NCBI RefSeq assembly: GCF_964213995.1
Contig: NC_135823.1
Span: 992,001-1,056,000 of the forward strand
Length of the DNA: 64,000 nt
From: Mustelus asterias
Lineage: Eukaryota
Direction: 5' to 3'
Positions within the stretch are counted from its first letter, which is position 1; the number at the start of each line of letters is the position of its first letter. Position numbers and translations under genes: made by a program. Below are positions 1 through 64,000 of the stretch, piece by piece. The notes under the pieces were generated by a model. That model worked only from the letters and a program-made list of their open reading frames with translations. It ran no database searches and was not told where the DNA came from.

Positions 1-331
1 TGCTCACGCGTCAACATTTCCACAGATAATTTGTACACTTCCTGTGAGTAACATGAGCTATAAAATCAGCAGAAAACTTTCAGGGAATCTCAGGAAAGTT
101 TCTCAGCATTGATCAATCTTTCTTCCACCGATGACGAACACAGTTGCAGTGGATTATCGCAAATTCAAAGTCCAATAATTTACCGTGAACATTGGAGCCA
201 AACGTTTGGTGAATGCGCGGGGAAAGTTTAGCTGTTTGAAGAGAGCCTCCTTGGCTCCATGTTTATTTCCTGCAGGCTGTGGGGTTTGGGGGAAATCCTC
301 CCTCCTTCATACAGCATCATTCGGATTCTAA

Positions 332-403
332 TTATCGACGCGCCTTCTTTTTCGATCTCTTATCCAAAGCGGCCAAATCCAGGGAGGCGTAGAGAGGTCC
401 ACT
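332..403 (-). pseudogene. Gene A terminal cytoplasmic exon with tyrosine motif
   Basis: tgtttcag|SGPLYASLDLAALDKRSKKKARR*; phase 0 matches the preceding exon; paralog at 49491-49565. Confidence 0.75.
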
Positions 404-2309
404 CTGAAACATTCGCAAATCATAGACTCATCACAGAGGACAATAAAATCCTGCAGTGCAGCAGGAGGCCATTGGGCCCATAAATATTTAAGATTATCCC
501 GAACATCAAATACGTGACATAAAATCAAAGAATGATACAGCTCAGAAGGAGACTTTTTGGTCCATTGAATCCGTGCTGGACCTTTTTTTATTCATTCGTG
601 AGACATGGACTTCGCTGGCTTTGCCCATTCCCAATAGTTCTTCAGAGGGCAGTTGAGAGTTAACCATATTGCTATGGCTCTGGAGTTACATGCACGCCAG
701 ATCAGGTACGAATGGCAGATTGCCTTCCCGAAGGAAGACAAGGTTAACTTGATGGGGTTTTCTGACAATGGTTTCATGGTCATTTGGAGGTTTATAATTT
801 CAGATTTTGTTTTACTGAATACAAATTTAACCACCTGCCGGAGCGGGATTGGATCACGGTCCCGAGGCCATTAGCATGAGCATCTGGATTAACAGTCTCG
901 TGATAAGATGATTAGGCCATCGCCTTTCACTTAGATCAAGCTTCACTTTAACTTTCCCCATAACGAGCAGCTATGTTCTTTCCAACAAATAGTTATCCCA
1001 TTCCCTTTTGAAACTGACGATTAAATCTGCTTCCACTGGCCTCTATCACAATTGCACATTTGGTGGTTTATTTTTCTTGAATGGAAGAGATAGACTGTAA
1101 CATAGCAAGACCAGAAAACATAAGAGCAGAAGTAGTCAATTTCGCCCAGCGAGTCTGCCCCGCAGAATGAGTTCATGACTGTTCTGATGTGACAATTTTC
1201 AACTCCACTTTCACACCTTTTTCCCATAACCCTTGATTCGCTTACTGATTCAGAATCTGTCTATCTCAGTCTTGAACATGCTTAGCGACCCATCCCCTAT
1301 AGGCTGAAATTGATTGAAAAAACGTCGTGACAGAGAAGCAGAATTTGGAATGCGACTTACACAGAAAACGCCAACATTTATGCAGAACACTGGTGTAATG
1401 TTTCTATCAATTTGATTACTGTTCAACAGCCAATCCGATTACAAAGTTTCCACAAGTGTAATGTTGAAGATTCCCTGACTAGCGTCTCAGCATTTATCCT
1501 GTCGGGCACCTTCTGATTCATACACCTTTCGGCCCATCAATTCTGCACCGACACAGTGTATTTTACCCAAACCTTCTCTCCCACTCTATCCCCGTAACCC
1601 CACACATTTACCATGGTTAATCGATCTAACCTACACATCGTGGGATACTAATGCTCCATGTAAACGACACCTGGGAGGAAATCGGAGCTCCCTTAGCGAA
1701 CTCACGCAGACACGGGGGAGAACATGCAAACTCCACACAGACAGCCACCCAAGGAATTTAACTCGGGTTCCTGGCGTTGTGAGGCAGCAGTGCGAACCAT
1801 TGTGCCATTGTGCAGCCTTTGATCCCTGTGTTTCGGCAAATCCTCAAAAGTAATCACAACCATCCACACACAATCAAAAATCTTGTAACCATTGAACCAC
1901 AGGACAGATACTGCATAGAAAGAGGCCATTCCCAGATCTTGTCTGTGCCGTCTAGAAAGTTCGCTGTCTATTCTAATCCCACTGCCCAGCACCCAATCTG
2001 TAGCGTTGTACATTACAGCATTTTACATAGATTCAGATGCCTTTTTTCGTAATTGAAATTTCCACCATCAAACCAAACAGTTAATTTCAAACACCGACCA
2101 CTGTGCATTACTTTATGTATTTCCTGAGCTGTCTCAAGCCCTAATCGTTGACTGTCTCCTGTTGAAATTGTATTCACCGAATTTCACGTAGTCAATGTGG
2201 CAGCGCCGTCCGAAACATCCCGCAAGGAAAAAAAATAATGACCCACTTAAATTGTTAAATTTTAGATGTTTGTTGAGGGAGCAAATTTAGACCAGCATAA
2301 GAGTGAGAA

Positions 2310-2915
2310 CACTGCAACACACGCACGCAGACAGAGTTATTCTCACTACCAACCACACAGACTCAGAAACTCTTACACATAAAAACGCAGAGGTGTACGC
2401 GCACACACACACACTCTTACAAACAGAGCCGCACACACAGACAAACAGACAAAGTCTCAAAGGAAGATAACGTAGTCACGCAAACGTTCGCTCGTGCATA
2501 TTCTCCCTCAAACACAGCCTCTCTCTTTCTCTCAGACTCTCTCCCTCAGGTATGCACACCCACCCACCCACACAGGCACATTCATAATCTTACACCAACA
2601 CAGAGAGGGATACACAGATAATCTCTGTCACACACACAAGCAAGCACCGACACATACAGAGAGTTGCACAGACAAAGAATCTCTCTCTGTCTCACACACA
2701 AATACACAATCTCACACCGACATACCAGAGATAAATGGAGAATCTCTCAAACACAACAGCTCACGCCGACACATAAAGAGAGATGCATAGACACAGAATA
2801 TTTTTCTCTCACACACCCACAAATACACTATTTCACACCGACACCTGACGAAAGATAGACAGAGAATCTCTCTCTCTCTCTCTCTCTCTTTCTCTCACAC
2901 ACACACACACACATA
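2310..2915. repeat. CA/CT-rich low-complexity tract (paralog 46825-47505)
   Basis: Degenerate (CA)n and (CT)n runs. Confidence 0.85.
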
Positions 2916-3839
2916 CTATATTGTTGTGTATTAGCAACACATAACATTTTTTGCTTGCTAGATTAAAAAAAACTATCATGGCTTTGGACATTGTACTTCC
3001 AGTAATTAATTCATTTCCAAGTTTGCGCAGATGGGAGGAAACAAGGGAGCTGACTGAGAAAGAACGAGATTAACCACGGAGATAAAGAAAGTGAAAAATA
3101 GCTGAAATCTGGCAATCTATAATAGAAGCTGCTGGAAATCCGCAGAAAAGTCTGACTGAGATTTTCTAACCGGAACATTAACTCAATCGATCAGTTGGAA
3201 GAGTCGCAGAGGTTTATATTCTGAGACCAGTGTTTGGACAAATACGATTTGATTCACATTTCGATGCCTCAGACAGTGAGCTGCTCTCTGATAGCCGCAT
3301 GAAATATCCAGTAGCACCTTATTCTAAAACCCAGCAATTTTCTGTACAGGAGTAAAATATTTGCAAAGCACTTACCTTAACTGCACCGTCTTGTGTTCCC
3401 ATTCCATATGTTAGGCGATAGTCGTCTGTGTAACAAACTGGAAGGTTGCAATATAAATCTAATCCTGTTCTGGCTTAGCTATAATTAATTTGAGACACAG
3501 TGTACAACTGATGCCCTGTTTCACCAATGGCCCGAATACATTTATTGGCCGGACGCCTCAATGGGTGTCAATCCAAAGGAGTCTCCCACGTATAGCAGTG
3601 TTGTCCTAATACATAAACGGTCGCTCAATACATCAATGTCAAGCAATACTTCAATGGATCCCAATCCGCCAATCGATGGACAAGGCATATCTACCCCGCC
3701 TGCCTTCTATTGCTCATCTGATATTTCAGTGCCAGAATTGATGATCAACAGCTATACTTTTACAGAGGACTTACGGGTGATTAATAAAGGAACAGTTTGT
3801 TGGCTGGAAGTACACTCAATTTCTTCAATTTTAGCACTG

Positions 3840-4560
3840 CTTGGCACTGCTGTCTCACAGCGCCAGGGAGCCGGGTTCAATTCCACACTTGGTTGACATT
3901 CTGTGTGGGATTTGCACTTCCTCCCTGTGTCTGCGAGGGTTTCCGCTGAGTGCTCCAGTTTCCTCTCACGGTCAAAATATGTGCATGTTAGGTGGATTGG
4001 CGAAGCTAAATTGCCCCTGATTGCTCAAATATTTGCAGGTCAGATGAATTGGCCATGCTGAATTCAACGTTACTGTCTAAAGATGCGCAGTTTAAGTGGA
4101 TTGGCCATGCTGGACTGCTCCTTCGTGTCCAAAGATGTGCGGGTTGGATGGATTGGCCATGCTAAATTGCACATTAGTATCCCAAAATAGGCAGTTTAGG
4201 TGGATTGACCAGGATGAATTGTCTCTTAGTCTCCGATGATGTGCAATTTAGTTGGCTTGGCCATGCTGAATTGTCCCTTATTGTCCAAAGGTGTGCAGGT
4301 TAAGTGGATTCGCCGAGCTATACTGGCTCTTAATGCTCAAACATTTGTAGGCAAGATGGATTGGCCATGCTGAATTGCTCCTTAGTGCCCACAGATGTGC
4401 AGGTTAAGTGGATAGGCTATTCCGAATTGCCCTTGTTGTCAAAAGTTGTGTCATTTGCCCCTTCGCGTCAGTGGCTACGGGGATAGGAGCTCGCTGGGAT
4501 TGTTGTCAGTGTAGGCAAGATGGGCCGACTGGCCTCCTTCTGCACTGTAAGTATTCTATT
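3840..4560 (+). mobile_element. HE1-type SINE with internal ~45-bp tandem expansion
   Basis: About ten diverged copies of GATGTGCAGGTTAGGTGGATTGGCCATGCTAAATTGCCCCTTAGTGTCCAAA; similar arrays at 27770-28345, 53230-53785 and 57870-58490 (all -). Confidence 0.85.
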
Positions 4561-5007
4561 ATATTTCTGTTCAATGATATTGAATCTGTGCCAATCTTTG
4601 AATGCAACTTACCCGTCTGTCCCTCTGTCCGTCCTCCGCTGTGTGCTGTCTCTCTCAAGCTAATACTGAATAAGGAAATTAAAAGTATTAAACAAGGGTT
4701 ACATTTGGCAAATCCTGGTCGGGAAGCCAGAAATAGTTGAAGGAAAGGAGACTCAATTTTAAAATTTGGAACATTACAACATAGAGCATTGGAAACAGTG
4801 GTGGACTTAAACTGGGGTTAACATAGTATTTAATACAGAGATGATATTTCAGATGAATTTTGAAAATGACTCAGTTATTCACCTTTCATTGCCGGCTCGC
4901 TTAGTCCATTCTCCTGAAACAATACACAATGATCAGCAATATAAAACTATGAGGAGAATCGCATTGGATGAACAACAATTATATCACTCCGAAACATTAT
5001 TCCTCAC

Positions 5008-5109
5008 CTGATCTTCCGCTCTTCCAAATCCAGATGGAAAGAAGGATCCAGGGGAGAATCGGGATCACCGGGATAATTACGACAATGTAATGTTCCAGAA
5101 TGCACCATC
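5008..5109 (-). pseudogene. Gene A transmembrane exon
   Basis: GWCILEHYIVVIIPVIPILPWILLSIWIWKSGRS, phase 1-1, 102 bp, same length as gene B 27206-27307. Confidence 0.75.
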
Positions 5110-5194
5110 CTTAAGAGGGCAAAAATTCGGAACTGCTGCTGGTTCAAATCTTTCTTTCTGGGCCTGTAAGATGGAAAACTGAACACAGACACAG

Positions 5195-5748
5195 TAAGAA
5201 CTGCCCCTTGACATTCAATGCTGTTACCATCACTGAATCCGCCCCCCTCCCACCCTCCCCCACACTTAAACACAATGGCTAGAAGAGCATGTTTGAGGCT
5301 GGGAATCCTGCAAAGGGCAACTCACCACCTAACTCCCCAAAGCCTGTCCACCACCTTGAAAGCACAAGTCAGAAGAGCGATGGATTAATTCCCACTTGCC
5401 TTATTGGGTGCAGCTTCAACAACACTCAAGAGGCTTGACACCATCCAGGACAAAGGAGCCTGCTGGATTGGCACGACATCCACTCCCTCCACCACTCGAC
5501 ATTCAGAAGCAGCAGTGTACCGTCCACAATATGTACTGCATCAATTCACCAAAGATCCTGAGACAGAATCTTCCAAACCTATGACCATTTCCATCGAGAA
5601 GGACAAGGACAGGAGATATCTGGGAACACCGCCAACACCTACAATTCCCCTACAGGCCACTCACTATCCTGACTTGGAAACATAGCGCCGTTCCATCGCA
5701 GTCGCTCAGTCAAGATTCTGGAATTTCCTCGCTTCGCGCTCTGCGGGT
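5195..5748 (+). mobile_element. Older CR1/L2-group LINE 3' fragment (continues 8746-8870)
   Basis: TTLKRLDTIQDKGA RT C-terminal motif; uninterrupted paralog at 26410-27120 (-); same family at 50235-50768 (+). Confidence 0.8.
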
Positions 5749-8745
5749 CATAAGAATATATGAACTTGGAGCAAGAGTAGGCCATCTGTCCCCTCGAGCC
5801 TGCTACGCCATTCAATAAGATCATGGCTGATCTTTTTTGTGGACTCAGCTCCACATACCCGCCGGCTCAGCATAACCCTTAATTCCTGTTCTGTTCAAAA
5901 ATTGATCTATCCTTGCCTTAAATACATTTAATGAGGTAGCCTCAACTGCTTCACTGGGCAGAAATTCCATAGATTTACAATCCTTTATGCGAGGAAGTTC
6001 CTCCTCAACTCAGTCCTAAATCTGCTTCCCCTTATTTTGAGGGTATGCCCCCCAGATCTAGTTTCACCCGCCAGTGGAAACAACTTCCCTGCTTCTATCT
6101 TACCTGTTCCCTTCATAATATTATATGATCCTGTAAGATCTCCCCTCATTCTTCTGAATTCCAATGAGTATAGCCCCAGTCTACTCAGTCTCTCCTCATA
6201 AGCCAACCCTCTCAACTCCGCAATCAACTTAGTGAATCTCCTCTGCGCCCCCTCCAGTGCCAGTATATCCTTTCTCAAGTAAGGAGACCAAACCTGTACA
6301 CAGTACTGCAGCTGTGGCCTCACCAGCACTTTATACAGTTGCAACATAATCTCGCTGTTTTTAAACTCCATCCCTCTCGCAATGAAAGACAAAATTCCAT
6401 TTGCCTTCTTAATTACCTGCTGCACCTGCAAACCAACTCCTTGAGATTCCTGCACAAGGACACCCAGGTCTCTCTGCACAGCAGAATGCTGTAATTTTTT
6501 TCCATTTAAATAACAGTCCATTTTGCTGTTATTCCTACCAAAATGGATGACCTCACATTTTCCAACATTGTACTCCATCTGCCAGACCCTCGCCCATTCA
6601 CATAGATTATCTATTTCCCTTTGCAGACTTTCAGCGTCCTCTGCACACTTTGCTCTTCCACACATCTTAGTGTCATCTGTGAATTTTGACACACTACACT
6701 TGATCCCCAACTCAAAATTATTTATGTCAATCGTAAACAATTGCGGTCTCAACACTGATCCCTGAGGCAAACCACTAGTCACTGATCGCCAACCAGCAAA
6801 ACACCCATTTACCCCCACTCTTTGCTTTCTGTTCGGTAACCAATCCTCTATCCATGCTAATACATTACCCGTTACACGTTTATCTTATGTAGCAATCTTT
6901 GGTGCTGCACCTTGTCAAATGCTTTCTGGAAATCCAGATACACCACATCCACAGGTTCCCCATTGTCCACTGCACATTTTGTGTTCTCAAAGAATTCCAC
7001 CAAATTTTTCAAACCTGACCTGCTCTTCATGAACCCATGCTGCGTTTTACCAATAGGACAATTTATATCCAGATGTCTCACTATTTCTTCCTTGATGATA
7101 GATTCCAGCATTGTTCCTACTCGAGAAGTTAAGCCAACCGGCCTCTGGTTACGTGCCTTTTGTTTACCTCCTTTTGTACATAGTGGTGTCACATTTGCTG
7201 GTTTACAATCTGTGGGAATCACCCCAGAGTCCAGCGAATTTTGGTAAATTACCACGAGTGCATTTGCTATTTCTCCCGCCATCTCTTTTAGTACCCCGGG
7301 ATGCGTTCCATCAGGACCAGGAGATTGTCTACCGTTGGCCCCATTAACTTGCCCAACACTACCCCTTTCGTGATAATGATAGCTTTTCAGTCCTCACCTA
7401 CCGTAGCCTTCCTGTTATCAATTTTTGGCATGTTATTTGTGTCTTCCACTGTGAAGACCGACACAAAATACCTGTTCAGTGCCTCAGCCATTATTTCATT
7501 TACAGTTATTACATCCCCATTCTCACCCTCTAAAGGACCAAATACTTACTTTCGCCACTCTTTTTCGTTTTATATATTTGCAGAAAGTTTTGCTATCTGT
7601 TTTTATATTGTGACCTAGTTTACTCATAATCCATCTTGCCTTTCTTGATAGCTTTTTTGTGGCTTCCTGCTGACCTTTAAAGATTTCCTAATCCTCTAGG
7701 TTCCCACTAATCTTTGCCAATTTGTATGCAGTTTGTTTCAATTTGATACCCTCGTTTATTTCCTCAGATATCCATGGCTGATTATCTCTTTTTCTACAGT
7801 CCTTCCTTATCACTGGTGTACACTTTTGCTGAGCACTGTGAAAGATCGCTTTGAAAGTCCTCCACTCCACTGTTTCACATTAAGTTTCAGCTCCCAGTCT
7901 ACCTTAGCCAACTCCTCCCTCATCCCTTTATAGCCTCCTTTTTTTAAATACAAGACACTGGTGTTAGATTCTCCTTTCTCTCACTCCATCTGTATTTTAA
8001 ATTCAACCATACTGTGATCGCTTCTTCCAAGCGGATCCCTAACTGCAAGACCATTAAATATTCCCGTCTCATTACGCAGGACCAGGTCTCGGATAGCTTG
8101 CTCGCTTGTCGGTTCCATTACATACTGTTCAAGGAAGCGATCGCGGATACATTCTATGAACTCCTCCTCAAGGCTGCCTTGGCCGACCTGGTTTGATCAA
8201 TTGATATGAAGATTAAAATCCTCCATGATAATTGCTGTACAATTTTTACATGCTTCAGTTATTTCTTTGTTTATTTCTCACCCCACCATGATGTCATTAT
8301 TTGGTGTCCTATAAACTACGCCTATCAGTGACTTTCTCCTCACTATTTCTAATTTCCACCCAAATTGATTCAACCTTTTTCCCATCGGACCTAAATAATC
8401 TCTCACTACCGCCCTGATATCATCCTTAAATATCAGAGCTGTATAACCTCCCTTCCCTTCCAGTTGGTCCCCCCGAACAGTTTGATACCCCTGGATATTC
8501 AACTCCCAGTCATGACCATCCCGCGAACATGTCTCTGTAATGGCCAACAAATCATACTCGTTCGTAATGATTTATGCTGTCAACTCATTTACCTTGTTTC
8601 GAATGCTACGAGCATTCAGGTAAAGTGCCCTTATGCTAGTTTCTGTGCCTTCTTTTTGAATTCTAACACTTCCATTCATAACATCTCCTGAATTCCCCTT
8701 CCTTTTAATTTTTTCCCTGATTTTTGATGTAGTTGGAACCTTCTC
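5749..8745 (-). mobile_element. 5'-truncated CR1 LINE (ORF2 endonuclease + RT, decayed)
   Basis: ORFs 5985-6818, 6872-7282 and 8278-8550 are CR1 ORF2 pieces; it splits an older LINE fragment. Confidence 0.95.
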
Positions 8746-10092
8746 CCCACAGCACAGGGATTGCAGCGCTTTATGAATGCAGCTCACCATCATCTTCTCA
8801 AAAACAACATATGGGCAATAAATGCTGGCCAAGCCAGCGGCCTTCATGTCCCACGAATGAATTTAGAAAACGGTTAAAAAGTGGCAAAATTAAAATAACC
8901 AAACCATGGATTCGTTAGCATCCCACGAATGTACAGGATGGAATGGATGACATTATGTTTGCGAGTAGGGATCCATAATCTGACAGGCCTGTCAGGATAG
9001 GTTCACATTCAGAATGTATGATAAAGGCATCACGCTTACTTGAGAACTGCATCCTATAATTATACAGGCCCACAGTATCCGTGCGCTGTCTTTGAAAGAT
9101 CGATTGAAATCGTTCTATTCTACCTAATTTTCTCTCACAACCCTGAAAATTTCTCACCACCGAGTCATCATGCAATTCCAGTTGTGAAATGTATTGTGAT
9201 ACATGCTTCCATTAGCCTTTGAGCGCTGGTCCAGATCACAAGGTCGAACCGCGTACAGTAATCTATAAATCCAAATTATGTGAAGCTTTCGCTTCTGAGA
9301 TTGGATTACAGGTATTGGTAATTAAAAATTAAACAGGCACCACACGGAACAAGGCGTTGTGAAGTGAGATTGTGGGAAATTGAGTTACTGCCTCAGAAAA
9401 AATAATCAAATCTTGTTTGTTTTCTGAACGCAAAGCACATCCACGGTAGGACTCACCCCCAACTCAATTCCAAAATCCATTCCCTGAAAAGGGCAGTGCA
9501 AGCAGTTTCAATTGTAACTTTCAACAGGGAAAACAGAGAAGTTTCAGTTGATTGAGTGGTGTCACAAGTAGGCTTACATTAACACGGCAATGAGTCAGTG
9601 TGAAAATCCCCTCATCGCCACACTCCAGCGCCTGTTCAGGTACACGGAAGGAGAATTTGGCACAGCAAATGCACCGAGACAGCACGTCTTAAGGCCAGTT
9701 GCCCGAAACTGGAGCACCGGGATGGAACGCACGCAGGCGCTGGGAAAACGTGCAGACACTGCACAGGCAGTGACCCAAGCCTGAAATGAATTACGGTACA
9801 TGGTGCTGTGAGGCAGCAGTGCTATCCTGTGTGCCACCATGCCGCCCATATTGTGACTGGACGGGCAAATGTTTCAAGTTTTAAGTTTATTTATTCGTGT
9901 GACAAGAAGACTTACATTAACACTGCAATTAAGTTGCTGTGAAATTCCCTAGATCTAGTATAGTGGCAACGTAGTTGCAATGGGAGATTTCTGCCAGGTA
10001 ATGCACAATTTTCAGTTTCTCAGTATCTGGTGCATTGCCCCAACTGATTCGGAGGTGAATTCAAATCATCATTGTGGAAATTAACAACTCAC

Positions 10093-10412
10093 CTGTCCCC
10101 GTCTCTGGTGCGTTGGGGAACGACATACCCTTTGTCCAATATTTCCCTGGAATTCCCAGTTGAACAATGCAATACAGACATCGCCTCATCTCCAAATGTC
10201 GCCCGACACCATGGCATGAGTTCTGATGCTGTCCTCCTCCATTGTGCCGGGATCACTCGATCCCTCAGTGACGAGGCCGAAAGTATTCCAGAAAATAGCA
10301 ATCCGGTTGGAAGAAACTCCACTGAGCAAACACACTAACGATACGGTATCATTCAAACACAACTCACCCGGTGGGACAAATAGCAGCACAGTCGTATTGT
10401 TGGTGGTACTGT
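10093..10412 (-). pseudogene. Gene A C1-set Ig constant exon (disrupted)
   Basis: DSTTNNTTVLLFVPP...VSLVCLLSGVSSNRIAIFWN...IWR*G.VC; AG/GT boundaries; 88-bp V-C intron. Confidence 0.85.
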
Positions 10413-10500
10413 CTGGAAAGATTGGGACGCAGTTAACGATTAATTTACACCAAAGAGCAACGCCGTGCAAAATCTGAATTAATTGCACTTGCTCTCTTAC

Positions 10501-11388
10501 CTCCAACCAGGAGTGGGCGTCTGTTCCGGAACGGTGCAGTCCCAGAAATATGGAAACAGTCGTCGGAACCCGAGTCATTTGTTTGGACATTCGAATTTTG
10601 AGAATTAATATATTTGCCTTGTTGCTTTTTTCAGGAATAAATTTGCATCGGTCCCAATACAAACAAAGAACAAAGAACAATACAGCACAGGAACAGGCCC
10701 TTCGGCCCTCCAAAGCCCGCGCCGCTCCCCGGTCCAGGATTGAATCCTGAATCCAGGATCCCCGCCCAATTTTCCAGCCTATCTACATACCAATATCCTA
10801 TCCACCGAGCTGTCCCTCACAGCTACGATGCTTTGTTCATTACAACCTATTAACTTACCCCCACCCCCCCATTCCAGACCATGTGATCTCCAGGGAGAGG
10901 CGAAAACCCAGAGTGAAAAACCCCAGGGCCAATATGGGGAAAAAAAAATCTGGGAAATTCCTCTCCGACCCCCTGAGGCGATCGAAACGAGTCCAGGAGA
11001 TCACAATGGCCCCGATCGGAAAATGCTTCCCAACCCTAGTCATTTCCACTTCCACGAACACCATATGAATTCCCTGCCCCCGAGACAGGTTCCCAACTAT
11101 CCGCAGTCTCACTCTGTACTGGCACCAGCAAGATGATCGTAGAATGAAGCCTTGAAACGAGAAACCAGGAACAATTAGCCCGCGCCGCTCCCTGGTCCAA
11201 ACTAGACCACTCTTTTGTATCCCTCCATTCCCACTCGTATCGGGGCTTCACCAAACGCTATTTGTACCAACCACAGTAAGACACGAAATTCACTTCAGAA
11301 GTCTTATAATTGGACATTTCCAACGTCTGGCCCACTTGCGCTGTCATTGTGAAAGGGATTTGAGGCAGAGAGGACTCGGATTCTGTAA
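10501..11388 (-). pseudogene. Gene A VJ-type V exon (disrupted)
   Basis: FTESESSLPQIPFTMTAQVGQTLEMS(N for C)...WYK* then insertion 11236-10662, then ...ILKI/NVQTNDSGSDDC...FRNRRPLLVG|gtaag. V-set Q-x-P, WYK and DSG motifs plus a J-like C-terminus. Confidence 0.8.
10662..11236 (-). mobile_element. CR1 3'-UTR-type insertion in the gene A V exon
   Basis: CR1 terminal motif GGGCCGAAGGGCCTGTT and (GTTCTTT)n tail; V coding sequence on both sides. Confidence 0.85.
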
Positions 11389-12381
11389 CTAGAGAGATTA
11401 TTGTTACATTCGCACTGATTTTGAAATATCTGAAGCGGTCTCTTAAATAAAAACCTCGCCTGTATTTAACGCTAATAGTTCATTGATTATTGCCACAAGG
11501 AGGCTTACTTACACTGCAAGGAAGTTAAGGTGAAAATCCCCTCGTCGCCACACTCTGACACTTGTTCGGGTACGCAGAGGGAGAATGTAGCCTGGCCAAT
11601 GCACCAAACCAGCACGTCTTTCTGACTGTCGGAGGCAACCGGAACACCCACAGTAAACCCACGCACACAATGGGAGAATGTGTGGACTCCGGACAGACAG
11701 TGACCCAAGCCGGAAATTGAAAATGTGTCCCTGGCGCTGTGAGGCAGCAGCGCAAACCGCTATGCCACCGTGCCGCTTAATCTCATCATTCTTTGTTATC
11801 ATTGTTGGTTAGGTTTATTCTTCAGTTTATATTTTCTTCGCTTTGAGGTTGGAACCAGTAAATGAATGATTTGAGCAGGTCAAATTCGTTGACCTGACCA
11901 CTGGCTCGCGTTTTCAGCTTAGAAAACTCTCCGTCTGGTTTATAAAAATGTTTCCTCTTAAAATCCCCTCCCGCCCCTTACTCACAGTGAAACAGCAGTA
12001 CTTGGAAAATGAGTATCACAGCTGAGGACCCTTTCGCCATCTTGATAGAGATTTCCTTGTATTCTGCCTGTTTGGGTTCCTTCTGCAGGCACAATGGCAG
12101 GAGACTATCTTGGTCTGAATCGCATTTAGTTGGGCCTTTTCAGATTCGGTGGAAACTATGACGAGCTCTGCTGCGGAAATTGTGACACCATTATGGTGAA
12201 GTGTTCGGTTGATTACAATAGTCAGTTGACATACCTGACCGTTTGTGACCCAACTGGCAGTATACATATCAACAACTTTTCTGGAAAATAGGTCACAGTG
12301 CTACTGGACGGATCAATGCTGAATCCTCTGGATAAAATCCAATTCGATATATATATATATATATATATATAAATACATAGA

Positions 12382-13020
12382 TGATTTGAGGCAGGAGTGC
12401 TGGTGAGAGATTGATTGAATTACTTAATTATTTAATTAGTCAGTTAGTGTGTGTTTTGTTTTGGCCTTTACTTTTGTAGTAGTATTTTTCTGAAGTTTTA
12501 AGTGTAAACCGGAAGTGGGCTGCTAAGGAGTCTGGGAAGGGTTTGTTTTGAACTTTAAAAGTCAGTTACCTGGGAGGATCACCCTCATTGTTCCATTGGA
12601 GCAAGCAGAGAGGGAGTGATTTGAAGCAGGAGTGCTGGTGAGAGATTGATTGAATTATTTAATTATTTAATTAGTCAGTTAGCGTGTGCTTTTTTTTTGG
12701 CCTTTACATTTGTCGGAGTGTTTTTCTTAAGTTTAACGTGAAAACCGGAAGTGGGCTGCTAAAGAGTCTGGGAAGGGTTTTTGTTTTACTTTAAAAGTCA
12801 GTTACCTGGGAGGATCACCCGCATTGTTTCACTGGAGCAAGCTGAGAGGGAGTGATTTGAGACGGGAATGCTGGTGAGAGATTGATTGAATTATTTAATT
12901 ATTTAATTAGTCAGTTAGTGTGTGGTTTTTTTTGGCCGTTACTTTTGTACTATTATTTTTCTTAAGTTTAAAAGTGAATACCGGAAGTGGGCTGCTAAGG
13001 AGTCTGGGAAGGGTTTTTTA
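12382..13020 (+). repeat. About 235-bp tandem monomers (2.7 copies) in the CR1 5' UTR
   Basis: Units start at 12382, 12617 and 12853; each has ACCGGAAGTG. Confidence 0.9.
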
Positions 13021-16000
13021 AACGCGCGAAGTATAAAAGGTAGGCTGCAGTAGACAGCGGGCAGCGTCGGGAGTGGGCAGCGGAGTGTGTGGGAGGCACA
13101 GTGTGAGGTATAAGGGCTTTGGCTCACAGGGCTTAGGCAAAAAGGGCGAGCAGGGGTGAGTTTAATTCATTTTTGCTGTTTCTACCTGGTACTGGCAAGT
13201 TACCTGGAGGGGATGGGTGTGCAGGCAGTGCTATGTTCCTCTTGCGCTATGTTTGAGGTGAGGGACGACGTCAGTGTCCCTGCTGATTACACCTGTGGGA
13301 AGTGCACCCATCTGCAGCTCCTCCAAAACTGTGTTAGGGAACTGGAGCTGGAGTTGGATGAACTTAGGATCATTAGGGACGCAGAGTTGGCCATAGACCG
13401 AAGCTTTAGGGATACAGTTACTCCGAGGAATGAAAATAGATGGGTGACGGTGAGAGGGGCAGGGAGGAAGCAGTCAGTGCAGGGATCCCCTGTGGTCGTT
13501 CCCCTTAGCAACAAGTATTCCGCTTTGGATACGGTTGAGGCGGACAACATATCAGTGGTGAGCCGCAGTGAGAGGATCTCCAGCACTGTGTCCGTCTCTC
13601 TGGCGCGGGAGGGTAAGGGGGAGAGCGGACGGGCAATAATTATTGGGGACTCATTAGTTAGAGGGATAGATAGGATGTTCTGTGGCAGCAAAAGAGACTC
13701 TAGGATGGTATGCTGCCGAACAGATGCCAGGGTCCGTGATGTCTCGGACCGTGTCTTCTGGATTCTTAAGGGGAAGGGGAAACAGTCACAAGTCGTGGTA
13801 TACATTGGTACCAACGACATCGGTAAGAGAAGATTTAAAACAGGAATTTTGAGAGCTGGGCTGGAAGCTGAGAGCCAAGACAAAACATGTGGTCATCTCT
13901 GGTACGTTACCGGTGCCACGTGATAGCGAGTTGAGGAAAAGGGAGAGAGTGCAGTTAAACATGTGTTTGCAGGGATGGTGTAGGAGGGAGGGTTTCAGAC
14001 ACGTGGATAATTGGAACACATTCTGGGGAAGGTGGGACCTGTTCAAACAGGCCGGGGTGCACCTGAACCAGAGGGGCACCAATATCCTGGGAGGGAAATT
14101 TGCTACAGCTCTTCAGGGGGGTTTAAACTAATTTGTCAGGGGAGTGGGAAAAGGAGTTGTAGTCCAGAAGTCAGTGTTGAGGGTGGTGAGGTATTGGGGA
14201 AGGTATCAAGGTCAAGGGTGGGTACTGGAAGACAGGAAGATCGGTTGAAGTGTGTCTACTTCAATGCAAGGAGCATCCGGAACAAGGTAGATGAACTTGG
14301 GGCGTGGATTGGTACTTGGGACAACGATGTTGTGGCCATTACGGAGACGTGGGTAGAACAATGACAGGAATGGTTGTTGGACGTTCCGGGGTAGAGATGT
14401 TTCAGTAAGTGTATGGAAGCCGGTAAAAGAGGTGGATGAGTAGCATTGTTAATCAAGGATAGTTTAACGGCTGCGGAAAGGCACTTCGAGGGGGATCTGC
14501 ACACTCAGGTAATATGGGCTGAGGTTAGAAATAGGAAAGGAGCGGTCACGTTGTTAGGAGTTTACTATAGGCCCCCAAATAGTAATAGAGATGTGGAGGA
14601 AGAAATTGCTAAGCAGATTATGGATATGTGTCGGGGTCACAGGATAGTTGTCATGGGGGACTTTAATTTTCCAAATATTGATTGGAACCTTTGTAGGTCA
14701 AATAGTTCGGAGGGGGCAGTTTTTGTGCAGTGTGTGCAGGAGGGTTTCCTGACACAATATGTGGATAGGCCGACAAGAGGTGAGGCCACATTAGATTTGG
14801 TACTGGGAAATGAACCGGGCCAAGTGTTAGATTTGGTTGTGGGAGAGCACTTTGGAGATAGTGACCACAGTTCAGTGTCTTTTGTTATTGCAATGGAGAG
14901 GGATAGGGCCGTACGGCAGGGCAAGGTTTACAATTGCGGGTGAGGTAATTATGCTGCGATGAGGCAAGAATTAGGGGTCATAAGATGGGAACAGAAACTG
15001 TCAGGGAAAGGCACTGATGAAAAGTGGAACTTTTTCAAGGAACAAATACTGGGTGTCCTTGATAGGTATGTCCCTGTCAGGCAGAGAGGAAATGGCCGAG
15101 TGAGGGAACCACGGTTCACGAAAGAGGTGGAATGTCTTGTGAAAAGGAAGAGGGAAGCTTATCTAGGGATGAGGAAACAAGGTTCAGATGGCTCGATTGA
15201 GGGTTACAAGTTAGCAAGGAATGAGCTGAAAATGGGGCATAGGAGAGCTAGGAGGGGACATGAGAAGTCCTTGGTGGGTCGGATCAAGGAAAACCCCATG
15301 GCTTTTTACTCTTATGTGAGGAATAAAAGAATGACCAGGGTGAGGTTAGTGCCGGTCAAGGACAGTAGTGGGAACTTGTGTATGGAGTCAGTAGAGATAG
15401 GCGAGGTGATGAATGAATACTTTTCTTCAGTGTTCACCAAGGAGAGGGGCCATGTTTTTGAGGACGAGAAGGTGTTACAGGCTAATATGCTGGAGGAAAT
15501 AGATGTTCTGAGGGAGGATGTACTGGCAGTTTTGAATGAACCGAAGTTCGATAAGTCCCCTGGGCCTGATGAAATATATTCTTGGATTCTTTGGGAGGCA
15601 AGGGATGAGATTGCAGAGCCTTTGGCTTTGATCTTTGGGTCCTCACTGTCCACAGGGATGGTGCCAGAGGACTGGAGAGTGGCGAATGTTGTTCCTCTGT
15701 TTAAGAAAGGGAATAGAAATGACCCTGGTAATTATAGAAAAGTTAGTCTTACTGCGGTGGTTGGTAAATTGATGGAAAAGGTCCTGAGGGATGGGATTTA
15801 CGACCATTTAGAAAGATGCGGATTATTCCGGGATAGTCAGCACGGATTCGTGAAGGGCAAGTAGTGCCTCACAAATTTGATAGAATTTTTTGAGGAGGTA
15901 ACTAAGTGTGTTGATGAAGGTAGGGCAGTTGATGTCATATACATGGATTTTAGTAAGGCGTTTGATAACGTCCCTCATGGTCGGCTTATGATGAAAGTAA

Positions 16001-17105
16001 GGAGGTGTGGGATAGAGGGAAAGTTGACAGATTGGATAGGTAACTGGCTATCTGATCGAAGAAGAGGGTGGTGGTGGATGGAAATTTTTTGGACTGGAGG
16101 CAGGTTGCCAGCGGAGTGCCACAGGGATCAATGCTTGGTCCTCTGCTCTTTGTGATTTTTATTCATGACTTTGAGGAGGGGGCTGAAGGGTGGATCAGTA
16201 AATTTGCTGATGACACCAAGATTGGTGGAGGAGTGGATGAGGTGGAGGGCTGTTGTAGACTGCAAAGAGACATAGATAGGATGCAAAGCTGGGCTGAAAA
16301 ATGGCAAATGGAGTTTAACCCTGATAAATGTGTAGGTGATTCATTTTGGTAGGACAAATTTAAATGTGGATTACAGGGTCAAAGGTAGGATTCTGAAGAC
16401 TGTGGTGGAACAGAGAGATCTTGGGGTCCATATCCACAGATCTCTAAAGGTTGCCACTCAAGTGGATAGAGCTGTGAAGAAGACCTATAGTGTGTTAGCT
16501 TTTATTAAGAGAGGGTTGGAGTTTAAGAGCCGTGGGGTTATGCTGCAACTCTACAGGACCTTGGTGAGACCACGTTTGGAATATTGTGTGCAGTTCTGGT
16601 CACCTCACTATAAGAAGGATGTGGAAGCGCTGGAAAGAGTGCAGAGGAGATTTACCAGGATGCTGCCTGGTTTGGAGGGTAGGTCTTATGAGCAAAGGTT
16701 GAGGGAGCTAGGGGTGTTCTCTCCGGAGTGGAGGAGGCTGAGGGGAGACTTAATAGAGTTTTATAAAATGATGAAGGGGATAGATAGAGTGAACATTCAA
16801 AGACTATTTCCTCGGGTGAATGGAGCTATTACAAGGGCGGAAGACTATAGGGTTCATGGTGGGAGATATAGGAAGGATATCAGAGGAAGGATCTTTACGC
16901 AGAGAGTGGTTGGGGTGTGGAATGGACTGCCTGCAGTGATAGTGGAGTCAGACACTTTAGGAACATTTAAGCGGTTATTGGATAGGCACATCGAACACAC
17001 CAGGATGATAGTGAGTGGGATAGCTTGATCTTGGTTTTAGATAAAGCTCGGCACAACATCGTGGGCCGAAGGGCCTGTTCTGTGCTGTACTGTTCTATGT
17101 TCTGC
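12382..17105 (+). mobile_element. Near full-length CR1 LINE (disrupted ORF1 and ORF2)
   Basis: ORF1 about 13213-14131 with CxxC..CxxC finger, leucine zipper and SGNH esterase (IIGDSLVR); ORF2 about 14132-17028 with APE endonuclease and RT (KFADDTK); CR1 hairpin and TGTTCTA tail. Confidence 0.95.
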
Positions 17106-17325
17106 TGCTGACCATGAAATCATTGCCCATTTTCGCATAAACCCACCTGCTTCACTCATGTTCTTTAGGGAAGGAAATCTGGCATCCTTCCCTGGCCTGG
17201 CCTCCATGTGATGGCAAATGCATAGCAAAGTGATTGATTCTCAAATGCCCTCTAAGGGCGACAAGGGATGAGCAATAAACGTTGGGCAATCGGCGACGCC
17301 CATGTCCCACGAATAAATAAAAAAG

Positions 17326-18045
17326 ATGGACATGGAAAGGTTAGGAGAACGGACCAAAATTTGGCAGATTGAATTTAACGGATGTAAGTGTGATGTTATA
17401 CATTCTGGAAAGAGGGATAAAAATGTAGTGCATCAGCCGTTTCGAGAGAAACTTCAAAATTCGTTGATGCGGAGGGATCTGTGTGTCATTGTGCGTGAAT
17501 CCCAGGAAGACAATATGTCGGCAGAATGTACTAAGGAAGGCAAATGGAATCTTGACATTCATTCCGAATAGAATAGAGTACAAACATGGTGAAGTGCTGA
17601 TACAACTGTGTCGGGCATTGTTGAGACTGCATCTGGATTACTGTGGTCCCTTTACTTGAGGAAGGAAGCAAATGCATTAACATTAAGCAGTTTCGGCCTA
17701 TTTTGGCTGGAGATTTGGAGAATAGCACAAGTTCTAATTGAGTTAAATAAGCTGCGAAGGAGGGTTAAGGGGGTAGACGTAGCGCCAATGTTTCCCTCTG
17801 TTGGATATTCTATTAACAGTGGCCACAGTTTTACGATAAGGGGTGGCAGAATTAAAGAAAAGAAACGGGGAGGAATTATTTCACTGAAATGGTAGCGAAT
17901 CTGCAGAACTCTCCACTCCTATGTGCAGTGAGAGTCAGAGCAATACAAAATTGGAGCTGGATAGCTTTTTAATTAGTTGTGCGATGAAGGGTTGTGGGGA
18001 AAGATCAGAAAGATGGGTATTACCTTCTCCTAATTCTTATGTTCA
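17326..18045 (+). mobile_element. Old CR1 RT 3' fragment
   Basis: IWQIEFN..KCDVIH and RDLCVIV motifs, decayed. Confidence 0.75.
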
Positions 18046-18343
18046 GATGTGGGAATTGGAAGTAGGTTCAAGAAGGGACAGAATAGCTCAGGGGCTGTCT
18101 GGAGATCTTGGCTCTGTCTGTTTGAAAGCTGTATTGATTATGTATTGTGATGCATCACTTCTGTGTCCTGGGACTGTGCACAATGACATTTACTTCTGAA
18201 AGAAGATTATCACCTATCAATCTGTATTTTTGTTCAAATGGTTCAGTCGATTTTATCGCCAGAATCGTAGAATCGATGCCAGTTACACCTCAGAAAGATG
18301 ACATTCGGACCATCGCGCATGTGCCAGCTCTTTGAATGTGCAT

Positions 18344-19299
18344 TGTTGTCCCACATCCCAGGACAAGGATTAGCTCGCATGTTGCAACCAGACGACTAAA
18401 TGCTACTACCTGTACTGTGTTAAGTCTCATAGCAGGCCATGAACTCCAAGGTGCTTCTTTTCAGCTCGCCTCGTTCTTATTTTCTTATATTTGAATTTGG
18501 CACAGATGAGCATAAGGTGTTTCACTCCAGGTATGATTCAAGTGACCCAACGGAAGCTTTTATCAAGCAAAGAGGATTTAATATCACAGTTAAAATTAAA
18601 TTAAAAGAATTAGCATAACTTTTACCAATAGCAAGATTCAAACACAGTGCAGTATTGACATTACGAGCTGGCCACCTATGATGTGCCAAGCCAAACACCA
18701 TCCCCCAACCTTACACCCCTTCCGACACGTGGCAGAAACAACAACTAGGCACAAGTGATGCAGGATTTTCAGCCTTTTAACATCTCCTGTCAATTGGTCC
18801 TTTGAGTGTTAGATTTAAAAATTAAAACTCTGAGGCTTCTCTGTCCTGGAACTTCCAAAAGGCCTCTGGAGAGATAAAGCGGCAGGGACAATGCCTGCCT
18901 CTATCAGCTCCTGACACCAACTCACAGACAGCAGATTTTCCAACTCCAGAGAGAGACCAGAAGAGCACTGTTTTGCTCTCCACCTCAGGCTACGACTGAA
19001 CAGAAAAACTAAAAACTTGGAATTTTCTGTCGAAAAAAAAACTGTCCCCAGGCAGCACCTGACCAGTCAACTATGCTCCACCTGACAATTCCCAGATGAA
19101 AAACCCTCATAAAACCCCAAGGTTCTGCATTCAGCAAGATTAAAAATAGACCTGTGGGCAATTATATTGCTTCAGTAATAATTAGAGGATACTGGTTACA
19201 GACAAAATGGTGCCAAAAAAACAAATGCCAGGATCTGCATGAAAACCCTGCTAAGAAACCTGATTAAAATACATTTCTTAACGGCACAGTACCGTCACA
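18344..19299 (-). mobile_element. Possible solo LTR
   Basis: TG...CA ends; minus-strand start TGTGACGGTACTGTGCCGTTAAG resembles gypsy-type LTR termini; no clear TSD. Confidence 0.4.
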
Positions 19300-19749
19300 A
19301 CTGCTTACAGGTCACCATGACTGAGTCAGGAGACATTTAACTCTTGAATGTAATAGTTTCGAAACATTGACACAATTGCGTCATCAAATAAATTCGTCAG
19401 TCATATGTGCGAGGAAATTTGAAATGTTTTTTTACCGAGATATTGAAATATGCTTCCAAGCCACATTTAGTTTCATAAACTTTTAAAAACTAAACAGGAA
19501 ATCATTGGTCTGATTAGTACTGGATAAATAAATTCTGATATAATCTATAACTTCTATCAATTCAACTTCATAACCAATATCATCAGTCTCAAATTAAAAA
19601 CGTTTTTTTCTTCTAAAATGCATAGCTCACAGATATTGCAAATTGACTCCGCAGACACTTGTTATACGTTTAAGGTGGATCAGTTGATCTTCCTAAACTC
19701 AATTCGTTGATCCAGAAATTTACTTCAACCATCGGCAAAATGTGATTTA

Positions 19750-20540
19750 ATCCTGTCTCATATATTGGACACAGTGAAAAATATTGTTTCTTGTGCACTA
19801 TACAAAGCATACCGTTCATAGAGTACACAGATTTGATGTGTTTTGATTTATCGTTGTCACATATATTGGGATACAGTAAAAGGTTTTGTGTTTTGTGCGC
19901 TATACAGACAAAACATACCGTTTATAGAGTACAAAGGTGACAAGGGACATAGTGGGTACAGGATGTGCTGTTACAGTCACAACTGGGGTGGTGAGAAAGA
20001 TCAACTTAATATTAGGTAGTTCCACTGAAAAGTCTAATGACAGCAGGGAAGAAAGTGATATTGAGTCGGTTGGTACATGAACTCAGACTTTTGTATTTTT
20101 TCCCAATGGAAGAGGGCGGAAGAGAAAATGACCGGGGTGCGTGGTGTAATTGATTATGCTGGCTGCTTTTCTGAGGCAACATGAAGTAGAGACAGAGTCA
20201 ATGGATGGGGGGCTTGTACTGGACTGGGCTACATTCACACTCTTTGCAGTTCTTTCCTGCCTTGGATGGAGCAGGAGCCATGCCACGCTGTGATACATCC
20301 GGAAAGGATGCCTTCCGTTGTGCATCTGTAATAATTTGTGAGAGTCGTAGCGGACATGCCAAACTTCCTTAGCCTTCTGAGAAAGTAGAGGCATTTGTTG
20401 GTTTTCTATAACAATACGTCGAAATGGAGATTCCAGGGCTGGTTGTTCGTGATCTAGACCTAAGAACATGAACCTCGCGACCATACCCACTTCATCAGAC
20501 AGTGGCATGTTCTCCACTACACTTCCTCAAGTCGCTGACA
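19750..20540 (-). mobile_element. LINE 3' fragment (Rex1/L2-like)
   Basis: Decayed RT C-terminus (CCLRKAASII...HPGHFLFRPLPLG); locally duplicated ~85-bp 3' end. Confidence 0.65.
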
Positions 20541-23500
20541 TTCAGCTATTGGTCGCAACAAATTAATAAATCCTGAGGCTGGAATGTTCAATACACTCCA
20601 CTCAGAGGAAATTAGAAATGATTGTGGAAATTGTTGGAAGATCTGTACCATGGGTGTGGTTTTGGGAAGGAAGTGGTTTTAAGATGGTCCAAAAAACAAT
20701 GACACTGTTAATATGCTTTATAAAACGTTTCATTTGCTTGTCACTGTGGGATCTCTCCGCATGATTATCTGAAACAAGAAACTGCAATTAATATTTTAAA
20801 GTGATGGCTATGAGTCTTGGACAGCACGGTGGCACAGTGATTAGCACTGCTTCTTCAGCAGCGCAAAGGACCCGGGTTCAATTCCGAACTTGGGTGACTG
20901 TGCAGTGTCTGCATGTTCTCCCCGTGTCTGCTTGGTTCCCTCCGGGTGCTCCTGTTTCCTCCCACAGTCCGAAAAACGTGCTGGCTCGGTGCCATGGCCA
21001 CGATAAATTCTCCCTCAGTAGACCCGAATAGGCGCCGGAATGTGGCGACCAGGGGATTGTCACAGTAACGTCATTGCAGTGTCAATGTGTGATTGCTTGG
21101 AACGCTATAAATAAACAAACAACCACTCCCAAAGTCCCCTTGTCGTCAAAATCAAACGCTTGTTCGGGTACAATAAGGGGTAATTTAGTGTGGCCAATGA
21201 ACCAAATCAGCACGTGTTTCGGAATGTGACAGGAAACCCACGCAGACACGGGGAGAACGTCCAGACTCTGCACAGACGGTGACCCAAGCCGGGAATCGAG
21301 ACCGGGTCCATGGAGCTGAGAGGCAGCAGTGCTAACAACATCAATATAGTCAGTGTGGGGTGTGGCCGGGAGGGCAATTGTCGTGTATTCATATCCCCTC
21401 TGCTCCTTCCCCATGTTTCCAGAAGATCGAATTCTTAATTAATTGTTACCGTGTGCGTTCACATTATACAGTGCGATCCCAGTGAGCTGCCGGTGCAGGG
21501 ATTAGTCACCTACATTAATTAGTTATATTAATCTGAATGTGAAGAGCCTAATGGAAAAGATTATTGATGAAGTGGGTTCGGAAATGAGCCGAGAGTTTTG
21601 AGTCTTACTGAGTCTCTGAACTATTTTGCAGAAATGCTTGATCTGGATTGGTGAAGAAGCGAGTGAGTAGAGGCAGCAGCAGAGCGTGGGGCTCGGCAGC
21701 AAACAGGTGCATTGCCTGTGACCGCGGCTGTTTGCTATGAATGTCGAAACACCCTTACCCACAGTCCATTCGGGGCTGTGCAAAATGCACTGTTGGGCGG
21801 AGATGGTTGACCAAGATTCTGACCACTTTAACAACTCATGCTTGAGATGGAAAATAATGTTCGAGCCAGAAGCTCTGTGTCGCTTTCCTGTTTTCAGAGT
21901 TGAGGCGCTTCAGGTACAGAACTGTCTGCAGTGGTGAAATGCTGGGATTGAGTGTTAAGCTGCAAATTAAAGTGTGCTTGCTGCCGGGGGAGGATTGGTG
22001 TCAACAGAGAACAGGTGAGAACACAATTAGACCGATATACAGCACGGAAACAGGACCTTCGGCCCAACTCCTCCATTTTGACTTGGTTTCCGAAGCTGAA
22101 CTAGTCCCATTTGCCTGCTTTTGGAATATATCCCTCTCAACATCTATGTCCGCGTCCAAATCGTTGTGGTTACACACGTCTCTACAACCTCACCTGGTAG
22201 CACCTTCCATGTACGCAGCACCCTTCAGGACCCTTTTAAATAATCACCCTCTCACCTTCAAGCTTTTCCCTCTAAATTTGGATTCTTCTATCCTGGGGAA
22301 AATGGTCCTGTCTATTCGCCGTATCTATACCCCTGGTGATTTTATAAACCTCCATAATGTAAAGCTCATGCAAATTTACAAATCGACCTGACAACATGTA
22401 AGCATTTGACTTTTTAAATTTGTGTCACAAATAGGCGTACATTAACACTGCAATGAAGTTACTGCGAATACCCCCACGTCGCCACACTTCACAGCCTATT
22501 CGGGTGCACTGAGGGAGAATTTAGCATGGCCAATGCACGTTACCAACATGTCTTTCGGACTGTGCAAGGAAACCTGAGCACCCGGAGGAAACCAGACACA
22601 GATTAAACCTGCTTACTTCGCAAAGACATCGGCCCTGCAAGGTGGCACCTGGTTATCACTGCTGCCTCACGACACCAGAGACCCGGGTTTAATTTCCGGC
22701 TTTGGTGGCTGTCTGTGTTGAATTTGCACACAGGAACTGAACTCAGTTCACTGGACTCAGGTCACAACTGCATTGTGCCACCGTGCCAACCTGTTGATGT
22801 ATTCGCTGTGAATCAACTTGACGCACAACTCTTTTTGTTGAGGTTTCTCGTGCAATTCACTGAGAATATACAGACCAAACTGCAGGGGAATATAATTGTA
22901 ACGCCACAACGTCATTATTTTTTACAAAGACCTGAATTCAACTTTGGGCTAAACTTTATTCCCCACCCACTCCATAGTACAAAGAGAAAATTGCGCCACT
23001 GGAATCGGCACAAACAAGATTTCTGAGAAGGATAGCAGGACTGAAATTATATAAATAACAGGAAAGGGAAAACAGGCTGGGACTCTTTTTACTCAAGACG
23101 ACAAGGCCGAATGCGACAGATTCAATGTACTAAAAATTGGATCAGCAGCACTATCTCAGTGACGGTTTTCTGTTTCTGGGGAGGTGATGGCCACGTGGTA
23201 TAACAGGTAGATTCGTAAACCCAAAACTAAGCTAATGCTCTGGGAACACGCGTTCGAATCCCGGGCAGGTGATGGAATTTGAACTCAATACAAAATATCT
23301 GGAATTGAGGACCTACTATGACTATGAACTGATTGTTGATTGTCAGGAAAGAACCCATCTGGTTCACTTAAGTCCTTTCAGGAAGGAAATCTGCTGTCCT
23401 TACGCGGCCTAGCCTACATGTGACTTTAGAGCCACAACAATATGGTTGACTCTTAACTGACCTCCAAGTGCAACAAGGGATGGGCAGTGAATGTTGGCCA

Positions 23501-24501
23501 GCCATGACCCACGAATGATTAAAAACACAGCGATTTAAAATGTAAGAAACGTTTACCCAGAGTATTGAGCACACATCCATCCAATAGTACTCTGACTTTC
23601 AATCGAGAAAAGTTATTGATTGCACTCTACCCGTTGGGTGCTGTGACACACAAACAGTGAGGTATGTCAAACGAATGTTGTGTTCACCCTAACACTGCCC
23701 ACAATGGTGTCATACTTTCCACAGCCCAGTTTGCCATAGTTTCCACCGAATCTGAAAAGCCCCAACGCAGTAGGACTCAGATCAGGTCAGTGTGCAGTCT
23801 GCCGAAGCTACGCAGTCAGACAGAATACAAAGAAAACTATATCAACATATTCAAATAATCTTTTTCTCTGTTAATCGTATTCCAAGTACTGCGACTTCAC
23901 TGTAAGTGAGAGGCGAGTGTGAATTTTAAGCGGAATCACTTTTATATACCAGCATTTAAATTTTCTGAGCTGAAAACGTGAGCCAGTGTTTAGGTGAAGG
24001 AATTTGACCTGATCATATAAAATTATTACTGTTTGCACCCGTAAAACTGAGAAAAAATAAAGAAAAGAATAAATGTAACCAACAATGATGACAAAGAATA
24101 ATGACATTCAATGGCATGGTGTAACAATGGTCAGCACGGCTGTCTCACAGGGCCAGGGTCACGAGTTCGATTCCCAGCAGGGAACACTATTTGTGTGGAG
24201 TTTGCACATTCTTCCCCGTGTCAGCATGCATTTCTTCTGGATGCCCCGGTTTCCTCCCAGAGTCCGAAAGGTACGCTGGTTAGGTGCACGGGCCATGTTA
24301 AATTCTTCCTCAATATACCTGAACAGGCAGCGGATTGTGCTGACTGGCGGATTTTTCACAGTAACGTCTTCGGCGTGTCAATGTCAGCCTACTTGTGCGA
24401 ATAATAAATAAACTTTAAACTTCAATTACAGGCGAGGTTTTTGTAAAGGGTGGCTTCAGATAATGCAGCACTCAGTCGTAATGTACCAACAATCTCTCAA
24501 G

Positions 24502-24835
24502 TTACAGAATCTGCGGCCTATCTGTCTCAAATCCCCTTCGCAATAACAGCTGAAGTGGGCCAGACGGTGGAATTATCCTGTTATAACACTTATGAAGTGG
24601 ATTTGGTGTCCAACTCTGCTTGGTGCAAGCAGCGTCTGGGTGAAGCCCCGGTACTAATAAACACTACATCCCGTGGTGGGGGCGACTGTAAGTTTATTTT
24701 TGAAAAAAACAATCCGTTGTAATGTATTGATTCTGAAAATGCGTCATGTGCAGACGAATGACTCGGGCTCCTACCACTGTACATATCAAGCTGGGTATGG
24801 ACCGCTCCAGAATGGGCCCACACTAGTGGTTGGAG
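24502..24835 (+). pseudogene. Gene B VJ-type V exon
   Basis: LSQIPFAITAEVGQTVELSC...WCKQRLGEAP.../NVLILKMRHVQTNDSGSYHC...LQNGPTLVVG|gtaag. Both V cysteines, W and DSGxYxC are present, with a J-like GxTLVVG end in the same exon. Confidence 0.85.
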
Positions 24836-24926
24836 GTAAGAGAGCAAAATAAATGTATTCAGATTGTGCACAGCATTACCATTTGCGTGTAAATTAATCG
24901 TTCACTGTGTCCCAATCTCTGTCCAA

Positions 24927-25257
24927 TCATTTCCAAAAATAAGACGGCTGTGCTGTTATTTTGTGCCACCGGGTGAGCTGGATTTGAATGACAATGTTCC
25001 CGTAGTGTGTTTTGTCAGTGGAGTTTCCTGCAACCAGATTACTATTTTCTGGAATATTTCTGGCCAGGTCACTGAAGGATGTCGTGATCCCGGGATAATG
25101 GATGCGGACGGAACCTACAGCGTCAGAACCCATGTCATGGTGTCCGGGGACACTTGGAGAAGCGGCACTGTCTGTTCTTGCATTGTTCAACTGGGAATTC
25201 CAGGCGGATACTGGACAAAGAGTGTGTCGTTCCCCGAAGCAGCAGAGGCTGGGACAG
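24927..25257 (+). pseudogene. Gene B C1-set Ig constant exon
   Basis: FVPP...VVCFVSGVSCNQITIFWN...DGTYSVRTHVMVSGDTWRSGTVCSCIV is a classic C1-set pattern (ORF 24864-25268). Confidence 0.9.
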
Positions 25258-26409
25258 GTGTTTTGTGAATCTCCTCGATGATGGTTTGAATTCCAGCCAC
25301 TAAGAAACTGAAGTCTATGAATTACATAGGAGAAACATTCAATTTTAATTGCTTTACCCCCGAGCCCGGTTGCATTTCCCCTTCAACTCAGAATATGGAT
25401 GACAGAGTAGCATAGTGGTTCGCACTGCTACCTCACAGCGGCATGGACCTCGGTTCAATTCCTGGCTTGGTTCACTGTCTGTGCAGACTCTGTACACCCC
25501 TTGTCTGCGTGGGTTTCCTCCGGGTGCTCTGGCTTCTTCTCACCGTCCGAAAATCGTGCTGGTTAGATGCATTCGTCGTGTTAAATTGTCCCTCAGTACA
25601 CCTTAACAGGCGCCAGAGTATGGGATATTCACATTTTAACTTCATTACAGAGTTAATGTAAGCCGATTTGTGACACTAATACTTCAACTCATCTGTTTTT
25701 CTTGATGAAAGTTATTAGTGAATCTCCCTCCACCAACCTTTTAAAACAGTGGGTTTTGGAATTGAATTGGGGTCAGTCCCATCCTGGATGCCTTTTGATG
25801 TTCGGAAAAGAAGTGGTGATTTAATTTTCTTCGATTCCTTTTCTCCTGAGGTATTATTTCAATTTCCTGGAATCTCACTTCAATATTTCTCGTTTCCGTT
25901 TGGTATCTGTTTTATTTTTAATTCCGATAACCTGCAATCCAATCGCATTAAAGTCAGGATCTAAAGCAGCACAGAAATTAGATTCGTAGATTATTTTACG
26001 CTGTTCGTTTCATAATCTGGAACACTCCTGAAAGGCCAACGGAACACATCTAAGGATACATTTCACAACTGGAATTGCATGTGCATTCGGTGGTGAGAAA
26101 TGTGCAGGGCTGCGAAGGAAAATTAGGTAGTGTGGCACTATTGCAATAGATTTTCAACGACGCGATGCGGACATTTTGGATCTGTATAATTACCTGATAC
26201 AGTTTTCAAATAAATGCTGGTGTGATGCTTTTATCATACAACCTGACGCACTCTGAATGTGAAGCTATCCTGACAGGCCTCTCAGATTATTGGTCCCTCA
26301 TCGCAAACATTATGTCATCATTCCATTCCGTACGTTCATGCGTTGCTAGAAATTCAATATGATGTTTCATTTCACTCCCAAGTTTGAGGACACCACTTTT
26401 TAACTTTTT

Positions 26410-27120
26410 TTCACTTCATTCGTGGGATCTGGGTGTCGCTGGCAAGGACAACATTTATTACCCATCCTTCGTTGCCTTTGAGACGTCGTGGTGAGCTGCA
26501 TTCTTCAAACGCTGTTGTCGACCTGTTGTGAGTTGACCCACAGTGCTGTTCGGAAGGAAGTTCCAGGATCTTGACTTAGTGACTGTGACGGAACGGCGAA
26601 ATATTTCCAAGCCAGGACAATGAGTGGCTTGAGGGGAACTTGCATGTGATAGTGCTCCCGTGTATCTCCTTTTGTCGTCCTGCGAGATGGAAGTGGCCAT
26701 TGGTTTGGAGGTGATGTCTCCGCATCGTTGTGGAATTGCTGCAGTGCAGCTTGTAGATATTACACTCCGCTGCTGCTGAGCGTCGGGTGGTGCAGGGAGT
26801 GGATGTGGTGCCAAACAAGTGGCTTGCTTTAACCTGGATGGTGAGTAGCTTCTTGAGTGTTGTTGGAGCTACTCTCAACCACGCACGTGGGGAGTACGCC
26901 ATCACTCTCCTGACCTGTGCCATGTAGAAAGTGGAAATGCTTTGAGGAGTCAGCACGTGCGTTACGCGCCACAGTGTTCCTAACCTCTCACCTGCTGTTG
27001 TAGCCGTTGTGTTTAAGTGGCGAGTTTAGTTGAGTTTTTGTTCAACTGTCAGCTCAAGGAATTTTCCAATGGGACATTCATTGATGGTAACACCAATGAA
27101 GGTCAAGGGGCATTTGTTCG
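26410..27120 (-). mobile_element. CR1/L2-group LINE 3' fragment
   Basis: ORF 26576-26956 (AQVRRVMAYSPRAW..PTTLKKL) and family-specific 3' tail. Confidence 0.8.
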
Positions 27121-27205
27121 AGTGTCTGAGTTCAGTTTCCTATCTTCGAAACCCAGAAGCAATTATTTGACGCAGCAGCAGTTTCTAAGTTTTTTCTCTC
27201 TGTAG

Positions 27206-27434
27206 GATTGTGCAAGTTGGAACATCCAATTGTCATAACTGTCCTGGTGATTCCGATTCTCCCCTAGGTCCTCCTTTATATTTGGATTTGGAAGAGCGGC
27301 AGATCAGGTGAGTAATAATGATCAGGAGGGATAATATCATGTTGTTCATCCAATGTGATTCCCCTCGTAGTTTTATGTTGCTGATCACAATGTCTTGTTT
27401 CAGGAGAGCGAGCAAAGGGAGCCCACAATGAAAT
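27206..27434 (+). pseudogene. Gene B TM exon and first cytoplasmic exon
   Basis: GLCKLEHPIVITVLVIPILP*VLLYIWIWKSGRS (27206-27307) and GERAKGAHNE (27404-27434), canonical AG/GT sites. Confidence 0.75.
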
Positions 27435-28919
27435 GTAAGTAACTGAGCCATTTCCAAATTCATCATGAAAACTCTCTCTCCATTTCATACTGTGTTAAGC
27501 ACAGTTCAATCGCGTCACTGATTCCAATGGTATACGTCGAAATATTCCATATTTTAAACTTGAGTATTCTATTTCAAATATTTCTGGCACCTGGGCCAGG
27601 ATTTTTTGAACCTAACAGCTGTTTAATAGTTTTCATTTCCTTGTCTAGTTTGAGCTTGATACAAACAACGCACAGAATGGATCAGAATGAGCGACAAACC
27701 GGTAAATTGCATTCAAATGTTCGCAGAGATTCAATATCATTGAACAGACGTTTCAAAGAATACCTACAGTGCAGAAGGAGGCCAGTCGACCCATCGAGAT
27801 TACACCGAAAATAATCCCACCCAGGCACGATCCTGGTAACTCCACACATTTGCCTTTCTCATTCCGCTGACACTACAGGGCAATTTAGCATGGTCAATCC
27901 ACCTAACCTGCACATCTTTGGAGACTAAGGAGCAATTTCGCATGTCAAATCCACCTGCCTACACATCTTTGGAAACTAAGTGGCAGTATAGCATGGGTAA
28001 TCCACCTGACCTGCATATTTGTGGACATGACGGGAAAATTGAGCTTGGCAAATGCCCATGACCTGCACATCTTTGGACACTAAGGGAAAATTTAGCACGA
28101 ACAATCCACCTAATGTACACAGCTTTGGACACGAAGGGACAATTTAACATGGACAATCCACTTACCCTGGATATCTTTGAACAATATGGAGAAATTGAGC
28201 ATGGCCAATCCACCCAAACTGCAAATGGTTGGACCCTGGGATTAAACCGGAGCACTCAGAGAAAACTCACGCAAGCTCTACACTGACAGCGGCCCGAGGC
28301 CGGAATTGAACCCAGCTCTGTGGCTTTGTGAAGCAGCAGTGCTTCGCAATGCTAAAATGGAATAAATTAATTCAGTGATACGTGTACTTCCCGCCATTAA
28401 AAAAATCCTCAATTATTCTATCTGTTGGTCCGAAAATAAAGTATAATTATTGACTAACAATTCTGGCAGCGAAGTACCATATTGGCATTGACGCCATGCG
28501 GTGTAAATATTCCTGGTCCATCCATTGGCGAATTGCAATCCATTGAAATATTGTTTGAGAGTTGATTTATTGAGGGTCCGTTTATGTATTAGGACAATTC
28601 TAGTATATGTGGGAGCCTTCTTTGGATTGACACACTGTGGTGGCAATTAATGTATTGGGGTCATAGTTGCAAGAGGGCATCATCGGTGCACCGTATCTCA
28701 AATTAATTACAGCTTAGCAAGAACAGGATCTGATTTAAATTGGCATTTTCCACTTTGTTACAGAGGCCGCTATCGCCACACATATAGACAGTTAACACAA
28801 GACAGTGCAGTGCAAGTAAGTTATTTGCAAATATTTTAATACTGTTCAAAACATTGCTGGTTTTCGGAATAAGTTGCAAGGTGTCACTTGCTTGGGAGAA
28901 CCCAAACCGTCCCATGCCG

Positions 28920-29218
28920 GCGTGGCACGGTGGCAAATTGGTTAGCACTGTTGTCTCACAGCACCAGGGACCCGTGGTAAATTCCGGGCTTGTTACTGTC
29001 TGTGTGGATTTTGCACGTTCTCCCCGTATCTGCGTGGATTTCTTCCGGGTCCTCCGGTTTCCTCCCACAGTCCCAAAGTCGTGTTGGTTTCATGCATTGG
29101 CCATGCTAAATTTTCCCTCAGTGTACTCGAACAGGCGTCGGATATGACGACGAGGGGATTTTCACAGTAACTTCATTGCAATGTTAATGTAAGCCGACTT
29201 GTGACTCATAAATAAACA
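28920..29218 (+). mobile_element. SINE with HE1 head and core but an alternative 3' tail
   Basis: Tail ...GGGGATTTTCACAGTAACTTCATTGCA..TGTAAGCC..TTGTGAC..AATAAA. Others at about 9565-9848(-), 11486-11775(-), 20818-21110(+), 21140-21337(-), 22420-22600(-), 24110-24420(+), 25410-25680(+), 56180-56470(+). Confidence 0.8.
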
Positions 29219-29439
29219 TTAAATTTTCGGTGGATATTTTTTGCTGCTATCAGAGAACAACTCCATCTCTGAAGCATCTAACTGTGACTCAAATCCCACT
29301 CGTCCGCACCCTGGAATCAGAAAATTAACCTCTGCAGCTCTTCCAACTGATTGTCCAGCGATTGAGTTGATGCTCCGGTTGGAATATGTCAGTCGTACTT
29401 TTCTGCGGACTCCCAGCAAATCGTGTTGCAGATTGCCAG

Positions 29440-30136
29440 TGAAGACGGGAATGGGTTAATGAATTCTAATACTCAAATTGTCAAAGTGAACTCTGTGATA
29501 TTTAGAGATTGTGTGAGAAACACTTTTACGTTCGGGTGTTTCCATGCTCATGTATCCAAGAAGAGATAAGAGTAGCAGCTGTGGTATACAAGACTATGTT
29601 TTTCCAGGCTAATCTGTTCAGGAATGTGGCTAACCCAGCCATTTTGTATTCTTTAATATGTACTGCTGTGTTACAGTAGTGCCTACATACAGGACTTCTG
29701 TGATCGTATAAGGATACATTCATATGTAGTCATCATAACCTGTACCGATATACATTATACAAGTACCTCCGAACATATATAAATTGTTGCATGCCAGTTA
29801 ACTTGCTTGTTCGTGACTGTAACCTTGTACATGAGTGAGACATCCCACAGGTGTCCACAGAGGGCAACAACACTCGCGGCCTTGAGACAACCGTGAGGAA
29901 ACCGCCAAGGCAGCAAGGTTCACATGATGGAAGACAAGCCATAGCCTGGGAACCTGAGGGGCCTGGGACACTGCGGACGTGACGTGGGGGAGGGGGGGGT
30001 ATAAATGTATGTTATTATCCTGTATTATTTGAGAGCTCTGAGGCCGTGTTAGGCATCGGATGTCTCCCACAATTATGAAAATAAACCACTGTATTTTGAC
30101 CGACGAATAGACTGAGAGGTATTTTTACCTACAACA
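29440..30136 (+). repeat. 5' LTR of outer ERV
   Basis: TGAAGACGGG...ACAACA; aligns to 45936-46635 with many substitutions and indels. Confidence 0.93.
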
Positions 30137-30138
30137 AT

Positions 30139-30156
30139 TGGTGGCAAAACCCGGGA
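30139..30156 (+). promoter_or_regulatory. Primer-binding site, tRNA-Phe-like
   Basis: TGGTGGCAAAACCCGGGA vs Phe PBS TGGTGCCGAAACCCGGGA (2 mismatches). Confidence 0.75.
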
Positions 30157-30670
30157 GACCCCGGGAACTGTTTGCGGAAATCTGTTCAGGGGTCCGGTGG
30201 AATGGCCTCGACCGGGACACCGGTATAGATTACTGAACTTGTTGAAGTGGGTCAAAATATAAGTGGGTAATCATCTGTGATGAGAGAGTGTCTGAAATGA
30301 TGAAAGACGTCTGAACTGAGCACATATGGACAAGGGGGCAATTGGCTCTGCCACCCTGCCTTAAACAGTCAGTTAAGAGCGGAACTCTCCCACGCTGATG
30401 TTAGGAATTTGAAATGGGTGTCAGGGTTGCCTGAGGTGTGATGTTCAGACGTGAGTGATAGATAGAGACTGTCTGAGTGACCGCCAGATTTGAAGAACAA
30501 GCCTTTATGTGAAAGCCGGCTGAATAAAAGTATTGTGTAAGTGGTGGTACGGAGGCATCTGATCACCCCTGAACGGTATCACTGAACTCGGATAAGAGAA
30601 ACCTAGGAGGGGGAGAGCGGGAAAGGAGATTAGAAGACTCCAAGGTGGAGAGTATAACCTATTCGATGTT

Positions 30671-31400
30671 ATGGCGGGACAAGGACAGTGGGGCCCGGGG
30701 CCCCTGATAAATGAATATTTGGTTAAGGACAAACTCATTAAACAGATGAACAAAGGGGGGGGGGGGGGTGGATTTTAGACCACCCACTTGACCAACAACG
30801 AAAATGTTTGGACAAAGAAAAAAAAGACAGAAGTAAGAAAATTGTAGTTCTCTTCATTCATCAATTGGCCACAAAATCAAAAAGTACCTGTTACGATTGC
30901 AAGAAACCAGGCTACTTCGCCCAGGATTGTAGGGCGCCAAAGGGGGTCGTGAAGTCTGCGAAATCGCAGATAATGAAGTAATGAGGGAATATGCAGGTTG
31001 CCTGATGAAAGTATAAATGTCAAAGAAACAAGCATTAATACAGAGGATGCAAAAGGATGGCTGGGATACGTCCCAGAACTTAGAGCAGCAGAAAACGTGG
31101 ATAGATAAAGAAAAGAGAAACAAGAGAAAGAAGATTGGCGTACTGTTAACCTATCAGTTAGCTGGACTAATTGAGCAAGATAAATAAAAGATTAGAATGT
31201 TAGAATCCAGAATAAGTGAATTGGAGAAACGAAACCAAGTCTTAGAAGAAAAACAATGGGGAGAGGAAACTGCTCCTCTACCTCCTAATGAGTCCACACA
31301 ACAGAGACCAACCACTCCTCCAGAGGAGTGGGAAGCAATGGAACACAACGTAGCGCCCGTAACCCAGAGGGGAACTGGTGTGCGGCCAAAAGCTAATTAA
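30671..31400 (+). pseudogene. gag: Outer ERV rearranged gag remnants
   Basis: Two segments resemble the inner Gag N-terminus; a degenerate knuckle CYDCKKPGYFAQDC lies at 30889-30930. Confidence 0.7.
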
Positions 31401-34259
31401 AAACCCTTCACCCAGTGTAAAACAGAGATTCGGAGGGGAGGTTCAGAGAGTATTAGGGAATGCTCCCACTTACTGGAGCAGAATTACCACAACAAAACAA
31501 TTAACAGGGGGAAGAATGCACACCAAAGAGGGATCAGTGTATGTGATAACGAGGGAACCCCTAATATTTGGGGAAGGTTGAAGTGGGAATGTGAGAGGTA
31601 TGAGAAAGAGATAAAAGATAGAGCACAACAAGAAAGACTGCAAAGGAAAGATGAGACCAAGAGGAAAGGATTTGTATGGCAAGCCAAACAAAGGAAAGAC
31701 AAAGAGGTATCTGGCTTGCCAATGTTGTTCCAAAATACCGATACGGGTGAACAGAAGTGGTGGAATCGACCCAGTGTAGATAATAACCAGAAATCTAAGG
31801 TAGCCGTCATTGCCCCGATAGATATAACAGACAGCAGCGCCGGCGCCGCTGCAAAGACAGAAGGGACTCAAATCAGGCTCACTTGGTGAGTTTGAAGCGT
31901 GATAGTAAAGGGTTAAACACCAGCAGGTTGTAAATTTCTCTCTCCCTCTCTCTCTTGACAAAGGAAAAGAGAGAGAGAAAGGTGAAAGTGTGCGATCAAG
32001 AGCCTCATGTGGTGGAATAGGGAATAGCAGATCAAAGTGACTTGTTTGCTCTGAGTGTGAGTTTTCATAAATTACTTTGCCCAGTTGAAATTTTCCGATA
32101 GTGCATCGGACAGAGTTTTGGGGAAAGTGGAAAAAATAGCATTACATTACATCTGAAGATTCGTAAGGAGAGTTAATCATTTACACATACAGTAGATTCG
32201 ATCTTGGATCTGCCTGTGTTGGTTACAAGGATAGAAATAATTAATTATGCACATTTTGAGCATAAACCGGAGAGTCTGTAAGAAAATGTAAATGTCTTAA
32301 TTTAGTAGCGATATTTAAAAGTCATAAAAATGAATGGATTATTTGGATCAGGCTTTTTGTTCAATTTGAAAATGTATTCTTGATAGAACTGAAACTGAAA
32401 ATGGAAATAATTATTCCTGCGTAGTTAAAGTGATGACTAATCACTTGTTTATCTTCATCTGAGTGAACTTACTCCTCCGCTTCTCTGCTGAAACAAGCGG
32501 AGAACTAATCCATCCTGTCCCAGACAGGATGGATCAAGACATAAAGTCAAAATTTAACAGAGAAGGGGGTTACATACGTTTCAATGGGAGTGCATGTGTA
32601 ATGATGGGAATTATTATACTGCCATAATGCATTCTAAGTAAATTGTGTTACATGGATATGCAAAGGAGTGAATCAACCGTGAAACGGAAGCGTATTAAAT
32701 GCCAGACGGGCTAAAAGGGAGTGCCCGCCTACAATGCCATATTGACAAATCAATATAATGAGGAGGGAAATAATTCAGTGGAATAGATGAGATAACAAAA
32801 TGCTGAGGACGGGTTTGGTACAAACTGTTAGAGATTAAATTGATAAGATTTCTTGAATTTACTTCCGTTTTGAATTTAATTACAGTTTGGAAGACAACAG
32901 AATAAAACCCATTGTTAATCAACGTCCTGTGTTCTCAAGCGTTTTACTTTCATCCAAGTTTAAGATGTTAAGTCTAAATAAATGTTGGAAGCTTCCATGT
33001 GTATTTGTGTGTTTAACAAAGTAGTTGCGTGAATGTTTTGTTGTTGTTCGCCTCACTGTTTTAATGTTAAGAAAGGAGTTAGACCTTTGAAGGACCATGT
33101 GCCCTTTCCTTGTCTTGAAGTTGAAATTATACGAGTGTAGTCGAGAAGTTAAAAATAAGTAATTTCCTGAAAAAAATAGGAAAGCAGGAACAAAAGAATG
33201 AGGTGCTCATACTGCAGATGAATCAGTTTAAAGTAGATCAAAGTAGTGAAATGAATCGTCGTTCTGATTACTCCAAGTTACAGCAGAGATGAATCACTTA
33301 AAACCTCAGTTGTTAATACAGATACAGATGTTGTCCTTGAGTAATTTTACGCTGCATTATTTGCTTATCATCGAACACCATGAATTGTTGAAACTTGTGT
33401 TGCCAAACAGTTCTAAATAACATGAAAATAATATGAAATTCAAGGCTTGCATGATGTTCCGATAACATGCAACTGTAACTGGTTCAAATTACATACTGCC
33501 TTTGGGATTGCATATTGTTCAAGGTTTTAGCACATCGCCAGCTAGAAATCAAACCAAAACATTTCGAATCAAGTAACTATCGTTTTTGTTATGTGTATTG
33601 TGCTTGTTATTATTCTGAAAATGCAGGGATTTTGATCTGGAGCTCAGTTTAAAAATGGAAACGGCTTACATTAAGAGGGTTTGGATATACCAGAGAAAAT
33701 CAAATCCTGAAGAGCCTTAACCAATTGTATAATATAAATTGTGTTTTGATAAAAACATAATTTTGTTGGAGAAAAGGCGATTTATTCTAACCATTCTTCG
33801 CCATAATTTGTAATGACTTGCACAATTAACATTAACATGACAGGAAGTGAAACCGGATTACTGAAGGGAGAGAGAGAAAAAAAGAGTTGGAGACTGGCTT
33901 TGCAGCATTCAACTGAACACAACAGATAGCTCATCCGGTTATCTGTGTCTTTAAAGAGCTGTGTCTGGCAGCATAAACAATTGACATCTGTGACCACGAA
34001 AGACTGTTGTTTACCTTATGAGACAATCTGTCTATCGAAGGATCCTCTCTGCTTAAACATCGCACTGTCAAATGTGGGAAAACAAATGATCAAATTAGAA
34101 ATAATGTAAGAATACATCATATAAAGATCGGAGCTGAATGGCCTGTGATTTTAATGAGGAAAGTGATGTATTTTGATGGGATTAATGAATTGATGTCCAA
34201 CTGCAGCCGTTGCAGAGTGTTATTTGGCTTCCACTAAGCTTTCTATGGAAGGGGGACAT

Positions 34260-34475
34260 GTGGTTAAATGTATAATGCACTGGCTTGTGTGGACAAAGGT
34301 ATTGCCCACCATACTAATGAGATTAAGGGTTACCACAAATCGAACAACCGGATTAACCCCTTATGAGCTAATGACAGGACAGGTGATGCAATTACCAGAA
34401 AGCATCATAACAGATGGGACTGATGAACGTCCACTGAAAGATAAAATCAGGAGATATGTTTTGGAACTAAGCACC
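34260..34475 (+). pseudogene. pol: Outer ERV integrase C-terminal remnant (continues 44054-44300)
   Basis: WTKVLPTILMRLRVTTNRTTGLTPYELMTG...KDKIRRYVLELST resumes after the TSD as QLKGMRKLV...GPSEVIISGATCACIDIRGKG. Confidence 0.85.
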
Positions 34476-35082
34476 TGTAGGCGGGCATAAATTTTGTGGG
34501 TATTAGGATTAGAATATTTCTTAAACTATAACTCGATAAATGAAGCAAAACAGGACAGCATTCAGCCAGAAAGGTGTGAGTAAGGCAAGCAGGCATCTTT
34601 TAAACACAGAAACCAGGTTGACAAAGACTCAGGAACTCGCATCAATATGCTATTCAGAAGATATCTTGAGACCTGGAAAACTTCCTGACATCCCATCAAA
34701 CACCCATTGTCCAAAGGAATTCAGAGACATAAAGCAATTATCACACTCTTAAACCAAACTTTACATATTAAAACTCTAGACCAGAAAACCCATTAACGGG
34801 ATAACTATAAAAGAAAACCATTTACACATCAAACTCCACACCCACAAACCTATTGAAACAGGATGATTATATCAGGAAACCACTCACAAACCATTTACAT
34901 ATCAAAACAGATCGTTACTATAACTATACTCCGTTTTGGCAGGCAGGCAGAGTACTTTGCGGGACTGTCTTGTCTGTGTCCTGATTGTACCTCCGTCGAC
35001 GCAAAAAACTATAATAAACTGTGCTGTTATCGATCTTGGCTCTGGGTGCGAGTGGTGTGGTATCTGTTCACTCGCGCTAACA
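34476..35082 (+). repeat. 5' LTR of inner ERV
   Basis: Starts TGTAGGCG, ends CTAACA; AATAAA near 35013; near-identical to 43443-44049. Confidence 0.97.
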
Positions 35083-35084
35083 AT

Positions 35085-35102
35085 TGGGGGCTCGTCCGGG
35101 AT
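35085..35102 (+). promoter_or_regulatory. Primer-binding site, tRNA-Pro
   Basis: TGGGGGCTCGTCCGGGAT, the canonical Pro PBS, 2 nt after the LTR. Confidence 0.95.
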
Positions 35103-35992
35103 AGTGACCGCCGCTGGAACATCGCCTCTCAAACACTGGGTGAGTATTTTTACTCATTTAAAGTCCGCGGGAATTCCCAGTGCCAGCGGTGTTCCACGGC
35201 TGCCGCGATCTGAACTTGTGAACAGAGCCCGATCGAGAGCTGCACAGCGGGGTAGGTTCTTCTTTGGGCGGGTGAGCGGGGTCGCGAATTGTAATTGATT
35301 GTGTACTGTTGCATTCCGTGTATCCCTGACAGCGGACCCGACCAGACATTAGCTGACCCAAAAGGTACCTAAGGAAGACAAGGGTTAAGTGGCCGGGAGG
35401 CCGGGAGGACGTCCAGGGTTAGGGCCAATGAACGCGGACTCACGAAGTTCGGTTTAAGTCCGGGCGCTGCAAGTCGGGTAGGACCTCTGCAGGCGCGAAA
35501 GTCTGGGCCACTGGAAACAGATCCGCGAGGAGTCTGCTACATGTCCGGGCGCTACTAAGTCTGGAGCCTCTGTGAGTGCTTCGGGCACTACAAGCAGGAG
35601 ACCTCTGGTAGCGCGAAAGAACGGCTACACGCCGGGGGAACTCCTACCTGCGGTCAATCCCACGCTTGTCCGCACCCAGGTCAGGGTGATTCCCGGGGAG
35701 ATAGGGAAACGGCGAGCCTCTGTGGATTGATTTAGCGGTAGGATTTGGTCAGGAAAGAGTGGCCCCCGGCCCCTGTAGTCGTGGTCAGGCCCCCCCCCCC
35801 CCCCCCCCCTGTCTCTGTGAGCGGTGATCTCCCCGTTACATGCAGGACGGGCTCTGCGTGTTACTGCTGAAGGTTTAAAGGTACTGACAGTGGAAACACC
35901 AAACCAGGAACCCCAGGGATACCTACACAAGTATCTGTGGGAAGCACCAAACCAGGATTAGTACACCACTGATCTTAGCTAAGAGATTCGAC

Positions 35993-37408
35993 ATGGATAG
36001 CATTGAGACCATTTTTGAATGGGGGCCGGAAGGGTCCCTCACCCGCTATCTAGCAGATAAAAACAAGAACCTAATTAAAAGCATGATTAAAACAGGGTGG
36101 AAACCCCAAGACCCCCTTGAGAGCCAACGGGAATGGTGGGCAACGGAAAAGAGGAACAAGGATGATAAGGCTTGGATCCTCATACTGAAGGCACACCTCA
36201 CCCTAGCAGGGCGAGTCCATAAATACGTTCAGGATAAACAAGAAAAGGCTGAACAGAAAAAGCATGCTGCTGTGATGGCTATTAACCCCGTGTTGCCGGC
36301 ACTGACCGACTTCTCCCGTGAAGCCCCATACGAGGAATGTCCCGATTGGGAGTGCTTAATAGACGAGACAAGTCCTCGGTGCCCAACAGGGGGGAGTCCC
36401 CCGGTAACCACCGATCCCCCAAACGCCAAAGCAACACCTCTTAAGATCGAATGTATCCCAGGGGGACAAGGGAGAGACGGGCGAGGAAGGCAGGCCCAAA
36501 TTAAAATGACTTATGTGTCACTCTCGCCAGGGGACACTATGAAATTACTAGAAAAGCTCCCAACCCTGCAGCCCAGGCACAGTAACGCAATTTTTTGGCA
36601 AAAGATGAAAGAGATGCAACTGTGCCACAACTTACACAACCGAGATATAGCAGGGTTAGTAAGAGCCAAGATGCCCGAGAATCACTGGGCTCGGCTCCGG
36701 GCAGAACACCAGAATGGGACTTGGTGTGCAGACCTAGACGGGAGCCGCCGGGAGCAGGAACAGGCTCTGACAGGCTTTAAAAACGATATCATCCTGACCA
36801 TGGGGGAGGTCCCCGTGAGTTGGAGTGTAATAGTAGGAGTAACGCAGAAAAAGGAGGAAGGGGCTCAGGAATACGGGCGACGAAAATTCGATGCCTTTGT
36901 AGCCCACGGAGGAATGCCAGATGCAGAGAGACAGAACCCGGCATTCCTCCAGTTATATAGGGATGGGCTGAGCCCAGCACACCAAGCTATCCTAAAGACA
37001 GGATTGGTAAACTTTAACACCTTCGATGAATTAGAAAACTGGGCTGTCACTGTAGACAACCAGCAAAGGAAAACACAGGGCGCCAGAGCAGGGATATCAG
37101 CGGTAGGAACTGAAGGAGGAAATTGCGACAGGTGCGGGGAATTAGGCCATTTCAAAAGGGAATGCCGAGCTATAACCCCGCACCCTCCTAATACATGTAA
37201 TAAGTGCGGCAGAATCGGACACACCGACTCTACCTGCAAAGACAGAAGGATCCCAAGGAGAAAGGGAGCGCCCCCGAAGAGACTGGAGAAAACCCCGGCA
37301 AGCGCCCCAGATATAAGGGAGAATGAGGTGGTTTCGGACCCAGCGCACCTCAGCCACCAGCAGCTGCTGGACATTATACAAACCTTGGCGGCACAAAAAT
37401 CTGCATGA
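35993..37408 (+). CDS. gag: ERV Gag (471 aa, intact, two CCHC zinc knuckles)
   Basis: Open ORF after the leader; CDRCGELGHFKREC and CNKCGRIGHTDSTC; ends in TGA in frame with pol. Confidence 0.93.
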   Translation: MDSIETIFEWGPEGSLTRYLADKNKNLIKSMIKTGWKPQDPLESQREWWATEKRNKDDKAWILILKAHLTLAGRVHKYVQDKQEKAEQKKHAAVMAINPVLPALTDFSREAPYEECPDWECLIDETSPRCPTGGSPPVTTDPPNAKATPLKIECIPGGQGRDGRGRQAQIKMTYVSLSPGDTMKLLEKLPTLQPRHSNAIFWQKMKEMQLCHNLHNRDIAGLVRAKMPENHWARLRAEHQNGTWCADLDGSRREQEQALTGFKNDIILTMGEVPVSWSVIVGVTQKKEEGAQEYGRRKFDAFVAHGGMPDAERQNPAFLQLYRDGLSPAHQAILKTGLVNFNTFDELENWAVTVDNQQRKTQGARAGISAVGTEGGNCDRCGELGHFKRECRAITPHPPNTCNKCGRIGHTDSTCKDRRIPRRKGAPPKRLEKTPASAPDIRENEVVSDPAHLSHQQLLDIIQTLAAQKSA

Positions 37409-39736
37409 GTGGCATCGGCCCCCGCCCCGGGAACGGACCCCCGTATCTGGGTGAATGCATCGTTAGGGGGCCGGCGATGCAAAATATTAATAGATACGGG
37501 GGCTTCGATATCCCTCACCAACATGGCACTACCCACCACCCACCGTTCCATAGTAGTAGTAGGAATAGGGGGGGATAGGACTATAGCATATCAGAGCGAA
37601 GCAGTGTTACTTGAGGTAGAGGGGATCATTCTCCCCGTACACTTCTGGGTGGGCCCAAATGAAGAAGGGACAATTTTGGGAATAGACCTCCTGGGAGAGT
37701 TAGGAGCAGTGGTGGACGCTTTCAATAAGCGCCTGCTGTGGACGGCAAGGAAAGAACACAAGAGCGGGATCCAAGGATACTGGGTCCCTAATAAGAACGT
37801 AGCAGCCATAGGCATGGGGGCTCCGGCTCCGACGGCCCGAGACTGGAAGAAGGAGGGACTAGTGGGACTCTTATGTCAAGCACTACCCCGGGTCTGGGCT
37901 ACAGGCAAGCAAGACTGCGGTCTCGTCACAATCCTTCCTTTACAAATACAAGGACCAGCCCATGCCCCTCATAAACAATATCCCATAAAACCCGAGGCGT
38001 TACAGGCAACCGAAACAATCGTCCAGGCTTTGGTTAAACGGGGCATCCTGAGACCCACCGTGTCCCACACAAATTCCCCGATGTGGCCCGTCCGTAAGCC
38101 AGACGGGAACTACCGACTAACCATCGACTATACCGCCCTGAATAAGGTCACCCCAAAGAAACACCCTATCGTTGCGAGCCCGGCCACTATATTTAACGGA
38201 CTGCGACCTGAATATTGTATCTTCTCCGTGCTAGACATAGCAAACGGATTCTGGTCAATTCCACTCCACCCAGACTCCCAGGAGAAGTTTGCCTTCACCT
38301 GTGGAGGTAGACAGTACACCTGGACCCGTCTCCCCCAGGGATTCCACAATAGCCCCAACATATTCCACCGGGTTATGAGCAAAGCCCTCGAAAATTGTAA
38401 CTTATCCCCCTATGAGAGCGCTTTTCTCCAATATGTGGATGACATCTTGATCGCCTCCACTAACCCGACGGGGCATTTGGGAGCCCTGTCAGTAATCCTG
38501 CGGGGCTTACAAACAGCAGGATTTAAGGTTAACCCAACCAAAGCACAACTCGCAAAACCAGAGGTCCGATATCTGGGGCATTACATAAGTCAGGGAAAGA
38601 AAACCCTTCCCACGGACCGAAAAACAGAAATTGCCAACATGACCCGTCCGAACACAGTTAGGGGGGTGCGTAGGGTAATGGGACTCTTTAATTACTGTCG
38701 GAATTTCATCGATCAGTTTGCATCCATAGCAGAACCTATCCAGCGATTGGTAAAAGGGGGGAGGCCGGGGGCAGAAATCATTGAATGGGGACCCGAACAA
38801 GAAACAGCATACTCCCACCTGAAATCAGAATTATTAGCGGCCCCAGCCTTATGCCTGCCCAACAGAGCGAAACCGTTCCATCTTTTTTATAATGCGGAGG
38901 ACGGATTCTATAGCTCCGTTGTGACTCAAGAAAGTGGGGGCACCATGAGACCTGTAGCATATTATTCGGTGCGGCAGTCCCCGATAGCCAAAGGACTACA
39001 CAAATGTGTGGCAGCCCTGGACTGTGCCGCATGGGCAGTCAGGGTGTGCGAACCCATTACTATGTTAGGACAGATCATCCTGCACACAAAACATACAATA
39101 GTAGAATTATTAAACACAGGTCGACTCCGAACTGTTTCAGATGCTCGAAGGGCAACTTGGGAGGCAGTGCTCCTTCCTCAGGACCAATCTATTAAAATCG
39201 TACGAGATACCGGAAGAAACCCAGCAGAGGGGTTCCTTCCAGACGGCAGTCCACATCACTGTCCGATTAACCCAGACATGGATACAGAGGATGGGATTAG
39301 TGACCAGCCACTGGAGAACCCCGATATAATACTATACGTAGACGGGTCCCGAAGGCAGGTGGAGGGACAGTACCGCACAGGATGGGCAGTGGTAGATCAG
39401 GAAGGAACACTAATAGCAAAGGGCACCATGGGGGGGGAGACCTCTGCTCAAGTGGCCGAGCTTATAGCATTAACAAAGGCCCTTAGCGCAGGAAGGGACA
39501 AAAGGGTAAACATATACACGGACAGTCAATATGCGTTCGGGGTGGTTCACGACTATATGATAGCATGGAATAGGCGCGGATTCATTACCGCAGCGGGGGG
39601 ACACATAAAACATGAAAATATAATTCGAGACCTGGCCACAGCATCCAGACTACCCTCAGAAGCAGCCGTAATTAAAATAAAAGCCCATCAAAAGACAAGG
39701 ACTGTAGAGCAGCAGGGGAAGCCCTCCCACAGATAG
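37409..39736 (+). CDS. pol: ERV Pro-RT-RNaseH (C-terminal end of RNase H deleted and frameshifted)
   Basis: Protease ILIDTGAS, RT LPQG and YVDD, tether, RNase H LYVDGS / SAQVAEL / YTDSQY. The expected GNxxAD motif is missing near 39720, where the frame shifts. Confidence 0.95.
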   Translation: MASAPAPGTDPRIWVNASLGGRRCKILIDTGASISLTNMALPTTHRSIVVVGIGGDRTIAYQSEAVLLEVEGIILPVHFWVGPNEEGTILGIDLLGELGAVVDAFNKRLLWTARKEHKSGIQGYWVPNKNVAAIGMGAPAPTARDWKKEGLVGLLCQALPRVWATGKQDCGLVTILPLQIQGPAHAPHKQYPIKPEALQATETIVQALVKRGILRPTVSHTNSPMWPVRKPDGNYRLTIDYTALNKVTPKKHPIVASPATIFNGLRPEYCIFSVLDIANGFWSIPLHPDSQEKFAFTCGGRQYTWTRLPQGFHNSPNIFHRVMSKALENCNLSPYESAFLQYVDDILIASTNPTGHLGALSVILRGLQTAGFKVNPTKAQLAKPEVRYLGHYISQGKKTLPTDRKTEIANMTRPNTVRGVRRVMGLFNYCRNFIDQFASIAEPIQRLVKGGRPGAEIIEWGPEQETAYSHLKSELLAAPALCLPNRAKPFHLFYNAEDGFYSSVVTQESGGTMRPVAYYSVRQSPIAKGLHKCVAALDCAAWAVRVCEPITMLGQIILHTKHTIVELLNTGRLRTVSDARRATWEAVLLPQDQSIKIVRDTGRNPAEGFLPDGSPHHCPINPDMDTEDGISDQPLENPDIILYVDGSRRQVEGQYRTGWAVVDQEGTLIAKGTMGGETSAQVAELIALTKALSAGRDKRVNIYTDSQYAFGVVHDYMIAWNRRGFITAAGGHIKHENIIRDLATASRLPSEAAVIKIKAHQKTRTVEQQGKPSHR

Positions 39737-39756
39737 CTGCCATCACCTCTTCCCCC

Positions 39757-40983
39757 ATGGAAGAGATGGATGTTCATAAACTACAGGGTAGCGCTGACCC
39801 AGACGAGGTGGCGCGGTGGAAACAGACCGGGGCGTCCTTAGACGAAGATGGTATATGGAGGAAAGGACATCAAGTAGTCGCCCCCTCATTCATACAGGCG
39901 GAACTACTTCGACTCCACCACGAACCAAACCACTCCGGACGGGATGGGACCCTAGCTCGTTTATCAGGAGATTGGTGGTGGCCAGGGATGGGGCGGGATG
40001 TAGCTAAGCACTGCCAAAGATGCATCATATGCGCACAGCATAACCCTGGCCAGCCCCTGAAGGTTAAACTAGCAAACCAACCCAGGCCAAAGGGACCTTG
40101 GGAAAACCTCCAAATTGACTTAATCGGCCCTCTACCCACCAGTCGTGGGAAGAAGTACTGCCTGGTCCTCATTGACCAGTTCACCCGATGGGTAGAAGCC
40201 TTCCCAACCCGGGATTGGGGGGCAACCACTGTAGCCCACATCTTAGCATATGAGATAATACCCAGATGGGGAGTCCCGTTACAACTGGACTCCGACCAGG
40301 GGACACACTTCACAGGCAAGGTAATGAAACACGCATGTAAAACCTTAGGGATCCGACAGCGGTTCCATATACCATACCACCCCCAGAGTGCTGGAATGGT
40401 AGAGAGAATGAATCGCACCCTCAAGAACACGATAGCAAAAACTATCGCAGAAACAGGTCAGGGGTGGGTAGATGTCCTTCCCTGTATCCTGATGCGCCTA
40501 CGGGCCACCCCAGGTCGAACCATAGGGCTCACCCCGTTCGAACTAATGACCGGGAGAGCAATGCGACTCCCCGAAAACATCGCCGTGGGAGGGGAAGAAA
40601 TGACACCCCTCCGGGACAAGCTCAAACGATATGTGCAACACTTAGATTCACAACTCCGAGACCTGCACCACACAGCCAGGGACCAGCAAGCCATTAGAGA
40701 CCAGGCTAAAAAGGAAAATGTCAGTCATACCCCCACCCTCCCTCGAGTAGGGGATAGGGTTTTGATTCGGATTGCCCCAGACCGACCCGGGTTTGCACCG
40801 AAATGGATGGGACCCCACGAGGTTATCCTTACCAGCGATACATGTGCGTGTGTCGATGTGAAAGGAAAAGGCCGATGGAAACATTGGTCGCAATTAAAAT
40901 CCTATCACCACGGGGAAAGAGGACAGAGCAGACTGACTGAAAGGACAGAGGATGCTCCGTCCACTCCACGTATTGGCCCTTAA
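39757..40983 (+). CDS. pol: ERV integrase portion of pol
   Basis: HHCC (HEPNH...CIIC), DDE core QIDLIG / DSDQGTHF / PQSAGMVERMN, C-terminal PKWMGP. Confidence 0.95.
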   Translation: MEEMDVHKLQGSADPDEVARWKQTGASLDEDGIWRKGHQVVAPSFIQAELLRLHHEPNHSGRDGTLARLSGDWWWPGMGRDVAKHCQRCIICAQHNPGQPLKVKLANQPRPKGPWENLQIDLIGPLPTSRGKKYCLVLIDQFTRWVEAFPTRDWGATTVAHILAYEIIPRWGVPLQLDSDQGTHFTGKVMKHACKTLGIRQRFHIPYHPQSAGMVERMNRTLKNTIAKTIAETGQGWVDVLPCILMRLRATPGRTIGLTPFELMTGRAMRLPENIAVGGEEMTPLRDKLKRYVQHLDSQLRDLHHTARDQQAIRDQAKKENVSHTPTLPRVGDRVLIRIAPDRPGFAPKWMGPHEVILTSDTCACVDVKGKGRWKHWSQLKSYHHGERGQSRLTERTEDAPSTPRIGP

Positions 40984-41124
40984 CCATCTTTGTCCTTACA
41001 GCGGAAATCGAAATAACAACCTTTATTTTCCAACACTAAAGGAACTATATGCCAACCGAGGCATGAATGTATATATGTAGATAGAAATAAGAATAAGATA
41101 AGTAAGACAAGTTCATCACCTAAT

Positions 41125-43293
41125 ATGAACCTAACGACTGGCGGCCACCAGGTTTTATATATCCTCCCCCAACCCCTCTCCAGAACCATGTGGACCACTT
41201 GGAGGATGATCCTCGCGGCGACCTTCCTGACGAGTGTGGCACCTGAAGAACACCCCATCTACCCGCGATTCCACGGGATAGCCTTCAACACATCCGAGGC
41301 ACTATGTGTGCCAGCTGGACCGGACCCTATGAACAGTAGAACTTATCTTAACGCATGGCTACAAGTTTACCCGGGTATCAACGAGATCTGCTTCACTTGC
41401 ACTTTAGAAGGACTCCGAACATGCATTCAACAGCGGGACCTCCAGAACAGAGACCAGTGCGTTTTTTGGGACTCTCTGCGCCCTCCCCGACAACCCACAA
41501 GAGGCCCGACCACAGGACACTTTGAATTCAAACATGGACATTTGCGGCTATTACGGACTTGTTGAGGCTCCCGCAGTCTCATTGTATGTATGTTTTGCAC
41601 CGCTTCCAACGCGGGCCCCCACGACCACAAGGCCCGAAATCTTACCCTGTCCCTTGCAAAGCAGGGGACCGGAGGGAGGACTGGTGTTGTGGAACGAGGG
41701 GGAAATTGTGTACGACAACGTAAAACATGAGGTGGTACCTGTCCTGATCGACATTTCAGGAATCCAGGTCCCCAGGCATTGCTCAGAACAGGTACAGAAC
41801 TTGTATCAGATGTTAGAGAGAGAGACCATAAAACGGGCCATTGACGCAATGGGGGCCACACACTACAGGGGAAACATAAACACCAACACATACCGAAGCA
41901 AACGGGGTATTATCAATGATATGCTCACAGGGCTGAATACAGGAGACACAATGATTAACTCCATTGACATCCAGGGCCTCAACAGTAAAATTGAACAGCT
42001 GAAAGGGGTAATGAAAAACATATTACAGCGGTCATTAGACCAGCAGGCGGAACACGCATTCTTAGGGGAAGCGGGCGCCCATATCCAACTAGATGGGATT
42101 GCAGTGTTAGAAGCACATGCCCGAACTATCAATCGCCTCATAGACAGGGAAAGGGAAGACACTGCCCGGGTACAACAGGGACAGTTATGCCATGCATATG
42201 GTCAGTGGATGGTGGCACAAATACGACACAATTTGGACCAGGTACACAGGGGGGAAGTGCCCGATTGGATCGACAGCGCCCAACTAGCGCAACTCGCAGA
42301 TCAGAAGGGGGTGCTGGATGACCGGACCCTGAAGGGGATGACACGAGTATATCCAGTAATCCCCGACTGCGAGGTTAGTGAGGGCACCGGGATAGGAATG
42401 GTTCTGCTAATTCCAACGGTCACACAGGACGCTGGACCATTCCCCATCTTCCGAATTGAAAATATTGGTGTCGTTAGGGGCAATGCTTCCTCCGCTACCA
42501 CATAACCGAAAACATGGCCATCTCCAAACATGGCATAATGTCCAGTGTTTCTCTCGCAGGGTGCAAGCAGAGGGGAGAGGTCACCATCTGTCCTCACCCA
42601 CTGAGACAAGGAGAGACAGCAGAATGTGGGTTTAACCGAACACAGGACTGCACCTTAGAGATTATACCCGTAGACCCACATTTCGCCCGGGCAGGATACG
42701 GGGGGCGGGGTAGATACTGTGTAGCCACCACACGTACATCATTCACATATAACGGATTAACATGCCCAATCCCCGACCCTAACTTCTGTTTTACCCCTCG
42801 CAAGCCAGTCACTATAGGTCAAGCTCACATCACCAATATTCGAAATAGGCAGACCATAGCCTTTAATGCCACAGACCCCCTAAAAGACAACCTAAGAGAC
42901 TACCAAGAACCCGAGCAAGCCCCCATCCCACACCTGACCGAAGTCCTAAGGGAGCTCCGACTTAAAGTAGGACACTCCGTCCGATTATACCACCGGTTAC
43001 AGTCACACATCAAAACCTTGGAACAAGATACCGAGACGGCGTTACGAAGTCAAACATGGGTACAGAAGGTGTGGGACTGGGGTCTAAATGTAAACATCCA
43101 CCCCTGGGTCCGAATTACATCGCACACACTGGTGGTCATCCAACTCATCTTAGCCCTTTCCTGGGGATTGGCTACATGTTATACCTACCGCCAGCGGAAG
43201 AGAATGAAAGCACATAAGAACTTAGTTAGAACAATTGGTATGATGGGGCAGGTAGCCAAGCGGGATGATTACTCCCGCCTACACATGATTTGA
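41125..43293 (+). pseudogene. env: ERV env, paramyxovirus-F-like architecture, split by two 1-nt indels
   Basis: Signal-like MILAATFLTSVA, furin site RSKR (41894-41905), heptad region, Cys-rich domain, C-terminal TM and YSRL tail. The three frames join if one T is removed from the T-run at about 41462-41467 and one C is added at about 42490. Splice acceptor at 41001, donor at 35140. Confidence 0.85.
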
Positions 43294-43442
43294 CAAACTC
43301 CGGGACTCCCCTAAACTGTACGACTGCAGCGTACGGAGGCAGGAAGCACCGGACACAAAATATAATAAAGGGGAGAAAGATCGGTTAGAAAAGTGAAAAG
43401 GAAATAAACAACAAAAATTCACTTTTGACCGACAGGGGGGAC

Positions 43443-44049
43443 TGTAGGCGGGCATAAATTTTGTGGGTATTAGGATTAGAATATTTCTTAAACTATAACT
43501 CGATAAATGAAGCAAAACAGGACAGCATTCAGCCAGAAAGGTGTGAGTAAGGCAAGCAGGCATCTTTTAAACACAGAAACCAGGTTGACAAAGACTCAGG
43601 AACTCGCATCAATATGCTATTCAGAAGATATCTTGAGACCTGGAAAACTTCCTGACATCCCATCAAACACCCATTGTCCAAAGGAATTCAGAGACATAAA
43701 GCAATTATCACACTCTTAAACCAAACTTTACATATTAAAACTCTAGACCAGAAAACCCATTAACGGGATAACTATAAAAGAAAACCATTTACACATCAAA
43801 CTCCACACCCACAAACCTATTGAAACAGGATGATTATATCAGGAAACCACTCACAAACCATTTACATATCAAAACAGATCGTTACTATAACTATACTCCG
43901 TTTTGGCAGGCAGGCAGAGTACTTTGCGGGACTGTCTTGTCTGTGTCCTGATTGTACCTCCGTCGACGTAAAAAACTATAATAAACTGTGCTGTTATCGA
44001 TCTTGGCTCTGGGTGCGAGTGGTGTGGTATCTGTTCACTCGCGCTAACA
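43443..44049 (+). repeat. 3' LTR of inner ERV (preceded by PPT 43431-43442)
   Basis: Copy of 34476-35082; purine tract GACAGGGGGGAC immediately upstream. Confidence 0.97.
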
Positions 44050-44456
44050 CACCCAACTAAAAGGGATGCGCAAATTGGTAAAAGACAATCAGGAAATAAC
44101 AGACAGAGAGAGAGAGAGAGCTTGAAATGCTCCCTGACGTCCTCGTGAAAACACTACCTCACAAATCAGGGTTTGTACTAAAATGCGATGGGCCGTCTGA
44201 AGTTATAATTAGTGGAGCTACCTGCGCCTGCATAGACATCAGAGGGAAAGGTATATGGCAATATTAAGCATTAAACTCAGTTGAAAGAATATGCTGAAAC
44301 TAATTGGGAAAATATGTGATATACTCCAAATGCAGGTGTGTACAGAAAACGACTGACCTCCAAGCAAGCTCAGCGGGTTGACATGAAGTTGCGCATGGAC
44401 AGTATAGCCTTTGGACCTTTGTATAACAGTCGCGCGGGTTATTAGTAAGTGATAAG

Positions 44457-45882
44457 ATGCTTTTCCTGCTGCTTCTCACGACCCTGTCCCTGTTAGCCAT
44501 TGCGGGAAAGTGTCGATGGAATTATGAGAATTTAGGCATGGGACACAATGACACAATGACATAATGATGACTCTGTCTATTGTATGAATACCTTTGCGTA
44601 TATGTCTTATCTGTATGTATCACAATCGAATCTGAGCAAGTGCTCGGTCTGTTCACCCATTCCCACGCACGGAGGAAAAGGAGGAATTCCTTTATTCCCT
44701 ATCCCTTTATCAGCTCCGGAAGTAATTAAATGTGTTTTAAAACAGACTGGAACCCAGAAAGGGACAAGGCAACTGGCATTCAAAACCCCACTGAGTACCA
44801 CTATGCAGGGTACGTTTAACACGAGCAACGCTTTTGTTGTTTTAAAACCAGGGGGCGGAGGGTGTACTTTATCGACCTTCAAGAAACATTACCAGCCCAG
44901 CAATGACAGATCAGGTTCCCCACCCTAATTCGTTGAGAAGAATAAACAAAGGGGATTTATCTGCCTGATGAGAAATGGAACCATACGTGTTGGCCGTAGG
45001 TACTATATACAGCAGATTGTTATCACTAAAGCCGCTTGTGGCATTGTACGGGTCACAATTCAGTGACCCAAAGCCACCGTCCCGGTCAGCCTCTCCTCCG
45101 CTTATGTAAGCGAGATGATTGCATATAACGGTACCTATTTTATCTGTGGAAACAATGCCTATCCATGGCTTCCGTGGAATTTGGCAGGATCGTGTTATTT
45201 GGCATATGTGGTGCCTTATATTCACCATTACACTGACTTACCAAACCACCCCAAAATACTCCTGTTTCGGGCTAAGCGAGCCATGAGTGAGACAGAACGG
45301 TCCTTCATGATAGCCTACCCACTTTATCGGACAGCAAAGACAGCACAAGAACTTATACGGCTGGCCTCGACCCGAGAGAGAATTGCAAATGAGACGAAAG
45401 ATGGGTTCGAGGAGGTGAGCACAGCCATCTCTGAAATATCAGCAGAGGTCGTAGCTATTCGGACTGTGGCGTTACAGAACCGATTGGCACTGGATTACGT
45501 GCTGGCCTCCCAAGGAGGAACATGTGCCATAGTTGGCTTGGAATGCTGTACGTATATTCCCGATGCTTCAGAGAATATAACTCGCTTAGCAGATCATATT
45601 AAGCACGTGGCGAGAACAATACAGGATGAGGGGAGCCAGTATCACAATTACAAACCTCCGGGATGGCTGGGGCAATGGTTTGGGTCGTGGGGTGCATACC
45701 TTATGCATGGAGTGATTGTATGAATTGTAATTGTAATTGCTTGCTGTGTTTGTATGGCATTACTGAACATCTGCAGTAAAACGGGAACAGCCCGAACTAT
45801 GCCGGGTGCAAGTGTACAGGCAGAGGGGGCAGACCTCCTGACAAAGGAGCTGGACCCATATGCTGGTAACCTTTTATTCTGA
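44457..45882 (+). pseudogene. env: Outer ERV gamma-type env (frameshifted)
   Basis: Signal MLFLLLLTTLSLLAIAG, SU CxxC (CSVC), furin RAKR, immunosuppressive domain LQNRLALDYVLA, CX6CC (CAIVGLECC), TM. Confidence 0.92.
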
Positions 45883-45935
45883 ATTGGTCATGGGTCCATG
45901 TGCGGACCACCTGGCACCCGACCAAAAGGGGGGAG

Positions 45936-46635
45936 TGAAGACGGGAATGGGTTAATGAATTCTAATGCTCAAAGTGTCAAAGTGAACTCTGTGATATTTA
46001 GAGATTGTGTGAGAAACACTGCAGAACTCATGTTTACATTCAGGTGTTTTCATGCTCGTGTATCCAAGAACAGTTAAGAGTAGCAGCTGTGGTATACAAG
46101 AGTATGTTTTTCCCGGCTAATCTGTTCAGGAATGTGGCTAACACAGTCATTTTGTATTCTTTAATATGTACTGCTGTGTAACAGTAGAGCCTACATACAG
46201 GTATTCTGTGATCGTATAATGATGCATTCACATTTGTTCATCATAACCTGTGCCAATATACATTATACAAGTACCTCCGAACATATATAAATTGTCGTAT
46301 GCCAGTTGACTTGTTTGTTCGCGACTGTAACCTTGTACGTTAGTGAGACGCCCCACAGGTGTCCACAGAGGGCAACAACACGCGTGGCCTTGAGACAAAC
46401 GTGAGGAAAACGCTGAGGCAGCAAGGTTCACACGATGGAAGACAAGCCACAGCCTGGGAACCTGACGGGCCTGGGACACTGCGGACGTGACAGTGGGGTA
46501 TCAATGTCTGTTCTTAACCTGTATTTGCTGAGAACTCTGAGGCCGTGTTAGGCATCGGACGTCTCTCACAATTGTGAAAATAAACCACTGTATTTTGACC
46601 GACGAATAGACTGAGAGGTATTTTTACCTTCAACA
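45936..46635 (+). repeat. 3' LTR of outer ERV
   Basis: Follows PPT 45924-45935; AATAAA near 46579; ends TTCAACA. Confidence 0.93.
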
Positions 46636-47029
46636 CAAAATGTCTGCTATGTTTCACTTTCTTTATCTCCGCGTCAAAATCTAGTTCTCCCTCACTCAGC
46701 TCCCAGTTTCCTGAATTCTGTGCACACTGGGAAATCAATTCATTGCTGGAATTACGATGTCCAAAGCTATGGTAGTTTTGCTGAGGAATTAAAAGATGTT
46801 TAACGTTGTAAATGTACAGCGAAAGTGTGTTCGCGTGAGTGTGCGTGCGTGTGAAATTGTCTTTCTGTGTATCTCTGCATGTGTAGGTGTGAGAGAGTGA
46901 GTGTCTGTGTGTTTGTGTGTTTCTCAGTCCGTGTATCTCTCTGTGTGTGACGGTGTGAGATCGTATATGGGTTGTGTGTGAGAGAGCTTCTCTGTCTGCT
47001 TGTCTCTTTCTGTATTTGTCGGTGTCAGA

Positions 47030-47072
<43 letters not shown>

Positions 47073-48929
47073 CGTGTGTGTATCTGAGAAAGATTCTCTG
47101 CCTGTGTGGCAAATGTCGGTGTGATATTTTGGATGTGTGTCTGTGTGTGAGATTGTCAGTGAATCTCTCCGTATATGTCGGTGTGAGATTGAGTATTTGT
47201 GTGTGTGTGTGTGAGTGTGTTTGAGTGCGTGCGTCTGGCATGTGTGCCAGAGAGAGAGAGGAAAAGAGAGTGTGAATGAAAGAGGAAGAGAGAGTGAGAG
47301 AGGGCGAGAGACTGCGTGTTTGAGGGAGGTGTACAAGTGAACGTTTGCGTTACTGAATGTGTATCATTTTTTGAGATTGTGTGTGTGTATCTGTGTATGA
47401 GGCTGCGTGTGTAAGATTGTATGTGTATGTGCATGGGCCTCTATGTTTTTCTGTGTAAGTGTGTCTGAGTCTTTGTGGGTGAGAGTGAGAATGTGTCTGT
47501 ACATGTGGTTCAGAGTTCCCTCCAGTGTTCTGACAACGTATAATCACTTAACAAACATCTGAACACATGTCAATTTAACTGGGTCATTAAACAATTGTTC
47601 CTTAAGGGTCCATACTGTTCCCAAAGGTGCTGCCGGATTTACTACTTTAAATTCGGTGAATGCAATTTCAACAGGTGGTGGTCAATGATGTGGTGCTTCG
47701 GCAGCTCAGGAAAGACGCAAGGTAAATGCACAGTGGCTGGTTTGATGGTGGAAGTTTCAAATATTTTAAAGGGACCTGAATCTGCATGTAAATTGCTACA
47801 ACATAAAGCCAACGGAACGGGTGCTGGACAGAGCGATTAGAATAGACAGCCAGTTTTCTAGCGGGCACAGACATAATGGGGGAATAGCCTCTTTCTATGC
47901 AGTATCTGTCCTGTGGTTCATTGCTGCCAAGGCTGGTTGTGAGTAATTGTGAGAGATATGCCAAAAGATGAAGGGTGGCACGGTAGCGCAGTGTTTAGCA
48001 GTGTCGACTCTCAGCCCCCATGATCCGGGCTCAGTTCCAGCCTTGGGAGATTGGCCGTGTGGAGTTTGCAGATTGGCCCCGTGTCTGCGTATTTTTCCTC
48101 CGGGTGTTCTGGTTTCCTTCCACAGTCCAAAGATGTGCAGGTTAAGTGGATTGGTCATGCTAAACTGTCCCGTATTCGCCCAAAATTTGGAGGTTAGACG
48201 GATTATTCATGGGAACTGTGTGGGGTTACGGGGTTGGGTGGTGGAGTGGACCTGTTTAAGATACTGTGACAGAGAGACGGTGCAGTAAGTATGGGCGGAA
48301 TGGTCTCATTCTGCACTGTAGGCATTCTATGGTTCTGAACGGACTTGATGGGAAAGATGCTGAAAAACTGCTCAGGGAATCTTGAACATGACACATGGAG
48401 AAACACAGCAATCTGATTGGCTGTTTGACAGTAATCGAATTGATAGACACATTGCACCACTGTTCTGAATAAATGTCAGTGATGACTGTGTTAAGTCGCT
48501 TTCTAAATTCTGCTTCTCCGTCACGACGTAATTTCAGTCAATTTCAGCCGATAGGGATTGGGTCGTTAAGCATTTTCAAGGCCGAGATAGTCAGATTCGT
48601 AGTCACAAAGGGAATCAAGCGTTATGGGAATCGGCGGGAAAGTGGAGTTGACAATTCTCAAGTCGGAACAGTCATGAGCTCATGACATGGCGGAGCAGAC
48701 ACGATGGGTTGACTGACCTATTTCTGCTTCTGTGTCTTATGAGCTTGGGATGCAACCATCTAACTCTTCCATCTACACATTAAGCCACCAATTCTCCATT
48801 TGAGATTGAGGCAAATGGAAGCATATCGAATAGTCACTTTCAAAAGGGAATCGGATAAAAATCTTGTTGGAAAGAACTTCGCTGAGCATTATGAGGAAAG
48901 CTAAAATCAAGCTTGTTCTAAATGGAAGA

Positions 48930-49290
48930 TGATGACCTGGTGATCTTATCGCTAGACTATGAATCTCGAAGCAAAGTGAATTTTCGGGCGACCAAGGTTC
49001 GAATCCCGCCATGGCAGATGGTGGAATTTCAAATCAGTAAAAAATAATCTGGAATTAAAAATCTAGTGATAACCATGAAACCATTGTCGATTGTCGAAAG
49101 CAAACCAACTGGTTCACTCATGTCCTTTGGGGAAGGAAATTTGCAACCCTTACCTTATATGGTCGGCATGTGACTCCAAAGCCACAGCAATGTGCTTGGC
49201 TCGCCACTGTCCTATAAACAAGAACAACTAGGGATGGACAATAAACACTGGCGAGCCAGCGACGCCCATGTCCCACGAACGAATAAAATA
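48930..49290 (+). mobile_element. SacSINE1/DeuSINE-type SINE
   Basis: tRNA-like head (GGTTCGAATCCC), core CTGGTTCACT..TGTCCTTT.GGGAAGGAAA, tail shared with the CR1/L2-group LINE. Others at about 590-930(-), 17110-17325(+), 23177-23525(+). Confidence 0.7.
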
Positions 49291-49490
49291 ATTGGATGGC
49301 TTATTCAAAGATCCAACACGGATTCAATGAGCCAAATAGTCTCCATCTGAGCTGTGTCATTCTGTGATTTCATGTAACCCGTTTGAGGTTCGGGGAAATC
49401 TTAAATATGTATGGGCCGCAGGACGCCTTCTGCACTATAGGGACTATATCACTCTCTGTGATAATTCTCTATGATTTATGAATGTTTCAG

Positions 49491-49565
49491 AGTGGACCTC
49501 TCTACGCAACCCTGGATTTGGCCGCTTTGCAAAAGCGATCAAAAAAGAAGGTGGATCGAAAATGA
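49491..49565 (+). pseudogene. Gene B terminal cytoplasmic exon with tyrosine motif
   Basis: tgtttcag|SGPLYATLDLAALQKRSKKKVDRK*; AATAAA motifs downstream near 49709 and 49920. Confidence 0.75.
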
Positions 49566-50234
49566 GAATCCGGATGATTAATTGTGGAGGAGGCAGGAAT
49601 TCCCGAAAACCCCACAGCCTCGTTGAAATAAACACGACGCCAAGGAGTCCCCTTTCAAACAGCTAAGCGTTCTCCCTGCATTCGCCGAAGATTGGCTCTA
49701 GCCTTAACAATAAATGATTGAAGTTTGTGATGTTCCACGGGAACTGGGTCCTTCAACTGGCGAAGAAACATTGAGCAATGTTGAGAGACTTTGCTGGGTT
49801 TCCTGAAAATATTCTGCGAAGTGCCTGACTCCAGTTATTCATCAGAGTTTTTGCAAATGTCGACGTGTGAATATCAATTAATTTTTCTACCTTTCTAAGA
49901 ATGTTTTTTACTGACCAACAATAAACTGATAATTAAATGAAATCTTTATTGTACCATGATTTCTATTGAGCTGGCAATAGCAGTCCAGGATTCAGATTTG
50001 TGTCACTGTTTGAAGAGTGAGAGGTTTGATCATTCATCGAATTGGAATGCAGCAAGAAACGGACCCAGACAGTGATGAACGGAAGTTCCATAAGTTTATT
50101 CTAAATGTTAGTGCATTTCTCTTTGTGCTTTACATTAACCATTCATTTCAAAGCAATGCCATGCGTGCAACGTTACGGAATAAGATTTGAATTTGGATTT
50201 ATGCTCTCTGCCACTCCTGAATTTCATTTTCGAA

Positions 50235-50768
50235 GCCTGTCCACCATCCACCAGGCACAAGTTAACAGTCTCATGGAATGCTGTTCAATTGCCTGGATTG
50301 GTGCGGCTCCAACAACACTCAAGAAGTTCGACACTATCCAGGACAAAGCACCCCGCTTAACTGGCATCTCTTCCACAAACATCCACTCCCTCCACCACCG
50401 AGGCTCAGTCGCAGCAGTCTGCACCATCCACAATATGCAGAGCAGCAATTCACCAAAAATCCTTAGATAGGACCTTCCAACCCCACGGCCACTTCCATTT
50501 AGAAGGACAAAGACAGCAGATACATGGGAGCACCACCACCTGCAAGTTCCCCTCCAAGCCGCTCACCACCCTGTCTTGGAAATCTATCGCCATTCCTTCG
50601 CAAAATCCTGAAATTCTCTCTCTAATGGCATTGTGGGTCAACTGACAGCACGTGGACTGCAGCGATTCAAGAAGGCAGAGCACCACCACATTCTCAAGGG
50701 CACCCAGGAATGGACAATAACTGCTGGCCAGCCAACGATGACCATGCCCCAGGAATGAATAAAAAAAA
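50235..50768 (+). mobile_element. CR1/L2-group LINE 3' fragment
   Basis: QAQVNSLMECCSIAWIGAAPTTLKKFDTIQDKA; tail ends ATGAATAAAAAAAA. Confidence 0.8.
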
Positions 50769-52239
50769 TGATTTCCTGGCCACCTCAGTCCTGATTAATA
50801 GAATCATAGAATCCTTCAGCGCAGAAGGAGGCCATTCGGCCCATCGAGTCTACACCAATGATACAATCCCACCCAGGCCCCATTACCGTAACCCCACATA
50901 TTTCCCCTGCTAATCCTTTAACATTAGGGTCAATTTAGCATGGCCGATCAACATTACCGCACATCTTTGGATTTTGCAATTTAATTGCTGGGGAGGCGAA
51001 GGCCCAGTGGCATTATTGCGAGACTGTTAATCAGAATAGTGAATTCCAGTGTTTGACATCTGCAGCCAAGTCTGTGTGTGATGCTCTGCAACTGGAACAC
51101 TGCAAAACTGAGAGATCCTGTTTCGAACATCATTTCCCATCTCAAGAGTAACTTGTCAACGTCTGGTACGCGATTTCCGCCCTTCAATATGTTCTGCACA
51201 AATCAGAATGGGTTAAGAGAGACGTGTCTTTCGGATGCTCACAGTAAACAGTCGCTGTCAACAAATATATCTCCTGTAAGCTCTACTGACTCGCCTCTTC
51301 ATCATTCAATGCGCCAAGATTTCTGATGAATTATCCAAACACTAAGCTGTTCATTTTGGAACCCATTCTGACTTTAATTCATTCTACATCGCTCTACACA
51401 TGAAAACGAATGCAACTTGTTCTCATCTTCCAACTTTCTTCACTTCTCCTGAAGATTCCTTGACAAGTGTTGCTCAGGAGGCTTGCCGAGAATTTTCAGC
51501 ACACATTTCCTGCTTTTACTTGATCCTTCGGTCAACTTTCCCATCACTGAATACCATCAAATTTGACCTGGCTACATTTTGTAACATCCAACCAGACAAT
51601 ACCTGCAGCGATGAAAGAGACTATTTGACCCATGGAGTGTCCGAAATAACATCCCACCCAAACTCTCCCCTCTGCCCTATCCCGGTAACCACATTTATCA
51701 TGGCCAATCCACCTACATATCTTTTGACACGAAGGGACAAATAAGCATGGCCATCCATCTGGCCTGCACAAAGTCTTTGGGCTTTGGTGGTAGAAAACCC
51801 GGGAGAGTGCAGACTCCACGGAGACAGTCACCCAAGAGGGGAATTCAACCCAGGCCCCCGGCTCTGTGACGCAGCAGTGTGCCACCGTGCCCCCAAAATG
51901 AATGGCTGGTACCGGGACCGAACCCCCAATCTTGGTGTTTTCAGCACAACGTGAGATATATAACCAGTTGAGTGCTGGGAGGGAAAATTATTTCAGTGCC
52001 CCTAAGTGGCTGGAAATCGGATGAATACTTAGTTGATTTCGTCTGTACATGGTAACAACGAATCGGGCGCCATTAGTAATCGACCTTCCAGCGTCGTACA
52101 CGACCTCCGGGAACATATGTTGCAATGGGGCAGGTTGTAAATGTTATACTATAAGAACTCGGAAACGGCCGTCCTCTGAAGAGGTGGCTCTTTCTGAGAA
52201 TTCACCTCCCTTGTTAGAACGGTATTAAAATGTCTTGTC

Positions 52240-52830
52240 ATGCTGCATCCAGTCGGGGTCTCATCGCAGTTGGCTCTTCCTCGAGGGATCCCGGAATTCG
52301 GTAAGCAGTAATCCTCTCCAAATTATAGAAACTAATAATTTTCCCGGAGTGTGGCGACTCGGGATTTTCATGTTAACTTCACAGCAGTGTTAACGTAAAC
52401 TTATTTGTACGACGTGAATAAATAAACGTTAAAACATTAAATACACGTTTTGCAGAGACTACGTACAGCGTTTGAGAATAGCACTGGAAAATTCAGCGCA
52501 GTGTTAATTTACGTTTTTAAGTTTATTGATGAGTGTCATAGTCGACTTACATTAACACTACAATTAATTTTGTTTCAGCGTTTCCTGTTTACCGCTCAGG
52601 AGCCTACCCACATCTCAGCCCGCAAAGGGAAACACTTCACAGCTCTGTGTTAAACACTGGTGAAAGGCGGTGTGCATCAAAACTGATTCAAACTGAGGAG
52701 CAAAGGCAATGTCCTTGAACTGAACAACCTTACTGCTTGTTGCATTCCCCTGGGCACGGGGGTATCGCCCTAATTCCGACTATGTTTTCTTCATTCTGAA
52801 AATATTCTGCTTTCAAAAATAGCGTAGCAC
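52240..52830 (+). pseudogene. Gene C fragment: decayed leader + Ig V exon of a divergent receptor
   Basis: Phase-1 exon 52240-52300 (MLHPVGVSSQLALPRGIPEF|gtaagc); acceptor tgtttcag at 52578, then AQEPTHISARKGKHFTALC*...N*(W)FKLR...FILKI (V-set Q-x-P, G, C and W-F-K pattern, degenerate). Confidence 0.5.
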
Positions 52831-54604
52831 AATGAAGAAAGGTAGAAACATCAACTGATGTCAAAATAATTTTTACAACCGGCTTCCCTGTCTTCCTCTT
52901 TGTATTGCGACTATTCATCACGAGCTGCGGGCCATCTACGCCCGGCGGCTGTTGATATGTTTTGCAGGAATCTCCTCACATTCACTCTTCATCCCACCCC
53001 ATCAACACATGATTTTATTCCTTTCGCCTTCATTTGTTTATCCAGCTACTGCTTACTTGCGCATCGGCTCATGGGCGAAAGGACTCAGTGTGGGAGCCAC
53101 TTCCGCATTCTCTCCACTCGCTGAGTGAGCAAGTTCCTCATGAAACTCCAGCTGTCGTCATGAGCGACGATTAGCGGTATTTCTCTCCCAACAAGACCCG
53201 ACTCATCATTTCACATTTTGCAATCGGTTTAGAAGCTGGCAGAATCCCTCCGGTGCAGATGGGGCCCATAGGATCTTCGAGCTTGCGCCGAGTGCACCAA
53301 AGAACATTCAACACAGGCCCTGAAACACCCACATGTTTCCCGTGCCAAATCTCCAAATCTTCGCACACGAAGGTGCAATTTACCATGCGCAGTCCACGTA
53401 ACCTGCACATTTGTGAGCTCTAGGGGACACGGTAGCACGGCCAATGCGCCTAAACTACACATATTTGGATCTTTCGACACTAAGGAACAATTTAGCATAT
53501 CTAACCCACCTAACATGTACATCTGTGGACAAAAACGAGCAGCTTAGCACGGCCATTCCCGCTAACTTGCACACTTGTAGACATTCAGGGGAAATTTAGC
53601 ATGGCCAACCGACCTAACCTGCACATCTTTGGACTGTGGGACGAAATCGGAGCACTCTGAGGAAACCCACACAGTCATCGGGAGAACGTGGAATCTCCAC
53701 ACAGACAATCACCCAAGGCCGGAATCGAACCCGTGTCCCTGGCTCTGTGAGGCAGCTGTGATAACCACTCTGCTACCGTGCCATCGCGTTTAGGCATTTA
53801 TTTGCTGCAGGACTGGATCACTGCTGGTTGAATTCCTGTCAAGGTATTTGTAGCTCCTCAACGAGTTTGAACATTTCTTTATCCCCCCTCCCCCGGAGCC
53901 CCCCAATACGCACACACACACACACACACACAAACACACACGCACACGCCAGCTAACTGTTATGCCTTTTGTCCATCAAGCCGCTTTATCAGACATGCGG
54001 AATCATACAGGTGTGTGGCATATATGGAATGCTGGAAAATCAGGTGAAATCGCAGGCCGAACCAGGAATAAACTTTGAGGATGTAATTTCGACAGCATAC
54101 TTATAATTTTACCGACATTTTCTGAGAAATATTTTATATCAGGGAGCAGTCCCGCCATTAGTACCAATGAATACGTCGTTATCAATTTGAATCAAAATTA
54201 ATTGTGTCATTCGAGGACTCAGCAACTGTCAAATAGTCTCAAGGCTGAATGATGTTTAAGTTTAAACTGAGGCCAGAGTCAAGCCATGACACTGTTGAGA
54301 CATTTCCGTCCTGGGAGTGCTTCAAGGTCCAGGCGCAATGCAACTACAACTGGATGACCAAAACTGTACATAATACACCAAGTGCAGCCTCACCAACGAC
54401 TTACACAACTGCAAGTTGAGCCTGAGTTTGGAATATTAATGGGTCAAATTGATCAAACTGCTTAAAAAGACTGAATATAGCGAGGAGCTCGAGTGGACGA
54501 ATATCTATCCTCTCTGTACGGAAGGTGTGACGAGAGAACAAGATGGGAGTGGAGGTTGAACAAAAACAGAAAATATTGGCAAATCTCATCAGATGTAACA
54601 GCAT

Positions 54605-56000
54605 TTGTGGAGAGTCATAGAGGTTTACAGTCCGGAAACAGGCGCTTCGGCCCAATTTGGCCATGCCATCCCTTTTCAACCACTAAGGTAGTCCCAATTT
54701 CCAGCATTGGCACATATCTTTCCATACCAATCTTACCCATGTAAGTGTCTCGATGCATTTTAAAAGTTACAATAATATCTGCCACGACGACTACCTCTGG
54801 CAGCTTGTTCCAGATACTCACCATCCTCTGTGTGAAATAAATTCCCCTCTGCTTCCTTTTGTATCTCTCCCCTCTCACCTTAAACCTGTGCCCTCAAGTT
54901 GTAGACTCCCCTACCTTTGGGAAAACATATTGTTATCAAGCAAATCTATGCCCCTCATGCTTTAGATACCTCTATAAATCACCCCTCAGCCTCCTACACT
55001 CCAGGTAAAAATGCCCCAGTCTGCCCAACCTCTCCTTATAAACTAAACCATCAAGTCCCGGTCGCATCCTGGTAAATCGTTTCTGCACTCTTTCCAGTTT
55101 CATAATATCCTTTCTATAACAGGGTCTCCGGAACTGTACACAGTATTCCAAGTGTGTCTTTATCAATATTTTGGACAACTTCAAGAAGACGTCCCAGTCC
55201 TGTATTTAATTTTCTGACCAATGAAACCAAGCATGCTGAATGCCTTCTTCACCACTCTGTCCACCTGTGACTCCACTTTCAAGGAGCTATGAACCTATAC
55301 CCCTCGATCTCTTTGTTCTATAACTCCCCCCAACGCCGTTTCATTAACTGAGTAAGTGCTGCCCTGGTTAGATCTACCAAAATGGGTCACCTCACATTTA
55401 TCCAAATTAAACTCCATCTGCCATACATCAACCCACTGGCCCAATTGTTCAAGATCGCGTTGCAATCCTAGCGAACCTCCTTCACTGTCCACTGGTCACC
55501 AATCTTGGTGTCATTTGCAAACTTACCAACCATATTTTAGTTTTTCGATGTTTCTATTAGGTAGGCCTAAAAGGTAGGGATATGTTCGGCACAACTTGTG
55601 GGGCCGAAGGGCCTGTTTTGTGCTGTAGTTTTTCTATGTTTCTATGTTTCTATGCCTCCTAAATGTTGATCAAAATCATGAATATATAAGGAACATAACA
55701 GTGGACACAGCACTGATCCCTGAGTCACACCGCTGGTAAGAAGTTTAACAACACCAGGTTAAAGTCCAACAGGTTTATTTGGTAGCACAAGCCACACAAG
55801 CTTTCGGAGCTCCACTCACCTGAAGAAGGGGCTTGGAGCTCCGAAAGCTTGTGTGGCTTTTGCTACCAAATAAACCTGTTGGACTTTAACCTGGTGTTGT
55901 TAAACTTCTTACTGTCTTTACCCTAGTCCAACGCCGGCATCTCCACATCATCACACCGCTGGTCACAGGCCTCCCCTTTGCAACCACCCTCTGTCTTAGA
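54605..56000 (-). mobile_element. CR1 3' fragment with nested insertions
   Basis: HLEYCVQF and WQMEFN motifs in ORFs 54972-55184 and 55295-55492; a short plus-strand CR1 tail is inserted at about 55545-55655. Confidence 0.85.
55736..55950 (+). mobile_element. Penelope-type non-autonomous fold-back element
   Basis: 79-bp inverted arms 55736-55814 and 55834-55912; flanking direct repeat TCACACCGCTGGT; CTGAAGA...GAAA motif; related partial copy at 62828-62942 (-). Confidence 0.7.
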
Positions 56001-58938
56001 GAGAACAGAGCTAACGTTTCGAATCTGAATGACCCTACATCAGATCTCATGTTTTCACGCATGATTTTCCATGCACAACAGAGGTTTGAATTTAGACCAG
56101 AGAACTGATAATTCAAGTGGGTTGAACACATAATTTTTCAAATGTAGAGGGGGCGTGTTTTTCTCCCATCGACAAAATATGGCACTGTGGTTAGCACTGC
56201 TGCCTCACAGCCAGGGACTTGTGTTCGATTCCCGACTTGGGTGACTGTCTGTGCGCAGCCTGCACGTTCTCCCTCGCGTCTGCGTGGGTTTCCTTCGGCT
56301 GCTCCGGTTTCCTCCCACAGTGCGAGCGACGGGTTATTGAGGTGCTTCGGCCATGTTAAATTTTCCCTCGGTGTACTCAAACAGGCGCAGGAGTCTGGCA
56401 ACTGGGAAATTTTCACAGTAACTTCACTGTGGTGTTAATGTAAGCCTACTTGTGGCACTAATATATAAACTTAAGCTTCAAATTAAAATTAACATCTGGA
56501 ACTCGCACCCACAAATAGCTGGTGAGGCGGGGGTCAATTAAAACTTGCAGAACTGCGATGGATGGATTGTTCTTTGGTAAGTGGATAGAGGGTTTTCGGT
56601 ACAAGCCGAATGGATGCAGTTTAGATCAGTCATAGCAGAACAAACTCATTGAGGGCTGAATGACCTCCTCTTATGTTCCTATAAACGCAGTGGCTCCAAG
56701 TATTGAATGGCGAGTTAAGGACTGAGGTCAAGACGACAATCACACACAGAATGATCGGTATTGGGAATGGTGCTCCAGATACAGCGAATTTGGAGGTGTT
56801 CTGAGGCAAAATCATGAAATATTCGAAGGAACAATGGTTTTCTTGATGGGTGGTAAGGGCTAAACCGTATGGGGTGCATGAACTGAGCAGAGTGGACATT
56901 TCATTCTACCTATAGTAACATGTACCTTCAAATGCTCTCGCAATTTCCGTGTAGAATGTTCCTGTTTGAGCCGAACAGGGTGATGTTCAATTAAAAACAG
57001 TTCCATGCGTTTGAAATGGAAATCACACGAGAATCTTGATTGGCCAGAGTTTAACAACCAACTCCATTACCGTGCAATAATCACCACAACGTGTGGATAA
57101 AATTCACTTAACCGTGTTATCCGACGGGAATATGGATTGCAGATAACACTTTCTTGAAGAAAAAGGAAATCTGTGTCCAGTACCAGGATACAACTAGTTA
57201 GGGCTTGGGGTGCACTCGACACTGCAGATTGCATATTCATACGGCTCAAGTCCCCAGCCAGTTGCTCAGCTGCCTTGTCAATCCTTAACCCCACTTGGAA
57301 CGCACACGCATTCACCCCAAAAATGGCTTGGTTAATTAGCCACCCGAACACACATTCTGTGTGAACCCTTCAAGAAGCGAATCACACGGCTTAAATTGCT
57401 TTTCATGCCCTGTTTTAATAAATTGCATTGTGCTTTGCTCACAGACCGTATAAAATGCAGAATGGAATTGTCGACACCGATACAGGGAATTGGAAACCTG
57501 GAAAGACTCAAGTTGAACCGCAAGCGATATTTAATTGTAGAATAATTAGCATTAGGAGAAAATTCTGTTTACGCTTTGGGCGCCATCGGAGAAATTCAAC
57601 TGCAATTCCGCCTGCAGTTGAACATTCAAAACTTTGAATGCCATAAGACCTGAAGTTTCTCCAACACTAGATATCCAGGCATCACACGGCGAACACTCTC
57701 TCTTTCCTCTCCAGTTAGAGTGTTGGGCCCTCGTTGAAGGCCAGGTGAACGTAAAGTGTCTGTGGATGAAAATAAATCTGTAATGTAATCTGCACCACTA
57801 GTATAGGGATAGGTGAGGCCATTGAAACCAGGGGAGCATAGAACCCCTGAAAGAGATTTTTTAACAAGCCCTGTCCCCGCTGTATGCCAGTTAGCCCGCG
57901 TGTTTACCATGGCTAATCCATCGAACCTTCACATTTTTGGACACGAAGGGGCAATTTAGCATGGCTTATCGATCTAATCTACATATCATTGGACCCGATG
58001 GGGCAATTTAGGATGCCTAATCCATCTAACGTGCAGGTCTTTGGACCCTAAGGGTGAATTCTGCATGACTAATCGACCGATTTTGCAAACACTTGGACAG
58101 TGAGGAGAAATTTAACGTGGCCAATCCACCTAACCTGCACATCTTTGGGCTCAAAGGGGTAATTTAACATGGCCAATCCCCGCATCTTTGGACACTACGG
58201 GGCAATTTACCATGGCCAATCCACCTAACCTGCACATCTTTGGACACGAAGGGGTAATGTAGCATAGCATATCCCCCGATCTTTGGGCAACAAAGGACAA
58301 CTTGGCATGGCCAAACCATTAACCTACGCATTTTCGGACTGTGGCAGGAAACTAGAGCACCTGGGGGAACCCCACGCTACACAGGGAGAACATGCAAATG
58401 CCGCACAGAGAGTCACCAAAGGCCAGAGTTGAACCCAGGTCCCTGGATTTGTGTGTCAGCAGTGTTTAACACTTTGCCACCGTGCCACCCAATCCAGATG
58501 ATGGCTGATGGACAGCTTACTTACATACACCACCCCCACCCCTACCCCTGCCCCCCATATTTATATAATCCTTAATCCACTCGCTGACAATAATCTACCC
58601 TTCTCAGTTTTGATAGTTCCGATTTTTGGTGGCGACTGTTCCAGAATTCCACTCCTCCTATTGTAAAGAAGTGATTTCCGAGCACACCTCCGAACGTTTT
58701 GTTTATCATTTTAATTTTCTGCCTCCTTGACAGGAGACGAAGAGAGGACTTCCTTCCTCTAACCCTGTCCTATAGATTTGTGTAATCATCGACAGCATCT
58801 CAATCCGATTACTCCGAAATCTTCTGTACTGGGGGCTATGCAAACCTCGTCTCTACTATGCGGTCGTGAACACGATGCAAAACCTTGTAAACAAAAATAA
58901 AAATACATGATTTTACAATGGCTGCGAATAATGGCTGT

Positions 58939-59288
58939 GGGCGGCACGGTAGCAGAGTGGTTCGCACTGCTGCTTCACAGCTCCAGGGACCTGGGTTCCA
59001 TTCCCGGCTTGGGTCACTGTCTGTGTAGAGTTTGCACATTCTCCTCGTGTCTGCGTGTGTTTCCTCCGGGTGCTCCGGTTTCCTCCCACAGTCCAAAGAT
59101 GTGCGGGTTGGGTTGATTGGCCAAGCTAAAATTGCCCTTCATGTCCTGGGATGCGTAGGTTAGAGGGATTAGTGGGTAAATATGTAGGGATATGGGGGTA
59201 GGGCCTGCGTGGGATTGTAGTCGGTGCAGACTCGATGGGCCGAATGACCTCTTTCGGTGCTGTAGGAATCTGCTAAGATTCTAAGATT
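58939..59288 (+). mobile_element. HE1-type tRNA-derived V-SINE, full length
   Basis: A/B-box head GGGCGGCACGGTAGCAGAGTGG...GGTTCCATTCC, V-domain core, CR1-type tail. Others at about 1525-1810(-), 47974-48335(+), 51640-51892(-), 59560-59893(-), 61728-61965(+), 63290-63605(-). Confidence 0.85.
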
Positions 59289-59289
59289 T

Positions 59290-60630
59290 ACACACATGGA
59301 ATCGTCAAATGGGCAGAGAAATGACAGATGGAATTTAACCCTGAAATGAGTGAGGTGACACATTTTGGAAGAAGAAATTTGTCAAGGAAGCACCCAATGA
59401 ACACTATGATAGTAGGATGTACCATGGAATAAAGAGACCTTGGCGTTGTTGTCCACAGGCCTCTGAAGGTGGAAGGACGTTTTAGGAGGGAGGTGAAACA
59501 GGCATATGGGACATTTGTTTTTATCAATCGAGGGATTGACTACAAAAGCAGGGAAGTCATAGAATCATAGAAACCCTACAGTGCAGAAGGAGGCTATTCG
59601 GCCCATCGAGTCTGCACCGACCACAATCCCACCCAGGCCCTACCCCCATATCCACCCGCTAATCCCTCTAATCTACACATCTCAGGACACTAAGGGGCAA
59701 TTTAAGCATGGCCAATCAACCGAACCAGCATATAGTTGGACTGTGGGAGGAAACCGGAGTACCTGGAGGAAACCCACGCAGACATGAGGAGAATGTGCAA
59801 ACTCCACACAGACAGTGACCCAAGCCGGGAATCGAACCCACGTCCCTGGAGCTGTGAAGCAGCAGTGCTAACCACTTTGCTACCGTGCCGCCCTCAGCCT
59901 AACCTCATAAGGCATGCCACTCATGTTGGAGTTGTATAGAACTTTGGTGAGGTCACAGCCAGTGTACTGTGTTCAGTTCTGGTCACTACATTTTAGGAAG
60001 GATGTGATTGCACTGGAGGGGATGCAGTGGAGATTCACCAGGATGCTGCCTGGGATGGAACATTTGCGATATAAACAGCGGTTGAGTCGGCTTGGGTTGT
60101 TTTCATTGGAACAGAGAAAACCGAGGGACGAACTGATCGGCATGTACAAGATTATGAGGGACACTGAAAGAGTGGACAAGGAACAGTTGTTCCCCTTAGT
60201 TGAAGGGGCAGTCACAAGGGGACAGCGGTACAAGGTGAGTGGCAGGAGGTTAGAGGGATTAGCGGGTAAATATGTGGGGGTATGGCCTGGGTGGGATTGT
60301 GGTCGGTGCAGACTCGATGGGCCGAATGGCCTCCTTCTGCACTGTAGGGTTTCTCTGATTTCTATGATAGGTTTATGGGGGATGTGAGGAAAAACGTTTT
60401 TTACCCAGAAGGTGGTGATGGTCTGGAATATGCGGACTGGGAGGTTGCATCGGCGGGTTGCCTCGTAGTCATTATAAAGTACCTGGATGAGCACTTGGCA
60501 CATCTCAACATTTTAGGTAAAGGGCCAAGTGCTGGCAGATGGAATTAGCTGGGAGTCCAAGTGTTTCTAGTGTGTTCGTGCGGACTTGATGGGCCGAAGG
60601 GCCTCGTCTGCGCTGTATGATTCTCCGGTT
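59290..60630 (+). mobile_element. CR1 3' fragment interrupted by HE1-type SINEs
   Basis: LYRTLVRSQPVYCVQFWS motif; SINEs at 59560-59893 (-) and 60248-60370 (+). Confidence 0.85.
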
Positions 60631-61264
60631 CTCTGAGACTTGGCACATTGTTTCTCTCTCCACATATGCTGCTGAACTTGCTGACTTGTTCCAGGATTTC
60701 CTGTTTGTGTCATGAATTCTAAATCATTGATTACTTTTTTTCTGAAAATTATCCGTGTGTAATGGCAATGATAATTCCATTCATTCACCTCTTGATTCAG
60801 TTTGTGCTCTTTCGAACCTGTCTGTTCCTCGCTACTGTTCACGGTGCCTGTTAGAAAGAGGAATTTAAGTTCAATCTCAATGGCCATACTGAAACCGATC
60901 AAGGTGCAAATAATGACGTTCAAATGGACGGATTGAGAGCGCGAATAGTTCAAGCATCTCCCAACTATCGCTCCCTCTCTGCAGGTTCCTGAAGCCCCTT
61001 CATGCGGCAACAACAACCAATCCCAGAAGAATTGTCGCTACAGACAAAGCCCTGGAAAGCAGGAAAATGCGATTTGTCTGGAGTGGAGAATCTGCAAAAG
61101 GAAAAATAACTTCGCTAAAGTAATGAATTGTGGAAATGATTAAACAAGTGGAGAATTTGCTTAACTTTTCCTCACCCGAAAACAGAAATAGGATTTGTCG
61201 ATGATACTTTCATTTATTAGAGCAGATATAATATAGAGCACTTTTTCAACAGGGCACGGGTGAG

Positions 61265-62790
61265 GTATTGGGGTGAGAGAGGGAAAGAGAGAGATAATTG
61301 ACAGAGATCTTATAGAGAACATTTAGAACAGGAGAGATATAAATAAATAGATAGATTGACAGAAGGAGAGATCCATCGATATAGCAGAATCAGAGTGGAA
61401 CTCCGGTCAAACATCACACAAGTAGAAAGATTGATGGAGCAGGGCTCGTACAAAACGGTTCCACTTGGATAGGAAAACAGAAACAAATAGAGAGAGCATC
61501 ATCGCATGAAATTGATACAGCGAAAGATAGAAGAGAGATAGAGCCACAGGAATATGGAGAGACAGGGGTGGATGTTAAGATGGAGCGCCAAGTAACTGAG
61601 GCAGAAAAAGGAGAGATATAGATCACTGGAACAATCAATAGAAAGAGGTAGAGAGAAAGACAACGAGCGAGAGAGGGAGATGCAGAGAGTGGGGTGAAAA
61701 GCAGACTGACAGAGAGAAAAGAATATCTGTCTGGGTTTCCTCCGAGTGCTCCGGTTTCTTCCCACATTCCAAAGATGCGCAGGTTAGGTTGATTGGCCAT
61801 ACTAAATTGCCCATCGTGTCCCAGGATGTGGAGGATAGAGGGATTAGCGGGGTAAATGTGTGGGGTTGTGGGGATTGGGCCCTGGGTGGGAAAGTTGTTG
61901 GTGCGGACTCGATGGGCCGAATGGCCTCCTTCTGCACTGTAGGGTTTCTATGATCCGAAGATTCTATGAATGCTTATGCAGCATTAGGAGAGAGTTGCAT
62001 AGATAGGGACGGAGAGGAAGAGAGGAATGGAGAGCCAGGCAAAGCCAGGCGAGAGAGAGAGAACGAGAGAGAAGGAGATCTTACAGGGAACGTTTAAATA
62101 AGAAGAGAATTAAACAGACAGATCGACAGAAGGAGATATTCATTAATAGAACGGAAATTTGACATAACTCAGTTTAACAGGGACACAAATACATCTATAG
62201 ACAGAGAAGGTCTAAAAGAAAATGGTAGAACTCGGAGAGAAACAGATCAGTACAGCATGATCGCGTGAAAGAGATATGAAAAAGAGAGAAACAACACAGA
62301 GGAATAGATGTACATGAAGAGAAATTGGTCGCTGTTTAGATGGAGAACCATGTAACTATGAGAGAGAAGGGAGAGGCAGAGATACAAGGATTACAAGAGG
62401 GGTCAATAGAGAGACAGAAAGAAGACATAGAGATAGAAACAGAAAGACAGGTAGCGACAGAGAGAGACAGCCGGCAAGAGCAAGACGGAGAGCGACAGAG
62501 AGGCAGAGAGACAGAGAGGGAGAGATCGAGAGAGATAAAGAGGCAGNNNNNNNNNNNNNNNNNNNNNNNNNNNNNNNNNNNNNNNNNNNNNNNNNNNNNN
62601 NNNNNNNNNNNNNNNNNNNNNNNNNNNNNNNNNNNNNNNNNNNNNNNNNNNNNNNNNNNNNNNNNNNNNNNNNNNNNNNNNCACAGAGAGAAACACTCAC
62701 ACACACACACACAGATACAGAGTGAGAGAAATAGAGAGAGGGAGAGGGAGGGAGAAAAAGAGACGCAGAAATGGGAGAAGAAGACATACT
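61265..62790. repeat. GA-rich low-complexity region containing a 135-N assembly gap (62547-62681)
   Basis: (GA)n-rich sequence and an N run. Confidence 0.9.
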
Positions 62791-63694
62791 GACCAAGGAA
62801 AATAGCTTTAACTGACTCTGGGAATGTCATGATGTGGAGATGCCGGCGTTGGACTGGGGTAAACACAGTAAGAAGTTTAACAACACCAGGTTAAAGTCCA
62901 ACAGGTTTATTTGGTAGCAAAAGCCACACAAGCTTTCGAGGCTATGTAATCAGACGTTTCAATTTCACGCATCGCCAAATCAGCCACTGACCACTAACTA
63001 TGTCAATATGGCCGAGTCATTCAGAAGAACACAAGCAATAGAAGCAGCAGGAGGCCACCCAGACCTCCCAGGCCGCTCTGCTATGTAATAACATCATGGC
63101 TAATCTTCAGCAAATCCTCCAGTTTCCCGCCCGTCACCCAAATCCATCAATCCACTGGCGCTCACAATGCTATCTCACTGACTGAACCTCCACGACTCTC
63201 TGGGTTACAATAAAGAGGAAGTACGTCTTCAGAAAGCGAAACCCTGAACTTTTAAGAAGCCTGTGATAGATTAATGATTGATTGGATTCATAGAATCATA
63301 GAATCCGGACAGTGCAGAAAGAAGCAATTCGGCCCATCGACCATGCACCAACAAAAATCCAACCCAAGGCCTATAATCCCATAACCCCACTTATTTACCC
63401 TGCCAATCCCTCTGACACTAAGGGGCAATTTAGGATGGCCAATCCACCTAACGTACATATCTTCGGACGTGGGAGGAAACCAGTGCACCCGGAGGAAACC
63501 TACACATGCATAGGGGAACGTGCAGACTCCACTCAGACAGTGTGGAATTGAACCTGGGTATCTGGCGCTGTGAATTAGCAGTGCTAGCCATTGGGTTAAC
63601 GTGCCTTCAATTTCCATGGAGGCAATCGGAAATAGAGGCACTAGTAATTTACAAGGATGGGCTACTCTTCGTAAAAGTTAGCACTGAGTAGTTT

Positions 63695-64000
63695 TAGAAA
63701 CATAGAAACATAGAAAACTACAGCAGAAAACAGGCCCTTCGGCCCCACAAGTTGTGCCGAACATATCCCTACCTTTTAGGCCTCCCAATAACCCTCCATC
63801 CTATTAAGTCCCATGTCCTCATCCAGGAGTCTCTTAAAATACCCTATTGAGTTCTAGGGAATAGAAATGACCCTGGTAATTATAGGTCGGTTAGTCTTAC
63901 TTCGGTGGTTGGTAAATTGATGGAAAAGGTCCTTAGGGATGGGATTTACGACCATTTAGGAAGATGCGGATTAATCCGGGATAGTCAGCACAGATTCGTG
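63695..64000. mobile_element. Abutting CR1 pieces: 3' end on minus (63695-63853) and RT segment on plus (63855-64000)
   Basis: (CATAGAAA)n tail with CR1 hairpin; the plus piece matches about 15709-15852. Confidence 0.8.

Follow-up and report, generated by a model that had tools for sequence, protein, structure and literature searches.

Introduction

PRARP, or VJ-C1, receptors carry a tyrosine motif and form disulfide-linked dimers. They are found in birds, where the C1 domain is degenerate, and also in reptiles, amphibians and bony fish. PRARP comprises two linked gene types that form heterodimers and are expressed in lymphocytes. Fu et al. 2019 are said to have described PRARP1 and PRARP2 as a non-rearranging VJ(-C1) membrane gene pair, and Ohta et al. 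2019 reportedly dealt with the tetrapod VJ-C1 genes. SIRPs have a V-C1-C1 ectodomain, with two C1 domains, while the second domain of NITRs is I-type. No clear multigene NK-type receptor family is known in sharks.

The published shark candidates for a pre-RAG receptor, UrIg and UrIg2, are multi-C1 homodimers that are not made by lymphocytes. PMC12227049 gives UrIg three C1 domains and describes it as secreted, gives UrIg2 9-11 C1 domains, and reports that both are homodimers, are expressed in liver and gill, and are located in the MHC or the IgH/TCR complex. PMC10751288 places PRARP in the MHC. The gene studied here, gene B, lies in a 64,000-nucleotide stretch of Mustelus asterias DNA (the window) and is in itself an ordinary pseudogene within a receptor cluster.

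Results

Anatomy and lesions of gene B

Gene B lies on the forward strand, and its anatomy largely agrees with an earlier note made from the sequence alone, which had described one exon encoding a V domain and a J-like strand, an intron of about 90 bp, a C1-set exon, a juxtamembrane Cys and an uncharged TM, and no RSS-separated segments. The leader exon (23847..23901) starts with ATA, where paralogs have ATG, and has a TAA at codon 4. The single VJ exon (24502..24835) is of type A and its J-like strand ends NGPTLVVG; it measures 334 nt versus 333 in intact copies, with a +1 frameshift near 24704-24715. The 91-nt V-C1 intron (24836..24926) has AA as its acceptor and no RSS. It leads to the C1 exon (24927..25257; 331 nt versus 330, +1 frameshift near 24959), whose product is assigned to C1-set by Pfam with 34.5 bits, against a cut-off of 21, and has no C2/I-set match, in line with the assignment first made. 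The exon at 27206..27307 encodes the stalk Cys and a TM with zero charged residues, and contains a TAG at 27265-27267.

The tail is spread over four exons (27404..27434, 27649..27701, 28766..28815 and 49491..49565) rather than the three originally counted. The last reads SGPLYATL, an instance of a conserved GPLYA[ST]L motif followed by the stop. Two tyrosine motifs had been proposed for this tail. PLYATL stands, the terminal YA[ST]L being the only one conserved among paralogs. TYRQL, in the third tail exon, is in frame but paralogs read TYGKR, TYGMG, TYGKV, TYGKI, AYGMR or SYGMR at this place; we rejected it as a signalling motif and regard it as drift.

Gene B is a pseudogene: it has no ATG and carries stops in the leader and in the TM exon, V and C1 each contain a +1 frameshift, the C1 acceptor is lost, and retroviruses lie in an intron. 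DNA contigs from two sequencing runs, which may be the assembly's own source, are identical to the window across both frameshifts, and because of this match we rejected assembly error as their cause.

The retroviral elements are nested and take up 17 kb of the last intron of gene B; the paralogous gene A lacks them. An older ERV (29438..46635, forward strand), with LTRs 92% identical and a TLV_coat env remnant, encloses a younger LTR element (34476-44049), which has LTRs 99.8% identical, a 4-bp target duplication, and gag/pol/integrase. Gene B faces gene A, a second broken type A paralog (314..12040, reverse strand), head to head, and a broken type B gene tail to tail. The TM and tail exons of this type B gene occupy 57718..61092 on the reverse strand, and its C1 and V exons lie past the window end.

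The cluster

The cluster consists of 45 VJ-C1-Cys-TM genes within 1.6 Mb (contig C23, 0.08-1.71 Mb), 23 of type A and 22 of type B/C. The two kinds are interleaved, with 31 switches at 44 neighbour junctions versus 22.5 when shuffled (p=0.008), and regular repeats of ~110 kb are seen at 0.08-0.58 Mb. V and C1 are both open at 24 of 50 loci, and the other 26 fail this test; some that pass nonetheless have lesions in splice sites or Cys residues (L001, L003), and full 8-exon open models are present. This bears out the multigene, birth-and-death family that had been suspected, with intact members elsewhere in the cluster. Co-splicing of the exons in a paralog is also borne out, by a spliced leader-V-C1-TM-tail ORF on a 1,540-nt Logan contig (P0227, a skate-like family member of type C). 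Among the joints listed for 8 sequencing runs there was none at the V-C1 intron, which says nothing on expression.

Throughout the family, V and J share one exon with no RSS-separated segments, and the genes continue beyond a single C1 exon into TM and tail exons. An RSS-like site was found at 1 of 40 loci (a chance-like match in a broken copy) versus 6 of 7 controls. CDR3 length is constant within each type. The type A J strand reads L-x-N-G, not the canonical FGxG, and that of the second chain type reads FGNG. The stalk Cys is present in all 48 elasmobranch proteins that have a TM (59 examined), and a terminal YAxL-type motif in 14 of 22 type A and 23 of 26 type B sequences. Six copies, representing both types, have an Arg in the TM (P0020, P0038, P0046, P0021, L013 and L019), and all six lack the terminal motif, a correlation to be read alongside seven database models that have neither the motif nor the Arg. 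Among the six, L019 is broken and L013 has lost its tail acceptor.

A split V-J IgL gene is embedded within the cluster. The 100 kb of flank contain repeats and two ORFs that by eye look 7TM-like. The earlier note had suggested looking for synteny with MHC paralogons, and MHC linkage is not supported: all 140 MHC I matches fall on C8, and PBX, APH1, zeta-zeta, nicastrin, EMG1 and PRPF31 gave no match on C23 and several on small unplaced contigs. Databases label the cluster genes IgL, IgH or TCR, a labelling that can distort shark Ig counts. We found no description of the shark cluster in the literature; an earlier mention in the closest papers or their supplements is possible.

Trees and distribution

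The C1 domains of the family form one clade (100/99) on a branch of 0.63, outside IgL and IgH. A separate IgL clade holds both the germline-joined IgL of C13 and the IgL embedded in the cluster, so the family does not fall inside a germline-joined IgL isotype, in accord with the earlier note. We rejected membership of IgL on this position together with the TM and tail exons. Multi-C1 genes from C8 and C16, candidate UrIg, also fall outside the family clade. Bony fish, amphibian, reptile and bird relatives fall within it; those found come from gar, sturgeon, lungfish, coelacanth, caecilian, lizards and birds, with two types in turtles and alligators. None of the database relatives found is named PRARP; the bird members of the clade are unnamed, and the one scanned has no Pfam C1 match. 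The trees, whose rows were picked by hand (9 left out of the V tree and 9 more out of the joined tree), contained no TCR C, SIRP, tapasin or MDIR sequences, and no TCR C exons were found in 150 kb of C24. In a quick version of the V tree, the family is not recovered as a single clade, and NITR V domains form a clade of their own.

Types A and B occur on a contig of the same length, apparently one contig, in Heterodontus, Cetorhinus, Rhincodon and Stegostoma, and together in Mobula (consecutive accessions), Chelonia and Alligator. In the joined V+C1 tree, shark B groups with tetrapod type 1 (97/94) and shark A with type 2 (92/86; node unstarred). A clade of shark A and B alone is rejected (p-AU 0.016, for a group named after the trees were seen). 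The split between A and B thus likely predates that between sharks and bony fish, judging from these sequences.

Structure and variation

The structural comparison rests on type B, since the AlphaFold model of type A has a mean pLDDT of 37.9 and was not used. In the predicted type B model, the nearest structural match of the V domain is TCR V-alpha (Z 14.7, rmsd 1.9, 103 aligned) and that of the second domain is IgG CH2 (Z 13.5, rmsd 2.4, 101 aligned). The best PDB sequence matches of A are mostly light chains or scFv, and those of B include many TCR-alpha chains.

Among four near-identical A copies, pN is 0.21 in CDR3 versus 0.02 in framework plus C1 and 0.013 in the intron, with CDR limits set by eye. 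Their CDR3 pS, at 0.19, is also high, which makes conversion or local mutability a possible cause of the CDR3 divergence. Over 13 A copies, dN/dS is 0.50 (0.33-0.75) in the framework and 0.55 (0.37-0.84) in C1. At the level of sequence, divergence is shown to be concentrated in the CDR-equivalent loops.

Discussion

The observation made in the earlier note is partly confirmed and its interpretation is supported; the note did not pick up that there is a second chain type, that some copies carry a TM-Arg, that relatives are widespread in bony vertebrates, or that an IgL gene is embedded in the cluster. Our reading, which we regard as fairly probable, is that the family to which the defunct gene B belongs has intact members that likely form A-B disulfide-linked, TCR-shaped heterodimers, predicted to be mostly inhibitory, and is probably the shark PRARP pair. 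We infer both the inhibition and the disulfide link from motifs, and the identification of the family as probably the shark form of PRARP leans on features attributed to that pair.

Under this reading, one A and one B chain would pair via V-V and C1-C1 contacts and the single stalk Cys. Variation of the combining site would lie mainly in CDR3 of A and CDR1/2 of B, and combinations of fixed genes would yield a small repertoire. The C-terminal tyrosines, one per chain (GPLYASL in A, ETLYARL in B), could make up a joint two-site dock for SHP-type phosphatases, although the type A motif, with its Pro at -2, departs from the canonical ITIM consensus. A minority of copies, which have an Arg where the TM begins and lack the terminal Tyr motif, may signal activation through an FcR-gamma-like adaptor. 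Turnover by duplication and decay would leave about half of the loci broken, gene B included.

Several features count against this reading. A single stalk Cys is equally compatible with homodimers, type A lacks FGxG, and the alternation of A and B could arise by tandem duplication of an A+B block. A and B might then be independent paired-receptor genes, acting as monomers or homodimers in the manner of SIRP or NITR, with an alternation that is no more than a by-product of the duplication of a two-gene block. Both chains possess a Tyr motif and a stalk Cys of their own, TM-Arg versions are present in A and B alike, and the ~110-kb repeats suggest block duplication. We consider this unlikely, though a serious alternative, given that lineages ranging from rays to turtles and alligators have retained the two types next to each other, that their copy numbers stay at about 1:1 despite heavy turnover, and that variation falls in complementary loops of A and B.

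It is quite improbable that the family consists of offshoots derived from IgL or TCR and joined by RAG, which acquired a TM and tail, rather than of a lineage that was never split. The best PDB matches are indeed IgL and TCR, a split IgL gene sits within the cluster, and germline joining has been described both in shark IgL lambda (PMC12227049) and in the sigma-2 of gar and turtle (PMC5985310). However, the long C1 branch lies outside the very clade containing the embedded IgL, each type keeps a constant CDR3 length, and the V-C1 intron is ~90 nt versus ~2.6 kb in the C13 IgL. That the family consists mostly of decaying, non-functional segmental duplicates is scarcely credible: the 26 failing loci and the lesions in L001 and L003 point that way, but the framework and C1 dN/dS values, the full open models, the spliced ORF, and conservation across jawed vertebrates all argue otherwise.

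If the A-B heterodimer reading is right, a TCR-shaped, non-rearranging two-chain receptor could have been kept by jawed vertebrates for >400 million years. Sharks could have expanded it, giving a germline repertoire that works by combination, varies in its CDR loops, and includes both inhibitory and activating forms. Because a RAG-split IgL gene lies inside the locus, the family may represent a living sister of the two-chain Ig/TCR precursor, and it is a candidate for the missing multigene NK-type receptor system of sharks. We offer this wider scenario tentatively, as possible but on the doubtful side. The family has the VJ-C1-Cys-TM chain in its minimal form, present as two ancient and linked types in the manner of a TCR pair, and would allow a test of whether two-chain pairing and CDR-focused variation arose before, or apart from, rearrangement.

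Set beside known systems, the shark family shares joined VJ, inhibitory and activating versions (predicted in the shark genes), and birth-and-death clusters with SIRP and NITR. By description, SIRPs differ in having two C1 domains versus one, and NITRs in having an I-type second domain versus C1-set, with NITR V domains in their own clade. Germline-joined IgL differs on two counts, as the family's C1 lies outside the IgL isotype clade and TM and tail are present. With UrIg and UrIg2, as described in PMC12227049, the family shares a non-rearranging single-exon VJ, C1, a split leader, an elasmobranch host, and automatic annotation as IgL. Their dimers are disulfide-linked (PMC12227049), as those of the shark family probably are; they have at least three C1 domains, whereas the shark family is multigene with one C1 and a Tyr tail. 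TCR alpha/beta and gamma/delta share the V-C1-Cys-TM layout, and the type B V domain is nearest TCR V-alpha in its predicted structure; unlike TCR, the shark genes lack RSS and a separate J, have a long tail with its own Tyr, and in most copies lack charged TM residues for CD3. PRARP/VJ-C1 agrees in having VJ in one exon without RSS, a single C1 after V, a TM, a tail Tyr motif, a Cys for dimers (judged from motifs), and two linked types, and the bird relative with no Pfam C1 match recalls the degenerate C1 of bird PRARP. PRARP is a pair, whereas the shark family has about 45 copies, TM-Arg versions, varied CDR loops and an embedded IgL gene. PRARP is also placed in the MHC (PMC10751288), whereas the shark cluster lies on C23 and the MHC on C8.

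Gene B is a dead copy of a VJ-C1 receptor gene

The motifs that the earlier note had read in gene B, a type A receptor gene on the forward strand of the window (23847..49565), are present at the positions claimed. Mapping against an intact paralog gave eight exons: leader (23847-23901), VJ (24502-24835), C1 (24927-25257), TM (27206-27307) and four tail exons (27404-27434, 27649-27701, 28766-28815 and 49491-49565), one more than the three-exon tail proposed. TYRQL, proposed as a tyrosine motif, is not conserved and is TYGKR-like in paralogs. The second domain is C1 as had been read: its C1-set score is 34.5 bits, and C2/I-set gave no match. Gene B is dead, an ordinary pseudogene, because its start codon is ATA, codon 4 is TAA, V and C1 each carry one surplus base, the C1 acceptor is AA and the TM is interrupted by TAG. 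DNA contigs from sequencing runs X1/X2 agree with the window at every base of both frameshift regions, although the assembly may itself have been made from these runs.

The last intron contains an older ERV, whose LTRs are 92% identical, and nested inside it a young LTR retroelement (34476-44049). The latter has LTRs 99.8% identical over 608 nt, a 4-bp target duplication and gag, pol and integrase ORFs; its downstream ORFs at 41017-43293 lack a Pfam match and look like the broken envelope gene of another type. Gene B is flanked by a second broken type A gene (1-13000) and by a broken type B gene of which the window holds the 3' half (57700-61100).

Two chain types form a cluster on contig C23

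With the C1 exon of gene B as query we obtained 65 matches, the majority at the tip of C23, the contig on which the window occupies G000:C23:992001-1056000. Two pairs of rows, each a single gene split by insertion, were merged, taking 52 rows to 50 VJ-C1 loci: 45 at C23 0.08-1.71 Mb, 3 at 3.08-3.27 Mb and 2 on C73. A further locus on C3499 lies outside this count. There are two main chain types. The J strand reads LxNG in type A, to which gene B belongs, and FGNG in type B, which includes a subtype C. The tails are GPLYASL and ETLYARL, respectively, and the V domain of type A carries an additional Cys pair. The main cluster holds 23 type A and 22 type B/C loci, and neighbours switch type at 31 of 44 steps vs 22.5 when shuffled (p=0.008), an alternation that block duplication could explain.

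Both V and C1 are open at 24/50 loci, a count that does not register damage to splice sites or leaders. Exon-by-exon models were built for 18 type A loci. Three of these (L008, L003 and L017) have eight exons open as far as the terminal motif, in line with the expectation of functional members elsewhere in the cluster, with L003 lacking the first V Cys. Another three (L012, L005 and L011) are open up to and including the first tail exon, beyond which exons were not mapped. L001 shows non-canonical acceptors together with a stop in the tail.

No REARRANGEMENT was found: the RSS scan of V exon and intron matched 1/40 family loci, a broken copy, and 6/7 TCR/IgL control V genes, as anticipated for a family without RSS-separated segments. 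CDR3 length is constant inside each chain type.

MHC is on contig C8, not C23. PBX matches on C23 were absent, and other synteny markers were uninformative on placement of the cluster. An IgL gene lies within the cluster (L081, G000:C23:1595918-1598328, 1.596-1.598 Mb), a minicluster with a 12-spacer RSS behind its V, a degenerate J that is separate from V, and a C. It is probably a pseudogene and may be of the sigma-2 isotype. It groups with a Rhincodon IgL (100/96, V+C1 tree) whose contig is equal in length to the one carrying type A and C members in Rhincodon, which suggests the same IgL-receptor linkage there. ORFs judged by eye to be 7TM receptor-like (L093:3996-4517 and L097:7621-8601) flank the cluster at ~1.74 and 1.79 Mb. 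Separately, a cluster of IgL C exons lies on the MHC contig (G000:C8:50.17-51.09 Mb), ~3 Mb or less from a PBX gene.

Relatives and trees

The C1 profile search returned 59 longer proteins, every one shark or ray and automatically named IgL, IgH or TCR; the nearest ones carry the label Mustelus asterias. A TM is present in 48/59, and all 48 have the stalk Cys. The terminal motif occurs in 14/22 type A and 23/26 type B proteins, not counting an additional regex match in the Scyliorhinus protein P0038 that is other than the terminal motif. Co-splicing of the exons is documented in a skate-like type C gene only: a Logan contig of 1,540 nt carries its complete ORF (P0227), from leader to tail. A sensitive search found the same layout in turtles, alligators, lizards, caecilian and frog, and also in lungfish, coelacanth, gar, sturgeon, paddlefish and birds; in Chelonia and Alligator two types share contigs.

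All trees were built without TCR C, SIRP, tapasin, MDIR and PRARP. In the C1 tree (84 rows, careful run) all family members fall into a single clade (100/99, on a branch of 0.63) that excludes IgL, including the germline-joined IgL of C13, as well as IgH/IgNAR and MHC I alpha-3; multi-C1 genes of C8 and C16 also fall outside. The V tree (76 rows, quick run only) joins shark type B with tetrapod type 1 (94) and leaves deeper forks, including TCR and NITR, not resolved. The V+C1 tree (44 rows) pairs type B with type 1 (97/94) and type A with tetrapod type 2 (92/86), and has a third group, made up of bony-fish members. An A+B clade restricted to sharks was rejected (p-AU 0.016), the group having been named after the trees were seen.

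Two related genes, L078 (C8:1.85 Mb, on the MHC contig) and L076 (C16:64.42 Mb), each combine a joined VJ exon with two or more C1 exons, and their C domains pair in the C1 tree. The IgL-like loci L073 (C373, germline-joined VJ) and L117 (C75) cluster with a turtle IgL, apart from other sampled shark IgL loci.

Structure, variation and a proposed paired receptor

The type B model is confident across the ectodomain. Its V resembles TCR V-alpha (Z 14.7, rmsd 1.9, 103 aligned) and its second domain IgG CH2/CH3 (Z 13.5 and 13.3), with rows near the top tied within 1-2 Z units; top Foldseek matches are Fab and TCR chains.

Across 13 type A copies, dN/dS is 0.50 in V framework, 0.55 in C1 and 2.67 over 7 CDR3 codons, the last without an interval. 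Four near-identical type A copies have pN 0.21 in CDR3 vs 0.02 elsewhere (Fisher p=0.011), but CDR3 pS is high as well, at 0.19. In six type B copies pN exceeds pS in CDR1 (0.17 and 0.04) and CDR2 (0.22 and 0.09), and CDR3 enrichment was not found (p=0.16).

Six copies carry Arg 7-9 residues past the stalk Cys, and none of the six keeps the terminal motif; seven models without the motif have no such Arg either. The TM-Arg copies presumably resemble FcR-gamma-coupled receptors. Two of these chains, P0020 (Heterodontus) and P0038, have a distinctive TM sequence in common, and the P0038 ectodomain groups with an inhibitory paralog of the same species in the C1 tree. This combination suggests that the activating TM exon is old and that the ectodomains have undergone conversion.

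The analysis establishes the anatomy, two ancient linked types, the absence of RSS, loop-focused divergence and turnover. We consider it fairly probable that A and B chains form disulfide heterodimers, in which the two terminal tyrosines of the pair would recruit phosphatases and a minority of copies would be activating. That the genes instead encode paired receptors acting as homodimers or monomers seems to us a good deal less probable. The family has the build of a TCR chain and probably functions as a paired innate receptor.

Comparison with known systems

This comparison drew on PMC12227049, PMC10751288, PMC11599192 and PMC5985310. We found no published account of this shark cluster in the literature searched. 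IgL, UrIg, SIRP and NITR were ruled out as the identity of the family by the features tested. PRARP is a candidate identity, and the family agrees with it on every PRARP feature tested. The two differ in location: PRARP sits in the MHC, according to PMC10751288, whereas the shark cluster is on C23 and the MHC on C8.

Follow-up and report, generated by a model that had tools for sequence, protein, structure and literature searches.

A high-copy shark retrovirus with a predicted F-type envelope, likely a native feature of the lineage

Introduction

F-type envelope proteins (Env) have been published for lokiretroviruses (PMC7947760) and foamy viruses (PMC11468914), and invertebrate F-type env genes are described in PMC13524379, where vertebrate work is given as 'reported elsewhere'. 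The lokiretrovirus Env, compared here by description only, is F-like with a signal peptide, an RXKR site, a coiled coil and a transmembrane (TM) helix (PMC7947760), and the foamy Env has an F-like core seen by cryo-EM (PMC11468914). For epsilonretroviruses, the available text of PMC9967133 notes only that their Env is without gamma-type hallmarks, and it assumes that walleye dermal sarcoma virus (WDSV) re-acquired its Env, the fold not being known at the time. ERVs of the snakehead retrovirus (SnRV) clade, or clade Huo, include CmiERV lineage I of the elephant shark (PMC12193657, PMC6001957, PMC4422223). No paper in the literature searched, as far as the available texts go, calls the Env of SnRV, WDSV or a shark ERV F-like; that literature also covered PMC12583693, PMC13709493, PMC2717909, 10.1101/2021.11.05.467493, 10.1101/2024.03.17.585361 and 10.1101/2023.10.26.564176, while Calcraft 2024 (Cell), Wang, Chen, Cui 2023 (J Virol) and the supplements of PMC7947760 and PMC11468914 lie outside its scope.

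The locus described here lies in a 64,000-nucleotide stretch of the genome of the shark Mustelus asterias (NC_135823.1, positions 992,001 to 1,056,000), which is called the window and to which all coordinates refer unless another locus is named. A preliminary description, made from the letters of the window, took the element for a recently active chimera that combines a gamma/epsilon-like class I pol with a paramyxovirus-F-like env. We are fairly confident of a different history, in which this is a high-copy shark retrovirus with a reverse transcriptase (RT) outside the gamma and epsilon viruses, near SnRV, and with a predicted F-type Env likely to be native to the lineage.

Results and Discussion

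Provirus structure and copy number

The window holds a complete provirus of the layout LTR-gag-pol-env-LTR at 34476-44049 on the + strand, the strand of all its features given below. The 5' LTR (34476-35082, 607 bp) runs from TG to CA, the 3' LTR (43443-44049) is preceded by a purine tract, and a 4-bp target-site duplication, CACC, is found at 34472-34475 and again at 44050-44053. The LTRs differ at one of 606 compared positions, and the provirus is very recently integrated. The primer-binding site (PBS, 35085-35102) is of the tRNA-Pro type, as in MLV. When compared over 44 virus loci, its 18-mer is identical in 18 of them, including Friend MLV, REV and STLV-2, and is absent from the SnRV, WDSV and foamy loci. 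The same 18-mer occurs 401 times in the shark genome against 0 for its reversed control, a count that covers the young family together with any other Pro-primed ERVs.

The gag gene (35993-37408) encodes two CCHC zinc knuckles and ends in a TGA that is in frame with pol, and read-through of this stop would yield Pol. Protease, RT with the YVDD motif, tether and RNase H are encoded at 37409-39736, and the integrase (IN) part of pol at 39676-40983 in another frame than RT, the window copy being split near 39,710-39,720. Both the YVDD motif and the Pro-type PBS that had been pointed out earlier are present. The env gene (41188-43293) belongs to a family of F-type class I fusogens and has two breaks in the window copy. 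No 3' accessory ORF was seen between env and the 3' LTR, and the provirus contains no separate attachment gene.

A 270-aa piece of Env searched against the genome yielded 1,319 candidates and, among them, 142 scored matches, with 97-100% identity in 139, and the genome holds at least 142 near-identical env copies. Thirty env loci were fetched, and the 22 copies with a full frame have a mean pairwise divergence of 0.28%, in keeping with the recent activity proposed for the element. They carry 28 replacement and 23 silent variants, in a sample biased to full frames; the neutral ratio of replacement to silent changes is near 3:1. Env is 99% identical to an NCBI-annotated Mustelus asterias protein, which agrees with the shark host suggested from the letters.

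The young provirus lies within an older ERV (29438-46635, +), which it entered at the integrase gene; the LTRs of the older ERV (about 29438-30136 and 45934-46635) are 89% identical to each other. This older element has a gamma-type env at 45067-45720 with a TLV_coat match (E 5e-14), LQNRLALD and CX6CC, and a single locus thus contains an F-type and a gamma-type env next to each other. Arrays of 52-nt period, associated with SINE-like repeats, occur elsewhere in the window at 3924-4495, 27860-28234, 53336-53650 and 57874-58297.

The env gene and its product

The window env had been described as broken by indels, and it does run over three frames with two breaks, near 41,460-41,500 and 42,480-42,490. 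Contigs of all four runs compared differ from the window at the pol break and at both env breaks, so the env breaks are either private to this copy or assembly errors. A single 722-codon ATG frame is found in 22 of the 30 fetched sister loci, and by hand count 96 of the 142 scored matches fall within a stop-free frame of 758 codons.

In run X5 (run type unrecorded), one contig connects 35250 with 41183 across GT..AG ends. In this spliced form the donor GTAGGT (35251-35257, exon end 35251) is used with a pyrimidine-rich acceptor (tract and acceptor, 41161-41183) just before the ATG at 41188. The acceptor, at 41183/41184, falls between the two env ATGs and the spliced leader is without any ATG, which puts the most likely start of Env at 41188 (701 aa) and not at 41125. 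The gene is therefore where the preliminary description placed it (41125-43293), with a start that is likely downstream of the one given there. With a start at 41188 the Env N-terminus is likely a signal peptide, followed by a Cys-rich beta domain, an F2-like part, the furin site, an F1-like part, the TM and a short tail.

Env features and predicted structure were worked out on P0001, the natural protein of a sister copy. It has one furin site, RSKR at residues 257-260 (window 41894-41905), followed by 462 residues, and so has the short pre-cleavage part and long post-furin subunit noted before. The Cys run C-x8-C-x11-C-x7-C of the preliminary description is present as C480-x8-C489-x11-C501-x7-C509 (window 42562-42651), within beta-rich F1-like domains and in a region that aligns to the foamy TM. 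P0001 lacks the CX6CC motif and the immunosuppressive domain (ISD), its sole LQNR being in the N-terminal domain without the ..LD, as had also been read from the window. The peptide after the furin site is Gly-rich, with a Kyte-Doolittle value (KD19) of about 0, and is more hydrophobic in relatives. A TM lies near the C-terminal end, with a hydropathy peak at residues 668-687 and a helix in the model, and corresponds approximately to window 43117-43185.

Predicted envelope fold

P0001 was folded as a monomer by AlphaFold2 on a 51-row alignment, giving a model with a mean pLDDT of 69.5, core blocks of about 90 and a pTM of only 0.46. Foldseek against the PDB returned 241 matches at E<=0.001 (best E 2.6e-10), and every row listed is a paramyxo- or pneumovirus F. 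In VIA, Z was 12.7 against hPIV3 F and 11.3 against postfusion Nipah F (rmsd 4.8, 275 residues); overall its Z against F was 11-13 over 275-340 residues at 9-14% identity, with Env residues 182-573/641 aligned to F0 from about residue 26 on. TM-scores are 0.3-0.35 and rmsd is large in most structural-match rows, probably because the monomer model places the long helices differently. BFVD matches included F-type proteins of lispiviruses, baculoviruses and paramyxoviruses and the Env of WEHV1 (E 1.8e-12), WDSV (E 9.4e-11) and feline foamy virus, with no gamma or beta Env among the 50 rows listed. ESM Atlas scores were 0.92 for Baculo_F and 0.89 for Fusion_gly.

These comparisons support an Env that is F-like and not gamma-type, as was first proposed. 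The proposed check by structure came out on the same side, with paramyxo- and pneumovirus F as best matches and no gamma or beta Env among the rows listed. The proposed check against Pfam turned out differently, since the Env sequence itself matches none of Fusion_gly, Baculo_F and TLV_coat. Env pieces and six longer homologues had no match to a fusion-protein family or to TLV_coat, one of 32 further relatives matched Baculo_F (E 0.001), and phmmer with one env piece found nothing in the PDB.

Residues of about 180-640 are predicted to form an F0-like core with DI/DII beta domains, DIII helices and HRB. The likeness to paramyxovirus and pneumovirus F thus lies in the predicted fold of this region and in the short F2-like and long F1-like subunits, but the shark Env differs in its weakly hydrophobic fusion peptide and in an extra N-terminal Cys-rich beta domain. 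Folded alone, this domain reached a pLDDT of 53 and a best Z of 4.5, and it had no match in the ESM Atlas. Ig-like annotations precede the F core in some relatives (P0043, P0020).

If the model holds, Env would be translated from the spliced mRNA with its start at 41188, would trimerise and would be cut by furin at RSKR. The F0-like core would then consist of F2 strands and helix, a Gly-rich, weakly hydrophobic fusion peptide, a long HRA, DI/DII, HRB and the TM, and its refolding into a six-helix bundle would fuse the membranes. The small Cys-rich beta domain before the core would serve for receptor binding, in place of the separate attachment protein that paramyxoviruses have. Judging from the fold and from the retention of env frames, the family may have spread by germ-line reinfection.

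Envelope relatives

Relatives of the shark Env were found in bamboo, horn, saw and cat sharks, in a skate and in four frog genera. The frog proteins are P0040 (Mantella), P0063 (Bombina), P0031 (Pelodytes) and P0219 (Xenopus), and the 16 members of the Mantella cluster suggest another young family.

When the family Env profile was compared with PDB sequences, foamy Env gave the sole significant matches (E 4e-5 to 4e-4). The profile was also scanned, at a cut-off of E<0.01, against the ORFs of 44 fetched retrovirus loci, two of them pol-only. It matched WDSV (E 1.5e-9, positions 39-543 of 554), SnRV (E 9e-8) and 12 of 17 foamy loci; the 23 gamma, SSSV, Xen1-like and delta loci gave no match (L045 is presumably Xen1). 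Alignment of profile A1 by hhalign was collinear over 337 columns with SnRV Env (E 7e-8) and over 339 columns with WDSV Env (E 3e-8), and covered 128 columns of SFV Env (E 2e-5), against 23 columns at a probability of 1.6% for Friend MLV Env. By this homology the SnRV and WDSV Env are likely F-type, and the Env of WEHV1 is a structural match too. The homologous frames are L074:5974-9648 for WDSV and L031:6131-9532 for SnRV. A quick Env tree of 21 rows joins SnRV and WDSV at 83 with long-branch warnings, and leaves the relations of SnRV, WDSV and foamy Env unresolved.

Among described viruses SnRV shares most with the shark family in RT (best exogenous match, at 39% identity) and has gag, a stop and pol in one frame as well; the homologous Env core extends from a CP..P..G motif via the furin site to the Cys cluster. 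SnRV differs in its PBS, in an Env frame of about 1,130 aa against 701 aa and in an Env tail of 136 aa against about 36 aa. The likeness to WDSV and WEHV (Epsilonretrovirus) is in Env, which in WDSV is homologous over almost the whole profile; the WDSV Env is 1,225 aa long, however, and its RT belongs elsewhere, as set out below. Foamy Env shows sequence similarity over the Cys-rich TM region, but foamy viruses differ in pol, Gag and RNase H, and their Env includes a large RBD as well as a leader peptide bearing a second TM. Lokiretroviruses carry their F-like Env behind a dual-RNase-H pol, with an RT that is sister to all retroviruses and an RNase H of the foamy group, and their Env matches PF00523, which the shark Env does not (PMC7947760, as described there).

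Placement of pol

The first impression of a class I pol is explained by the PDB comparison, in which MLV is the best match of RT-RNase H (364 bits against 190 for foamy virus); no SnRV-type RT appeared in that PDB list. Among 41 virus loci, SnRV is the best RT match of the exogenous viruses. Trees of RT and tether were made from 78 rows, from 68 of 119 rows after pruning of near-duplicates and from subsets of 37, 41, 39, 28 and 25 rows, all without lokiretrovirus, ERV-L/ERV-S and alpha/beta/lenti rows. In every tree the window RT falls outside the crown clade of gamma, SSSV and fish epsilon-like viruses (with WDSV/WEHV-like viruses where included). The crown excludes it at 97-100/99, and at 95 under a mixture model. 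The window RT instead lies in a basal grade with SnRV and ERVs of fish, coelacanth, frog, turtle and bird, in which the branching order is open and no tree has a supported clade of window RT and SnRV.

AU tests reject a grouping of the window RT with SSSV-like (p 9.6e-14), WDSV/WEHV-like (p 2.5e-47) and gamma viruses (p 6.9e-6) and do not reject the SnRV group (p 0.16), a group that was named after seeing a tree. Grouping with foamy viruses, which would have spoken against a chimera, was not found; foamy RTs are split from the window RT by a 100/99 branch, and the AU test rejects it weakly (p 0.035). The IN tree also places the window IN outside the gamma/epsilon clade, at 94/93, just under the star threshold. 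The gamma/epsilon-like class I pol of the preliminary description is therefore not upheld. BLAST scores of RNase H and IN are higher with epsilon and gamma viruses than with SnRV, and a lineage close to the base of the crown would be expected to show this. By BLAST, RNase H reaches 83-123 bits with orthoretroviruses and at most 38 with foamy viruses. There is a weak MLVIN_C match (E 0.029).

Upstream DNA was fetched for ten other F-type env loci of the shark genome, and five of them contained RT pieces. All five RTs belong to the basal grade and make up two more families. These loci (L089, L092, L094, L097 and L098) represent two older, degraded shark ERV families with an F-type env and a basal-grade RT. 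The RNase H of one older family is only about 25% identical to that of the window and the other has no RNase H match, a hint of RNase H exchange in these families.

Origin of the envelope

A gamma/epsilon class I retrovirus that recently took its env from a lokiretrovirus, foamy virus or negative-strand virus, as in the preliminary description, would account for the MLV match of RT-RNase H, for the class I-like Pro-type PBS and weak MLVIN_C match, and for epsilon and gamma viruses being the best BLAST matches of RNase H and IN among exogenous viruses. The MLV match, however, comes from a PDB list without an SnRV-type RT, and RT placement with SSSV-like, WDSV/WEHV-like or gamma viruses is rejected by AU tests, with IN outside the crown as well. 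The Env family is old and wide, extending over sharks, a skate and frogs, and stands with a basal-grade pol in three families. Since Env is homologous to that of SnRV and WDSV, an F-like Env on a basal RT needs no recent swap. The recent chimera is largely refuted already, and we regard it as very improbable. Hardly any more room is left for a fish foamy-like ERV or a lokiretrovirus, groups in which an F-like Env is already known, and we think this the least probable origin. Foamy Env is the sole significant PDB sequence match of the Env profile and the AU rejection of a foamy grouping is weak, yet a 100/99 branch separates the foamy RTs from that of the window, and RNase H scores higher with orthoretroviruses than with foamy viruses, whereas lokiretroviruses and foamy viruses share an RNase H group (PMC7947760, in the text available). 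Gag with two CCHC knuckles, gag and pol in one frame, and a short signal-peptide-like Env N-terminus in place of the foamy leader with its second TM also stand against it.

Native F-type Env on a lineage near SnRV is the reading that we prefer, and it raises the question of how far back such an Env goes. F-type Env is likely common to lokiretroviruses, foamy viruses, the SnRV grade and the walleye epsilonretroviruses. With the three shark families added, the simplest history is an F-type Env that was probably ancestral to retroviruses, with gamma-type Env a later replacement near the crown. The WDSV RT is inside the crown, with gamma-Env carriers (SSSV, L045) as neighbours, so at least one env swap took place, in a direction that is open, and WDSV either retained an F-type Env or re-acquired one. 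This swap is also an argument for a history in which F-type Env was not ancestral but was repeatedly recombined among aquatic retroviruses, with the shark family as an old recipient. A class I env has been described in a class III virus (from a title cited in PMC9967133), the text available of PMC9967133 argues that epsilonretrovirus Env is a recent development, and the Env tree unites SnRV with WDSV. Repeated recombination nevertheless requires a larger number of events than a single ancestral F-type Env that was replaced later, and all sampled non-crown lineages with a readable env carry the F-type (lokiretroviruses as given in PMC7947760). We consider it unlikely, though it deserves some weight. 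A wider proposal is made only tentatively: an ancestral F-type fusogen, later Env of the HIV/MLV type, a shark family that is a compact, amplifying carrier of the former, and a domesticated shark gene.

A solitary intact env gene

An intact F-type env lies apart from the young family at L075:1456-3720 (G000:C10:98713360-98715573, +), with a 754-aa ATG frame and a furin site. The locus is the sole close match in the genome, its product sharing 86% identity with a Chiloscyllium punctatum protein and 91% with one of Scyliorhinus torazame. A search of about 10 kb upstream and 8 kb downstream gave no retroviral gag, pol or LTR pair; the only matches there are to the tail of a predicted protein, P0117, and are read as LINE pieces. 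The gene has no cover in four runs, which is uninformative on expression. It is a candidate domesticated shark fusogen.

Significance

F-type envelopes reach the orthoretroviruses and are more than an oddity of foamy viruses and lokiretroviruses. The findings give a fold assignment to the Env of SnRV and of WDSV/WEHV, which reviews leave unclassified in the text available (PMC9967133; 10.1101/2021.11.05.467493), and the four origin scenarios of PMC7947760 become testable, with 'F first, replaced later' favoured. At 701 aa, the shark Env offers structural studies a compact natural model. Screens that look for captured shark env genes, as described in 10.64898/2026.05.06.723177, require ISD and CX6CC, and such screens miss the whole F-type class, including the conserved solitary shark gene. 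If its domestication is true, that gene, which is intact and shows 86-91% identity between two orders, would be an F-type counterpart of syncytins.
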